A stretch of DNA of 64,000 nucleotides from Mytilus trossulus. Lineage: Eukaryota. The notes below the pieces were generated by a model that had not been told where the DNA came from, did not search any database, and was given only the letters and a program-made list of their open reading frames with translations. Made by a program: the position numbers and the translations under genes. How positions within the stretch are numbered: position 1 is the first letter of the stretch; each line of letters starts with the position of its first letter. Location of the stretch: positions 79,360,001-79,424,000 of the forward strand of contig NC_086375.1 in the NCBI RefSeq assembly GCF_036588685.1, written 5' to 3'. Of this stretch, positions 1-64,000 are shown piece by piece.

Positions 1-335
1 ATTTAGGTCGACGTTTTATCAATTTATTTTCAATCTGTAAATATTTTGTTGACGAGATGCCATAGATAGCAGAATAAGAACTTGGCTCATGTTTTGACAA
101 GTTTGTGATATCGAAAACCCTGGTGTAATAATTTTTCAGTAATACATAAATTTCTCTAGCTAAAATCTAATACGTTGCTACATACACGAGCGAATCGTAC
201 AAGTTGAGATACATAAACACCATAAGATGGTGACAAGGGAACGTCACCTTCTAAAAATTGATAATAAACAATAGGAAATGAAAAATAATCTCTTTTATCA
301 TAAATTTTTGTATTAATCTTCCCGTTCATGATATA
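1..335 (-). mobile_element. Penelope-like retroelement reverse transcriptase C-terminal fragment (degenerate)
   Basis: ORF 156-353 reads KIYDKRDYFSFPIV..GDVPLSPSYGVYVSQLVRFARVCS, the YDKRDxF / YGVYxSQLxRxxRxC signature of PLE RT C-termini. Similarity continues past an in-frame stop (RNLCITEKLLHQGFRYHKLVK) toward the window edge. Confidence 0.8.
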
Positions 336-3300
336 GATATAGATTGCATGCATTATTTCTATATTAATTTAAATATTACGGTATTGACATTTCTTATATA
401 TGAATAACGGAACGTTGTAGATATATTTCATAAATATTATATTTTTTTATTCAAAAGTGTCTTAATCTAATGAAAAACATTTTTTTTTTTTATACTTTTA
501 TCAAATTAATATTAAATGTGCAATAATTAATTCTCTAGCAACACAAACAACAGTTACCTTGTATATCTAAGAACATCTTACTTTATAAAATCATGTGGGA
601 CAATAAGTACTCTAAAATGTTTTTAAAAAAGTGGGATAATCGTGAATAAACCGTCTCGTTCATTACTCGGACCAATAACACTTGACTCCCGCAGATAAGT
701 GCGGCTAGCTCGGTTAGTTTTTGACTAGTTGTCAATGAGTTCATCAATACGTAAGGTCATCATCAGTATATAAGTGTTCTTATAATATTCTTTTTCTGGC
801 ACTATAAACGTTAATTGACAGTTCTGTTCTTCTCTTTTTTTACCAATTCAATTTTGATTAACAAAATATGTTCTAAAGTATATCAGGTTGAGATCGGTTG
901 TTATATTCTGTAACAAAGTTGAGAATTTATGTCAAATTAAACAAGAAGCTAGATGTCAGTCATCCTTCAAAATTCATGAACCTTCTGTATAGGATTTATC
1001 ATTATAGCTTCTTTTTGTTTTGAATGATTGAGTCCTGTTAATACAGATACTAGATAGTAGTTGTGTTTAAAGCCTTTTGAAATTTACATACCAAAAATAC
1101 CGAATTCCGAGGAAATTTTTAACAGAAAGTCCCTAATCAAATGGCAAAATTTTGCGCTCAAACACATCATACCAATGGATAACAACTGTCATGTTTCTAA
1201 CTCGGTTCAGTAATTTCCTTATGTTGAAAATGATTGATTAAAATTGGGTTTAAAGCCAGCAAAATCTTTCACTTGTATATGTTTTGCCGAATGTGAACTT
1301 GTATTGCCATACGACGTGTCTCGGTATTTATACATTCATCAACATTCGTGTATTCAAATATATTGTTTTTTTTTATGTCGGATCTGTTGGAAATTGTGTC
1401 TTATCGTTTGTAATTTGAAATCTGTATTATCAGAACATTTTACATATGTAATATTTATCCCGTATAGTTGAGTTAATTTCCATTTTCCATGGATAAAGTA
1501 TTGTGTTAATCCAAATAATTATGACGTCGTCACAGCATTTATTTGAAATAGCCATACAAGAGCATTATAATAATAATTTTTTGGACTAGTATAGTGAAAA
1601 AAAATATGTATTTATGGATCTTGTTCCATATAATTGTACGAATCTCAAGATAATATATACATCACAAAATGACGTCACTGTTTGTAGAATCATGTGATTT
1701 CGTTAAAGAAAGATGTCAGATTTTTTTCTGTCGTTGTTATGTACTGTTATATAATTTTTATTTGACATCTAGACATCTAAATAAAAGTTTAGTATTGTAC
1801 AAATTCACCCGAGCCGAATTGCAAAACCAAAATCCTAACTGTGTATTGCTACCTAATACATACAGCGCTCAATGTCATATGTACAGCGCTATACCTTACA
1901 ACTTGAACGCTAGATTTTACTCCTCGAGCACTTACTTAACATATGCAGCTCTACAGCTCTATACTTTATATTTCCTTTTCGGAATTTGAATCTGTGTTGT
2001 CTGTTTGTTTTGTTTATATATACATCGTTATCAATAAAATATAATTTTGTATGCGAGTGTCATACAAGTGTGAGATTTGCTGGTTTTTAATACCATGTTA
2101 AATTCACCATTTCCTACATATGAAAATATCTGTTTTGAATCAGAAATATTACAGTCATTATTGTGTTTAATTTGACAGAAAACCATTGTTCCAAATTATT
2201 GCAACCGTACTAGAAAATCTCAATCTGACATACTTTATAACATATTTAGCTTAATACCATTTTATTCGTAAAGAAAAAGAAAAAAAATTGTTATTATACG
2301 TTTATAGTAACGAAGAAAAATATTTATATATACTGATGTTAACGTTACGTACTGATGAACTCATTGTAATTTTGACAAAATAAACCTCACCGAAAGACAT
2401 TTTATATCACATATGTCCGAGTAATGAACGAGTCAAGGACTCATTTAGTTATCTATGGCCTTACAGCCTTTATTTAACAAAAATATTTACAGATTGACAA
2501 TAAATGGATGAAACGCCTACCTACCCTAACTATATTTTTGATATTTTGTTCCAGAAAAGCTCAACAAGAAGTATCAGTAAAATTGTTCTCGCGAAACCAT
2601 ATTCATTTGGTTTAGATTTGAAGCGTAATCTAATCGATCATATATTTCAACCTTAACCGATGCTGTTATAAAAAAAAAAACGGATTTCGAATTTAGTCGT
2701 CTGTTTCGACATTGTCTCATTTAATTATGGCCGTGATCTCATGGCGTTTTGTTTAAAGTACACTTACGATTGTCAACTTACACTGTTATAAATGGAAATA
2801 TACATTCACTGTTAGCATTAAAAAGAAATTTCTTCAGAATTCAGAATAATTTTGAAAATAGAATAGTGCGTGTTCAATCGATTTCTTTGGTAAAACATTT
2901 AACCAACTACTTAAAGTGAACAATTTGGGAGCTGCAATACTGTGATTATTTTATCATTTCAGTAGTTACTAGAAATGCAGGGAACTTGTAAATATTTTAA
3001 AAGTATAGAACGATACGATTACCTCTCGATCCCAATAACTCATGCCCAAGATTCAGTTTTACTTTTTGTTTACACAAAGGAATTGAATCATAAACTCTTC
3101 ATTTTATAAATTGGTATCCAATAATTATGTCTTTCCTTCTCCTATTGACTCAGATGTTTTGTTAAAATACAGCAGTTTCATACCTGTAAATCGCTGCTCT
3201 CTATCGTGAAACAAAACGAACGGGAGAGGGATGATATGTGAAAAGACGTAAATGAGAGGCAACCAAACGCCATGTAAAAGCAAATGTGTCAAGAGGTCAA

Positions 3301-6300
3301 CAGGTGGTCATGACAAAAACTGTTATAGTGCAGAAATCTCGTATTATAGTACAATGGGAAGATAAACCTTTTACTTGGATCTAAGATATACAGCTGTAAA
3401 TAAGAAGATGTGGTATGAGTGCCAATGAGACAACTCTCCAAGTCACAAATATAAATCTATATAAAAAACACAAAAATGAATCCCAGCAACAAGCACTGAA
3501 CAACAGGCTCGCGACTATCTCTATTTTTAAGAATCAAACGACGATATGTAATTATTTCACAAAATAATGTATGTACTGCTCTTTTTCGTTTGTCTACAAA
3601 CTATCATTCCAAAGGGTCTTGAATTTGATTTTAACATTCTAGGTTTTATCGATGTTGTAATTTATTCCATATTTTTTCAGCCCTATCAAATTTTGTACAT
3701 TCACAGACGATATGATATTTATTTTTGAACTGCTTTGTTAAAATAAAGATCTTACTGCGATTTAAATGTCCTTCAATTACACTGCTCGGTTCGAGTATAC
3801 ATGTACCTGAAATTCACATGTATTTTATTTTGCAATTAGTTAATTATATCATTGACTGTTTGTGATGTAGATATAAATTTTTACTTTGATGTACACGAAA
3901 CACGAAAGTAGGACTGGTTAACATCTATTTGGATTGCTATTATTCAATTAATTCAATTCAAATAGCCAAATGTTGTGACATGCATTCATAAAGTTTATTT
4001 TTAATAAAAATGTTTCCATTTGATAATAAGCAAAATATTATACCATGTAAAGTCCATGGACCATGCCAACGAATGTACAATAAACTGTATATTTATGACA
4101 TTGAATGCAATTAAAATCCATGATTTTCGATGTAAAAAAACAAAAATTCTGATATTTCACATTTGAAGATAATGTCATATTCCAACAGGGGCGAATGGTA
4201 GCCACTATAAGAATGTGGGGAAAAGAAGATAAAAACAAAAATATTTCGTGGTATTTTATTTTTTCTAAACTGATGGTAATGAGTGTCATTTGTTTTCAAA
4301 ATAGTTCACATGTAATTTTGATGAAATGTTGATTAAAAAAACAAATATTCTGATAAATTATTATAACAGGAGAAATAAATACCTCTGACGCACCACTGAG
4401 TCCGAAAAAGCCACACAAGCATTATAATTTAGGATAAATGATATATGAACTCGAAATTAACAATAAATATCTTAAGAACGGCATATAGATGTCATATGAT
4501 GCTGTTGAATCCACGCAAAAGAAATATACGAAAACATATTGCAAAATAGAGAATGATTTTGAAATGTTAGTGTTTTAACAAAGAGGGACGAAAGATACCA
4601 GAGGGACAGTCAAACTCATCAATCGAAAACAAACTGATTCCTATTTTTTATTCTGTTCCTTCAACCTTGAATATGCAGTCAACCATATTAGAAAGTCCTT
4701 CAACCAATTGTTTTATAGTTTTAGAATACGTTGATTATAAGAAATCGTGTGCGTTTGGAATGAAAACAAACCACCCGTTATCCGAACTTTTTGTTTGGCA
4801 CTGTTGATTAGCATAAGCAGTTAAAATGTTCTTTCTTTACTTTAGCTGGGCGACCTTTTCGAAAACGAATGATATCTGGTTATAGGAGTTTGTTGCTATA
4901 TATGTTTTATGTATCAACAGTTCAATTCTACTATCTAATTTGTTTACCAACCTGACAAAAGAAAATACGAGTTTTATTTTAACTACAATTATACTTACTT
5001 TCGATATCGGACATTCCACGAGTACATTTTGCTTTTTCTTTTTGTTCTATTTTAGTGTTCCAAATATATATAAAAAAAAGTATATATCAACTGCCTCAAT
5101 GAGTGGAGCCTATTTCAACTTTTCTCCCAGTACATAACAACCGAATGAACTGTTTCCTAGGTCTTTATTTTTGTTTGTTATAATTCATTAAAATTATCAT
5201 TCAATGTTGTAATTACTTACATAATCTACTAAAAGTTAAAATTCGAAAATCAATTATACCATTCACTGACAAAATCTGTCAAAAAGTTCATTCAAAAAAG
5301 ATATCAATCGTGAAAAATTGTTTAAAAATTGCATATAACAATGTTAATTATATCTATCTGGGTATACATCCTTTGTTTTCGGTATGGGTGCGAAAGTGTA
5401 TGGCTTTCATGGTTTATTTTGCATGAATTTAAAATATAACGTATCCATTTGTGTTACACAGGGAATTGGTATCGTTTTTCTTATAGATATGTGCGTCTTC
5501 TGAGATACTAATATTTGAGAGGCTAAGCAGCTAGCTTCAAAAATATGTTTTATCAACAACTTTTTTCATAATAAAATACCAAGTCAGAAATATTACAGTT
5601 GTTTTCCATTCGTTTGATGTGTCTGAAGATCGGATTATGCAATTTGAATTTTAAATTCATGTTGGAGTTCGGAAAATTATTCTTCATACAAAAATATCAC
5701 GTGAATGTAATTTTGATATTATAACGTTTTTATTTGTATTAATTGTATTCAAATTCAATCTGCTATATTCTATACTCTGTTCTGCACTGAAGGGTAATCT
5801 ATTTCTGAAAATTAGACTTCGTGTTGCTAAATGTAACTACAACAATATTATTAAAATGTTTATTCGTAAATTATCATATTTATTAATAAAGCACTTTTTT
5901 TCAAATTAGGTTAATGATTTATGTTAAATTATCCATAAACGGTAAAGATATGTCGAAATATGATTTGATGGAGATCGGGTATGACAACTGAGACAAACAA
6001 ACAAAAATAAAGTATGTCGTACGGGCCTCGAGTAAATAATTAATGGCATTGATGACTTTAGCGGCTACATTTAAAAAAAACTAGGTGTTCTAGGGATAAG
6101 GGTAATTTAAACAATAGAAACCAAATCTTTGATAAACAAAAGATACAGTTCAAATACCGCTCGGAAAAGTATTACTTTTTGGTGTAAAAATACTGTAAAT
6201 ATATATTTCAGCTCAATCACTCCTGATTAACCAAAATATCAACCAGAAGGTTAAGCGAGAATTTATTGGAATTCTTGTTCAACTTTTCTGGTATAAAATA

Positions 6301-6676
6301 TATTAAAAAAAATAAAAATAGACTAGTTCGTCTTTTCATTAATTTATTGTCAATCTGTGATTTTGTTTGTTAAAAAGGAGACTACCCTGACATGATAACT
6401 AAATGATAGTTTTGTTTATTATTCGAACCAATGTAGTTTAAAATGACATCAGAGTGAATTTTCTCCAGCAAACCTGTGATGATTCAGAATTTTTCACACT
6501 GATCAAAACCGGTGTAAAGCACAGATATATAGAACATACAGATTATACCACTATAATGATCGAATTAAACACATTTGTAAAATAAAATAATACAAAAAAT
6601 ACATGAGTAAATGTGTTTTTTTCTTCTTCTCCTGTTTAACAATGAATACAATTGTCTACGTTGAGTGTACATGAGT

Positions 6677-9600
6677 TCATCTTTCACCATCTGAATCTCC
6701 CATTTGTTCTCCAGAATTGACAAACTTATGCATATTTTCATATGATAGTCTGTAGGTATGAAACTGTTCAATGTCAGTAATGTTTATAGCACCTTTTCGT
6801 TTGTAAAACTCAATTGCGGCTGTATTCCAGCTACACGCTCCCCATTCCATTTGATTACAACCGTCTTTTAGAGCTTCCTAAAACAAAACATACATAGTAG
6901 ATATATATTGTTTATCATGGTTGTGAAATGATGATATTGAATTAAAAAAAAATCTAAATAATTTTCCATGACCAGACATCAAGACGGTATATTTATAATT
7001 AGATGATTTATAAAAAGTCCATTATACAAAATGAAAACTATATTTCGTTTTTCGAAAGTGTATTCCAGGAAATCAGAGACATATAACAAAAATATGTACC
7101 GTCAATTTCTGTGTGTACAGTAGCGTTAATTTCAGACGATTCGATACCTCTTTTAGCTGGTTAATTGTTTTTATCTGTAATCACTTTCAGTGGTTTTGTC
7201 AATTGGTACCAACATTGTGTATTGTGTCATACTACATCAAACGTCATTTTCAAAGATGGAGCGCCCGACTCGCTTTTCTGTATTAACCTTGTATCGTCAC
7301 AGAACACTATAATTCAAACATTAGATAACCGAGGATGTTCACATTATCTTAAACTGTCAACCTCTTGATGTTTTCTGTGGGATATGTGAGTCAACATTTG
7401 ATCACCGATATTCCCATCTTATCAATACATTCATAAGATACAAATCCAGATCAAAAACAGAAAAGGATGGAAACTGACACGAGTCCCAAAAGCATCGATA
7501 TCAGATAACCGTCTTCTGTTTGTCACCCATCCTCCGTAATGTGAATCCAAACTCCATATATACATATGTGTGTTTGTGAAAATCTACTTCAAAACTAAAT
7601 TAGGTCAATAAAAAAGAAATAAACGACCCGGTAATTTGATATAAAACGACTTCAAACAAAAAAACAAAGAAAACAAAAGATTTCCAAAGACCTGACATGT
7701 AAACAGGTAATGGCATCGGGGAACAACAGTCACCCAGACATTGTTTACATATACTAGAGTTATTGACAAAGAGGTTTTTTGACTTTTTGAACTATTATGT
7801 CAGTTTGGTTTATTCAGACTATCCTTTGAATATAATGATATTTAATGCGACTGTCATACAAGTGAGAGGTTAAGCTAGCTACAAAGAAAAATTTAAGCCA
7901 CCATTTTATACATCAAAATATTTCTGTACCAAGTAAAGAATGTGACAGATATTTTTTTTAATTTTCCACCTTTGTTTATAAATTTTTAGTTATTTTTTTC
8001 AGACTATCATAATAAGTATCAGCTTTTAGTATTAGCTTTTAATAATTTAAGTCTATACCTTCACTGCTGTTCTCCACAGTCTGGTACCAACCCCATGTCG
8101 CTGGTGTTCAGGTTTCACATATAAGTCTTCCATGAATGCCTTTTTTCCTACCCACGATGAATATATGGTAAAGTACATTACATAACCAACTATGGCTGAA
8201 ATAGTTAAAGAATATTTGCTACAAATGTAAGAAACATTTTACTGTAACAAATGAGAAAGTTTTGATGTTTAAAAATAAGTATCCGAGATAAGTTAAAAAA
8301 ATTTAGATTAGGAGAATTGTACAAATATCTAACTCTGAAGTTATTGAATTATATAAAAAAAAAAAATCTGTAAGACTCATTATGCTAGATATACAAATTA
8401 TTTTATGCTATCAAAGTAAGTCTTTGTATAATGGTATTACAATAAGTTATTACATCCCTGTTTGTAGACTTGTTTGTGAACTCGTTATTTGCGGAATCCA
8501 AACAGAGAGCTTCCTCAAAGAAAAGAAAAAGAAAACAAAGGATCTTATAATGTTTCACTGTCAGGTATATTGATAATGTCTTGTTGCTCAATATCAATTT
8601 TTCTATGAGTGCTTGCAACTCATACATCCTGGTGAACCTAAAGTACCACCGATACTATAAGTAGATATTAGAAGATGTGGTGTGATGGTCAATGATAAAA
8701 CTCTCCATCAAATTCACTCGTTAAAACAAATAATCCATTAATGGTCAAAGTACAACCTTCAACATGGAATCTTGGCTTTCACAGAACAACAAGATATTAA
8801 GGGCATAAACAATACTAGTGTAAAACAGGAAAACCGACGTTTTAATCTATTTAAAAATCAAACAAAACATTCGAAAACGAAAAACACTTATAAACCACTA
8901 CTTAAGAACCACATAAACAATCGACAACCACTGAACAACAGGTTTCTGATTTAGGACAGGATCAAGCATCACCCTTACCTGAAATTATCACAACATAGAA
9001 AGACACACTATTAACTATCATTTGAAATGGTTTAACTCAATCATAATTACTTACAAAAAAGCAAACAAACACTAAACGCATCCATTTAATTTATGACACT
9101 AATTTATAAGGTCTTCATATAACTTGATTTTTTGGACTTCCAAATTTTGCCATTTAAAAATGGACTTCCCCTTTTTTTTTGTTCTGCCACTTTTTCTCGA
9201 TATTGATACAGATTCAGAAATCAAACTAGAATATATGACAAAGAGGATAATTTCGAAAAACTAAGGATTTTCTTATTCCAGGCATTGATTTCCTTAGCCG
9301 TATTTGGCACATCTTTTTGAAATTTGGAATCCTCAATGCTCTTCAACTTTGTAATTTTCTAACTTAATAATTATTTTGATATGAGCGTCACTGATGAGTC
9401 TTGTGTAGACGAAACGCGCGTCTGATGTACTAAATTATAATCCTGGTACCTTTGATAACTATCAACTTTTAAATTGTCAATATCCCGTTTCCAAGCAGTA
9501 ACAGTCCCTATCCCATAACGTCTCATACTATGTATTGAACATCCGTCATGTCAATCAATGTTCAATTATAACGTAACGCCCGTCTATGTTTACCTTATAC

Positions 9601-12600
9601 GTACTTCATTAACGGTTATGTGCTTCTGACATGAGAACTGTTCCTATAGAGTTGAAAGGAAATCCACTGAAATCGATCTTACAAAAGTCACCAACATATA
9701 CGACGGTTCTTTGTCGCTACTAATTAGCACCATATTTTCGTCGTCTCAAAATTAAGATATCAGAATAATCATCTGATCATCTATTACAGATTGTGACATT
9801 TCCACTGACTGCGGATTTGAATTGCAGAAGATGCATGCATAGCAGGTAACAATTACCTGTCAACGCACCCGGTCTCACTTTCGGAATTATTGCGTTACCT
9901 AAGTTTTTGTTTATTACTTTGAACAACTAAGGATTTTCTTATCGAGGCATAGATTACCAGAGCCGTACAGTATTTAGCAAAACTTTTGGAATTTTGGGTC
10001 CTCAATGCTCTTCAATTTTGTACTTGTTTGGCCTTAGAACTATTTTGATTTGAGCATGACTGATGAGTCTTATGTAGACGGAACGCGCGTCTGGTGTATT
10101 TAATCATAATCCTGTTACTTTTTATAACTATTGATTGATAAGTCTTCAATGTCGATTGATGTCATTGTGATTTGAACCCTTCTGTTGCTTTTATTTACGA
10201 AGTTGCAGAATGAATTAATTATAAGAAAAGAATTTGATTGATCAAATGAAATGTAGATATTATGACGCAAGTGCAGTTTTATTCATATTAAAACTACAAT
10301 ACAATTCTATGATTTACGCCGTTATTGCAAAAGCTATGGAAAAATTGCTTACTGCTAGTTTTAAGGTAGATCACAAGTATATATTTTTTGAGACAGAATT
10401 TTTTTATAATTTGCCAAAATGAAGATTTTACTATGTTATTTTCAAAAATTTAATAAAAAGTATGGGTCACCGTGCTATTTTTCAAGCAATGAGTCGTTTA
10501 AAAATTGCTCAAATTTGGTTAGTTTGTTCATGAAAAAACACATTGGTGTGCATAAAAAATATTCTATGAGATAGAATTTTGAAATAAATTGTGAAAAGAA
10601 AGGTTTCATAATATGTTTTAAGAAAATAAAAAGAAAACATGGTGTCACAGGACTTGTTTTCTTGCTTCAAGTGAAAATAAAAAATTTCCCTATTAGTCCA
10701 GTATAAATTTTGTACTAAAAGAATTATCTCACCTTAAATGGCGCATTTGAAAAAAAAAATGATTTTAAAACCAAAAAAAATGATATTTGTTAAAATATTT
10801 TGTATAATACAATTAATTAACAGGTTTTCTTCAAATAGAAAAAAAACAGTCTAACTATTGAATTGAAATCTGTCTCTAAATTTGCAGATTTAGGCAAATA
10901 ACTAGACCGATTTTGTACTGTGATTGTACAATCCAAGATGGCGGTATACCATCAATCTACCTTAAGGAACAGGTTTGTTTCTTCTCAACTTTTGCTCCGT
11001 GTGGTTTAAAACTGTTATACATAAAACAACATTGTTTGCACTATTATATACACTATAAAGGAACATTATAGAAACATACTTAGGAAACAATTGCATTGTA
11101 CCAAGCTTATATCAGAGTTTTTTGTTATATACAAATTATATCACGTCTTTTTAATATTTTTTCTTCTTCAAAATGTTGCCTCATCTAAGACATGCATTTG
11201 TTGTGGTCTTTTCAGGTCACTTAATAATAGTAACTATATCACAGAGGCATAGTTATTAACAAATAACCTACAAAATATCATAATGATGGAAATTGATAGA
11301 TTAAATCTTACTTTTAAAAACTAACGTTCCTGGAAAAGGGTGCTATATTATAAGAGTTTGTATTAATTTTACTTCTACTGATTCATGCTAACAACCTTTC
11401 ACTTAACCCCGGAACGAAAATGCTTTATTTGAAGATAATTGTGTTATAGTGAAATCCAAAAGCAATTTGGTGAATCATATTAATTATTTTGTTTTTGAAA
11501 GGAGAAAGCTTTTTTTCAAATAGGGATTAAGTTTGATTCAATCCATGTAATATTGTTGATCCTTCAAATCAGCTTATTCTAAAATATAACCAATTTATGT
11601 TACAAATCTTACAAGTGTTGTTTTTATTTTTGTTTTACAGTACCAAGCCAATACAGCTGCTGATGGAGTATAAGTCCCAAAGGGTATCTCAGCTCTGTTG
11701 TCAGTACCTCGGTATTGACATGGTAAATAAAAAAAAAATCGTTTTATAAATCTATAGAATAAGAGATCAACTGCCTCATTCAATGTTCGTTCTTCAAACA
11801 TTCGGTTTTGAACATTCTGAATAAATGAAAATCCAGAAAACGTTCGGACGCACAGCATTTAAAAAGTCTCATTTTTCTCTCAGTGAGAAATACATGATAA
11901 CATTAAGCACTGGTCACCAAGTTCATTTAAAAAAAAGAACTGTAATGATCATTGAGTCACGAACCTCTAAAAATTTTAATTTATCAATTGACATCTTGGC
12001 ACAAGTTAATGTAATGGTGAATATAATACTATTTGACGCAATCATGAACTTAACGAGGTTTTGTCTGGGTCATTTAGGCTGTTTTGTCATCGATCTATAA
12101 GCAACATTTTCATTTGCTTATCACAATCACCTACGAACAAAAACAAACTGATTGTTGTTTTGGATGCCGGATTAAACTTCATTAGAAACGCTTGGCATGA
12201 TAATGATAGAAATCTTGTTGTACATATTTTGACATGACACCCATGAAAACAAACTTACATCTGTGCCATAAAACAAACAACAGTTTTCTGTTTTATCATT
12301 GAATATATTTTAAAAAGATATTTTTTTCTCTTTCGATATAGAACTAAACTATTATAGCACTGGTTTGACGTTGGAGCATTGTTATCATATACTTGAATGT
12401 TAAGACGCCTATTACATCAACCAGCAATTGTAAAAAAACAAAACTTGCTTTCGTTTTGAGCAAACGTTAATATTAAAAATAATTGGTTAATGGCACAGTT
12501 TATAATGTCTTGGTTTAAATGTCAGCATATAGAAATGAATCAAAACAAAGCGATTGCGAACTATGAAATAAATAAATGCTAAATAGCTTGTCTAAAACAA

Positions 12601-15600
12601 TAACATACATTTCCAAAAAATTGAAAAGTATTTATTTCGCTTCCGGAAGCAAAAAAGTTCGGCAATACTAGCTTTTATTCTCATTGTACAAACACATTTC
12701 AAATCCATCCAAGACTGTCTGTATATTATATTTACCATTATCAAATTCTGCAACAAAGCAATCAAAAAGACGTTTCTCTCCAAATCCGTCCCTAAGAAGA
12801 ACTGAAAGAAATAAATGCCTGAATTTCATATATTCTTGTATGTTCTGATTTAGACGTCATTTTATGATTTTTTGCGTTGAGGCCTGGACTGAGTCGGGTG
12901 TGTCTATTCTGTGTTGGTCTTAGCATTATGTATTCGGGTTTAGTTTTCTGTAATTAGTTAATACTTCAGTTTCATTATGCATATCTCTTTAATATTCATT
13001 TGATAAAATTTACTCTTTGCAAAAGCATTAATTGTTCTAAATAATAAGGATTTGTTTATCACAAGCATAAACACATAGCCGTATTTGACACAACCTTTTT
13101 CAACTTTTGATCTTCAGTGCTGTACAACTTTGTACTTTTTTTTACTTTCGATCTTTTATATCTGGCCGTAACTGGTGAGTCTTGTGTGGAAAAGGCGTGT
13201 TTTTGGCGTATTGAATTTCAAACCTGATGCTTTTTGTTTCTATTAATCATGTGTTTCTTTGTCTAATATGTTCTCCTATTTATTTGTATTGTAGTCCTGT
13301 AATATTATGTTGTCATTTCAATGTTATATTTAACATTGCCATTAAAGTGCGAGGTTTGACATGCCACAAAACAAGGTTTAACCAATCATTTGTTTCCCTT
13401 AAAAATGTCCTGTACCAAGTCAGGAAGATGGCCATTGTTATATTATTGTTCGTTCTGTGTGTGTTACATTTGAACGTTGCGTTGTTTGTTTTCTCTTATT
13501 TTTTTAGTGTAAAATCACATTGCAATAAGACGTGTTACGGTACTTGTCTTTCCCAAATTCATGTATTTGGTTTTGATGTTATATTTGTTATTCTCGTGGG
13601 ATATTGTCTGATGCTTGGTCCGTTTCTGTGTGTGTTACATTTCAGTGTTGTGTCGTTTTTCTCCTCTTATATTTATTGCGTTTCCCTCGGCTTAAGTTTG
13701 TTACCCCGATTTTGTTTTTTGTCCATTGATTTATGAGTTTGGAACAGCGTTATACTACTGTTGCCTTTATTTAGAACTTTTAACATATCGCATTCGGAAT
13801 GTCTGAAAATTAACAGATATAATTTTAATGATTATATATTTGATCAACTTTTAGATATTTATATATTTGTTAATTTAAATCCAGTTTGCAACTCCATCAT
13901 ACATCAACTTACAGGATTTGACTCATTTTTATGGAATACGTTTTGTTTTGATGCATTGTCATACTCATTTAATGTATATACACTCATCAAAGATTCCAAG
14001 ATTGAATTTTTCTACGCCAATATATTTCCATAACTTTTGGTAACGATCGAATTTGATGAAGGATATTGGGTGTTTACGTGAAGTTGGTATTTCTCAATAG
14101 TTGGTTTTGCATGAAATGTATACTGCAAACAATTGCAAACCTATATTTGTTGTTGTTTTTTTTATCTTTTTTGCATTTTTTTTTGGTTTGTCTATTGTTG
14201 ATGACGTAAGATGACTGACAGTTGATTACATCCACATCATTTGTACTCACCAATCTACATAGGTTCTGGGGGTAAATCCTTATTTTTAAACATTGCTAAC
14301 ATAGCCTAGAGCTGAAAAAATCATTTACTTAAAAGGCAAAAAAGAGAAAAAAAATCACATAAAAAAGATGTAAATTTTTTTAATGCAGGGAGACACTTTT
14401 CCTTTTGGTTATAGATCTTCAATATAAAATGTAATATTCATCTAAACTGGGGAAATAATCCTGAAAATTGTGTACGAGCGAATGATGCCAAAATGATTAG
14501 ACAAACTAATAAGTTGGAAACAAAATGACAATGCCATGGCAAAAAAAAAAGAGAAAAAAAAAAGTTTACAAAACACAACTTTGACAACTAAGAATAAGCG
14601 ACAAAAAATATTTAAGGCTAAACAAAATACATTGAATGTATTATAAAAAGAAGGTTTATGTAATTGAAGTACTAACGGCATTATTGTGTTTTATAACAAA
14701 TTGATATTTGTGAGTTTAATAGATCACCTGAATAAGCATATTGTCGTATTTTATTTCACAAATTAATATTTTTAATTTACTTGACTACGTTAGGTTAAGA
14801 AAGAGTAACGAACGGACAGATGATTCACAGACAGACAAACGAAGACTATATTACCGCGGAGTAAATTAGAGGTCGTCCTTTTCGATCGAAACCTACTTGA
14901 AATATGGATATGTTTTGTTGTGTTGAAAAGACTGTAGTCGTTTAATGGTTTGTTTGGGATTTTTTTTTTGTTGTGTTTTTTTTGGGGGGGAGGGGGGGTT
15001 GTTGTTATAGCGTTCATATCATTTTGCCTTCGATTTATTAGTTAGAACAATCAATTTGCTCTCTTTTAATTAAATAATTACTTACTTTCTTCACTGATCA
15101 TAACTTGATCTTCAGCTTTTAGAGCTTTAGCTAATTCCTGTAAAAACACAATCGAAATTAAAATCTATATCATACTAAGAGATTAGAGTAAGGGGAAGAA
15201 TGTTATCTTCTCTTCTATAAAAAACAAAATTCGAAATAGTCTAGCAGCGAAGTACAATTTAAAGCGCGTTATTAATCAATTTATTCATTAAAAGACTTGA
15301 GATTTCATATTGTAAGGTATGCATTGTTTTTAAACATAACAATTTAAAATGTCCGCCAAATTAAAAATGGCCGATATAAGGTACATGTTCAACACCATAC
15401 ACTTCATGATGGTTTTCGGTATACAACAACACAGTTCGTTTTTAGATAGAACACGAAAATATAATTATTGTTATTATATTTTATTATTGTCAGATTTTAG
15501 GGTTGATCACCATTTGTCTCACAATTATTGAAATGTATACTAATCAATGAAAAACGCCTAAAATGCTACAAGAAACGTGTATTGGTTGTTCCTATCTATA

Positions 15601-18337
15601 TACATAAAATATAAAAATATTAGAATATTCGATATAATCTTATAATTATTGTTTAACTTTGCATATTTTGCTGCATTTGACCTGTTTGAAGCAACTTTAT
15701 AGTCAAAATGTAAGGCAGATTGCAATTTTTTAAATTCTTTACCTTTTTGTACTTTTTTGTACCCAAATATGTACTTACAGTAATTCTAAATTTAACCATC
15801 AACCTAAATACATTCACTTATATGATAAGATTCTTTATTCGTAATAAAATGCTCATATTTCATTATTCATTTTATTTGTTGCCATTCTCTGCAGATGATT
15901 CAAACTGTTTGAAAATGTAAAACACATATTCAAAGGCAATAGAAGTATACCGCTGTTCAATAGTCACAAATATGTAATTAATCACTGATGCTTTCATATT
16001 TGTATAAGTAAATTCTACAAAAGGTGAAAACAGCACGTTTTAATTTTATGCGACAGAAGCGCTTTTCTAGATGTACCTTCATCAGGAATGCTCTAATTTG
16101 AATAATTCAAAGCCAAAAATGTACAAAAACCGTACAAGCTGTATTGCTTTTGAATATAATTGTATTGCATATTGTATACGCTTTCTAATGAACACCAGAA
16201 CTGATAATTGTCATCAAGGTAAAACCTAACATTTTTGAAAACATTAATATAACATATCTCAACTTAAAACTATCAATTTTAAATACTAAACACTTTAAAA
16301 ATTCGACTTATTCTGATATTGTTTCTTTTGATTTTGTAACTTTTTCACATGCTATAAATATCAAGTGAATTGACAAAAAATATTTGAATTTGATTGAATT
16401 ATATAAAAAAAAAAAAAATGTTTCTACATTGGATAGAGGTATAGGGGAGGATTGAGATCCCACAAAATATGTTTAACCCCGCCGCATTTTGCGCTTGTCT
16501 CACGTCAGGAGCTTTTGGCCTCTATACGCCTTGTATGATTTTTAAATTTAGTTCATTTATATATTTCAGACATCCATAATCACTGAATAAGTACACATTT
16601 TTGTTTAGGGGTCAACAAAAGTACACCTCCGCGGGTGCGCTGTGTTGACGACCTATTTGTAGACTTCGTATGTTTTCTGCTCATTGGGCGGGTTGTTGTC
16701 TCTTTTACCCTTTCCCCATTTCTATTCTCAATTTTATAATATAAAATAGAAGAAATAACAAACAACTGATGCATATTCGCCTGTCTAGCTCGCCCACTGT
16801 CATACATGTAGCCTCAACCTTGACAATTTAAGATTAACATATTTTCCAGACCTTCTCAAGTTTAGGTTTTTGATATTTGTTACTAAAAACGCTTTGGTTA
16901 CACTTTTCAAATAAATGCATTTTGATTCAAAGAGAATGGCTTTCTTGCATGCACCAATTTACTTAGCATCTTATAAACCTTAAGAGATCTTTCTTGAAAA
17001 AAATATATGGGCGAAAATATTACACCTAACCCTGACCAAAATACCATTGCAAATTAAAAAAATATCGTATAGCTGATCTTAATCTTGTCCTTAAAATACT
17101 GCGGATAAAATTGTTTTGGAAATAAAAACAAAATGTTCCATTTGACGATTTAACATGACAACAAACCATGACAAAATATGGAAAATGTCTTGATTTTCCT
17201 AGTTTAACGTTAGTTGTTTTGATTAAATAATTATTAGGATTCCAAAAGTACTTGGAGCCTCAAGAAAAAACATTACATAGAGGATGAAATTGTGTAAATA
17301 GAACAAATAAATATTTCTTCAATTCATTTTTTGTGTGTGTTTGTAATTCATTACTTTTTTCTTAATATTATGCATTTTCTAACATTATGCGCAAATTTTA
17401 CTTTATTTTCCTGTGCATAAAACGGACTGAAGACACGCACACGCACAGAACTACACACGGTTTCGGTTCAAATTACTTGCATACATATCAAACAACTAAA
17501 TTATTTTTACTCTAAATGATTCAAAGTTGGGTTTTTTAAAAGCCAGACAATTTCAGATTTTCAGATTTTGTTTTTATTTTTAGTTCTTTGCACTTTCTCC
17601 CTTCTTTAATCAAAATGTTTACGTAAACGTCAAAACTATTGACATTAAGATTAACCACCGGGAAACCAATAGTTCAGAATATACCATACGTATTCTAAAA
17701 TTTAAATTCAGAAATTTTAAAAAAAGTTTGAAATTCTACCTTTTTCCAAAACTGGAATACACAAAAAAAACATTGTTATGGCGAAAAACGAACAAAACGA
17801 CCAAACTGCAAGTCTCTTAAACAGTGTATAGAAACTTAAGACCGATAAAAATTTTCGATCATGGTACACAAATTCATAAACCAACCAATCAGCATAATAG
17901 ATTTGGTGTTTCGAAGTTTTTTTCTATGAGTACTGAGTGATGTTTTATGACCAAGCGCCCTGGTGTTACAAGTGACAACCGTATTGTAAGTAGGTTGATA
18001 CGTTATAATAAGTGATTAGGCATCACAAATATTGTATGGAATAATTCTACTAAAGATCAGCTATTCACGTCATTAAGACATTGCCGTCACTTCTTGTTTC
18101 AAACATTTAATGGCACAAATAATTAACTGTAAAGGAGAACCCTGATTTCTCCTTATTTCAAAACTTACTGTCTACAAATTCAACTTGAAGTTCCGATGTC
18201 TCTCTTCTAAAAAACATTTAATCGATAATCTATGGGTAGTGAACAGACATGTGTATATGGTAATTACATACCTTTATTGCTGAAAGAATATCTTCACAGT
18301 CCCCTGGTAACATTCGACGAATTGTATACTTTTCCAT
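6677..18337 (-). CDS. SAT2: Diamine/thialysine N-acetyltransferase (SAT1/SAT2 family GNAT), 5 coding exons, 173 aa
   Basis: Exons 18337-18272 (66 nt), 15137-15086 (52), 12801-12736 (66), 8195-8059 (137), 6877-6677 (201); all GT-AG and phase-compatible. Protein: MEKYTIRRMLPGDCEDILSAIKELAKALKAEDQVMISEEILLRDGFGEKRLFDCFVAEFDNAIVGYVMYFTIYSSWVGKKAFMEDLYVKPEHQRHGVGTRLWRTAVKEALKDGCNQMEWGACSWNTAAIEFYKRKGAINITDIEQFHTYRLSYENMHKFVNSGEQMGDSDGER. Has the DGFG, YSxWxG, EDxYV, QxxGxG (acetyl-CoA) and WN..FYK..GA motifs. One-to-one orthology to SAT2 versus SAT1 is not established. Confidence 0.92.
9251..9462 (+). mobile_element. Hammerhead-ribozyme-bearing short retroelement (retrozyme-like family A), 5'-truncated copy in SAT intron 3
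   Basis: Matches the copies at 19993-20336, 22981-23163 and 24781-25131, and ends in the shared ...CCTGGTACCTTTGATAACTA. It interrupts a degenerate PLE RT remnant (about 9195-9250 and 9465-9530). Confidence 0.8.
9385..9428 (+). ncRNA. Minimal type I hammerhead ribozyme (intact core)
   Basis: GCGTCA-CTGATGA-GTCT(TGTGT)AGAC-GAAA-CGCGCG-TC-TGATGT: CUGANGA/GAAA core, 4-bp stem II, palindromic ACGCGCGT stem III, GUC cleavage triplet, 6-bp stem I. Confidence 0.85.
9925..10131 (+). mobile_element. Retrozyme-like family A copy with mutated hammerhead core
   Basis: Same body as 9251-9462; the hammerhead at 10054-10097 has GGAA in place of GAAA. Confidence 0.75.
10365..10961. mobile_element. Non-autonomous DNA transposon, Kolobok-like (TTAA TSD)
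   Basis: TTAA|GGTAGAT ... ATCTACC|TTAA. Purine-purine start plus TTAA duplication fits Kolobok rather than piggyBac. Confidence 0.65.
12850..13771 (+). mobile_element. 5'-truncated copy of a retroelement 3' region (family C) with a dead hammerhead module
   Basis: Colinear with 27275-28392 and shares the terminus CAGCG(G/T)TATACTACTGTTGCCTTT. Shorter copies with the same 3' end occur at about 19060-19310 and 45420-45530. Confidence 0.75.
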
Positions 18338-19992
18338 TTTTTTGTATTTTCATACAATGTTAAATTAGAATTATATATTATCAAAATCAAAAAGTATAAA
18401 TTATAACGATGTCTATTGTTACGTATAAATTTTCGACAATATGCACAGATATGGAGATGTGGTATGGTTGCCAATAAGACACCTATCAACCATAGTTGCA
18501 AACAACGATTGGTCACCATAAGGCCTTCAAACAGTAAAACAAATCCATACGGCAAGCTATAAACTTTAGACAATATACATATCATCTCATTAATTATGTT
18601 CCAACTATAAATTAATGACATAAAAATGGAACATCATACTTAACATCTGTACAAATTCTTTAGTTAAAATGTTAAAAGTGATATAAACACATATTTAAGT
18701 AATATTGTTAATTCAGATGTAATCTGCAAAGTCTTATGAACCGCGTTGTCTATACTTTTTTTTGTATTTTCAATATAGTGATAGTGATGGAAAATGGAGT
18801 TTCGGTTCGATATATATGATTTTCTCTTTCGCCGTTAATGGGTTATGATTATTGATAAGTTGTGAACTGGCATTTTATATTGTTTCACATGATCTACACT
18901 GGTAACCAGAAGTTAGATTGATCGGCAAAAAAGGTATTAACCTTATTTAAAAAAGAAAACTGAATATCTAAATAAGATTGTCAGACAAAAATCTAAACTA
19001 TGTTTTCAATTTATTTTAAATCATTTCTAATCATTCTAATACTCTCTTATTTTTGAGATATTAAGATAAGACGTGGCACGGTACTTGTTTATCCCAAATT
19101 CATGTATTTGGTTTAGATGTTATATGTGTTATTCGCGTGGGATTTTGTCTGATGCTTGGTCCGTTTCTGTGTGTGCTGCGTTTCGGTGTTGTGTCATTGT
19201 TCTCCTCTTATATTTAATGCGTTTCCCTCGGTTTTAGTTTGTTACCCCGATTTTGTTTTTTGTCCATGGATTTATGAGTTTTGCACAGCGGTATACTACT
19301 GTTGCCGTTATTATTCAACAAATATATCAAAATTAGTTATTTACTATATGGTTAAGCTATCTATTTATTAACGTCCAATTAAACGAATTCAAGCTATAAA
19401 GTTGATTTAAGCAGTTGTGTTATTAATGCATTAAAAAAAACTCATAGATAAGAGACCTTCTTCGATTTTGAATTGAAAGTACATAAATTCTCCACAAGTA
19501 GATAGCGAAGCGGTTTCACCCGTGATCAATATAAACTACTCGGAGTTTAGTATAACGTTCATTATCACTAACTTGTATACATATTTGTTTAGGGGTCAGT
19601 TGAAGGACTCCTCTGGTTGCGGGAGTTTCTCGTTGCATTGAAGACCCATTGGTGGCCTTCCACTCTTGTTTACTCTATGGTCGGGTTATTGTCTCTTTGC
19701 GACACTACCAATTTCCTTTTCCTATTTTACAAAGTACAAAGACAAACAGTGATTAACACAGGAGTAATTCAGAAATCACTTGCCAAGCGTCCGGTTGTTT
19801 TTTTAGAAAAAATCATGATAAAATCCTGAACTCTAGGAAAAAGAATTATATCAAACATAGCTGTTGGTACCTATCGGTAAACGTTTAAAGTAAACTTGAT
19901 AAGGGACAAAAGTAGAAGTCGTCCGACTTTTAAAAGATTTATTTTATATATACTCTCCCATTTGTAAACTATTTTTTCCCGCTTAATTTATT

Positions 19993-20336
19993 TACACCAC
20001 TGGGTCGATGCCACTGCTGGTGGACGTTTCGTCCCTGAGGGTATCACCAGCCCAGTTGTCAGCACTGCGGTGTCGACATGAATATCAATTATGTCGTCAT
20101 TTTTATAAATTTCCTGTTTACAAAACTTTGAATTTATCGAAAAACTATCCCAGGAATAGATTACCTAAGCCGTATTTGGCCCAACTTTTTTGGAATTTTG
20201 GACCCTCAATGCTCTTCAACTTCGTACTTGTTTGGCTTTTTTTTTTAATTTAGATATGAGCGTCACTGAAGATTCTTATGAAGACGAAACGCGCGTCTGG
20301 CGTACTAAATTAAAATCCTGGCACCTTTGATAACTA
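19993..20336 (+). mobile_element. Full-length (~345 bp) retrozyme-like family A element
   Basis: Starts TACACCACTGGGTCGATGCC and ends CCTTTGATAACTA. The hammerhead at 20260-20303 has a CTGAAGA/GAAA core but a mismatch at the base of stem II. Confidence 0.8.
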
Positions 20337-20892
20337 TGAAACAAGAAATTAAAATGGAGGATGAGTACTCTTTTGTGTAATATTTGACTCAATTTTTTGG
20401 AACTTTCGGTCATGAATTTGCTCTTCAACTTTGTACCTGTTTGGCTTTCTAACTATGTTGATCTGATCGTAACTTTGATAACTAATTATGTAATAAAAGT
20501 GCATTTGTTCGGTCTTTTCCAAGTTTAATCATCAACATGGCTAAATAAATTATTGCTTAAGGTAATGTGAGATGACACGTCCAGGTAATCAAGCGACTGC
20601 TCACAATTATATAATTCAGGTCCACGCATCTCCTTACTGTTGAGCGTAGCAGTGTACACGGCGGTTACTTAGAACTTGAAAAAATAACCACTTAGAACTT
20701 CTAAATTCCATTTACTTTTAAGATGGTAATATGTGAATAAAAAGTTTAAATAATCATTTTCATAACAGTGTGGACAACCGCAATACTCATGTTCGTAATG
20801 GTACTGAATTATTCACCTTAAACTGGTTTGTCATCGGCTATCGATAACAGTGATGTTACGCTCACTCAGTCTGTCAGAGGCCTTCGGGACAA

Positions 20893-21350
20893 AATTCCAT
20901 TTTGTCAATTTTGTCTCACAAAAGTCAATTTTGTCTCACAAAAGTCAATTTTGTCTCACAAAAGTCAATTTTGTCTCACAAAAGTAAATTTTGTCTCACA
21001 AAAGTCAATTTTGTCTCACAAAAGTCAATTTTGTCTCACAACAGTCTATTATGTCTCACAACAGTCTATTATGTCTCACAACAGTCAATTTTGTCTCACA
21101 AAAGTCTATTATGTCTCACAAAATTCTATTTTGTGACGACACAGTTCAATTTTGTGACGAAAAAAATCAATTTTATGACGCCAAAATTCAATTTTAAAAC
21201 GACAAAATTCAATTTTGAGACAAAATTCAATTTTGAGACGACAAAATTGGTTTTTGTGAGACACAATTGACCTTTGTGAGACAAAATTCAATTTTGAAAA
21301 AATTCAATTTTGTCTCACAAAAGTCAATTTTGTGTAACAAAAGTCGATTT
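20893..21350. repeat. 20-bp minisatellite (TTTTGTCTCACAAAAGTCAA) with an inverted, degenerate continuation
   Basis: About 11 near-perfect 20-bp units at 20900-21120 (variants ACAGTCTATTATGTCTCACA), then diverged and reverse-oriented units (GAGACAAAATTCAATTTT) to about 21350. This explains the repetitive ORFs at 20828-21291. Confidence 0.9.
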
Positions 21351-22980
21351 TGTATGCAAATTAGTTCGCAGAATCCAAACTAAACTAATTTTAAATTTGT
21401 ACTATGCTACAAATTTTGTTAAACTGAACTCATTTTTGTTGAACAAAAGTCACTTTTGTCCGTACAAAATTGAATTTCGAGTACAAAACCACAAGAGTCC
21501 CATTTGGCGCCACGTATCTTGAGCTGGCTGACCGTTATGGAATATCTGTTACCACAATCCAGTCCTCTTTCATCGAATGAGGCATACCGTATAAGACATT
21601 TTACCGGGTTAGTATTTTCATGAGCAACACAAAATTTGCCACATTTAGTGCAGAATGAACAAGCCAACGGGGTTCCATGTGGAGCATTATTTACTTTTCC
21701 TTCAGGGGCACCTGAAATCACCCCGGTTTTTTGTTTGTTCTGCTCAGTGTTTAGTTTTGTGAACTGTTAGTTGTCTTTTCGTTGTTCACTGTTTTTACCA
21801 TTGCATTATCAGGGTTTTTTTCAGAGTAATGAGATTAATTGTCCTTTCGGTTGTTTTTTTTTTTTTGCTTCTTTTTCATTCCATTATTTGAAACATAGAA
21901 TTCAGAATACAGAAACGTCCTATAAAGAATAAGGAAACGTTCATACTGAACACAAATTGAGGTGACATTATGTAGGTTTAACACACTTCTATTTTACGAA
22001 CTTTCTTTACATGACAGTGTTAAACACATAATTTGTCTTAGTTTTTGTACCTAATTTCATGTTTAACGCTGTTTGTTAAATATACATCATTTTAGCGTGT
22101 CAAAAACAAAGATGTAACAAAAAATCTCGTTGTGTAAGTATTATTTACGATAGAGCACTTAATGTATTTATGTTAATTGGAATAATAAACTACAAAGCAC
22201 GAATTACCCACATACCACCTGAAAATTGAAACACTTAATAAGTCTAGTAGAAATTCTTAACAACCTAAGATTCGAACGGACTCGTTTTCGTATCAATCTT
22301 TTGACATTTCGAAATATTTTTTCCTCAAGGTTTCAAAAAGAAGGGAAAGAATTGACAATTGTCAAAATGAGAATCATGGATTCTGTCTGAGGGTCAAACA
22401 TTTCAGAAATTAAACCGCCTCTGCCACAAACACTTAAAAATAATTTCGCTATACTAGTGGAGAAAAGCAAAAACAGTAATTTTCGTTTGCTGTTTATTAA
22501 TGCTTATTTCATTTGAAGGACATCAGTACATCCACTCGTTAAAATCAAGATGACATAATTAACCAGTTTCTTCTATATCCACTTTCACCTAATATTTTAA
22601 TTTTTATATTCTGTCTTCAAACGACATCATCGTGTTTGTTAATTTAATCTCAATTTCAAAGATTTTGAACGGTACTTTAAATGATTCAGATGCTATGTAG
22701 AGCTTAACATAATTTGAAATTTAATTTATAACGGGTTAATTTTTTTTCGTAAATAACTAGTCAATTGCATTGTGTTCTAATGACGAGTTTATTTACATCA
22801 TTGTTCAAAAGAAGCCATTTTTAAGTTGTGTTCTCCAGCTAAACGGTTACATTGAGGCCGAATTATTCATTTGCAAGTTGATTACTCATCAGCCATTTTC
22901 TAAGCTTATTTTGAAAAAATAACTAACCACATTTATCTACAAAGCTGATTCATTTTTGCTTCATTATTGTGTTTTATAGG

Positions 22981-23163
22981 CAGGCATAGATTACCTCAGC
23001 CGTATTTGGCACAACTTTTTGGAATTTTGGATCCTCAATGCTCTTCAACTTTTTACATGTTTGGCTTTATAAATATTTTGTTATGAGCGTCACTGATGAG
23101 TCTTATGTAGACGAAACGCGCGTCTGGCGTACTAAATTATAATCCTGGTACCTTTGATAACTA
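22981..23163 (+). mobile_element. Retrozyme-like family A copy (3' half)
   Basis: High similarity to the 3' half of 24781-25131. Confidence 0.8.
23087..23130 (+). ncRNA. Minimal type I hammerhead ribozyme (consensus, intact)
   Basis: GCGTCA CTGATGA GTCT TATGT AGAC GAAA CGCGCG TC TGGCGT. Confidence 0.87.
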
Positions 23164-23179
23164 ATTATAGCCCCTTCAA

Positions 23180-23694
23180 GGGTACAAAAATTTCAGCAAA
23201 ACTTTAAACATTTTTTTTTTCATTACAAATTGTATTTTTGTCTAGTTGTTACATTTTGATATAGTACACAAATAACCCTAGAAATTGATTCGTTTTTGTC
23301 CCTGATAACTATTTTTTTTTTATATCATTGAAAAGAATCCAAATTATCTCCCATTGGTTAAACAATGGCATCTTTTGGCATTAGAATTGAAATATCTTTG
23401 TTAGCTCATCGGTGACCTGTATCTTTTATTATGGTTGTCAAATAAGCTATACTGAAACTAAACAATTCTAAAAAAAAGATCGATATTACCTCTATTTCTC
23501 CTATTAGTTCAACAAATAAAAAGTACCAAAACAAAATTGCATGATTCTTACAAAGGCAGATTGTCAGCTGAAAAGAACGGTTACCCAATTTTTTTCATTT
23601 CATTATATGAGTAAGTGTACTAGGATAAAGTTCTTTTTTTTTTAAAACGAAATCTTTTATTAAAAAAAATATGGTTTTCTATCCACAAGCCCCC
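23180..23694. mobile_element. Kolobok-like MITE, degenerate copy of the 62771-63354 element
   Basis: Colinear with 62771-63354 (GGGTACAAAAATTTCAGCAAA ... GATATTACCT.TATTTCTCCTATTAGTTCAACA ... CCCCC|TTAA). Confidence 0.7.
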
Positions 23695-23983
23695 TTAAAT
23701 CAAAAATGTATATTTAAGAATGATCACTTTTTGATAATATTCACTGATCTTCTAATCATATTTACACGAATTTTATTTCTGCTAACCATATTGTTTTAAC
23801 AGATAGTAAATAGCTGTCAAAATTCATTTTAAAATGAGTAATTACTGGTTATAACTGGGCAGATTCAGTTATTACTTGTATTTACTAAGTGCATCGGGAA
23901 TTACAAGTAATTCCTAAATTTTAGTAATTACATATAATTCCTTAATTCACCTATTTACTGTAACATATATATAGTATATATTA

Positions 23984-24369
23984 ACAGACCACTTTCGAGT
24001 TCATTTGTCACCGGCAAAAACTTGTCAATTATGCGCGCCTTTATGATGTCATTTACCAGATAGAGGGGGTCGCCTGTATCCCTGCACTATTTACGTTCAT
24101 CAAGCGTCTTAGTGATCGTCATTGTGCAGCATAAACTAGAAATAATGGTTGTTCTGTAAGTACTAAATGACAATTCCCTAATGACAGCAGTGTTGATTGT
24201 CAATTTTAATAATTCAATTTGCCGAATTATTCCTACAATATAGAATAATAGTTTTCTAACCACTCGTTCAACTTTGGAATGGAAGTGACGACGCCCCTCA
24301 ACGCACAAATGACGTTCACTAAATCCAGAGTTTTTGACGGAAATGCATCGAACTCGAAAGTTGTCTATT
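23984..24369. mobile_element. MITE with ~18-bp terminal inverted repeats
   Basis: ACAGACCACTTTCGAGTT ... AACTCGAAAGTTGTCTAT. Confidence 0.6.
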
Positions 24370-24780
24370 GTATTTACACAATCGAACGTTGGAATTATTG
24401 CCTAGATGAGAAGCAGTTATTTCATATATTTTGTTAACACAATCTATAGAAAATAATTCATTTGAACACATCAACTATGCATTGATTTCAGGTATGGACT
24501 TGAACAAGACGGTCCCGTTGCATCCTTACTTAGTGCAAAAAAAGTAACTATATTTAATCACAAACAACCTAAAAAAAACAAGTAGTAATTTATCTTTTTA
24601 ATGATGGTATTTATCATTCTTAATGTAATGTTATTATCAAATGTATGCCATTCTAACGTTCCGAGTGCACCTTTCAATTCAACAGTCTAGTTAATAATAA
24701 TACGGTTATGGTAATGTAATAGTACATTTTCATATTAACGACTTTTGACTCCGGAATAAATATTATTCAACAGGTTACGT

Positions 24781-25131
24781 TACACCACTGGGTCCATGCC
24801 AATGCTGGTGGACGTTTCGTCCCCTGAAGTATCACCAGCCCAGTCGTCAGCACTTCGGTGTTGACATGAATATCAATTATATGGTCATTTTTTAAAATTC
24901 CCTGTTACAAAACTTTGAATTTTTCGAAAAACTAAAGATTTTCTTATCCCAGGAATAGATTACCTTAGCCGTATTTGGCACAACTTTTTGGAATTTTGGG
25001 TCCTCAATGCTCTTCAACTTTGTACTTGTTTGCCTTTACAACTATTTTAATCTGAGCGTCAATGATGATGCTTATGTAGACGAAACGCGCGTCTGGCGTA
25101 TTAAATTGTTATCCTGGTACCTTTGATAACT
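24781..25131 (+). mobile_element. Full-length (~350 bp) retrozyme-like family A element
   Basis: TACACCACTGGGTCC ... GGTACCTTTGATAACT. The hammerhead at 25056-25099 has ATGATGA for CTGATGA, so it is probably inactive. Confidence 0.8.
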
Positions 25132-25491
25132 GGTTATATGTGGTAGAACATCCTGTTACCTCGGTCCAGCAAGAGCAAGAGCAACGTAAATTCAAAATCT
25201 TAAATGATACAATTTGGAGAGAAGATTAAATATTTAAATGATTTTTTTTTTATTTCTGACTTATTTCTAGTAAAATAGGAAATCCCCTCTTAATTGCACC
25301 GATCATATATTTGATTTTATCTTTTTTGGTTGTTGGAAATTGACCGAACACCAGGATGACCTACCACAGTATATGTAACCTGTCGAAAAATTGTAGAACC
25401 CGAAGTCAAAAATTGGTATTATGAAAATGGTCTATTGTATGTCAAGAAAAGAAGACTTTTCAACAAGTTTGATTAACCCATGTAGTATTAA

Positions 25492-25815
25492 ATAGTTATC
25501 AAAGGTTCCAGGCTTTTAATTTAATACCCGTTTCGTCTTCATAAGACTCATCAGTGACGTTCAGCTCAAAACAGTCATACAGCCAAATAAGTACAAAGTT
25601 GATGAGCTTTGAGGATCCAAAATTCCAAAATGTTGTGCCAAATACGGCTAAGGTAATATATGCCTGCTATAAGACAATCCTTAGTATTTCGAAAAATTCA
25701 TACTTTTGTAAACAGGAAATTCATAAAAGTGACCAAATAATTGATATTCATGTCAACACCGAAGTGCTAACTGCTTGGCTGGTGATACCCTCAGGAACGA
25801 AACGTCAACAAGCAG
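25492..25815 (-). mobile_element. Retrozyme-like family A element, opposite orientation
   Basis: Reverse complement of family A; hammerhead stem III and the cleavage site are deleted (about 25525-25560). Confidence 0.75.
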
Positions 25816-26512
25816 CTCCATCTCTAATAATTTCTCATGAAATTTTCCCCAATTTTTATCTATATGGTCACCTTGGTTTAATAGCACTTCACAATTTGTC
25901 TTCAACATTTCTGTGTTAAAATCTGCATAGTTACCTCTATCGTAGCATATTTTGTTCTATTGTCAATTTTTTATTTTGTGAAAATAGATTATTAGATATC
26001 TGATATAGTTTATAAGATATCGCATATAATTTATAAGAGATCTCATATTAATTTCCTTTATAAAATATCTTATACTAATATAAGTATTTTGTTTTCTATT
26101 ATGTTTTGAGTTTACTGTTGTTTGTGATTTGATATTATTTTTTTTCCTGCCATGGCACTGTTAATTTATTTTCGTCTTAATAGTCGGAATGTCCTTTCTC
26201 TCTTTTATCTGATATCAATGCACCGTTTCTAAGTCTATTATAGATGATTGTGTGTAGCAATGTCTTTGTAATAAATCGGTATTGCTCTGTCGGTATTGAC
26301 CTGTTCAAAGGAGTATGTTCGGGAAGGGCCGATTTTGGCCTCAAATTTCAGGTTCATCTAACAAAAGTTTTGGACCCTTTTTTAACACTTAAGTGTCCAT
26401 TTCAGTTGATTCGATTAGTTTTTGTGAAAGATTTTAACTGATTTTTTCATTAAAAACGGGCTTCAATATGAAAAATCTATCAATATGTCAAAAAAACGTC
26501 ACTTTTCAGATA

Positions 26513-26722
26513 GTATTGATACGTTATTCACGTGCTTGTTCACACTATACGGACTTCATATACAGGAGTGTGCTCCTTACGCAGAAACTGCTCCAACAAA
26601 GTTATGAGGAGGACAGATTAAAATTGACACTTCGTAAATTTTATGGACACCATCACGAATTGGTGGATCCATATGATGTCTCTTTAATCAAACTAGCTAA
26701 GGACATTTTTACCACATGGTAG
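26513..26722 (+). mobile_element. Penelope-like RT C-terminal coding fragment
   Basis: LIRYSRACSHYTDFIYRSVLLTQKLLQQSYEEDRLKLTLRKFYGHHHELVDPY...FTTW*; same domain as the 1-335 fragment. Confidence 0.8.
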
Positions 26723-28680
26723 ATTGTGGTTTGTCATTATGTCGTCTTATCTTTTAATTACCAAACGTGACTTATTCCCGATTGTGACTGTTTTGCTGTA
26801 AGTGAATTCGTATTACTATAAGACGTGTTTCTGTACTTGTTTATCCCAAATTCATGTATTTAGTTTATATGTTTAATGTTATATTTGTAATTCTCATCTT
26901 CTCATTTTGTCAAATGTGTTGACGTCTTTTTATTATATTTAGGTGTTACGGATAGAAAAATTAATCACCGCCTTTATTAATTATATTTAATTTTGTACGA
27001 TTAATTACGTTTGAAGTTGGATTCATAACAAACTGGACATATATATATTACAGACAGTTAATTGCTATTAATAAGTATTGCAATATGCATTTTGTTTTAA
27101 TGAATTATCAGTATTTAGTTTTAATATAATCTTAAAGCAATCCTAATTCTAGCTCACTTTTAAATTATAGTTTTTCATAGTTATCAAAAGTACCAGGATT
27201 CATGTGTGACGTCATGCTGTCTCTAAATTTTATAAATTCAAATGTAGCATAACGTTTGCCTTTTCGCCATCGTATGTGACGTCATTTTTTTAATTGCGTT
27301 AACGCCTGGACTGATTCTGGTGTGTCTATGCTGTATTGAACTTGGCATCATGTATTCGGGTTTAGTTTTCTGTAATAAGTTAATACTTTAGTTTCATTAT
27401 GAATATATCTTTCAAATTCATTTGTTAAAATTTACTGTTTGCAATAGCATGAATCGTTCTATATAATAGTGTTCTTATCCCGGGCATAATACAATGCCGT
27501 ATTTAGCAAAACCTTTTCAACTTTTGATCTTCAGTGCTGTACAACTTTGTACTTTTTTCACTTTCGATCTTGTATATCTGGGCGTTATGTATTCGGGTTT
27601 AGTTTTCTGTAATTAGTTTTTACTTCAGTTTCATTATGTATATCTCTCTCATATTCATTTGTTAAAATTTACTGTTTGCAATAGTGTGAATTGTTTTATA
27701 TAATATGAATGTTCTTATCCTGGGCATACAAACAATGCCGTATTTGGCAAAACCTTTTCAACTTTTGATCTTCAGTGCTGTACAATTTTGTATTTTTTTC
27801 GTCACTGGTGAGTCTCGTGTGGACTAGACGCGTTTTTGGCGTATTGAATTTTAAACCTGATGCTTTTTGGTATCTATTAATCATGCTTTTCTTTGTCTAA
27901 TATGTTCTGTTTTTTATTTGTATTGTAGTCCTGTAATATTTTGTTTTCATTTCAATGTTATATTTAACTGTGCCATTAAAGTGCGAGGTTTGGACTGCCT
28001 TAAAACCAGGTTCAACCCACCACTTTTATTCCCCTTTAAAAGTGTCCTGTACCAAGTCAGGAAGATGGCCATTGTTATAATATTGTTCGTTTCTGTGTGT
28101 GTGTTGCATTTTAACGTTGAGTCGTTTCTGTTTTCTCTTATTTTTGAGATAAGACGTGGCACGGTACTTGTCTATCCCATATTCATGTATTTGGTTTTGA
28201 TGTTATATTTGTTATTCTCGTGGTGTATTGTCTGTTGCTTGGTCCGTTTCTGTGTGCTGTTGCGTTTCGGTGTTGTGTCGTTGTTCTCCTCTTATATTTA
28301 ATACGTTTCCCTCGGTTTTGGTTTGTTGCCCCGATTTTGTTTTTTGTCCATGGATTTATGAGTTTTGAACAGCGGTATACTACTGTTGCCTTTTTTTGTC
28401 AAAAATGAAAGTAGCCGCATTCGTGTTCATCCTCAACCTTTATATATGTTTTGTATTATCATCAAATACAACTAACCTTTCAATATTATGAATGAACACG
28501 AATGCGGCCACTTTCATTTTAGACGGAAACCGTCTAAAAAATACCCAAAATGCTAAAATTCTGAAGATTTCAGTTATTTAGCATGACTTGATGATGCTAG
28601 AACGCGGCACGTGTGCATTGTTATGTCAAAAACAGCTCATATCTATGTTACAGAAGAATTTTACTTTCCAAAATAGAGCT

Positions 28681-28960
28681 TTTCCTAAGTCAGGAATCTG
28701 ATGTACAGTAGTTGTCGTTTGTTTATGTAATATATACGTGTTTCTCGTTTCTCGTTTTGTTTATATAGATTAGACCGTTGGTTTTCCCGTTTGAATGGTT
28801 TTACACTAGTAATTTTGGGGCCCTTTATAGCTTGTTGTTCGGTGTGAGCCAAGGCTCCGTGTTGAAGGCCGTACTTTAACCTATAATGGTTGACTTTTTA
28901 AATTGTTATTTGGATGGAGAGTTGTCTCATTGGCACTCACACCACATCTTCCTATATCTA
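28681..28960 (+). mobile_element. Interspersed repeat family B (ends ...GTTGTCTCATTGGCA.TCA.ACCACATCTTC)
   Basis: Other copies at about 3403-3440, 8670-8960, 18453-18560, 29225-29400, 37876-38038, 44660-44803, 49835-50008, 53603-53821, 55215-55308 and 57537-58060, sharing one fixed end and a variable other end. Class uncertain. Confidence 0.75.
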
Positions 28961-31900
28961 CTTAAAGATTACATTTTCACAATTTTCTAAAACTGCTATA
29001 TTTTGGGGTCAAAAAAGGGTCTTAATGAACCTACTCCTTCCCTATATTTTGATTCAATCATCAATGAATACTCTACACCTTTTGTTTATTTGCCTTCTAA
29101 GCAGCGGTACTTTTATTTGCGGAAACTTAAAAAAAACCTTGCAAATTGTGCATTGTTTAAATAGTTGTTTTGTTTAGGTGGTACGGTAGTATGTCCTGGC
29201 CCATAAGGGATAAAGATAGTCTTTTTTCCCGTTTTAATGGTTTTACACTAGTAATTTTGGGGCCTTTACAGCTTGTTGCTCGGTGTGAGCCAAAGCTTCG
29301 TGTTGAAAGCCGTACATTGACCTATAATGGTTTACTTTTAAAAATTGTTATTTGAATGGAGAGTTGTCTCATTGGCACTCACACCACATCTTCTTATAAC
29401 TATTTTTGGATTTTTCACCACTTTCTTAATCTGCCCAAAATTTGACTTACACAGTTATTTAAAACATTATATTATTCAGAAATGAATATGAATATATATC
29501 ATGACTGTTTATTTTTTACTATCTTTAAAATCCTAAGGCCACTATTGATTTTGTGTCTTTTATCATGCTGTGAATACAAAATTTGAAGAAAAAAAATGTA
29601 AAATTATTTCATATTTATCTACACCTGATTCATCCATCAGTTTGGAAAAGTATGTCCAGTTGATACTGTATGTTTTGTTCAATCATACTGTTTAGATACA
29701 ATAACTTCAGGTTGGGTACACAAAAGAGTAACCTTATTCCAGAACGCAAGTACCACCTTAAGAAAACTGATTTCTATGAACTCTGATGTTTTAGTTAGAA
29801 AACTTCCTAGATTTATGTGAAGATTGCACTCAGGGTTTTAAAACAAATACTCGACAAAGATACAAACTAAGGATTATGTAAGCCAGACGCACGTTTCGTC
29901 TACAGTAAACATATCAGTTATTAGAACGCTCGAATCAAAATGTTAAAAGGGACAAAATCTATACGAAATTGAAACCAAAGATGATTCAAAATTTCGAAAT
30001 GTTTCGCCAAAATAGAGCTACTGTCATCTTTTCTTTGAGTAAAACATCCGTGGTGTTAACAGTCAGTGATGTGATTAAAAACGTATTATATTTTCATGTC
30101 TTTAATTAAAACAATTATGTAACTGACAAATAAACGATGCAATTGGTACAACGAAGATGCATAACAATTACAAAAAAAGTGTATTATGTAACGTTTATAT
30201 GACAGTCTTTTTTTTCAAAGTCTTAAAGACAAGTTAAAAACAAGTCATTTATCTTCGAAATAGGCTATTTGCTAATTTTAACTGAATATATGCTAATTTT
30301 AAAATTATATATCATTTTAACACATCAAGTGCAAAGTCGGTACAACAATATCGTGGTCTCAGTGTTATTTATGACCATCTGAACTATGTTATCTAATTTG
30401 GGGTTCAAGGAGACAACGTGACACTCTTAAGTTTAAAGCATGAATTACTCTCCTGACAAAATCAAAAAGCATATAAATTCTGGCTAAATTAGTGTGCAAA
30501 TGTCAGTAGTTAGCCCTTTTGTACTTTTGTGTTGACATGAATTATCATTGATAAGATAACTATAAATTAACTGTTAGCAAAATATTGAATTTTTAAAAAC
30601 ACTAAGGAAAGTCTACCAAGGAATATATTACTTAAGTTGTATTTGGCAAAACCTTTCGGAATTTGGGTCCTAATAGGAGCTCTTCATATTTCGTTATGTT
30701 AATGGCCTTGAAACTTTTTAATTGGAGAGATACTGATGAGTCGTTTGAAGACAAAAATTCGCATCTGACGTACAAAATTTTAATCCTGGCATCTATGATG
30801 AGTTTGTCCTGAAATTTCAAGACTTGGTCTTGAAGTTTCTAAAGCGTATTTGTGTTTAAACGAATAAAAAAATCCAGTGACAGTCCTGATTTTATCCGAT
30901 CAAACTCAAATATGAGAAAAAAAAATTGTTAAACACTTCGATGAAAGATTTTTGAAAAGCTATTTTTTAATTCAACTAGAGGTTTCAGGGAAAATGGAAA
31001 ATTTTACCCGAAATAAGATGACGCAGACAAGAATCAAAGACATGCGTGCACCTTGTCGTTGATATATTCTGATTTTTTTTTAGTGTTCTTACAACTTAAC
31101 AAAATATTGTTTATTCATCGTACGTGCTAATCGAAGGGAAAAGAAGTTTCGTAGTTTTAAACTGTTGTTTAATCCACCACTTTCTACATTTGAAAATGCC
31201 TGCACCAAGTCAGGAATATGACAGTTGTTGTCCATTCGTTTTTTATGTGTTTTGCCATTTGATGTTGCCTTGATTATGGACTTTCCGATTTGATTTTCCC
31301 CTGAGTTCAGTATTTTTGTGATTTTACATTTTGTTTGATTCCATGTGCGTCTTGCTGAACATGTGCATTGCTTGTGCAGTGTTTCGATAGTCCCTTTGGT
31401 TCTACCCCAGCTTTTACACTTCCCTGTCCAAACTCTTTTTGATGGATGTATATGTTTGAAAATGCTTTTGCAAGTTGACTCGTATTCCTGGAAGCAATCA
31501 AGTGTTTTGGTACTGACCTGAATTTGATTGCATACATATGATTAAAAGTCTTGCTTTTTTCAATCTGTTTTTTTTCCTTCTACACGACTATCACAAGGAA
31601 AGTTAAATGGTTTTTTTTTATCGATTAACAAAAGACCGTTTGATTTAATAGCCCAGTATGTATTTATAAGTTATCACAGTTTTGTGCTAATGTAGGATTA
31701 TGATATTAGCGTATGTGGAAGTTTCTTTCTTTATACGTCTTTAATTTTTGATTGAACCATTCTTATAAATGTAAATGATCTTTATCAGGTTTACTAAAAT
31801 AAAATGATATAAATGGATTGTTAATCTCATAATAGTTCGTGGTCAATTTTGTAATTTATGCAAAGTTCCTAATGTATGCTTGGCTTTTCTATTAATATAT

Positions 31901-33193
31901 CTAACGGTGAATTTTGGGATACATGACCTTTTACAATTTTTGCCTTAAAACATTTGATAAAAATGTTTGTTATTCTTATAGAGATGACTGCACTTTTTAT
32001 TGCTATGTTAGGAATATGGATTAGTCCCCTTTGAACTTTTCGATGTTTATATTTGAATATGAAACTGTTTTTGGAGTTTGCTCTCAGCGTTCAGATAATC
32101 CAAATCGGAAAATAATATATATATAATTCCGTATGTTCAACTATGATGCCTCATCTTCTATGCAATACCATGAATTTCTGCACTGGACACGATTTATTCA
32201 AGCAATTATAGTCAATTGTCTCATTTAAGGTTTGAACTCTTACAAAACATAAAAAAGAGAAATAAAAACTAATGCATCTTCGATTCTCTTTGTCAAATAA
32301 TTTAGAAAAAAAGTATTGTTTCAAATAATATTCATGCCATAGAACATTTTCATGATATCAAACTCAAGACACTTGTATAGTTTTTAAGGCCATGATATTA
32401 TTTTTTTATTGTTCTTCTTTAAACTGTTAACATATTTTATTTTTCTTTCTTTTGTGAATATATTTTTACTCAATATTCATTTTTGATAAAAAAAAAAAAA
32501 AACAATAAGCGTGATGTTATAAATAATATGGTTAATTAACCAACTGTAAGTTGAAATGTACGAAACTGAAAATAGTTTAACAATTGTACACGCAAATTTA
32601 TTTTTGAAACTTGGGTCTCTTATGTCGTTTTTTTAGCTGTATTTGTTAATATTTTTGTTCGATAAATTCGAACTTTATTAGGCCATTTAAACTTTCTTGA
32701 TTCCAGCGTTACTTATCCTGCTGATCGTGAGTCATTTGTATCGAAACACGTCTGCCTTTCACAATTTGAAGCCTGATATCTATGATGTGTGTCTCTTTGG
32801 TAAATATGCTACCACCCTCTTTTTTTTATACAAAGGCCAATATTTTTCAACATTTAACAGTTGCTTCGAAAATAAAATTTATTATGTAAATAGTTCAAAA
32901 TAAATAGACATTTAACTAATCAGTAAAATAAAAAGATATAAAAAATATAGAATGAAAAGAAATAATGAAAAATCATAGCACCTTACAGTGCACGTCAATA
33001 TGTTATACGTCATGGTAAGTGGTGTTAACGTACATTCATCAACAATGTCTTATAATATCCGTTTCCCAATAACTCCATTGTTTTACATAAAAAGAAGCAC
33101 ATACAGTATTCTATTTAAAACAACAGACTATTCTAATCATTGTTCAAAGCCGTCATTACACAATCGAGCATGACAGTTCCATTTTCTTTTCTT

Positions 33194-36100
33194 TCAATAT
33201 TTTCTCTACAAAATGAAGAAATATATAGTTATACATGTCAAATTATTCATTACTGAGGGTTTTTTTTAAATACTTTCATTGTATGCTCCAGGTTGAAATT
33301 TCTACATAAAAGTTTATGACATCTATGACACTTATAGTTTTCCATCAAACTTATAAAAAACTGTAGTTTCGACGCTAATATAATCACGGTATCTACTAGT
33401 GAAAATACTTAGTTTGTTTCTTGACTTCATTTATTAGAAAAGGCCGTCTAAGTCTGTATTTACTTCATAATCTGGGTCAGTTGAAAAGGTTTGATTAACT
33501 TTTGACACTGAATGTATTTTTTGCTATTGTGATTACCTTATCTTTTTTAAAACACATATCTTCCCTGTGTTGACCTATAGATGGATTTAAGGGATGTAGT
33601 AAAAAAAATAAAAATTGGAATTATGTCATGAAACTCCTTTTCGAGATATTTGGTTATAAACCATGGCTGCAAAAGAAAGACACTGACTTTTATTATCCTA
33701 TTGCCACATAAACAGAAGATTTGGCTAGTCATAAAACCAGGTTTAACCCACCATATTTTCTTAAATTGTCATGTACGAAGTAAGCATGTGGTATTTCACA
33801 ATATTTAGGCTTTACTGTACTTACCTTTCCATATGGTGTTGATACTTGGTTTCGGTTTACAGGTGTTCTCAATCTAAAGATAATATCATAAAAAGTTTAA
33901 CATTTTTTGTTTGCAAATTAACCATGCTAGTAGAAGCAGCTGTTTTTCGTCCTTTTTGGACGTGTTTTGAATTTCACCATTATAAGCAGAGCCGATCAGA
34001 ATAAATGATGAGTGCATTTTGCATACGTTGGTCCCATACCGATTTCATTACATGTAGTTTAAGTTATCACAAGCCTAGTAGTCAGCACTTTTCGTGCTGA
34101 CATGAATTGTCATTGATATGGTTATATTTATAAATTTACTGTTTAAATTTTTTGAATTTTTTGAAGTACTTAGGCTTTTCTACCTCAGGCATAGATTACT
34201 TTAGCTGTATTGTGCAACTTTTTTTAGGAATTTTGGTTCTCAATGCTCTTCAACTTCGTACTTTATTTGGATTCGAGCGTCACTGATGAGTCTTTTGTAG
34301 ACGAAATGCGCGTCTGGCGTATATACTAAATTTAGTCCTGGTGTCTTTAATTAATACATTTTGAAAATCAGAATCTACGATGGTTAAGATGATACCTGGC
34401 ATTAAGATAGCAATAAATGAAACCAAAAAGGTATGAAATAAGTCTTTGATGTTTAAAAAGACCCTTACGTCCTTTATCAAGTAGTTAATCATCCCAATTA
34501 TTCATAAGCATCGTAGGAAATTTTGAAAATAAACATGACATTCCGAAAAACAGACATTTGAAACCCTACATCTCAATGTTACATACTACTGTATGCAATC
34601 GTGTGACCCACATTTCGTAGCTCGTATTCCTATTTTGCTGCTTTTATGTACTGTAGTAATTCAATTTTAGGTGTTCGTTGTTATTGTTGTTAACATGTCG
34701 AAACGAACTATTATATTATGTATTTATGTATTTCTCTGTCCTGAGTTTTGTACTGTATTCCTGTCATTTAATATTGACATTTACCGGTACTTTTTACATT
34801 GAAATCAAGCGAGAGGTTGGGCTAGCCGTGAAACCAGATTTGATTCAGCATTTTTTTCTCTTAAAAAGTCCTGTACCAAGTCGGGGAGTTGACAGTTGTT
34901 ATCGTTCATTTGTTCGATTAATAACTTTTGAACTGGGTATACTACTGTTGTCTTTAATTTACATTCACTAAGTATGTGTTTATACATACCTCTTTTCCTC
35001 CTCTGATAGTAGTATCTTCATGGCTTCGATTTCTGCTTTAAGTGGAATGTATGATTCCTTGGATACATTCAATTCTTGCAGTTTTGCAAACACAGCATTT
35101 TGCATGTCTTGCAATCTTTTCTCCATTTCACGAAGCTGGGCAGCTGCCATCAACCTTTCTTGTGCAATAAGATCTCCCAACGATTGTTTTTCTTGTGATA
35201 AAGAGCTTACCTACAATAATTCATGTAATGGAGTAGATAATCTTCACGGAATTTTCTTTTCTTAATGGTAAAATGATCATATATTTTTGTTTTCCTTTAT
35301 AAAGAAATAATCTTAAGTAAACAGTGAAAAAAAACTTTACATTGGACAACCCGAATGTTTTTTGTATGGTTGTTTAAATCTTGAATCCTAAAATGTTTGT
35401 AAAAAATTTAACGGAATAGTGCGGTTTAATTGCATTATAAGAACAGAAGTATTACTAACGGCAAACTTGAGTTACTGGAGGCAATATGGTGACCTATAAT
35501 TCATCTTCGTCATGAACTCTAGTTGAGAGTTGTCTCATTGATCACTCCAGTTTAATTTCACAATTTCTAAAATTGTTCAAGTGTCTAATGGGATACCAGC
35601 AAGATTGGTTGAAAATTGAAGCGTGCAAATCAGAACTTTTCCCGCATAACTGATAGTCATATCAAATATGCAACTAAATCTTAATATTGCAAGATAGAAA
35701 TTTTCATTAACCGTTTAAAGGAATTACATTCACAATGATTTCAACATCATATATAAGAAAATATTTACTTGTGCTTCAAGATTGGCAATTTTGGCTTTTA
35801 AGTCACCGAAACTTCCGAAAATTCCAGCCTTTTCTTTTTCTAGTCTTGCTAAAGCAGCGGAATCACTCTCCATTTTTACTCTCAAAGTAGAGATCTGTAA
35901 AGATAAAATGATAATATATGAAATCAATTTAAACATTTGGATAAGCGTTGGTAAAAAAGAACCAGTATCGGATATAATGAAAAATTATATCGAAATGCAC
36001 TTTGAATAAAGAACTATCCAATTTATAAATTTTAAATAAACATTTGTAAATACTATTTAATGGCAATTTCTTTAATGTGTTACATTGAAAAGTCTTATAA

Positions 36101-39100
36101 TATGTATATTACGCTGTCATTATGTTTCCTCTCAGTCTCAGCCTGGTGCTTCCTCATATCTTCCTCTGCTGCTAGTCTAACTTGTCTCAGTAACTGTGGT
36201 ATATCTGTGTCAGATTTGTTCTGCTCTCGGATTTTAGACTCAAGACTCACTATAGTAGTGGTTGATGTGTCTAAGCGTTGTTTTAGATCACTCAACTGCT
36301 GTCTTAGAATGTTGTTGTCAAATTCGGCTTTCTTGGCATAGGCAGCAAATTTTTCCTCCACATCTTTTCTAATTTGCTGCTCTTTTTCCCATCTTTAACG
36401 TTTAAATAAGATAGAAAAAAATTTAATGTGATCGTAAGAAAATAGAGCTATTGATTTCAATTTCATAGGACACAACTGAACAGACTGTCTAATGTTGTTT
36501 AATTTAAGTTCTTGTTTGCAATATTCTTTTTATGTTCTGATTTTATTTCAAACAAATATGAGATGTCTTCTTAATCAAAGACTTAACATTCTTTCATTTT
36601 TTTCTCAACTCTATTTTTTTTAACCTATCTTACACAAAAAGACAAGTGTTATTTTGTTAAAGTTTAATCTGTAAACTAATGAATCCAGTAAAACCCATGA
36701 AACATGGCGTATTTTTTTAGTTTAGCTATTTCAGTGCACGCATATGTACCCGGCACTCAAATAGAATGGAGTAATTGTTTACCTTCCTTTGAAGTCTTCT
36801 CTTTCTCTGGAGAAATCTGCTACTTGTTTTCTTAGCGATGGACTCTCGTCGACAGGTTTAGGTGCTGACTTTATTTTCGTTAGTTCTTGCTCAAGACAAC
36901 TTATCTTCACCTGATAATTGTTGATGTTATTGACTAGTTCATTGTTCTTGCTTATTTCTTGTGTCAGCCTATATATGGAAAACATATAATAAATTACATT
37001 AAGTGTAACACAAAGTACACCGGATATGAATAGATGTCTGTCAAAACATTTCTTAAATTGATTTAACTGTGACATCTTTTACTTGTATAACTGAATCTTA
37101 CAGTATCATGTCGCAGCTTGAATTTCAAAGCAATCTCAAATTTGATTTTCTTAGGAGGTAGGTGATTAATGGTTTAAGTTCAATGAAGATTTGATAAATG
37201 TTTTACTCTATTCATCCCATACGGTAACTGACAATTTTATTTTATTGTTCCTTAGATTCGAACAAAAGTGAAACGAGGATGTTCTATTTCTGAGAACTTT
37301 CCAACTCTTCTGACTATCAAAAAATCAAAACCTTTCCTATATTATAGCAAGATCAAAGTTCTGTTGTTACTATTTCGTATTATAAAACATTACCTGTTTT
37401 CTAAATCTTTTATAGCTTGTAAATAGCTTCCATTTTGTTGTTGATATTTGTTCTTTTCAGAAACAGTGTCTTGAAGCTGTCGTCTACAAAAAAAATCAAA
37501 ACTGATAAGTTGTTGTTATAATTCAACTATACTAACTGAATTATTCTAATTTTAAAAACAAATAAGGTATTAACATGAAATTCCGATTGTATAGGTATGT
37601 GTCAATAATGTATTATTATGTATGAGTGCCAATGAGACAACTTTACTTCAAGAAAGAGAATACCGGACTAACCAGCGTCAAATTTTAAGCAGGTTATAGA
37701 ACATAATATGTGTAATATTATTTTGTAAATTAGACAGGAGTAACCTGCGGAGATAAACCTTTTTTGTGTGTATGCGTGAAACTTTATGTACGTCTAATTC
37801 GTAATCTTGTACTTTCTATTTGAATATAAATTTTGTTTCGTAATTTGTAAAAGAATATGTAAAATACTTTCAATATAAAAAAGAAGATGTGGTATGATTG
37901 CCAATGAGACAACTATCCACAAAAGACCAAAATGACACAGACATTAACAACTATAGGTCACCGTACGGTCTTCAACAATGAGCAAAGACCATACCGCATA
38001 GTCAGCTATAAAAGGCCCCGAAAAGACAATGTAAAACAAGTATATTTTACCGTATATTGTTGAGCTCAGATTCATACATTGCTTTCAGTTTTCCCAATTC
38101 ATCTTCCAGTATTTTAATAGACTGGACGAAAGCAGCAGAATCTGTTTGTCCATTTTTTTCTCCAAGCTGTCTTACTCTAGTGATATATTCAGATAATCTA
38201 TTATTCAGTCTCAGTAATTCATCCTTATCTGACAATCGACCGAATGAAGATAGTGGTCTGTAGTTGGTTGTTGGTGTTCCTGGACTGTACTGTAAACCTT
38301 GTAGTCCCTGAGTTGCTGACCGTTCGAATCCATGAGATGCTGGCCTTTCCAGTCCAAGCGTTGCTGACCGTTCCAATGATTTCGATATGTCACTGACGCT
38401 TATTTTGCTCTGCTTATGACCTGGGTTTAAGCTTTTTGACATAGAATTGCTTTTGCCCAAAGATTTTCCTGGGTAGCCATAGTAGGTTCTGTATGTCGTG
38501 TTGAAAGAACTTAGAAAAGATAAAGTAGAATTACAACAGCCGAATACACAATACTTCTATCACAAATAATTTTCTTTTACTTGGTAAATGGAAATTTCAA
38601 AATAAAAAAATCTATTTTACTCATTATACAACAACCTACTTGTCTTCAGTGTTGTAGAACTAATCGATGTTGAAAAAAACCCTGGCCATAAAAAAAATCA
38701 AATGAATGAATTTAGAAACAATAACTATATCGAACTATATTGAAAAACAATTTTCTCTTTCAACGCATAGAAAAATTCATTTAATTTATTTTGTGAAATT
38801 GGTGATAGGTTTGCGAGTCATATATTGATAGGATTTCTATGGTTGCACTTTTTATCATGAATGTTTTAACTATCATATGTACTTAAACTTGACAGATTTT
38901 TTTATTATAAAAGGTTGAGTTTACCATGAGCTCATTTCGAAGAAGAAATCAGACACTCTAAGGACTCCGGGTATAATTAACAACTTCGAATTGAGTTGTG
39001 GTATAAGACCAATAGTGTTGTAGTCTCGCGGATTGTACTTGGTCACTCATATATTGTTTAAAAGGTTAAATTAAATATTTGCTGAGAAAAAAATACAATT

Positions 39101-41080
39101 ATTTTAGATTAAGAAACAAATATCCCTAATACAAATATCTAATTCCTTGTTCTGATTTGGCTATCATTGGTGTCCTTTTTCTTTTGGTCAGCTTTTACCA
39201 CTTTTTTAAAAGGTATAAAACTGTCAAATATTTCAGCTTCGAGAGGTAAAAAATGTCGAAATGCATTACTAATGGAATCCTAAATGGTTTAACGGTTCTG
39301 AGAAATCTGAATACAATTTCCTTTGAATTTGTCGGTTTATTGTTGCGTGGTTAAATTTTTTATTTTACAATGAAAAGTAGTTCCTATTTCAACAGGTTGG
39401 TACTTTGAGCTTATTTTCAGTACCTATGGTAATTCTTTGTTGCGGTTTAATAATTCAGTACTGTTTTAATTGTAAGTCTTTAGTGTCTGTGGTACCGTAT
39501 AGTGTGTTTCATTGTATATTTGCCTGTTCCAAGTCAGGGTCAACGTCTGTAGAGGGTTCATTCCCTTTTCACGTACGTTGGGAATCAAGTGGTATAGATT
39601 CCAAATTATCTCTGTGTACTGTTAGGTAAGTTATTTCTTTCACGAATTTTAATTCTTATTTTCTTATTGTAGGTTTGTGATTTTAGTAATTGGCGATCGT
39701 TCACATACCAGTATCTGGCATATTGATAGAAATACGATTTTAATATTTTATAATGAAGGATATTAAAAAATATATAAGTAAGGACGGAAATTGGTATTAT
39801 ATCTTGATAAATTCTAACTTTTTTGTACATTAATATGTTACAGGTATAGGATATAAGATTTGATATTAAAATCGAATGTATTTTTTTTAATTCATAAATA
39901 AGGCCGGATGTTGATCTTTATTTGCTTTTAAAATCTTCATCTTTTGAACCCTGTTGAATAGTTGTTTCAATGACATTCACACAACGCTCCATTATTTGTA
40001 TACTTTTATACACTACTAGAGTAGAATCAAAATCACACAAATGCGAAAGAAATGAGTATGGGATGGATGAATGTAGGGATAGAACTCTATAAAATCCTAT
40101 ATGACTATATAATATTGATTTTACTGCTGGTTTTGATAGTTCAAAGAATGTTCCGGTTCTTTTTCTTTTCGATTTTGAATTAATTCTGAACGTAACATAT
40201 TTAATTTTGTAATAAATTATGGTTATAAACTGGTTATTATTAACAGATATCTTCAAACTTGCTCACCAAAAACAGAACAGTTACTCGTTTAACTAAAAAC
40301 CCTAGGTACTAGAAATATATTCGTATTTTTCATGAACATTTCATTCTTACTTCCGATCGAGTTTTGACGACCACTTTTATGTGAAAAGAGCCCCATGTCA
40401 CCTCAAACGCAATAAAAAAACGCAATCAATACGTTTTCATGATAAAAAGTAAAATTACAAAAGTAATGAACTCCGAGGAAAATTCAAAACGGAAGGTCAA
40501 CAGGCAAAATCAAAAGCTCAAACACATCAAACGAATGTCATTTTCCTGACTTGGTACATGCATGTTCTAAAGTAGAAAATTGTGGAGTAAACCTTGTTTT
40601 ATAGATAGCTAAAACTCTCACTTGTATGACACTCGCATTAATTTCCAATAAATTTACATTCAATTGGTAAGTACAGGATTGTTGCTAGACCTTCCTAAGT
40701 GCTATGTTAAACGATTTCCTCGTTTACTTTAGGACTCTGTATGTAATGGTTTTATTTGTCAGTCAAATGTATGAAATGTGTTTTTTTAGATGTCAAATCC
40801 GAATTTTTAACATATAGTATTTTATGTTCAATATATTAACAATGCCTGTACATTTGTGCCAACATCTGTTTCCGTTAAAAATCACGGAAAAAAACATTAT
40901 AATTTTTCATACATTATGTTACTGAAGAAACGTAAACGGCAAAACATTATTGGCATATATATCTATATAGTTAAAAAATGCATCAAAAACATTTTTAAAA
41001 AATTCCCCCCTGTGGTCGGGTAGATTTCGTTGCCCCGGTGTATAAAAATCTTACCTCGGTTGGTACATGCCGTAATTCAT
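33194..41080 (-). CDS. Intermediate filament protein, lamin-type long rod, no Ig-fold tail (paralog 1), ~482 aa
   Basis: Exons 41080-41055 (MNYGMYQP, donor GAG|GTAAGA), 38509-38051, 37483-37394 (90), 36968-36783 (186), 36392-36113 (280), 35894-35769 (126), 35210-34990 (221), 33873-33825 (49), 33205-33194 (RKY*); all phase-compatible, total 1449 nt. Coil-1A ELLRLNNRLSEYITRVRQL; rod end LKAEIEAMKILLSEEEKRL. AATAAA on the minus strand at about 32883-32878. First and last exons are less certain than the rod exons. Confidence 0.88.
34075..34342 (+). mobile_element. Retrozyme-like family A copy in an IF paralog 1 intron (antisense to the gene)
   Basis: Family A body with a hammerhead at 34277-34320. 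Confidence 0.75.
34277..34320 (+). ncRNA. Minimal type I hammerhead ribozyme (core intact, U-G wobble in stem III)
   Basis: GCGTCA CTGATGA GTCT TTTGT AGAC GAAA TGCGCG TC TGGCGT. Confidence 0.8.
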
Positions 41081-42960
41081 TTTTCCTGAGAAATGGATGT
41101 CAGTTTACACTAGCAACATCCGTGTATTGATGATATTAAAATGTTTGTGCATGGATAGTTTGTATCTATGGTTTCCATTCGTAAATAAAAACAAAATTGA
41201 AATTTGCATATTTATTTGATTTTTCTATTTATGGTTTCTGATATAAATATGATGCACAACTAGTCAGTTGTTACGAACGCATCGGTTTGTTTGTTGATAG
41301 GCGTTTCTGTGTACTTTAGATTTATCTTATAAACATACTCTTCCGTTAATGGTTAAGTTTAAATTCTACTAATGCCCAAGTATAAAAAGCAATTTATTTT
41401 GAAAAAATAATATCGATGAATTCCTGAGGCATAAAATAAGCTCAGTTTGATCTGATGTTTTCTACCATGGCAGAATAATGTGATAATAAAACTGAAAATC
41501 GATTTCTTCGACATTATTCTTAAGTGACATTTACATACTGCCGTCAATTGTTCTAACCATGCGTCTTTTTTCTTGATCTGACATATTTTTGTTTAAGTTT
41601 TCAGCAATTCTAGTTTATAAATATCAGAAGATTGGTTGTTCCAGCATGTTATGTACGTCTTGCTTTAAAATTTGATTGGTTTCCACGCAGCTCAGAATAC
41701 CACTGGTAAAAGTACAGGAAATCGGATATCAGGTTCTTCAAAATTTATGTAAAAAATATTTAAATTCAACACCTATAGTATTAAACATATATGATGTCAA
41801 AATCCATCGTATTAGAAAATATATATAATTAGAAGCAGTGGGTCGTATAGTTTTAATAGGTGTTTTTCTGTATGTATAAATCTTTCAGAAATGTTTATTT
41901 GGTAGATTGTTTATTAAAGGCGTTCAATATTCAAAACCTAATTGGGTAAGTCGATGTGAGGAGAAGAAAAGTTGAAGGTTTAAAATAAATTAAATTTTCA
42001 GGCATGCCTAGTATCAAAAGTAATGGTGTATATTCATAATATATATATATTTTTTTTATTTTTTTTTAGAATATTTTATTTACCAAATTAGGGCCCCAGG
42101 AGGGCATACGATAAAGATATTGATGAATTTATCCGAATGAAATAAACGCAGTATGAAAAAATACTATGTCGAATGCTATTGATGGATAGATATTATAAGA
42201 TGTGGACAGTCCATCAATAACGGTCCAGGGGCGTAGACAGGGATGAAGAATGGTATCTTGTTATTTCTCAACACATTATATGTATATGTAATCATATAAG
42301 ATGAATAAACAAAAATATTTCAAATTTTGTCATAATCTCATCTTGCTTTCAACTGTCATCTTATGTTTATGTTTCAAGTCAAGCCCTGAAAGAAGTATCG
42401 TTGAAAAAGTATAATAAAAAAGAATATCGAACTCAAAGACAAATAATAAAAGTACAAGAAAGTCCATAAAAACCGACGAAATCAAATGCTATAAAGTGAA
42501 AACAACTGCTATGGATATTCCATTTTCTTTGTTTTTTTATTATCATAATCCTGATTTGGTCCAGATATTTTCCGAAGAACATGGTGGTTTAACCTGGTTT
42601 TATATCTACAAATATAGTAGTAGTAGTAAGAAATGAAGACGAAATGTTCATTTTAAGCCAAATACGGCATTCAACTTCAGCGTTTTCATAAAATTAAAAA
42701 ACGGCTATGACTTGAGTCTTTTAAAATGGATCTATTTCACACACCTGCCTTGTTTGTAAAAAAAATCTCTTCATAAGAGCACATTCTTGACTTCAAAATC
42801 AACACAATTTGGATATCTTGTCAACATACGATGATTTGTGCATTTTTGGAACCTAAAAATTTGAGGACAACCTTGGCCGCAACCATGGATCACAAATGTT
42901 CTGTGATAAAAAGTTGCCACTGGCGATATTACAAATAAACCTGCTGTTGAGTTTATTGAA

Positions 42961-43536
42961 AATGAGTAGGTGCGGTAAGAGCCGATTTGGTCTCAAATTA
43001 TTCCTCTTATGAAAGATTTGGGACACTTTTCAAACACACAAGCGTCTACTTCCGTCAATTCAATTAGTTTATGTGAAAGATTTGACCTGATTATATTACA
43101 GACGCTCTAATTCAAGCTGGAATATGAAAAAAATCTATCAAATATGCAATAATATGTCAATTTTCAGATGGTTTTTGTCAAAAATGAAAGTGGCCGCATC
43201 CGTGTCACTCTCAACCTTTATATGTGTGATGTATTATCATCAAATACAACTTACATATGAATATTACTAGAATGAACACACATGCAGCCATTTTATTTTG
43301 AGACGGAAACCGACTGAAAGTTATTAAAATGTTAAAATTGTGAAGATTTCAGTAATTTAGCATGACTTAATGATGCTAGTACCAGATATTTGTGCATTGT
43401 ATTGTCCAAAACAGTCCATATTTATGTAGCAGAAGTATTCTACTTTCCAATAAAAAGCTAAAAGTTTACATTTAAACGATTTTGTAAAACTGCTATATTT
43501 TGGGACCAAAAAGGGGTCTTACTGAACATACTCCTT
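42961..43536. mobile_element. Intact TIR MITE (family D), ~575 bp
   Basis: Imperfect TIRs AATGAGTAGGTGCGGTAAGA ... TCTTACTGAACATACTCCTT; colinear with the split copy at 26308-29039. Confidence 0.75.
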
Positions 43537-44431
43537 TCAGCAAAAACTAACGTCACAACACACAAAAACATATACTTATGGAGTCAAAGTTCCAAAAGTT
43601 TTGGTATTAAAAGTAATACCACACCTTTTTCTATGTGAAATTTGTAGTATTCTGGCCTGATCAGTAGTGTCATCAAAATCTTATGGCCAATTTTATCAAC
43701 CACCAATTTGGGTAAACTACTGGTGAATCTCTAAATGACGATTTCGTGTATTTGTGTTATAGAGTTGATTTGTGTCATATTTTTTTTAAATATTTCCTTT
43801 TTATGATACCCTAAGAATGATTATGAACTAAGTTATTTTTACTAGTAGTTTTAACTAGAAGCTATAAGGATAGTATCGTAAAATGTGATATATGTTTGAG
43901 ATATCATTATGCACAGTTGATATCAATTTGAAAGCAACTCAATTGGTCATTATGCTGATTTACAATTCACATCACGTTTTCTGATCATATTACTGTTTGT
44001 AGTGCAATACCAAATGTTTACAAGTTAACCGACTAATTATAGTAGTAGTATATTTACAGAAGCACTAGCCACGAAGCAAGTGGTATTATATAATATTGAC
44101 AGTCATGCCATTTTTAGGGATGCAATTTGAATGTTAATGGCATATAAAAGTGAACACAGAATGAAAGAATACCAATTATTTTCTAAAGCATTACATTTAT
44201 ATCATCTAATCATAAGATAAGTCAATTCATATAGTTGGACGGATTACAATAATTTATGTCATATTTACTACTCTTACATAACTGTTTTTTGAATTTAAAA
44301 GAAAAGATAAGTCTGTTAAGAAGAAGCTCTACATTGCATGTCAGGAAGTTCATGTATTCATTTACATCTATACAATTAATTTGGTGCTGTGAAGTTTCGC
44401 TCGATTTCTCACTGTTTAATATGCATTCTTC

Positions 44432-47400
44432 TCAATCTGTGAAAAGAACAAATCATGTGCAAAATGAATTTGAATGCATTAATTATTTGTTTGTGGATTA
44501 ATGTTGAAATGTTATCATTCGTCTTCGATGACTGTTAAATTGTTAAAGAACAATTGATCTTCTTCACAGTCAATATACCATACAATAAAAAGTAGCAATG
44601 TATGATCATCTGTTTTTGTACTAGACTTGTGGATGACTTGACACTATAGCAACTTGTGTGGCCTTTTATAGGTTGCTGTTCGGTGTGAACCAAGGCTCCG
44701 TGTTGAAGACCGTACTTTGACATATAAATTAAATGTTTTTTCTTTCACAAATTGTGACTTGGATGGAGAGTTATCTCATTCGCACTCATACCACATCTTC
44801 TTATATAAGACATGTGGATCCACATGTATCACTTAGTTCATCAAAAATGTTATTGTTTCGACATCATAGTAAACAAGAATGTGTCCAAAGTACACGGATG
44901 CCCCACTCGCGTTATCATTTTCCATGTTCAATGGACCGTGAAATTGGGTGAAAAATCTAATTTGGCCTTAAAAGTTAACAGATCAACCAAAAGGGAACAT
45001 GTGTACTAAGTCTCAAGTTGATTGGACTTTAACTTCATCGAAAATTACCTTGACAAAAAACTTGAACCGAAAGTCACACTTCTGATTTCTATGTTCAGTG
45101 GACCATGACAATGGGATCAAAAGTCTAATTTGGTTTTAAAAATAAGAAAGATCATATCATAAGGAACATGTGTACTAAGTTTCAAGTTGATTGGACTTAA
45201 GCTTCATCAAAAACTACCTTGACCAAAAACTTTAATCTGCAGTGGGACGAACGGACGGACGGACGGACGGTACGACGAACAGACGGACGAAAAGACGCAC
45301 AGACCAGAAAACATAATGCCCCCTCTACTATCGTAGGTGGGGCATAAAATAGAGTTTATTAATTCGTCGGTTACTTAGTTTCTATTTCAATGTTTAAAGT
45401 TATTGTTCTTCCTTTATTTTCCTCTTACAGTTGATGTGTTTCCCTTGATTTTGGTTTGTAACCCGTATTTCTTTTCTCTCAATCGAAGTATGACTTTCGA
45501 ACACCAGTATACTACTGTTGCCTTTATTTATATACATTATTCGTTTAGTAGAATAAAGAACACTTCGACTGTATCTTGTAATAAGAACAAAAAAACTTAC
45601 ATCTATATTTGTTGTGATAGCGTCTGCAGTACCCAGGTCTGTAGGATGCTTGGTGATAGGTATTTTTATGTCCACCGGTTCCTACATAAGTACGTGTAAC
45701 TGCAGGGATGCTGTAGCTAGACGCTTGTGCACGTGACACTGCAGGGGTGTAACTCATCGTTTGAGAACGTGTCATTCCGGGGTGGTAGCTAGCCACTTTT
45801 GTACTCGTCATTGCAGGAGCGTAACTAGCCACGTGTGTTCGTGTCATTGCTGGGCTGTAACTAACCACATTTGATACAGTGCTTTCGTAATTTATTGGTG
45901 CACTTAATCTGAAACGAAAAAATAATGTGAAATGAAAATACAGCATAAAAACGAAGTGGAAGATGCCAAAGGGACAATCAAAATTAATGTTCGAAGAACA
46001 CTGACAATATTGAAAACGCCACGTTATAAACGACAAAAAGACAAACAACAGAACAAAAAAACAGTTATGAAATAGATATTAAAGAGACACAATTTTTTTT
46101 TTTGATCTATTGACAAATGTAAATTCTGAATAATTAGATTTATATCGCATGTATGCTAGTAACATACACGGCATATTCCTTGGAATTAGGTACATGTAAT
46201 GAGTCCGTTCTAACCCATTCAAAACAGCAACAAGCCAAAACAGATAATTTCGTTATTGTAATTTTTTCTCCAATGTACTTGATGTGTAATTCACATGCAT
46301 GGTTTTATTTCTAAACGGTTCCAGTTGTCCCTCATAGTCTATTTCATGTTTAATACATTATACCTTCTTTCTTCTTCTGCCAATAACATTTTCATCGCTT
46401 CAATTTCTGCTTTAAGTGGTATATAGGAATCCTTGGAAACCTTTGCTTCTTCTAACTTAACAAACAGTACATGTTGAATCTCTTTAAATCTTTTCTCCAT
46501 CTCTTGAATTTGTCCAAATGCCCTTGACCTTTCTTGTGCCAATAAAGCTTCTAATGACTGTTTTTGTTGTGCCATTGCACCTACCTAAAAGAAATTAGAT
46601 CCTTTATCAGAATTGCGTGTTTTGCGCACTGGTTGCATATAATATTGATCCGTTGTGATTTTATGTACTGACTGGAAGTTTCAGAAGAAATTTATAAAAA
46701 ATAGAGAGAGAGATAGAGGGAAAAACTGAAGAAGATGTTTTATGTTTATTGGTATTAATTCTGATAATCTGATTGTATTTATGACTTCCATGGTCGAGAT
46801 ACAAGATTTTTTTTTTAAATAACTATTGTTGGAAGGAATCCAGATTTAACAATAACATCGGGACAAACATTACAACATCGGGACAAACATTACAACATTG
46901 GGACACATATTATTACACCGGTGTTGTTGTTTTTAAACTAGTAGGACAAAAACTGGAATTAAACTTAACAGTATCAATTTCGGGTCAAGCATATTGTTGT
47001 TAGTATGTTTTTACAAGATAGTCGAATGAACTCGGGGCAAACACATCTCACGTAGAAGTTATAATAGCATACAAGACAGATACCCCCAAAAATGTATAAC
47101 ACATACAACTGTTCTGTGTTTAAAATAATAACTAAGATACTCTTTCGGCAATATTTTTTAACCTACAGGTTTACTTTTATTATGTAAAAATCTTACTTGT
47201 GATTCTAAGGCAGCAATTTTAGCTTTAAAATCTCCGACACTGCCCATAGCATAAGACTTTTCCTTTTCCAATCGTCCGATAGTGTCGGCGTCGTTCTCCA
47301 TCTGGGATTTCAATACAGAAATCTGCAAAAAAAATTATATCGTTTCATGATATTGAAAGATAGTTATATACTGTATCTTACTCAAACTTTTCACATACAT

Positions 47401-50400
47401 GGGTTTTTATTGCCTTCCTTCCTTTCCGATGCATATTGTAGATTTTAGCGGAGAGGTGTTTAAAAAAATATTAAGGGAAGGATACTTTGTATACAAACTT
47501 ACGCTTTTACCATATCTAGATTCAATGTCCGACTGATGTTTCTTCAACTCGTCTTCCGCTGCATGTCTTACTTGTCTGAGGATGTCTGGGATATTTGTAT
47601 CAGTCTTACTCAGTTGACGGATACGTGTCTCCAGTGACAGTATATTAGCGGTTGTAGCCTCTAATCGTTGTTTTAGATCAGCGACATGCTGTCTAAGGAC
47701 GTTGTTGTCAAATTCGTATTTTTTTGTTGAAGCAGCAAAGGCTTCCTCTACGTCTTTTCTAGTTTGTAGTTCTCTTTCCCATCTAAAAAGAAAATTGTGT
47801 GTAATATATATTAGCATCTGATACATTTCAATATACACCAATTATGTTTTGCCCTAAACCAGAGACATATAATACAATTGTATTATATGTCTCTGCCTAA
47901 ACTAAACTTAGATAATAACGAAGTTAATGAGACAAAGGGTTAATCATAAGTAGCTCAGGGTGGTCAAATATTAAAATATTAATTTAAAAAACACAAAAAA
48001 AAAACCACAAGACCTTAAAAAAATAGACAAATACTGTAACACTTGTTTTCTTTTCCACATTGTCAAATTATCCGCCTGTTAAAATATAAATGGACTGTCG
48101 AACACCGCTCTTACAAAAAAGTGACCTTTTATTTCAATGTGAAAGTGTAACGTAGAACAGTCAGAAAAAGAAATTAACAAACAAACAGGAAGCATAGTCA
48201 ACACAAGCAACAACTAGAATATGAAAGACCAATGTGCTAACTTAGCTAAAACATGTTGCTTTTCTGATGCAATTTTAATAAAATGTATTCTAAAGCAAAC
48301 AAAGGGGGTTATTTTCTTAAGGATGTTTGCTATCTTCTTTTTGAATTTTTGCCAGATTTTCGGAATCCTCTTGTTTTATCCATGTATTGCCATTCAAAAA
48401 TTTGCCCATTAACCCCTTCTTTTCTATTCATAATTTTGTTACATAAAGTTCAAAGAGCCATATTTCAAAATCTTATAAAATCCTTGTTATTTTTTCATAG
48501 TTTTTGAAACAGAAAAGTGTCTATGTTAAATGTATGAAAAATCTAGAGAGAATTATTTCCCGCCAAATTTTCTATGGCTTATATCTCGAAAACAAGCACA
48601 CAGACCCTCCAAATTTTTCTGCTTTTATTTTTTCTTTATCTATATACTATCAATTCATAACAGTCTTTTGAAAAGCTTGTTATTTTTAAACAGAGAAGCA
48701 AACATCCTTAAACAAATCAAGGTACAACTTTGAAATATAGAAAACAAATCCTAGTACTATCTGTAAAAGTGGTGAAATTTGGTGCCGTTTGATTTTTAAT
48801 TGTTTCCCCAAGCATTGTTCTGATGGTTTTGAAAGGAAAATTACACTTAAATTAAGGTGGTACCTAACACTTTCATTAAAATTAATTTGGCTCGTTTAAT
48901 TTTGATAGAATTTTGACAACGTATTTACTTTGACCCTGTAACAAAAATATAAAAATTTCAAAAATTTTGAACCAACCGTTTTGTCAGAAAAATTACACTG
49001 GTTATATAGCACTTTGACAAACACCAATTTTGATCTGTGAGAAGCTACTTATTCCCTTTACAACGCAACGTTATCAAAACGTTTATCTGAATTTACATTG
49101 CTATCTCCCTACAGTGTTAGGTACCACCTTCATTTGACATTTGTACTCTTAGAGATAACCTAACTTTATTATTACCTTCCTTTGAAATCTTCCCTATCCC
49201 TCCTTAGATCTGCTATCTCTTTCCTAAGACTTGGACCTTCATCCAGTGGTTGTGGTGCCGATCGGAGTTTAGCTATTTCTTGTTCTAGACAGCTTATCGT
49301 CTGCTGGTAGCTAGTGACATTTCCAACTAGCTCACGGTTCTTGTCAACTTCTAGTGCTAATCTGTTGTAGTAATAGATTTATTTTGTTATTTCAATGGAT
49401 TCTTTAACTTAATAATATAATATCATATTCGTTAAAAAAAACATATTTTGTATAATCCATTCAACTCAAATGACAAATATTCATTTGCTATTACTTAGTA
49501 GTATGTTATTAATTATAGAGAAAAACTGTGGACTCTTTGAGAGTTGTTAAAAGTGTTTTAACGGTTAAATAGAAGATGTCACTTTCCCTGCATCGAAAAT
49601 TGGGTTTGACATTTTCATTCCGACCGAACATGGTTACGACTTTATACATTCCCCAAACCCAAATGAATGCTCCTCCTTACCAAGGATTTCACTGCATGGC
49701 AGGAGAAATCCAGGGATTACCATTTTTCTCTACCCTTTCCCGAATTACAAGAGGTCATAAGTTCATGAGGTTAAAAAAAATCTGTTTCAGTTTGAATTAT
49801 TTCCTTTTGTTTGAAGAACGAGAGAGAAAGGAACTGGTTTGAATTGTTCTACATTGTCTTATCGGGGCCTATAGCTGACTATATGCGGTATGGGCTTTGC
49901 TCATTGTTGAAGGCCGTACGGTGACCTATAATTGTTAATGTTTGTGTCATTATGGTCTTTTGTGGATAGTTGTCTCATTGGCAATCATACCACATCTTCT
50001 TTTTTATATGGACATTACTGAAAGGCACTTTAGTGATTTGTGATTAAAAAAGCATGTGTTTTTCTTTTGTCATCATGCAGTTGTGTTACCTCTTTTCCAA
50101 ATCCTTAGAGGTTTGAATAAAGCTTCCATACTGTTGTTCCAAACTGTGTTTATCTTGTACACTTCCTTGCAGTTGTCCTCTGTAAGTAAATTTAACTAAT
50201 GATAATTTTCTTGAAACATGGAGATCAAATTGATTCTTAGTGAATCGTGGAATTAAGTTGGAAGTTATTTTGCTTTAACTACTATTACCTCAGGCTTTCT
50301 TTATATATTATTAATTCACTGAATTGTACCCAAATGTTCAAAGGTTTATATTTCGTTCTGGTTCAATATCCGTTAAATTATATACTATATGTATATGTAT

Positions 50401-51474
50401 GGCTTTGAAATATCTCAATTAATATTTAAACTTAAATCAAGCTGTTATTATTAAAGTCATACATCTAACGTAATGCTCATTGCATCAGTTGGATTGAAAC
50501 TGTTTAACTTTTTAAAATCAATTTCCATTTTTTTTTTTAATAATTCGAGTTTGATAAATTAAAATCAACATATTACGTTAGAGCTTTTTAAACAATTTCT
50601 CTCTGTACATGGGTATTTTTAGCAAAGAAAACATAATAGGATCCTGAGTAAAAAAAATGAATTGATTATTTTTTTGTCATTTCAAAGATCTTCAAAGTTA
50701 GTGATTTTAGATCGTCAAGAAGCTATCTATGTAAATGGTATAAACGCCCTTGTTTCTACTCTCCTCCTCATTATCTTCTACCTTTTTCTTAGGAAATAGT
50801 GAAACAAATATTTATAACGTCAATAAAATTCAAAAAATTTAAGTTTAATTTCATTTGCAATATAGTAAAACAACAACAAAAATGGGAATATATATATTTG
50901 TCAATTGGATTTGTTCCCCCCCCCCCCCCCGTATATTTTAAAGTATGAAATACATGCTTTGAATCGCACTAATCAGCAGTACCTTAAGTTTGCGAGTTCG
51001 TATTCATATAAGTCCTTCAGTTTTAAGACTTCGTCTTCCAATATTTTAGTTGATTTGAGGAATGCCGAAGAATCGATCTGTCCACGTTGTTCCCAAAGCT
51101 GTCTTACTCTGTTTATATATTCAGACAACCTATCATTTAGATGTTGTAGCTCAGCCTTGTCCTCTAACTTAATCGTTCTCTTCATCCCATAGTCATTACC
51201 TCCCCCTGACTTTGAGTAACTCAGGTTAGTTACTCCAGTATTAAAGTCATCTCCACCAGAGGAGCTGTACGACTCCCAAGCTTGTTGAGTGGACGGGTAA
51301 TATGATGGTGATCGGAATGTCGTTGTTCTAGGACTTACAAAGGCGTTTGTAGTTGTCTTGTATTGGTAGGGTTGGTCATAGCTTTTGTACAAGTAATTAC
51401 TTTTGTTGTTGGGTTTGTATGTGCAGCTTCTACAGGCCTTATCATTATAGAAATTTTTGTAACTGGTATCATAT
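44432..51474 (-). CDS. Intermediate filament protein, lamin-type long rod, repetitive Tyr/Ser/Thr tail (paralog 2), at least 569 aa; start exon not located
   Basis: Exons 51474-50983, 50179-50090 (90), 49361-49176 (186), 47782-47503 (280), 47322-47197 (126), 46584-46364 (221), 45908-45601 (308), 44436-44432 (completes ..KYRY*). The five central rod exon sizes are identical to paralog 1. Coil-1A ELQHLNDRLSEYINRVRQL; rod end LKAEIEAMKMLLAEEERRL. The first located exon begins in phase 2, so an upstream ATG exon is expected. Confidence 0.88.
44872..45348 (+). mobile_element. Helentron-associated (HINE/pearl-like) non-autonomous element
   Basis: AACAAGAATGTGTCC start, two ~165-bp internal tandem units (about 44921-45068 and 45089-45237), a (GGAC)n microsatellite at 45252-45270, and a terminal hairpin ATGCCCC..GGGGCAT. 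Confidence 0.75.
46852..46915. repeat. 20-bp tandem repeat, 3 copies (ACAACATCGGGACAAACATT)
   Basis: Directly visible, in an IF paralog 2 intron. Confidence 0.8.
47860..47895. mobile_element. 36-bp perfect palindrome with 7-bp TSD (probable P-superfamily excision footprint)
   Basis: CCTAAAC|CAGAGACATATAATACAATTGTATTATATGTCTCTG|CCTAAAC. Confidence 0.65.
48321..48707. mobile_element. Kolobok-like MITE (TTAA TSD)
   Basis: TTAA|GGATGTTTGCT ... AGCAAACATCC|TTAA. Confidence 0.75.
48856..49128. mobile_element. Kolobok-like MITE
   Basis: TTAA|GGTGGTACCTAACACT ... AGTGTTAGGTACCACC|TTCA (16-bp TIR, one-mismatch TSD). Confidence 0.75.
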
Positions 51475-54051
51475 CTGAAAAAAAGTATGGAATAGTTAAT
51501 AGAGTACTAATGTAAAGTTACTGTGATATTAAATAAATGTGCATTGTTTTAATACAAATGTATTCCTGAAAACGGTTTAATCTTGATTACTCAATATACA
51601 TGTACAAGGGTTATATCATTTGTACGATGTTTTGAAGAAAGATCCTTGAAACATGCGGATTTCATGTTTGTTTCTAAATATTTTAGTACTTATCCCTTTT
51701 CTATTTTTTAACGAGGCTTGTATCACAATCGTATTGTTTTATGTAATAATAATAGAACATATTTTTCTAGTTTTATTTGAATTCCTATAAAATGTTCAAA
51801 TATATGGTATACAGTAAGTCATCTTTTTTACCTATATAAAACTTTTTTTTTGGGGGGGGGGGGGGGGGGTAAGACCAGTCAGTTATATGGTTCTCCCTTG
51901 TTTCACTTTCAATGTAGACATTTTCATTCTTTTAATAGCTGAACACGTCTAGATTATGCGTTACTCATCTATAGCTAAATGGTCAGTAAAATTTAGGTCA
52001 CATGAGGACCGATTCGTTTGATTGAAAGTTTTTGGCTTGCAAGTCAATTATACATCAGCGATATTGTTTAGCTTACTTTGACAAATTTGACCAAATCCCC
52101 GCTTATATTTAATACAACAAACAAAAAACTAGATATATCTGAAAACGCTTAGTGCTAAAATACACAAAAGAACCTTATTTGATATATAATGAACCTTTAA
52201 AAAATTATGCTCAGTGCGAAAAAACACAAACAAACCTAAATATATACCTTCATCAGAAATATTGTTTTTATCATGAAATTTACACCCATCACCTGAAACC
52301 TTAGTTGTTAAAATCTAAATTATTGTCTTTTATTTTTCAAAGAAATCGACATAGTTTAATAAAGGCCATTGTAGGTCACTGTAGTATACCGCTGTTAGAA
52401 ATTCATAAAACGATTGAAATAAAATAAATCCGGGACAGTTTTTTCAGCGTATTGTAGACAATAGATACATTCACATTGACAACTTCTTTGTGTGTACAGC
52501 ACAGCAACATTTTTACAGTGTAAAATAACTTTTCGTCATCAATAAGAGAAAAAAATAAATGAAAACTGGTATCACTCTGCTTATATGTTCTCATGTTGTA
52601 CTGACAGTCTTAATTATTAAGAAATGTTCTTATCACTAAGCATCTGAATCAAAAGAGAGTACTTTATGTTTGTAGCTTAGTAATATCCATTAAAAGATAT
52701 GTGTTTCAAAATTTTCTATGGAGTAGTTTTATATTAAAAGTAAACCACAAGAAATTGAATAACATAAAAACAGAAGCTATTGAAATAACGTACCATGGAC
52801 ACAGTTGAGTAACATCATATGCACTATAAAGAATGAATGTTGTAGCGATTTAAACTTAAATGCTCGCTTAAATGGGCTGTAAAATAAATATTTAATGCAT
52901 TGAATTAAAGTCACTGTTGTATCCAAGTATGTTAAACTTATGTAGGTGTGTAGGAATGAAGGTTATTACTAAATTGTTTCGATGAATGTTTGTAGGTAAA
53001 AATGTAAAATCATTTATTCCGCAGTTGTGTAAGTCAATATTATAAATAGATTTTTGTATTTAAGAAAAAAGCAATAAATAACTTTAACATGAAAACGGGT
53101 GTTTTTATTAAAGGTATATGCATGATCTGCATTAACAAAATCTTGGTAAGGAAGCAGTCAGTAGATACTAGAAAACAAAATAAAAAAAACCTGGTAAATT
53201 AAATTAAATTTGTTCAATTGAGAGCATACTTAAACTAAGAAAAATGCTAATATATGTGTTCAACTAATATATTGTTGATTAGGAGTAAAAGATGATGTGG
53301 AATAATGCAAAACGATCGAAACGCAACAGTATTTGTATATATATATATTGAATTACTTAGTTATTGTCTTTATTTGTTTTTGTTGTTGTTATATGTCACA
53401 AACTGTAAAGTTTATATGGCAATAAAACTTTGAATTTGAATTTGAATTTGAATTTGAGTATTCGACATATATAGCAGCTAATAATTCAATCGGAGTCAAG
53501 CTTCAAATCTACCAAAGTTAGAATAGACTGCGAACAAATATATAACTTGTAATCTTTAATTCTTTAGAAAGTCAATCTTGGTTAAATTACATTCCAAGTA
53601 CATATAAAAAAAGAAGATGTGGTATGATTGCCAATGAGACAACTCAAGAGACCAAAATGACACATAAATTAAAAGCTATAGGTCAACGTACGGCCTTCAA
53701 CAATGCACATACCGCATAGTCAGCTATAAAAGGCCACGATATGACTGTAAAACAATTCAAACGAGAAAACTAATGACCTTATTTATGTAAACAAAATAAA
53801 GAAAAAAAATATGTAACACATGGCACTGTTAAGACTAGTGCCAGTTTTGTTTCCGCTTTTGCTGGCATGTCACCATATCTGTCTATTCATGTTTTGTTTT
53901 AATATATTTCATATAGAGTTGCTTTGGGTTTTTTTTGTTTTTTTAATTTTGTGCCTTTAGTGCGTTAGTCACTGTAGCCAAAGGTTGTAAGAGGGGGGAA
54001 TGATTGTTAATGAGACAGTAATTTAGCAACAGCAAAGTATTTCACATACTA

Positions 54052-54390
54052 ATAGTTATCAATGGTACCAGGATTATAATTTAGTACGCCAGATGCGTGT
54101 TTCGTCTACATAAGACTCATCAGTGATGCTCAGATCAAAATAGTTATAAAGCCAAACAAGTACAATGTTGAAGAGCATTGAGTACCCAAAATTCCAAAAA
54201 GATGGGTCAAATACGGCTGAGGTCATCTATTCGTGGGATAAGAAAATCCTTAGTTTTTCCAAAAATTCAAAGTTTTGTAACAGGAAATTAAAAAAAACCA
54301 ACCATATAATTGATATTCATGTCAAAACCGAAGGTCTTGACTTCTTGTCTGGTGATACCCTCGAGGACGATACGTCCAGCATCTACACCA
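54052..54390 (-). mobile_element. Near full-length retrozyme-like family A element
   Basis: Reverse complement of family A. The hammerhead at 54129-54086 keeps CTGATGA/GAAA but has a mismatched stem III. Confidence 0.78.
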
Positions 54391-56365
54391 ATTTTTAAAG
54401 GAGAAAACTTGAAGATATACCCTAACAAAATCCTTATCAAGATCCTGATTTGATACAGGCCCTATATCGTTCAACAAGAAGTCAGAACTTGCACCTTTTT
54501 TTTTTATATTAGTTAGAGGAAGAGCAAAAGGAATACAGTGGAACCTACAAAACGCTAATTAAGAACTTTATTATTGACACGGAAGACGACAAAAATAAGT
54601 ACGTGCAATACAATTAAAAAAATTCTGAAAGAACAAGTTCCTATATCAACAGATTACATGAAGTCTAGTGGTGTGCATTTATAATAGATACAATAATTAT
54701 AATAGGGTCCAACAAAGTTTTCGCAAGGTTGATCTCGAGTAAAGTGTAATTTGTCACTTCTTATTTTATATCTTTGGAGTAAATGTCCTCAATTGGGCGT
54801 GGTTGTTTTCAAACGGATTTGTTCGTGTATGCCTTCTACATGTACAACAAAACAAATGTCCCGAGTAATGGGACATGTAATGACTTGTGTTAAGGAAGTA
54901 TAACTTACTCACACCTTTATTCTTATTAAGTTCGAAAAAACTCTGATTCTCATCACAACGTCTCTTTTTTCACGATGAGGTCCTCAGACGGTGGCCATGT
55001 GTTCTAAGAAGTCAAACAACTGTATCACTAGTTTACAACAATGGGGTTAAGAGTTCCTATCCCGCTCGTGGCAGGTACTTTCGACTCCAATCTAAATTAA
55101 CTAGGATTGTCACTTTGCCTGTCGAATAATCGGTGGTTTTCACCTGTCTTTTCACTTTCCTTTCTTCTGAAAGCTGTCCGCCACAAAATAACCAACAATG
55201 CTGAGCTACGTTAACCGTACTTTGACCAAACATGGTTTACTTTTATAAATTGTGACTTGAACGGAGAGTTGTCTCATTGGCACTCATACCACATCTCCTT
55301 ATATCTATTAAACACCAACCGATCAAATTTTCATACTGCTTGGTTTGGGGTGCATAGATGCTGCATACATATCTCAACTTTGTGACATCAATAGTATCTA
55401 TTTGATCTATCGTACTGGTATTTTACATTCACTCTGATTTTAAAAACGTCATTCTTTTAAAAACTGATAGTTGTGTTGTCCTCACTTACTATTTATTTAT
55501 TATTTTGATGAGTGTTGATGCAAATTAGTTTTTATTTACCATTTCAATCATTTGATGTGCTTTGAAGATTCCATGGGTGTCTTTTTCATATCAATAACTT
55601 GATTTCGAGCAGTTTTTCTTATTTTGCTCATCATTTTCCAAACAATCTATGCCTCTAAAATTCGTAACAAATATTTTTCGAAAAACTTCAAATAATATGT
55701 AGCTTCAGCTCCTTGCTTAGTCATGTTATATTTGTCTGGCTGTTCTTTTCTTACCTTGGATTTTGCTTTCTTCCAGAACTTGGATTCATCCATGGAAACA
55801 TATTCGAAAATCTTGGTCTTCCTTAGATTGTATCTACCGAATTCAGTCTACGAGTAAGAAGTTGACAAGAGCTTCACAAAGCTGCACCTATTTAGGATGA
55901 CGAGTGTAACTAGGAGGCAGATCGTTAACATTTGAAATATGCATAAATAATTTTGCTGATCTGTATTCGTTTATTTATGTCCTTAAATACAGAGGACTTA
56001 GTATATAAAATACTTGTGAATGTTCCAGGAGCCAACTATTCGGTTATTCACCTTTTGTGTAATTAAATTTGCACTCTCTGTCTTCCCAAAAGACCATGCA
56101 TGGACACTAGATACTTTTCGATTGAAATAAAGAGGTTTAGTTAAGTTATTATAATCTTTTTGTTAATAGAAGAAAAATTCAAGTACTTTTGGTTTTCAAT
56201 TGTGTACTATGTGAAGTAGATCTACTATATAAAAAAACTGGGATATTTTTATTTCTATTTCTTTATTTTTAACAAAATATAGGAAACAATAACAAACTCT
56301 GAGTTTTCTTTAGAAAAAAAAGGTTTATTTCTTATGATGCGTATGTTTTTGATTTTTAGCTTTCG

Positions 56366-56740
56366 AGGTAAAATGGTACTACATGGATTTCAACGATAAT
56401 CTCCATTGGACATATGAACATCATCTTTTTCTTTGCAAAGAAGGTGTTATATTTTTCGTCATGCTAATCTTTAACTGAAAAACTGAAAAATATAAGTCTT
56501 GGAAAGACAAAATCTCTACGAATGAACTTCGGCTCGACTGTTCTTCTTTGCGCAGTTATTCTGAAGTGATTATTACACAATCGATCAATCTTAATAAAGT
56601 CCTATATGCATTGTGTTATACCGTGGTCTTATTTTGATTACTATATGCCAATGGTAAAGGTTTTGATCATAGTTGAAGGCAGTCTGTGACTTATGTTCAA
56701 TGGAGATTATCGTTGAAATCCATGTAGTACCATTTTACCT
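56366..56740. repeat. 49-bp inverted repeat pair (MITE-like) just 3' of the FAHD1-like gene
   Basis: 56366-56414 AGGTAAAATGGTACTACATGGATTTCAACGATAATCTCCATTGGACATA is the reverse complement of 56692-56740 with one mismatch. Confidence 0.8.
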
Positions 56741-56961
56741 AGCACAAGTGTAGTTAGTGACGATGAACCAGAGCCAAATATAGAGGAGCAAACTGATCTC
56801 CTGCGTTTGGAAACACTTAGGTAGACTTAGGTAGGTAGTATGTCTCAGTCCTTTCGGTCTATGGATGTTAGTTTCAAATCATGCAACATGTAATTATTTT
56901 GATATTTAACATTTTTTTTGCAAGTATACATAGATTATAAATGTCTGAAATAAATACATAC

Positions 56962-59228
56962 TCATTTTGCAACAGAAAACTTCATTGACACTATATCTGC
57001 GAGTCCTGCTTCCACGATTTGTCCGTCTGTCACTGGTCCTTGACCATCAGGTGTTCCTGTCAAAACAACATCTCCTTCCTCTAAAGTTATATATTTACTG
57101 ATGTAAGAAATGACTTCTGGGACAGAGAATATCATGTCAGAGGTACTATCGTCCTGTTTTATAACACCATCTACTTTTAACCATAATCTTACATCTTGAT
57201 AATTTGGAACTTTTTCTTTTTCAATAAAGTCGCTAACTGGGCAGGAAGTGTCAAAACCTTTGCTAAGAAACCATGGTCGAGAATTAGCTTTGGCCTCGTT
57301 GTGGAAGTCTTTAGCGGTCATATCTAGAGCCAGAACAAATCCACCAATGTAAGCATCGACATCTGAGACAGCGATGTTGGAACATTTCTGCTTTATGACA
57401 ACTCCTAGTTCAACTTCATGGTACAATAAATTACATCCTTCAGGAATCTGTAGAAAAAGAGAATATTAGTTTACAGCCAAGTGCATATTATGTTGATAAT
57501 ATAAACATTGCAGAAGGTCGTGTTTTTCTCCGACTGTTTATGACGTCTTTACACTTAATCCATTGGATGTTGGATGTGTGCGGATTAATAATTTAGATTT
57601 AGATGCATGATTTGTTTTATTAGTTGTTAGCGGCTTTGAACTAGCTGTCAGATAACTCTCAGGTCTGTTTCCCAGTGTCTTTTTTGTTGTCAGGATGTAC
57701 AAATACCTGGCCACGTCCACTTGTATTTTTGTCCATCTGATGAGTTAAGCCTTTTTCAACAGATTTATATAGTTCGTTCTTATGTTGTACTGTTGTAAGG
57801 GAGGTTGGGATCCCGCTAACATGTTTAACCCCGCCACATTATTTATGTATGTGTCTGTCCCAAGTCAGGAGCCTGAAATTTAGTGGTTGTCGTTTGTTTA
57901 TGTGTTACATATTTGTTTTTCGCTCATTTTTTTTATATATAAACATGGCCGTTAGTGTTCTCGTTTGAATTGTTTTACATTGTCATATCGGGGCCTTTTA
58001 TAGCTATGCGGTATGGACTTTGTTCATTGTCTCATTGGCAATCATACCACATCTTTTTATATATATATATATATATATATATACAGAGTTCCATCTGACC
58101 AGCATGTCACTTCCACTCGCACCTAAAAAGCCCAAAATATACTGTTCCGAAGTAGTGTCCCCTGCACCACATTGATAATATATAACAAATTAAGTCTTCA
58201 CTAAATATAAAAATTTTAAATTAATTAATAAGTTCACGAAAATTTAAATTTTCCGCTTTTTTTCTACCCAACCATTTAACGTATGATGATTAAAAACCAT
58301 CGTTGGCGCTATTAATGAAAGAGTTGTTGTGGTTATTGTAGTTTAAAAAAAATTACATACACGAATTGATTGTCCTTCTGTGATGTATGCAGTTGTTGGC
58401 TTTGCAAACAAGCTTGGAGTCTTCGGATTGGGTATCCCTTGGGCAGCAGTAAGACCTCTGTAAAATCAAACTTAATACTAGTATACAAGATAAGTCTAAA
58501 AAAAAGTGTATGCATTTTATTTACCTTTCAAATATTCTCACAGATTTAGTCCAATAAATCGTTTACTGTTACTTGGTTACTTGTTGGTTCTGATAATCTT
58601 AATATGGACATCAATTTCTTAAATATATTATGTGTAAGTTTGGTTTCAAAGCTATATTTCCCATTTTTTTTTCGCTTCAAACACCTTCAAACAGGTACGT
58701 TAAGTTCTGCTTTCTGCAGGTGATTTTTTCTTTTATCACTCCCTCAAGTGATCTCTGGTGTGGTCTAAAAATGTTATCTTCTAGATATTCGTTCATCCGA
58801 TTCTGTTCATTTGAAATTTATAAAACATATGAAAAAATATTTTTTGCATCAGAATAAAGTGGACCAAATATGAGAAATTTAATAGCAACTACATGTAACT
58901 GTATGGTTATTCATGGTCCTTTGTCTCACCTGTGGAGTGGGATCAAATAACTGACAGACCACAGGCACTTGTCTCAGAAAACAAATTCCTATATACGTAT
59001 ATAGGAATTGCTTTCTATTATAATAAGGTATATAGGGGGGAGGGGGGAATCTGTTATAATAAGGTATATAGGACATTTTTTTCTGAGACAAGTGCCTGTG
59101 TGACAGACGTATACTAATGATTTTATAGAAGGTAACACTAACTTGTAGTTTCGGCAGACTGCGACTATTTTCTTCCCAATTTCTCTAAATTGTTTCAATC
59201 TTTCAGCCATTGCGATGGCCTCTAACAT
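56962..59228 (-). CDS. FAHD1: Fumarylacetoacetate hydrolase domain-containing protein 1-like (acylpyruvase/oxaloacetate decarboxylase family), 3 exons, 216-222 aa
   Basis: Exons 59228 (or 59210)-59143, 58457-58361 (97), 57447-56962 (486); GT-AG and in phase. ..FREIGKKIVAVCRNYK|GLTAAQGIPNPKTPSLFAKPTTAYITEGQSIR|IPEGCNLLYHEVELGVVI..LDMTAKD..PWFLSKGFDTSCPVS..TLEEGDVVLTGTPDG. May be a divergent paralog rather than the true ortholog. Confidence 0.9.
58960..59100. mobile_element. 141-bp MITE with 8-bp TSD (hAT/P-like) in FAHD1 intron 1
   Basis: TGACAGAC|CACAGGCACTTGTCTCAGAAAA ... TTTTCTGAGACAAGTGCCTGTG|TGACAGAC, with an internal direct repeat TTATAATAAGGTATATAGG x2. Confidence 0.85.
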
Positions 59229-59499
59229 ACATATATGATCTCGTAAATTTGTGCTCTACACCTTTCTAAAATTTACTATATATTATACATATTATCAATG
59301 TAAACTTTGATTCTGTTATCTCATCTTAAATACTTTTGTTTGCTTAAAAGTATCGTATGTCGGTTGATATCTTCAATCACAATTGTATAAGTGGTTATAG
59401 AAAAAAAAATGCTCTGATTTGTCTGGAGTTACCGTCGAAGTCTTTATTATCAGCTAGGATCAAAAGTAGACCTTAAAATAGAGCTGTTAAATTTGAATT

Positions 59500-60146
59500 A
59501 GTGTTTCTCCACGTCTCTTTTTTTAGCTAATGAAGAGTGCTATATAAGTATACTCCACAACTAGATAAATGTCTTATTTTCTGTATATCCCACCACTATA
59601 GATACATGTCTCATTAGCTAATGTGGAGTGTGACCTGTATATTCCATCAACTAGATAAAAAATTTAAAAGCTTTTATGTGATGCTAGGTGTATATTCCAC
59701 CACTTCATTAATGGGTGTCTTTTTTTGATAATGTGGAGTGTAAGCTATATATTCCATCACTAGATAAATGTCTCTTTCAAGCTAACTTGATGTGGAGTGC
59801 GAGCAGTGTATATTCCACCACTTGGTAAATGTCTCTTTCAAGCAAACAAGTATCGGTATAAAGTGTAAGCTGGTAGTATATTCCATCACAAGATAAATGT
59901 CTCTTTCAAGCTTATGTGGAGTGCGAGTGTATATTCCACCACTATAAATAAATGTCTCTGTTTAGCAATGTTGAGTGTGAGCTGTATATTCCAACACTTT
60001 AAAATTGCCTCTTTTAGCTGATGTTGGGTCTAGCTGTATATTCCAAAACTAGATGAATGTCTCGTTTTTGCTAGCGTGAACTATGAACTGTATATGCCAA
60101 AAGTGACTAGGCAAATGTATCTTTTAACTAATGTGGAGTGTGAACT
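59500..60146. repeat. Degenerate ~55-bp tandem repeat, about 11 units
   Basis: Consensus approximately TATATTCCACCACTAGATAAATGTCTCTTTCAAGCTAATGTGGAGTGTGAGCTG, with anchors near 59549, 59584, 59638, 59691, 59748, 59809, 59877, 59930, 59985, 60037 and 60091. Confidence 0.85.
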
Positions 60147-60912
60147 TGATGAATAATCGTCTGTGTGAGATATTCTGGATAATCATTTAATTGACAACAA
60201 TACAATTTATGCCGAAAGTTTTACTGAATGAGTTTTGTATTAGTAGTTTATTTGTCATTTTCTCATACCCCCCCCCCCCCTTTCCCCAAAGCGTGCTCAA
60301 AAGACTTTGTTATCCAAATTTATTAAAAGCGACCACAGATCAGGCAAAGAACACTTGATTCAAACAGCCTCTCCTATTTAAATGATTTTGTAAATTATTC
60401 ATTCCAAATGATCAGCTGATGGCCTTCAGACATCCGTTGTATAAAGATAATTCTAACATGAGGTCCTTCAAACGCTTTGAGTACACACCCGTGGTAAAAT
60501 ATGAATATATTGCATTGGCTGTTCCGATCGTACTCCCACTTCATATTTATTTTTATGAATGAAGTACCCGACGTCATAGAATGATGACGTTATAATTAAA
60601 GTATTTTACGGGAAAATACACGCTTTTGATACCGAAAATCATCACAACAAGGAAACGTATATAAACGATGCTAAAATGTGGTATAAGCCCATTTTTTTTT
60701 ATACATAGAAGACATATAAGTAAATTATCATTTAAATTCATCCAAATCTATCTGAATAAGTTTTGTGAATAGTTTGAGCATGTCACTTATTCTGTTTGCT
60801 CTGTTCTTTTACGCCAATCTAAAAGTGCGTAAAATTATGGGAACAGCAAATAATGGCCTCCACCTAGAGCGCTTCGATCCAAAAAAAATGCCGTATTTGT
60901 CCTATTAGAAAC

Positions 60913-61071
60913 GAAATAATTCACGGGGGCTTGAATATATCTAGATTTTACCACGGGTTGTCCCTTTATGCCGATATTTTACACCTCGCTATCGCTCAGG
61001 GTAAAATATTTGTCATAAAGGGCCCACCCGTGGTAAAATAACGATATATTCAAGCCCCCATGAATTATTTC
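60913..61071. repeat. ~160-bp imperfect palindrome (foldback)
   Basis: GAAATAATTCACGGGGGCTTGAATATATC..TTTTACCACGGG..CCCTTTATG / CATAAAGGG..CCCGTGGTAAAA..GATATATTCAAGCCCCCATGAATTATTTC. Confidence 0.85.
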
Positions 61072-62016
61072 TTTAATAGACTACTAGTATCAGAATATTT
61101 GTAAAATATGGGTCCGGCGGCTCTATATGAGAAAGTCGGAATATGAATCCCTTTACCAAACTGGTTAAATCATATTTCAAACTTTGCAAAGCATTCGATA
61201 ATTAAAAACCTATGATAATTACATGTTTTCAAGTATTCAAAGAAAAAAAGTGACTATACAAATCCTTGCTTAAACATTATCAAAATTAAATATAAATCTA
61301 AAAACTTTTTATATTTCAAATTGAATGTAACAAAATTTGGAAAAACGAGAAGTTTCTGATATGTTAGAATATCAAAAAATATTAATTTGTGTACTGTATA
61401 TAGTTGTTTTGTTTGTTGAATCTCACTATAAATTTGAACCATATTTAGATTTACATAATGATTTTTTTAAACTTTCAACTAAATGCACAAAAATAAGAAT
61501 AAATAAACAAACTTTATAGATTTAGATGATGAAACCAAAAATACGAAGGCTTCATCATTTTATACCATAAACATGTAAAATATGTCTCTGTTTATACCGA
61601 GTAAGTGTTTGTTTGATCATAGATGGGTATTACATCTATGGTTTGATGATGAGACGAAGTTGGGGCGACTGTTTTTTTGGGCCAAATTTACACGATAGTT
61701 TTAAATCTGAGGGCCAAATACATTTTTTTCACTATACATCTTTCTGGAATTAAAAAAAACTGTCGAAAAATGTACAACAAATGTGAAAACCAGGAAAAAA
61801 CTGTCGTTTATAAAGGTTGAGTATGAGTTAGGTGACATGACGGAGTATTGTGGCGAATGTCTTTTGGGACGAAAATGACTGCTGGACTCTTCTTTAAGAA
61901 GGGCTGAAAACGGTAAAGAAAGCAAAAATAATTTCTGTGGTTTCGTTGTCGTTCGCTGTTTGAGCAAGTTTTAGCAACTCTATGTAAAAGAAATATTGAT
62001 TAGCTTGCAATTGGAA

Positions 62017-63896
62017 ATGAATCCTCTAACGTAAATATTATGCTTAAATTATAAGAATGGAACACGATTTTTATTTTTCACAACAATTTAACAGTTTATA
62101 CTTGAAGTTGAACTAAAACTATAAAACATTCCCTATCCCATGCCCATGTCTAACTTCATTCAATGTCTATGATTAAGCTGCGGAACCGAAGATACCGGTT
62201 GGCAAATTTTCCAAAAATATCATAAGGACCTTAGAGATACGGTTCCACAGCTACCTATCATCTAGTCCAAATAATTATGACGTCTGGCATTAAAATAGCC
62301 TTGCCAGACGTCATAATTATTTGGACTACCTATCATCATACTAATTATTAGGATACTGTGGTGTCGGAAACAGTTTTGTACAAATTCTGGCAACACACAG
62401 AATCCAAAAAATATATTCGACAGGTACAGGCCTTATCCAAAGAATTTTGACATCTTGCAGGGCTATTTAATTTTGCTTTCACAATTTCCTGCAAAGGCGT
62501 CAAAGCAAAAAACAAAAATAGCCTACCACAGGCCATGGCATGTGTCTGTGTGGTAGTTCAAATGATAAAGATGTACCTCAGTCTTAATTTTTAAGAAACC
62601 TGATCTTAACAAAATGACCGTAATTATTTCTGTGAAGATATAAAATTGTCCAAAATACAAATCTATCGTTTAGAACATATCGATTTCAGATTCGGTCATG
62701 TCTGGCAAACATGACTGTTTCTGGACCCTTGGTTGAAATAATAGGGGATATTTGAAAGAAATGATATTAAGGTGGCTCGTGGGTACAAAAATCGTGGGTA
62801 CAAAAATTTCAGCAAAAAATGAAACCTTTATTTTTTCATTACAAATTTTATTCATTACACTATTAGTTATTACTTTATGATATGGTACAAAAATCAACCC
62901 CAAAAATTGATTTGGTTTGGCCCTAGATGACTTTTAAAATGTTAATATCATTGGAAAAGCTCCAAATTATCACCCTTTGGTGCAAAAATGCCATTTTTTG
63001 GCATTAAATTTGAAATATCTTTTTTAAATCATTGGTGACCTAAATTTTTTATTATTGTTTTCAAATAAGCTGTACCTACATGAAAACTAAATAATTGTGA
63101 AATTTAAGCGATTTCTGTAATTAGGTTATTTTTTTATTTCGATATTACCTTTATTTCTCCTATTAGTTCAACAGAAAAAAAGAACATTAACAAAAATGTA
63201 TACTTCTTCCGGAAGCAGAATGTGAGCTTAAATGAAAGGTGACCCCATTTTGTTATTTCATTTTTCTTTTAAGTATATGATTAAGGTCATTTATAAAAAA
63301 ATATAGCCAAATCCTATATTAGAAAAAAAAGTTGATTTATACCCAGGAGCCCCCTTAAAGAAGTGATATAACTGAAGAAAATAAAGGTATGCTACATGTA
63401 CTTTTCAAATGATTTTTATATCATTGTTCAAGGTTCAGTACTTGGTCATTACTACATGTAAATAAGCACAGATGTTTGTTCAATTAATTTGTCCCAAGGT
63501 CATCAAGTGTAAGCTATTTTTCTATGACAATCAACTTAAGTTAAAGACTAAAGGTTTGAAAAGTTCATACCTATAAATAGAGTGTTGCCAAAATTAAAAC
63601 TTAACCCTCAGACCAAATTGCTCAATGTAATACAGCTAGGTGAAATTTTTACAAGGTTATAAATCTGCTCAAAGATGGAAAAGCAATACAATTTGTAACA
63701 AAATAAACATTTATTTGTTATTTTTTTTCTTCTTCAGAAATGTGAAAAATTTACAGAAGATCAACGAAAAAGAGCTTGAACTAGGTCTTGTGGGAAAGAA
63801 ATCCTGGCATGATAAATATAAAGAAAGTGCTTGGATTTTTGTTGGTGGATTACCTTATGATTTGACTGAGGGAGATGTTATATGTGTTTTCTCACA
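62017..63896 (+). CDS. RBMX2: RNA-binding motif protein X-linked 2 (RES complex, Snu17/Ist3 homolog); first two coding exons, gene continues beyond the window
   Basis: Exon 62017-62030 (ATGAATCCTCTAAC|GTAAAT) plus 63738-63896 (TTCTTCAG|..CA|GTAAGT) gives MNPLTNVKNLQKINEKELELGLVGKKSWHDKYKESAWIFVGGLPYDLTEGDVICVFSQ, the characteristic RBMX2 N-terminus and RNP2 motif. Confidence 0.93.
62263..62328. mobile_element. 66-bp mini-MITE, 27-bp TIRs, 9-bp TSD (Mutator-like)
   Basis: CCTATCATC|TAGTCCAAATAATTATGACGTCTGGCA-12 nt-TGCCAGACGTCATAATTATTTGGACTA|CCTATCATC; a degenerate relative lies at about 1509-1590. Confidence 0.85.
62771..63354. mobile_element. Kolobok-like MITE (TTAA TSD) in RBMX2 intron 1
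   Basis: TTAA|GGTGGCTCGTGGGT ... ACCCAGGAGCCCCC|TTAA; second copy at 23180-23694. Confidence 0.75.
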
Positions 63897-64000
63897 GTAA
63901 GTTACCCTATGATTTGACTGAGGGAGATGTTATATATGTGTTTTCTCACAGTAAGTTACCCTATGATTTGACTGAGGGAGATGTTATATGTGTTTTCTCA
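63850..64000 (+). repeat. 52-54-bp tandem repeat made of the RBMX2 exon-2 3' end plus its splice donor
   Basis: Units 63850-63901, 63902-63955 and 63956-64000 (truncated by the window): TTACC(T/C)TATGATTTGACTGAGGGAGATGTTAT(AT)ATGTGTTTTCTCACAGTAAG. Confidence 0.92.

What the first reader, a model, noticed from the sequence alone, without database searches (positions are those of the whole stretch)
9251..54390. Dense population of ~350-bp hammerhead-ribozyme retroelements (retrozyme-like) at all stages of decay
Seen: hammerhead motifs at 9385-9428, 23087-23130 and 34277-34320 (intact); 10054, 20260, 25056 and 54129(-) (point-damaged); 25560(-), 29920(-), 30730 and 32720 (eroded). That is about one per 6 kb. 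The fold is type I with a palindromic ACGCGCGT stem III. Stem I variation tends to preserve pairing (TGGCGT versus TGATGT against GCGTCA). Known: such minimal hammerheads mark Penelope-like elements and non-LTR retrozymes, can cleave as dimers and yield small circular RNAs; I recall this class being reported in mussels, so the class itself may not be new. All three intronic family A copies here (9251, 9925, 34075) are antisense to their host genes, as expected if sense copies would cut the pre-mRNA, though three is a small sample.
Basis: partly seen in the sequence, partly recalled or inferred. Interest (0 to 1): 0.7.

Follow-up and report, generated by a model that had tools for sequence, protein, structure and literature searches.

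The report
Mussel retrozymes ride Naiad retrotransposons
These repeats are scattered, mostly broken copies of a known ribozyme-bearing mussel repeat (a retrozyme); nearly all stop about 40 bases past the ribozyme's cut site, just before a predicted RNA hairpin that also opens Naiad jumping genes, so the Naiad enzyme likely copies them into the genome from circular or tandem RNA.

Summary
The 11 hammerhead motifs are real. They belong to the published Mytilus non-LTR retrozyme family (PMC7229834; sequence match to PMC4918200 file 11): 354-355 bp units, 15,790 exact motifs genome-wide, long tandem arrays. The class is known. Two side claims fail: intronic antisense bias is no stronger than for a ribozyme-free repeat (4:10 vs 23:64, Fisher p=1.0), and stem I changes in dispersed copies are not significantly pair-preserving (p=0.12). 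What I found in no paper searched: 33 of 36 unselected copies end 32-48 nt past the cut site, none at it, with scattered 5' ends and no TSDs. Right after that point the unit carries a 23-pair hairpin that also opens two Naiad Penelope-like families and follows their 3' ends; 9 of 23 pairs covary. This points to Naiad RT as the helper and explains why circles or tandems are needed. Untested in vitro. The scan reported the same Naiad-hairpin link before on other DNA; I reached it before that look-up.

The parts
9251..9464 (+). Retrozyme A1, 5'-truncated (unit 184-397); intact hammerhead 9385-9428, cut after 9422; intronic, antisense to a diamine-acetyltransferase-like gene
9898..10134 (+). Retrozyme A1, 5'-truncated; damaged hammerhead 10054-10097 (GAAA>GGAA); same intron
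11634..11723 (+). Eroded piece of the 5' hairpin region only (retrozyme or Naiad start)
   Evidence: no stable fold
12853..13772 (+). Distal 3' UTR of a Naiad-1 copy, with a dead-hammerhead retrozyme relic (12955-13234)
16038..16127 (-). Hammerhead fragment of a further retrozyme-like family (resembles L286)
19988..20338 (+). Full-length retrozyme A1 monomer; 5' hairpin about 19996-20059; hammerhead 20260-20303 with stem II damage
20381..20474 (+). Internal retrozyme fragment without hammerhead core
22981..23171 (+). Retrozyme A1, 5'-truncated (unit 212-402); hammerhead 23087-23130 identical to array units; cut after 23124
24780..25131 (+). Full-length retrozyme A1 monomer; 5' hairpin about 24784-24847; hammerhead 25056-25099 with core damage
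25488..25822 (-). Near-full retrozyme A1; cleavage site deleted
26438..28397 (+). 5'-truncated Naiad-1 Penelope-like element: RT C-terminus to 26722, 1.7-kb 3' UTR holding a 24-bp inverted retrozyme 3' end (27177-27200) and a partly duplicated dead-hammerhead relic (27418-27876)
29846..30058 (-). Eroded retrozyme A2
30504..30805 (+). Eroded retrozyme A2
32662..32787 (+). Heavily eroded retrozyme A2 3' part
34065..34355 (+). Retrozyme A2, 5'-truncated; core-intact hammerhead 34277-34320; intronic, antisense to an intermediate-filament gene; closest to the published 375-nt M. galloprovincialis retrozyme
54051..54381 (-). Near-full retrozyme A1; hammerhead with U16.1 lost

Best explanation
These are dispersed, mostly 5'-truncated insertions of the known mussel non-LTR retrozyme, likely copied into the genome by the reverse transcriptase of Naiad Penelope-like elements, which would recognise a predicted hairpin that both element types share and start copying a few bases upstream of it. 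Steps: (1) tandem arrays of 354-355 bp units exist (shown here); (2) arrays are transcribed, self-cleave and are ligated into circles (published for M. galloprovincialis, not tested here); (3) the hairpin lies 45-105 nt downstream of the cut site, so on a linear cut-to-cut monomer RT starting at +40 could copy only about 40 nt, whereas on a circle or uncut tandem it copies a whole unit or several (inferred); (4) Naiad GIY-YIG endonuclease nicks AT-rich DNA and target-primed reverse transcription gives the fixed 3' end, variable 5' truncation and no TSD (pattern shown, enzyme inferred); (5) solo copies lack a second ribozyme and usually the hairpin, so they are likely dead on arrival and decay almost neutrally (inferred).
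For: Family: 15,790 exact motifs, arrays with 354-355 bp period; by-eye match of copy 34065 to the published 375-nt Mytilus retrozyme. Ends: 33 of 36 copies from unselected DNA end at unit 386-402 (cut = 354), none within 17 nt of the cut; 5' ends spread from 1 to 340; TSD length 5.5 vs 5.2 for mismatched pairs in 22 loci; public-run contigs also break off at +41 to +43 (loose ends). Hairpin: retrozyme and Naiad-1 starts fold alone into the same 23-pair structure, z -2.7 and -2.8. 24 of 30 loci with the Naiad-type hairpin motif are followed by a Naiad ORF; the ORF has GIY-YIG before RT and the DKA and CxC motifs (diagnostic per PMC8557442 section 6). Across 11 family representatives 95% of cells pair, 9 of 23 pairs change on both sides, 0 of 500 shuffles reach this; RNAalifold gives the same structure. 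Naiad-1 3' ends stop mostly 5-8 nt before the stem, retrozyme ends mostly 4-8 nt before it. Ribozyme-free mini-tandems of 145, 148 and 201 bp consist of a Naiad 3' end plus the hairpin. Precedent: a Poseidon PLE RT initiates internally, downstream of its hammerhead, needs about 55-60 nt 3' of the start and does not need cleavage (PMC11167929).
Against: No biochemical test. The inner part of the hairpin was fixed by my search pattern, so only the outer stems and loop-closing pairs are independent evidence, and related sequences can beat shuffles. The hairpin heads the transcript unit and could instead be a promoter or translation element. Hammerhead-bearing PLE clades (Poseidon, Neptune) were not searched in this genome, so another helper is not excluded; a strict scan found no non-retrozyme hammerhead in the roughly 1.7 Mb then held. 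Circles were not shown here: all runs were contigs. The monomer hammerhead fold is not the predicted minimum (-3.4 vs -9.2 kcal/mol). The PAc signal is described as an AC-rich stem loop; I did not test likeness to it.
Confidence: 0.72

Rival explanations
1. The retrozyme descends from a Naiad-like element (hence the shared hairpin), but the hairpin is a promoter or translation signal and another RT (hammerhead-bearing Poseidon/Neptune PLE, or a LINE) does the copying.
For: The hairpin lies at the 5' start, 25-37 nt before the first ATG, where PLE internal promoters sit (PMC8557442 passage). Xenopus retrozymes match pseudo-LTRs of annotated PLEs in genomes where only Poseidon/Neptune were detected (bioRxiv 10.64898/2026.07.22.740005).
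Against: Both element types end at the same distance before the hairpin; covariation indicates RNA structure, not a DNA motif; the non-coding retrozyme needs no translation signal; Naiad RT pieces number 23,752 candidates with near-identical young copies.
Confidence: 0.17
2. The repeat is a satellite spread at the DNA level (unequal crossover, extrachromosomal DNA circles); the ribozyme is incidental.
For: Arrays of more than 50 units; no TSDs; a few copies end elsewhere (L042-L046).
Against: A fixed 3' end with scattered 5' ends in 33 of 36 copies is polar and not expected from DNA recombination; the hammerhead core is more conserved than flanks (7.9% vs 17.2% change, p=2e-7) and covaries between families. 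DNA-level growth may still lengthen arrays.
Confidence: 0.06
3. One reading: sense-oriented intronic copies are purged because the ribozyme cuts the pre-mRNA.
For: 3 of 3 window copies antisense; 4:10 in dynein genes; copies about four-fold rarer in dynein genes than in sampled DNA (p=0.002).
Against: The ribozyme-free repeat D20 is as biased (23:64; Fisher p=1.0); ribozyme-free Naiad ends are depleted in dynein genes as well; a core-intact sense copy sits in a dynein intron. Small sample.
Confidence: 0.2

Closest known systems
Mytilus galloprovincialis non-LTR retrozyme (Cervera and de la Pena 2020, PMC7229834; 375-nt sequence in PMC4918200 Additional file 11)
   Same: 350-390 bp low-GC tandem unit, type I hammerhead, similar subfamilies; the published sequence reads along window copy 34065-34351.
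   Different: Count here is 15,790 exact motifs against about 5,000 reported; the paper's main text gives no insertion ends, no hairpin role and only suggests PLEs as helpers. Its supplement was unreadable and may hold more.
Naiad Penelope-like elements (Craig et al. 2021, PMC8557442)
   Same: 5' truncation, partial tandems, no clear TSD; two Naiad families here share the 5' hairpin and the end position with the retrozyme.
   Different: Naiads code for EN-RT and lack canonical hammerheads; the retrozyme codes nothing and has one. The passages and section read describe no 5' hairpin.
Retrozymes as non-autonomous PLEs (Li, Clavereau, Pollet 2026, bioRxiv 10.64898/2026.07.22.740005)
   Same: General conclusion that animal retrozymes depend on PLEs; depletion from introns.
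   Different: Xenopus pLTR homology and co-occurrence only; no mollusc sampled in the main text, no Naiad partner, no cis signal or end mapping.
Poseidon PAc of Anolis (Frangieh et al. 2024, PMC11167929)
   Same: RT starts internally, downstream of the hammerhead, and needs RNA 3' of the start site.
   Different: Other PLE clade, autonomous, start 85-92 nt past the cut; text has no mention of Naiad, retrozyme or circles.

Membership tests
Metazoan non-LTR retrozyme | Type I hammerhead in each unit | tested here: met
Metazoan non-LTR retrozyme | Tandem repeats of 150-450 bp, GC below 45-50% | tested here: met
   354-355 bp, GC 37-38%, arrays elsewhere in the genome; none in the window
Metazoan non-LTR retrozyme | Non-coding, no LTR | tested here: met
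   first-ATG frame 17 aa; unit is a simple tandem
Metazoan non-LTR retrozyme | Self-cleavage and circular RNA in vivo | not testable with these tools
   Published for M. galloprovincialis; only contigs available here
Mytilus retrozyme family | Sequence identity to published element | tested here: met
   by-eye match of the text extracted from PMC4918200 file 11 to window 34159-34320; no identity figure computed
Non-autonomous Penelope-like element | Fixed 3' end, 5' truncation, no regular TSD | tested here: met
Non-autonomous Penelope-like element | Terminal sequence shared with an autonomous PLE | tested here: met
   about 75 nt at the junction shared with Naiad-1 and Naiad-2
Non-autonomous Penelope-like element | Mobilised in trans by that PLE's RT | not testable with these tools
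   needs biochemistry or a cell assay
Naiad (helper element) | N-terminal GIY-YIG, RT, DKA and CxC motifs | tested here: met
   927-aa frame in L235: GIY-YIG 58-146, RVT_1 673-776 (below cut-off), motifs read
Minimal PLE-type hammerhead | Helix III absent or one pair | tested here: not met
   two pairs plus 4-nt palindromic loop

The most novel reading that the evidence does not exclude
A 58-nt bulged hairpin is the Naiad reverse-transcriptase start signal; because it lies downstream of the start, any RNA circle that carries it becomes an endless template. The mussel retrozyme is then a ribozyme-made circle that hijacks a hammerhead-free retrotransposon, and hairpin plus Naiad protein is a portable system for writing circular RNA into DNA as tandem arrays.
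Probability: 0.55. Interest if true: 0.7.

Novelty: new variant of a known kind. Interest (0 to 1): 0.48.

Why it matters
The element itself is published. How animal retrozymes are copied back into DNA is an open question, and nothing that I found in print says what Naiad RT recognises. The shared covarying hairpin and the matching end positions name a helper enzyme, a 58-nt signal and a start site, all testable with one purified protein, and give a reason for circularisation.

Tried and rejected
Ribozyme-specific intron orientation bias: not detected. Stem I covariation among dispersed copies: not significant (the first run had a column offset and its rates are discarded; 4 Naiad-UTR-like rows were left out, among them L184, which labelled retrozyme). 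TSDs: none above chance. RNA runs for exon joints or circles: contigs only, uninformative; no expression claim is made. 'Family B' as a separate element: rejected, it is the Naiad-1 3' UTR. Retrozyme derived from that UTR block: less likely than capture, as the relic has a dead core and is absent from the short UTRs of tandem Naiad-2 copies. Other Rfam hits (MIR161, MIR2646, twister-P3, Hammerhead_3) are far below gathering scores. Kinase family search for intron sampling gave mostly single-exon genes and was not used. Alignment A1 had one misplaced row and was replaced. Literature searches with no hit for the specific claims; two searches returned only the papers cited. Supplements of PMC7229834 (too large) and of the 2026 preprint (closed) were not seen and may bear on novelty.
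Full report
Observation. Rfam Hammerhead_1 scores five of them, best 33 bits at 23087-23130, just under the gathering score. The exact motif occurs 15,790 times in the 1.3-Gb genome and its reversed control never; many copies lie in head-to-tail arrays with a 354-355 bp period, one of more than 50 units. In the window only two copies are full length and none is tandem. The window is locally rich: 12 pieces in 64 kb against 10 in 200 kb of evenly spaced samples, p=0.002; the sample rate would extrapolate roughly to 65,000 pieces genome-wide.

Identity. The family is the mussel non-LTR retrozyme. PMC7229834 (parts 1-4 of 6 read, through the discussion; supplement unreadable) reports about 5,000 type I hammerheads in 350-390 bp repeats of Mytilus galloprovincialis, monomer cleavage at about 0.1 per minute and abundant circles. 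The 375-nt sequence in Additional file 11 of PMC4918200 (supplement passage only) reads along window copy 34065-34351 by eye. That the host is a mussel is inferred from this match; the species was not determined.

The three copies are indeed intronic and antisense: minus-strand exons of a diamine-acetyltransferase-like gene flank 9251 and 9918, and 34065 lies in an intron of a minus-strand intermediate-filament gene. I tested the bias in 21 dynein heavy-chain genes of known strand, 1,172 kb. Retrozyme pieces were 5 sense:10 antisense, 4:10 after merging one tandem pair (p=0.18). A ribozyme-free repeat, whose sense direction I inferred from its common end, gave 23:64 (Fisher p=1.0), and one of three core-intact intronic copies is sense. 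Depletion in these genes also affects ribozyme-free Naiad ends. So no ribozyme-specific effect is visible, at low power. Among 30 dispersed copies, 17 of 42 changed stem I pairs keep pairing against 31% expected, p=0.12; the core is more conserved than the flank, 7.9% vs 17.2%. Compensatory changes in stems I-III do appear between families. The palindromic stem III could pair as a dimer (-13.3 kcal/mol) while the forced monomer fold is weak (-3.4).

Insertion ends. In DNA not selected for the ribozyme (window, flanks, samples, dynein genes), 33 of 36 copies end at unit position 386-402, that is 32-48 nt past the cut; the other three end at 296, 325 and 372. 5' ends run from 1 to 340. Loci chosen by an intact motif agree, mostly +40 to +44, with exceptions in L040-L046, and contigs of two public runs break off at +41 to +43. 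Target-site duplications are no longer than chance in 22 loci. The template therefore ran through the cut site: an uncut tandem or a re-ligated circle.

The helper. A repeat at 12853-13772 and 27278-28397 proved to be the 3' UTR of a young, abundant Naiad Penelope-like family; its 927-aa frame has GIY-YIG before RT and the DKA and CxC motifs (PMC8557442 passages, section 6 and supplement rows read). In tandem Naiad copies the 75 nt right after the 3' end align with the 75 nt right after the retrozyme 3' end. Folded separately, both give the same 23-pair bulged hairpin. A motif search found it before a Naiad ORF in 24 of 30 loci examined (of 150 matches), in two families 63% identical in protein; of the other six, five belong to ribozyme-free mini-tandems of 145-201 bp. 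Animal DNA in metagenome contigs added further Naiad and retrozyme families. Over 11 representatives, 95% of cells pair and 9 of 23 pairs change on both sides; 0 of 500 shuffles reach this, slid controls fall to 37-51%, and RNAalifold finds the same fold. The inner stem was fixed by my pattern, so the outer stems carry the weight. Naiad-1 ends (22) and retrozyme ends (19) both stop mostly 4-8 nt before the stem.

Mechanism. Shown: arrays, fixed 3' end, 5' truncation, shared covarying hairpin, matching end positions. Published: cleavage and circles. Inferred: Naiad RT binds the hairpin and primes just upstream of it, as a Poseidon RT starts internally and needs about 55-60 nt downstream (PMC11167929, parts 1-2 of 4 read). 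On a linear cut-to-cut monomer this would copy only 40 nt, like the 24-bp end at 27177-27200; on a circle it yields whole units and arrays. Solo copies such as those in this window are likely dead on arrival. All 12 Naiad-1 loci and all 8 stretches (one overlapping) also carry a dead-hammerhead retrozyme relic in the UTR; tandem Naiad-2 UTRs lack it, so it is probably a captured insertion.

Known and new. The family is known, PLEs were proposed as helpers in 2020 (also review PMC7761336, passages read), and a 2026 preprint (parts 1-3 of 5 read, supplements closed) shows pLTR homology in Xenopus and intron depletion. Searches found no paper naming Naiad as helper or describing the hairpin; subscription journals are not covered. 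Earlier notes of this scan report the same link on other DNA; they are unchecked AI notes, seen after my own tests, and count as no extra support. One gave the lead to the published sequence. Verdict: real; known element, new helper link; interest 0.48.

Noticed in passing
window 26438-28397, 12853-13772; L221-L240: Young Naiad-1 family whose 3' UTR carries a partly duplicated retrozyme relic with a dead hammerhead; a subset also holds a 24-bp inverted retrozyme 3' end (27177-27200) that other copies lack.
   Followed up: partly
G000:C5:60421617-60422423 and C7:84508062-84508858; L246, L249, L266: Ribozyme-free tandem arrays of 77-78, 145, 148 and 201 bp built around the Naiad hairpin: natural minimal units.
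   Followed up: partly
window 16038-16127 (-); L286, L288, L354: Further hammerhead retrozyme families with different stems II and III but the same hairpin about 40 nt past the cut.
   Followed up: partly
window 28814-28967, 29255-29404, 44655-44811 and others: Very common repeat (D20) with a shared end, 23:64 oriented in dynein introns; type not identified.
   Followed up: partly
window 34983-38556 and 45548-51506 (-): Two tandem intermediate-filament-like paralogues.
   Followed up: partly
window 6680-15164 (-), 56965-59255 (-), 63640+ (+): Diamine-acetyltransferase-like gene, FAA-hydrolase-domain gene, and the start of an RRM gene.
   Followed up: partly
window 20864-21482: 20-21 bp minisatellite; next to it a GFA-domain frame at 21422-21766 (-).
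   Followed up: no
window 28390-28535: Inverted repeat right after the Naiad 3' end that gives weak miRNA-family hits; probably a small MITE-like insertion.
   Followed up: no
G000:C1:26.00-26.03 Mb, C3:16.31-16.36 Mb, C4:20.13-20.15 Mb: Long tandem arrays (1.7-1.9 kb period) of near-identical intronless kinase-domain frames.
   Followed up: no
L034, L051; window 24780-25822: Tail-to-tail retrozyme pairs with short spacers, unlike the head-to-head inversions typical of PLEs.
   Followed up: no

What the first reader, a model, noticed from the sequence alone, without database searches (positions are those of the whole stretch)
33194..51474. Tandem pair of highly divergent lamin-derived intermediate filament genes with no Ig tail or CaaX and a rewritten rod-end motif
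Seen: two paralogs share identical rod exon sizes (90/186/280/126/221 nt) and a rod of about 360 residues from coil 1A to its end. Known: lamin A has about 355 residues over that span, including the 42-residue coil-1B extension, and its exons 5 and 6 are 126 and 221 nt; lamins and most protostome cytoplasmic IFs carry an Ig-fold tail. Here neither gene has an Ig fold, an obvious NLS or a CaaX box. The near-invariant LDxEIxxYRKLLEGEE becomes IPLKAEIEAMK(I/M)LL(S/A)EEE in both copies, and both carry a Pro-rich break in the rod (SAPKPVDESPSL / SAPQPLDEGPSL). The changes are shared and both frames are intact, which argues for selection rather than decay. Inference: a lineage-specific IF subfamily, possibly an obligate heteropolymer pair in the manner of keratins, with altered assembly.
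Basis: partly seen in the sequence, partly recalled or inferred. Interest (0 to 1): 0.8.

Follow-up and report, generated by a model that had tools for sequence, protein, structure and literature searches.

The report
Tail-less nematocilin-type filament genes in mussel
The two genes are real, expressed intermediate-filament genes of the mussel Mytilus trossulus. They are not a new filament class: they are tail-less copies of the ancient cilia-associated nematocilin/cilin (LMNTD1) family, which RefSeq already annotates under misleading lamin names.

Summary
Two minus-strand genes share rod exons of 90/186/280/126/221 nt, a lamin-length rod, the motif IPLKAEIEAMK(I/M)LL(S/A)EEE, a proline segment in coil 1B, and no Ig tail, NLS cluster or CaaX. 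RNA contigs from two studies confirm every splice of gene B, including a 20-residue tail.

- The window is Mytilus trossulus chromosome DNA. The genes are RefSeq XP_063425974.1 ("lamin-A-like") and XP_063430306.1 ("prelamin-A/C-like").
- They are two of a tandem trio; the third copy lies about 12 kb before the window start. A fourth paralog on another chromosome keeps a long tail with a lamin tail domain.
- The family runs across Bilateria (scallop, oyster, gastropods, nemertean, annelid, hemichordate, amphioxus, lungfish LMNTD1). It is the nematocilin/cilin class of Kollmar 2015 and Kremnyov 2025.
- The "rewritten" rod end is a class signature. The coil-1B proline is widespread in the class, and the proline-rich form is shared with the tailed mytilid-lineage relative.
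- Kollmar already listed rod-only nematocilins in Capitella, Saccoglossus and Hydra.

Keratin-like obligate pairing is untested. Verdict: a new, lineage-specific member of a known kind, of modest interest.

The parts
55755..55801 (-). Gene A exon 0, coding part (MFPWMNPSSGRKQNP plus 2 nt of a split codon). ATG at 55801, donor GTAAGA.
   Evidence: tblastn of P0135 is 100% identical here; sequence read; translation found verbatim in P0135.
50983..51474 (-). Gene A exon 1: Ser/Tyr/Thr-rich head plus coil 1A (LNDRLSEYINRVRQL...).
   Evidence: Splice sites; Pfam Filament positions 2-59, E 2.5e-7; verbatim in P0135.
50090..50179 (-). Gene A exon 2 (90 nt), start of coil 1B.
49176..49361 (-). Gene A exon 3 (186 nt), coil 1B with the proline segment SAPQPLDEGPSL.
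47503..47782 (-). Gene A exon 4 (280 nt): end of coil 1B, linker L12 (SKTDTNIPD) and start of coil 2.
   Evidence: weak Filament match to positions 185-267; it heads the four-paralog profile (A, B, C, D) that found the family.
47197..47322 (-). Gene A exon 5 (126 nt, phase 0-0), coil 2.
   Evidence: The mussel's own lamin gene has an exon of the same size and phase.
46364..46584 (-). Gene A exon 6 (221 nt), end of rod with IPLKAEIEAMKMLLAEEER.
   Evidence: The mussel's own lamin gene has an exon of the same size and phase.
45601..45908 (-). Gene A exon 7: tail with five roughly 12-residue SYxPA repeats and a Tyr/Arg/His/Lys-rich end. Donor AGAT|GTAAGT.
44432..44436 (-). Candidate last coding bases of gene A (AT plus TGA, giving the final Tyr and the stop). 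A second acceptor at 45237 would give the same protein, so the choice is unresolved.
   Evidence: Acceptor scan. The RefSeq protein ends ...NKYRY. No reads were laid on gene A.
41055..41080 (-). Gene B exon 0, coding part (MNYGMYQP plus 2 nt).
   Evidence: Peptide search; sequence; verbatim in P0181. The RNA contigs carry 32-76 nt upstream of exon 1.
38051..38511 (-). Gene B exon 1: head plus coil 1A. The acceptor lies at 38509-38511.
   Evidence: RNA contigs cover 38053-38511; Pfam Filament E 6e-5.
37394..37483 (-). Gene B exon 2 (90 nt).
   Evidence: RNA joints.
36783..36968 (-). Gene B exon 3 (186 nt) with SAPKPVDESPSL. The AlphaFold2 model breaks the helix at residues 227-233.
36113..36392 (-). 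Gene B exon 4 (280 nt).
35769..35894 (-). Gene B exon 5 (126 nt).
34990..35210 (-). Gene B exon 6 (221 nt), rod end IPLKAEIEAMKILLSEEEK.
33825..33873 (-). Gene B exon 7 (49 nt), tail residues LRTPVNRNQVSTPYGK.
   Evidence: RNA joints 34990>33873 and 33825>33205 in all four runs laid; translation.
32800..33205 (-). Gene B last exon: RKY, stop at 33196-33194, then 3' UTR that runs on below 32800.
   Evidence: RNA contigs cover 32802-33205 and continue about 540 nt further; translation.

Best explanation
Genes A and B are two of three tandem, rod-plus-short-tail paralogs in Mytilus of the nematocilin/cilin (LMNTD1-type) class of cytoplasmic intermediate filament proteins.

The class arose from a lamin before Bilateria (taken from the literature). 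[quoted passage not shown] M. trossulus keeps one such full-length gene on another chromosome.

In the bivalve lineage leading to Mytilus, a duplicate lost everything after the first tail exon and was then triplicated in tandem (shown by the tree and the tail searches). All copies have since been kept under purifying selection.

The proteins have a disordered Ser/Tyr-rich head. The rod has four helical segments: coil 1A, a coil 1B split by a proline linker, and coil 2. The tail is short, disordered and basic/aromatic at its end. They have no nuclear targeting or farnesylation signal.

Inferred, not shown: they dimerise through the rod and assemble into cytoplasmic filaments, alone or with each other or with the tailed paralog. 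Their most likely site is ciliated cells and sperm, where members of this class are enriched in ctenophore, oyster and sea-urchin larvae and human.
For: Gene structure and identity
- Exon structure and splice sites.
- Every in-frame exon translation is found verbatim in RefSeq XP_063425974.1 and XP_063430306.1 of M. trossulus.
- Gene B splicing and its short tail are confirmed by RNA contigs in three runs from two studies.

Selection
- 17 synonymous against 4 non-synonymous differences in those transcripts.
- Paralog pN is 0.22-0.32 against pS of 0.66-0.89.
- Orthologs of each copy occur in four to five Mytilus species.

Intermediate-filament nature
- Pfam Filament scores 70.8 bits over profile positions 2-313 for the copy-C ortholog P0002. 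It is precomputed for the gene A protein and for the galloprovincialis ortholog of gene B.
- The 126- and 221-nt exons have the same phases as in the mussel's own lamin gene.

Family
- Four paralogs in the genome, three of them in tandem.
- A profile of exon 4 finds 76 proteins. These include 790-1160-residue Filament+LTD proteins of scallop, oyster, Solemya, gastropods, nemertean, annelid, hemichordate, amphioxus and flatworm, and lungfish 'lamin tail domain-containing protein 1'.
- Gene A against lungfish LMNTD1 gives E 6e-38 over the whole rod; against the best solved lamin A it gives 6e-11.
- Paralog D has LTD exons at 92% identity to P0004. No tail-like hit exists near A, B or C.
- In the tree, A, B and C form one clade (SH-aLRT 100) inside molluscs (97).
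- Motif conservation across the class.
- The AlphaFold2 model gives helices 96-126, 133-226, 234-309 and 319-465.

Literature
- Class definition, rod-only members and ciliary expression: PMC4448529; bioRxiv 10.1101/2025.08.21.671432.
Against: - No reference nematocilin (Hydra, Nematostella cytovec, oyster) and no canonical lamin or cytoplasmic IF was in my tree. Placement in the class rests on the lungfish LMNTD1 link, the shared architecture of the long relatives, and the two papers.
- The tree is the quick search (SH-aLRT only, midpoint root); the careful search did not finish.
- Tissue and cell type of expression are unknown, because the runs are coded. The ciliary role is inference by homology only.
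- Expression of gene A was not tested with reads.
- A rod end that has lost the Tyr and the Gly of the consensus, and a coil 1B interrupted by prolines, could impair canonical assembly. Filament formation is assumed, not shown.
Confidence: 0.8

Rival explanations
1. One reading: a new, lineage-specific IF subfamily whose rewritten rod end and proline break changed assembly, with the two genes acting as an obligate heteropolymer pair in the manner of keratins.
For: - The duplication is lineage-specific.
- The paralogs are old, with saturated synonymous sites, and all are retained in several Mytilus species. This is compatible with division of labour.
- Heads and tails differ strongly between copies while the rods stay 50-60% identical.
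Against: - The rod-end variant predates the duplication and is shared with tailed relatives in other bivalves, gastropods and beyond; the proline-rich segment is likewise shared with the tailed mytilid-lineage relative P0004.
- There are three tandem copies plus a tailed one, not a pair.
- There are no acidic/basic partner classes and no co-expression data.
- Rod-only members of the class were described in 2015.
Confidence: 0.1
2. They are nuclear lamins, as the RefSeq names 'lamin-A-like' and 'prelamin-A/C-like' suggest.
For: - Lamin-length coil 1B, and lamin A as the best match among solved structures.
- Lamin-like exon sizes.
Against: - No basic NLS cluster, no CaaX and no lamin tail domain.
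- A canonical lamin with KRKR, an LTD-like exon and the LDLEIANYRKLLEGEE motif sits elsewhere in the genome.
- Exon queries from gene A do not even detect that lamin at E up to 10.
Confidence: 0.02
3. They are decaying duplicates (unprocessed pseudogenes) that merely keep open frames.
For: Tandem duplicates with truncated tails and divergent motifs.
Against: - All frames and splice sites are intact.
- Spliced full-length mRNA contigs exist.
- 17 synonymous against 4 non-synonymous differences.
- pN is far below the saturated pS between the paralogs; a dN/dS estimate (0.06-0.18) was obtainable for only two of the six pairs.
- Orthologs with conserved rods occur in M. trossulus, edulis, galloprovincialis, californianus and coruscus.
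Confidence: 0.02

Closest known systems
Nematocilin / cilin class of cytoplasmic intermediate filaments, including rod-bearing LMNTD1 of lungfish, turtle and frog (Hwang 2008 as cited; Kollmar 2015, PMC4448529; Kremnyov et al. 2025, bioRxiv 10.1101/2025.08.21.671432)
   Same: - Lamin-length rod.
- The Q-x-D-S-x-A-F break early in the rod.
- The rod-end variant xPLKAEIExxKxLLxEEExRL followed by RLxxP.
- No NLS or CaaX.
- Clear sequence kinship: E 6e-38 to lungfish LMNTD1, and 76 profile hits across Bilateria.
   Different: Genes A and B lack the Ig-type lamin tail domain and the conserved C-terminal 'nematocilin tail domain'. Paralog D and the long relatives carry both.
Rod-only nematocilins listed by Kollmar 2015 (Capitella CptNem_B, Saccoglossus SckNem_B, Hydra nematocilins; Supplementary Fig. 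S6 legend)
   Same: Same class, same loss of the Ig and tail domains. A short Saccoglossus protein (XP_006822677) is among my hits.
   Different: - In my tree the Mytilus copies arose independently inside bivalves.
- They were amplified to a tandem trio.
- They have their own tails: SYxPA repeats in A and 20 residues in B.
Human LMNTD1/LMNTD2 (IFLTD1)
   Same: The same ancestral gene class according to the two papers. They are also truncated derivatives.
   Different: The mirror image: the mammalian proteins kept the tail domain and lost the rod, whereas the mussel copies kept the rod and lost the tail.
Nuclear lamins and canonical protostome cytoplasmic IFs (rod plus LTD)
   Same: - Coil 1A LNDR motif.
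- Long coil 1B.
- 126- and 221-nt exons in the same phase.
   Different: - No LTD, NLS or CaaX.
- Tyr and Gly of the YRKLLEGEE consensus are replaced.
- A proline linker sits inside coil 1B.
- Exon queries do not detect the mussel's canonical IF genes.

Membership tests
Intermediate filament proteins (Pfam PF00038 Filament) | Rod domain recognised above the curated cut-off. | tested here: met
   P0002 (ortholog of the third tandem copy) scores 70.8 bits against a cut-off of 40, over profile positions 2-313. PF00038 is precomputed for P0135 (gene A) and P0136 (gene B ortholog). Single exons reach only 23-31 bits, for coil 1A.
Intermediate filament proteins (Pfam PF00038 Filament) | Conserved ends of the rod: LNDR-type start and TYRKLLEGEE-type end. 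| tested here: inconclusive
   The start motif LN(D/N)RLSEYI is present. The end is recognisable but degenerate (LKAEIEAMKxLLxEEE), with Tyr and Gly replaced. The rod-end exon alone gives no Filament hit.
Intermediate filament proteins (Pfam PF00038 Filament) | IF/lamin gene structure: 126-nt and 221-nt exons closing the rod. | tested here: met
   Sizes and phases are the same in genes A, B, C and D and in the mussel's own lamin gene on another chromosome.
Intermediate filament proteins (Pfam PF00038 Filament) | Assembly into 10-nm filaments. | not testable with these tools
   Needs recombinant protein and electron microscopy.
Nuclear lamins | Nuclear localisation signal after the rod. | tested here: not met
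   No cluster of four basic residues in five. The only K[KR]x[KR] matches lie inside the coiled coil.
Nuclear lamins | Ig-fold lamin tail domain (PF00932). | tested here: not met
   The tails are 105 residues (A) and 20 residues (B). tblastn with three LTD-bearing tails finds nothing at E up to 10 in the window or in the 30 kb ending about 4 kb before it, yet finds the LTD exons of paralog D.
Nuclear lamins | C-terminal CaaX box. | tested here: not met
   The C-termini are ...NKYRY and ...GKRKY.
Nematocilin / cilin / LMNTD1 class | Sequence kinship with recognised members, closer than to lamins or other IFs. | tested here: met
   - Lungfish LMNTD1 is hit by the exon-4 profile (E 2.4e-6).
- Gene A against lungfish LMNTD1 gives E 6e-38; against lamin A it gives 6e-11.
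- The tree follows the species tree.
Nematocilin / cilin / LMNTD1 class | Rod followed by an Ig domain and the conserved nematocilin tail domain (Kollmar 2015). | tested here: not met
   Absent from A and B. Present in paralog D and in the long relatives. Kollmar lists accepted members that also lack both domains, so the architecture is typical rather than obligatory.
Nematocilin / cilin / LMNTD1 class | Expression in ciliated cells or sperm. | not tested
   Gene B is transcribed, but the tissue of the runs is not disclosed.
Keratin-like obligate heteropolymer pairs | Two complementary chain types that assemble only together and are co-expressed. | not tested
   No multimer prediction or co-expression data were available. 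There are three tandem copies, not two classes.

The most novel reading that the evidence does not exclude
The three tandem rod-only copies, with or without the tailed paralog, form a mussel-specific heteropolymeric filament system. Its proline-hinged coil 1B and altered rod end would give it assembly or mechanical properties unlike any studied intermediate filament. It could, for instance, be specialised for the very large ciliary apparatus of the gill or for sperm.
Probability: 0.1. Interest if true: 0.55.

Novelty: new member of a known kind. Interest (0 to 1): 0.3.

Why it matters
The practical result is a correction. Five Mytilus genome annotations call these genes lamin-A-like or prelamin-A/C-like. 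They have none of the lamin-defining tail features and belong to the nematocilin/cilin class.

For intermediate-filament evolution they add an independent case of domain loss in that class. Here the rod is kept and the tail lost, which is the opposite of mammalian LMNTD1/2. This loss was followed by tandem amplification.

Mussel gills are a classic ciliary tissue. That would make these genes a convenient system to ask what cilin-type filaments do, and whether the Ig tail is needed for it.

Tried and rejected
- A Pfam scan of single exons gave only weak coil 1A hits, plus noise from other coiled-coil families.
- A whole-genome scan with PF00932 found nothing, not even in the lamin genes. The domain is split over exons, so the blank is uninformative.
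- NG86 dN/dS between paralogs: synonymous sites are saturated, so only the qualitative result is usable.
The species behind the short-tailed Logan transcripts P0138, P0139 and P0003, and behind P0004, stay unknown.
- The search for homologous proteins with P0060, to obtain a named cnidarian nematocilin, returned only two unnamed proteins.
- Kollmar's sequence file is truncated in the library and holds gapped rows. Motif look-ups failed.
- Accession searches in papers were blank. The mussel gill proteome paper names only a generic cytoplasmic IF.
- The careful tree search did not finish in 300 s, so the quick tree was used.
- The nuclear-lamin, pseudogene and non-IF coiled-coil readings were considered and rejected for the reasons given under the rival explanations.
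- The window's exons were never joined into a spliced protein. Searches used single exons or database proteins returned by the tools.
Full report
**What is in the sequence**

The region holds two genes on the minus strand. Open stretches, splice sites and frames give, in both genes, five rod exons of exactly 90, 186, 280, 126 and 221 nt with identical phases. These follow a first large exon that encodes a Ser/Tyr/Thr-rich head and coil 1A.

The quoted motifs are all there:
- LNDRLSEYINRVRQL / LNNRLSEYITRVRQL
- SAPQPLDEGPSL / SAPKPVDESPSL
- IPLKAEIEAMKMLLAEEE / IPLKAEIEAMKILLSEEE

Searches used single exons, or database proteins that the tools returned.

**Transcription and gene models**

Logan contigs of four runs were laid on window 32800-38700. 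In three runs from two studies, one contig of 1.8-2.4 kb crosses every predicted junction of gene B. It then continues through a 49-nt exon (33873-33825) into a last exon that starts at 33205.

Translation gives the tail R-LRTPVNRNQVSTPYGK-RKY and a stop at 33196-33194. The contigs carry 32-76 nt upstream of exon 1, which fits a small first coding exon found at 41080-41055 (MNYGMYQP).

The contig length of 94,312,406 identifies the genome as Mytilus trossulus.
- Gene A is RefSeq XP_063425974.1, 'lamin-A-like', 584 residues.
- Gene B is XP_063430306.1, 'prelamin-A/C-like', 482 residues.
- Every in-frame exon translation of the window is found verbatim and in order in these proteins.
- Gene A also has an upstream coding exon at 55801-55755. 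Its tail is 105 residues, with five SYxPA repeats, and ends in ...NKYRY.

Gene A's last few coding bases can come from either of two acceptors (44437 or 45237). I had no read call left to decide between them.

**Selection**

The transcripts differ from the genome at 21 listed positions inside coding parts of gene B. Of these, 17 are synonymous and 4 are not. In the rod exons 2-6 the count is 8 to 1.

Between paralogs, synonymous sites are saturated (pS 0.66-0.89) while pN is 0.22-0.32. Orthologs of each copy exist in M. trossulus, edulis, galloprovincialis, californianus and coruscus. These are old, maintained genes, not decaying duplicates.

**Not a pair**

Exon queries against the window's own genome find exactly four loci:
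- A and B in the window;
- a third tandem copy C about 12-16 kb before the window start (RefSeq 'prelamin-A/C-like' X1-X3);
- a fourth copy D on another chromosome.

All four share the 186/280/126/221 layout. The canonical lamin and IF genes of the mussel, which the Pfam Filament model finds easily, are not detected by these exon queries even at E of 10.

**What the family is**

A profile of exon 4 from the four paralogs was run against 1.84 billion proteins. It gave 76 hits, 41 of them below 1e-10.

The full-length hits are of two kinds. The first kind is long proteins of 790-1160 residues with Pfam Filament plus a lamin tail domain far down a long tail. They come from:
- scallop, oyster, Solemya, Babylonia, Biomphalaria and Patella;
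- the nemertean Tubulanus, the annelid Owenia and the flatworm Macrostomum;
- the hemichordate Ptychodera and amphioxus;
- the lungfish, whose protein NCBI names lamin tail domain-containing protein 1.

The second kind is short forms without the domain, from Lingula, Saccoglossus, Ptychodera and unnamed transcripts.

Gene A aligns to lungfish LMNTD1 over the whole rod at E 6e-38. Its best match among solved structures, lamin A 1-300, reaches 6e-11.

Two papers describe this class. Kollmar 2015 (PMC4448529) defines nematocilins as rod plus Ig domain plus a conserved C-terminal domain. [quoted passage not shown] Kremnyov et al. 2025 (bioRxiv 10.1101/2025.08.21.671432) unite ctenophore cilin, cytovec, nematocilins and LMNTD proteins. 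They note that lungfish LMNTD keeps rod and LTD. They also show enrichment in ciliated cells of oyster and sea-urchin larvae, and in human ciliated cells and spermatids.

The legend of Kollmar's Supplementary Figure S6 already lists members that lack the Ig and tail domains: Capitella Nem_B, Saccoglossus Nem_B and the Hydra nematocilins.

**Where the mussel copies sit**

Paralog D has the LTD exons (92% identical to the long relative P0004) and the conserved C-terminal parts. The same tail queries find nothing at E up to 10 in the window or in the 30 kb of this chromosome that ends about 4 kb before the window start and holds copy C.

A quick maximum-likelihood tree of 30 rods (SH-aLRT support, midpoint root; the careful search did not finish) shows the following:
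- Mytilus A, B and C form one clade (100).
- That clade sits inside a clade (100) with three short-tailed transcripts of unknown species and the tailed P0004.
- This in turn sits inside bivalves (92) and molluscs (97).
- Deuterostome members are separate (97).

The tail was therefore lost after this lineage split from oysters and scallops, and the short gene was then triplicated in tandem. In Patella, one gene is annotated with both long isoforms and a 575-residue short isoform. A short product may thus have existed first as a splice form. This last point is inference.

**The 'rewritten' features**

The family alignment shows that IPLKAEIEA[LM]KxLLxEEExRL is the norm in tailed and tail-less mollusc members. 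Brachiopod, hemichordate, amphioxus, lungfish and flatworm members also lack the Tyr. The nemertean (EIEAYKVLLEGEEKR), the annelid (EIESYRAILEAEERR) and three unnamed short sequences keep a near-canonical motif.

A proline at the coil-1B site occurs in scallop, oyster, two gastropods, nemertean, annelid and amphioxus. The proline-rich form (AP...P) is shared by A, B and C, the short transcripts and the tailed P0004.

An AlphaFold2 model of gene B, built with the 30-sequence alignment (mean pLDDT 72.9), gives four helices: 96-126, 133-226, 234-309 and 319-465. The breaks fall at the conserved QxDSxAF site, at SAPKPVD and at L12. Head and tail are disordered. The proline break is thus real in the model, but it is not an invention of this pair.

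The 126- and 221-nt exons, with the same phases, also close the rod of the mussel's own lamin gene. This supports the lamin-type ancestry of the gene structure.

**Function**

Shown:
- transcription of gene B;
- purifying selection;
- an intact IF-type rod;
- no NLS cluster, CaaX or Ig domain.

Inferred:
- cytoplasmic filament formation through the rod;
- possibly co-assembly among the four paralogs;
- by homology with cilin, oyster nematocilin and human LMNTD1, a role in ciliated cells and sperm.

The tissue of the runs is not disclosed, so this was not tested. The keratin-like obligate pair is not excluded, but nothing supports it.

**Verdict**

The genes are annotated in RefSeq, though misnamed as lamins. 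I rate this a new member of a known kind, with interest about 0.3.

Noticed in passing
L012/L013 (G000 C9, about 69952979-69957200), an intron of the tailed paralog D: About 66 tandem copies of a 64-bp unit. Each encodes a close copy (70-100% identical) of the last 19-20 residues of the preceding exon. In other words, an exon end has been amplified into an intronic array.
   Followed up: no
L001/L003 (G000 C3:79342852-79355207), about 5-17 kb before the window start: The third tandem paralog (RefSeq 'prelamin-A/C-like' X1-X3, 511-519 residues in the Mytilus species). It has the same exon sizes, a 58-residue tail and a first coding exon about 6.7 kb upstream.
   Followed up: partly
window 34094-34375 and 37872-38039 (introns of gene B): Two short stretches have summed contig depth in the tens of thousands in all four RNA runs. 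They show many loose ends and joints between the two places. They look like copies of an abundant, transcribed short repeat family rather than part of the gene.
   Followed up: no
L006 (G000 C4:66678154-66686317) and a near-twin at C4:68107945-68112202: A canonical lamin-type gene (LDLEIANYRKLLEGEEDR, RGAKRKR, LTD-like exon) appears twice on the same chromosome, about 1.4 Mb apart, with almost identical Pfam scores. This may be a recent segmental duplication or an assembly duplicate.
   Followed up: no
Protein C-termini of short family members (P0135, P0181, P0054, P0053, P0048): Short-tailed members from distant taxa end in a basic stretch followed by an aromatic residue: ...KYRY, ...KRKY, ...KRVY, ...PQVY, ...LRRF. 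Two share YRPGY. This could be a conserved terminal motif or chance.
   Followed up: no
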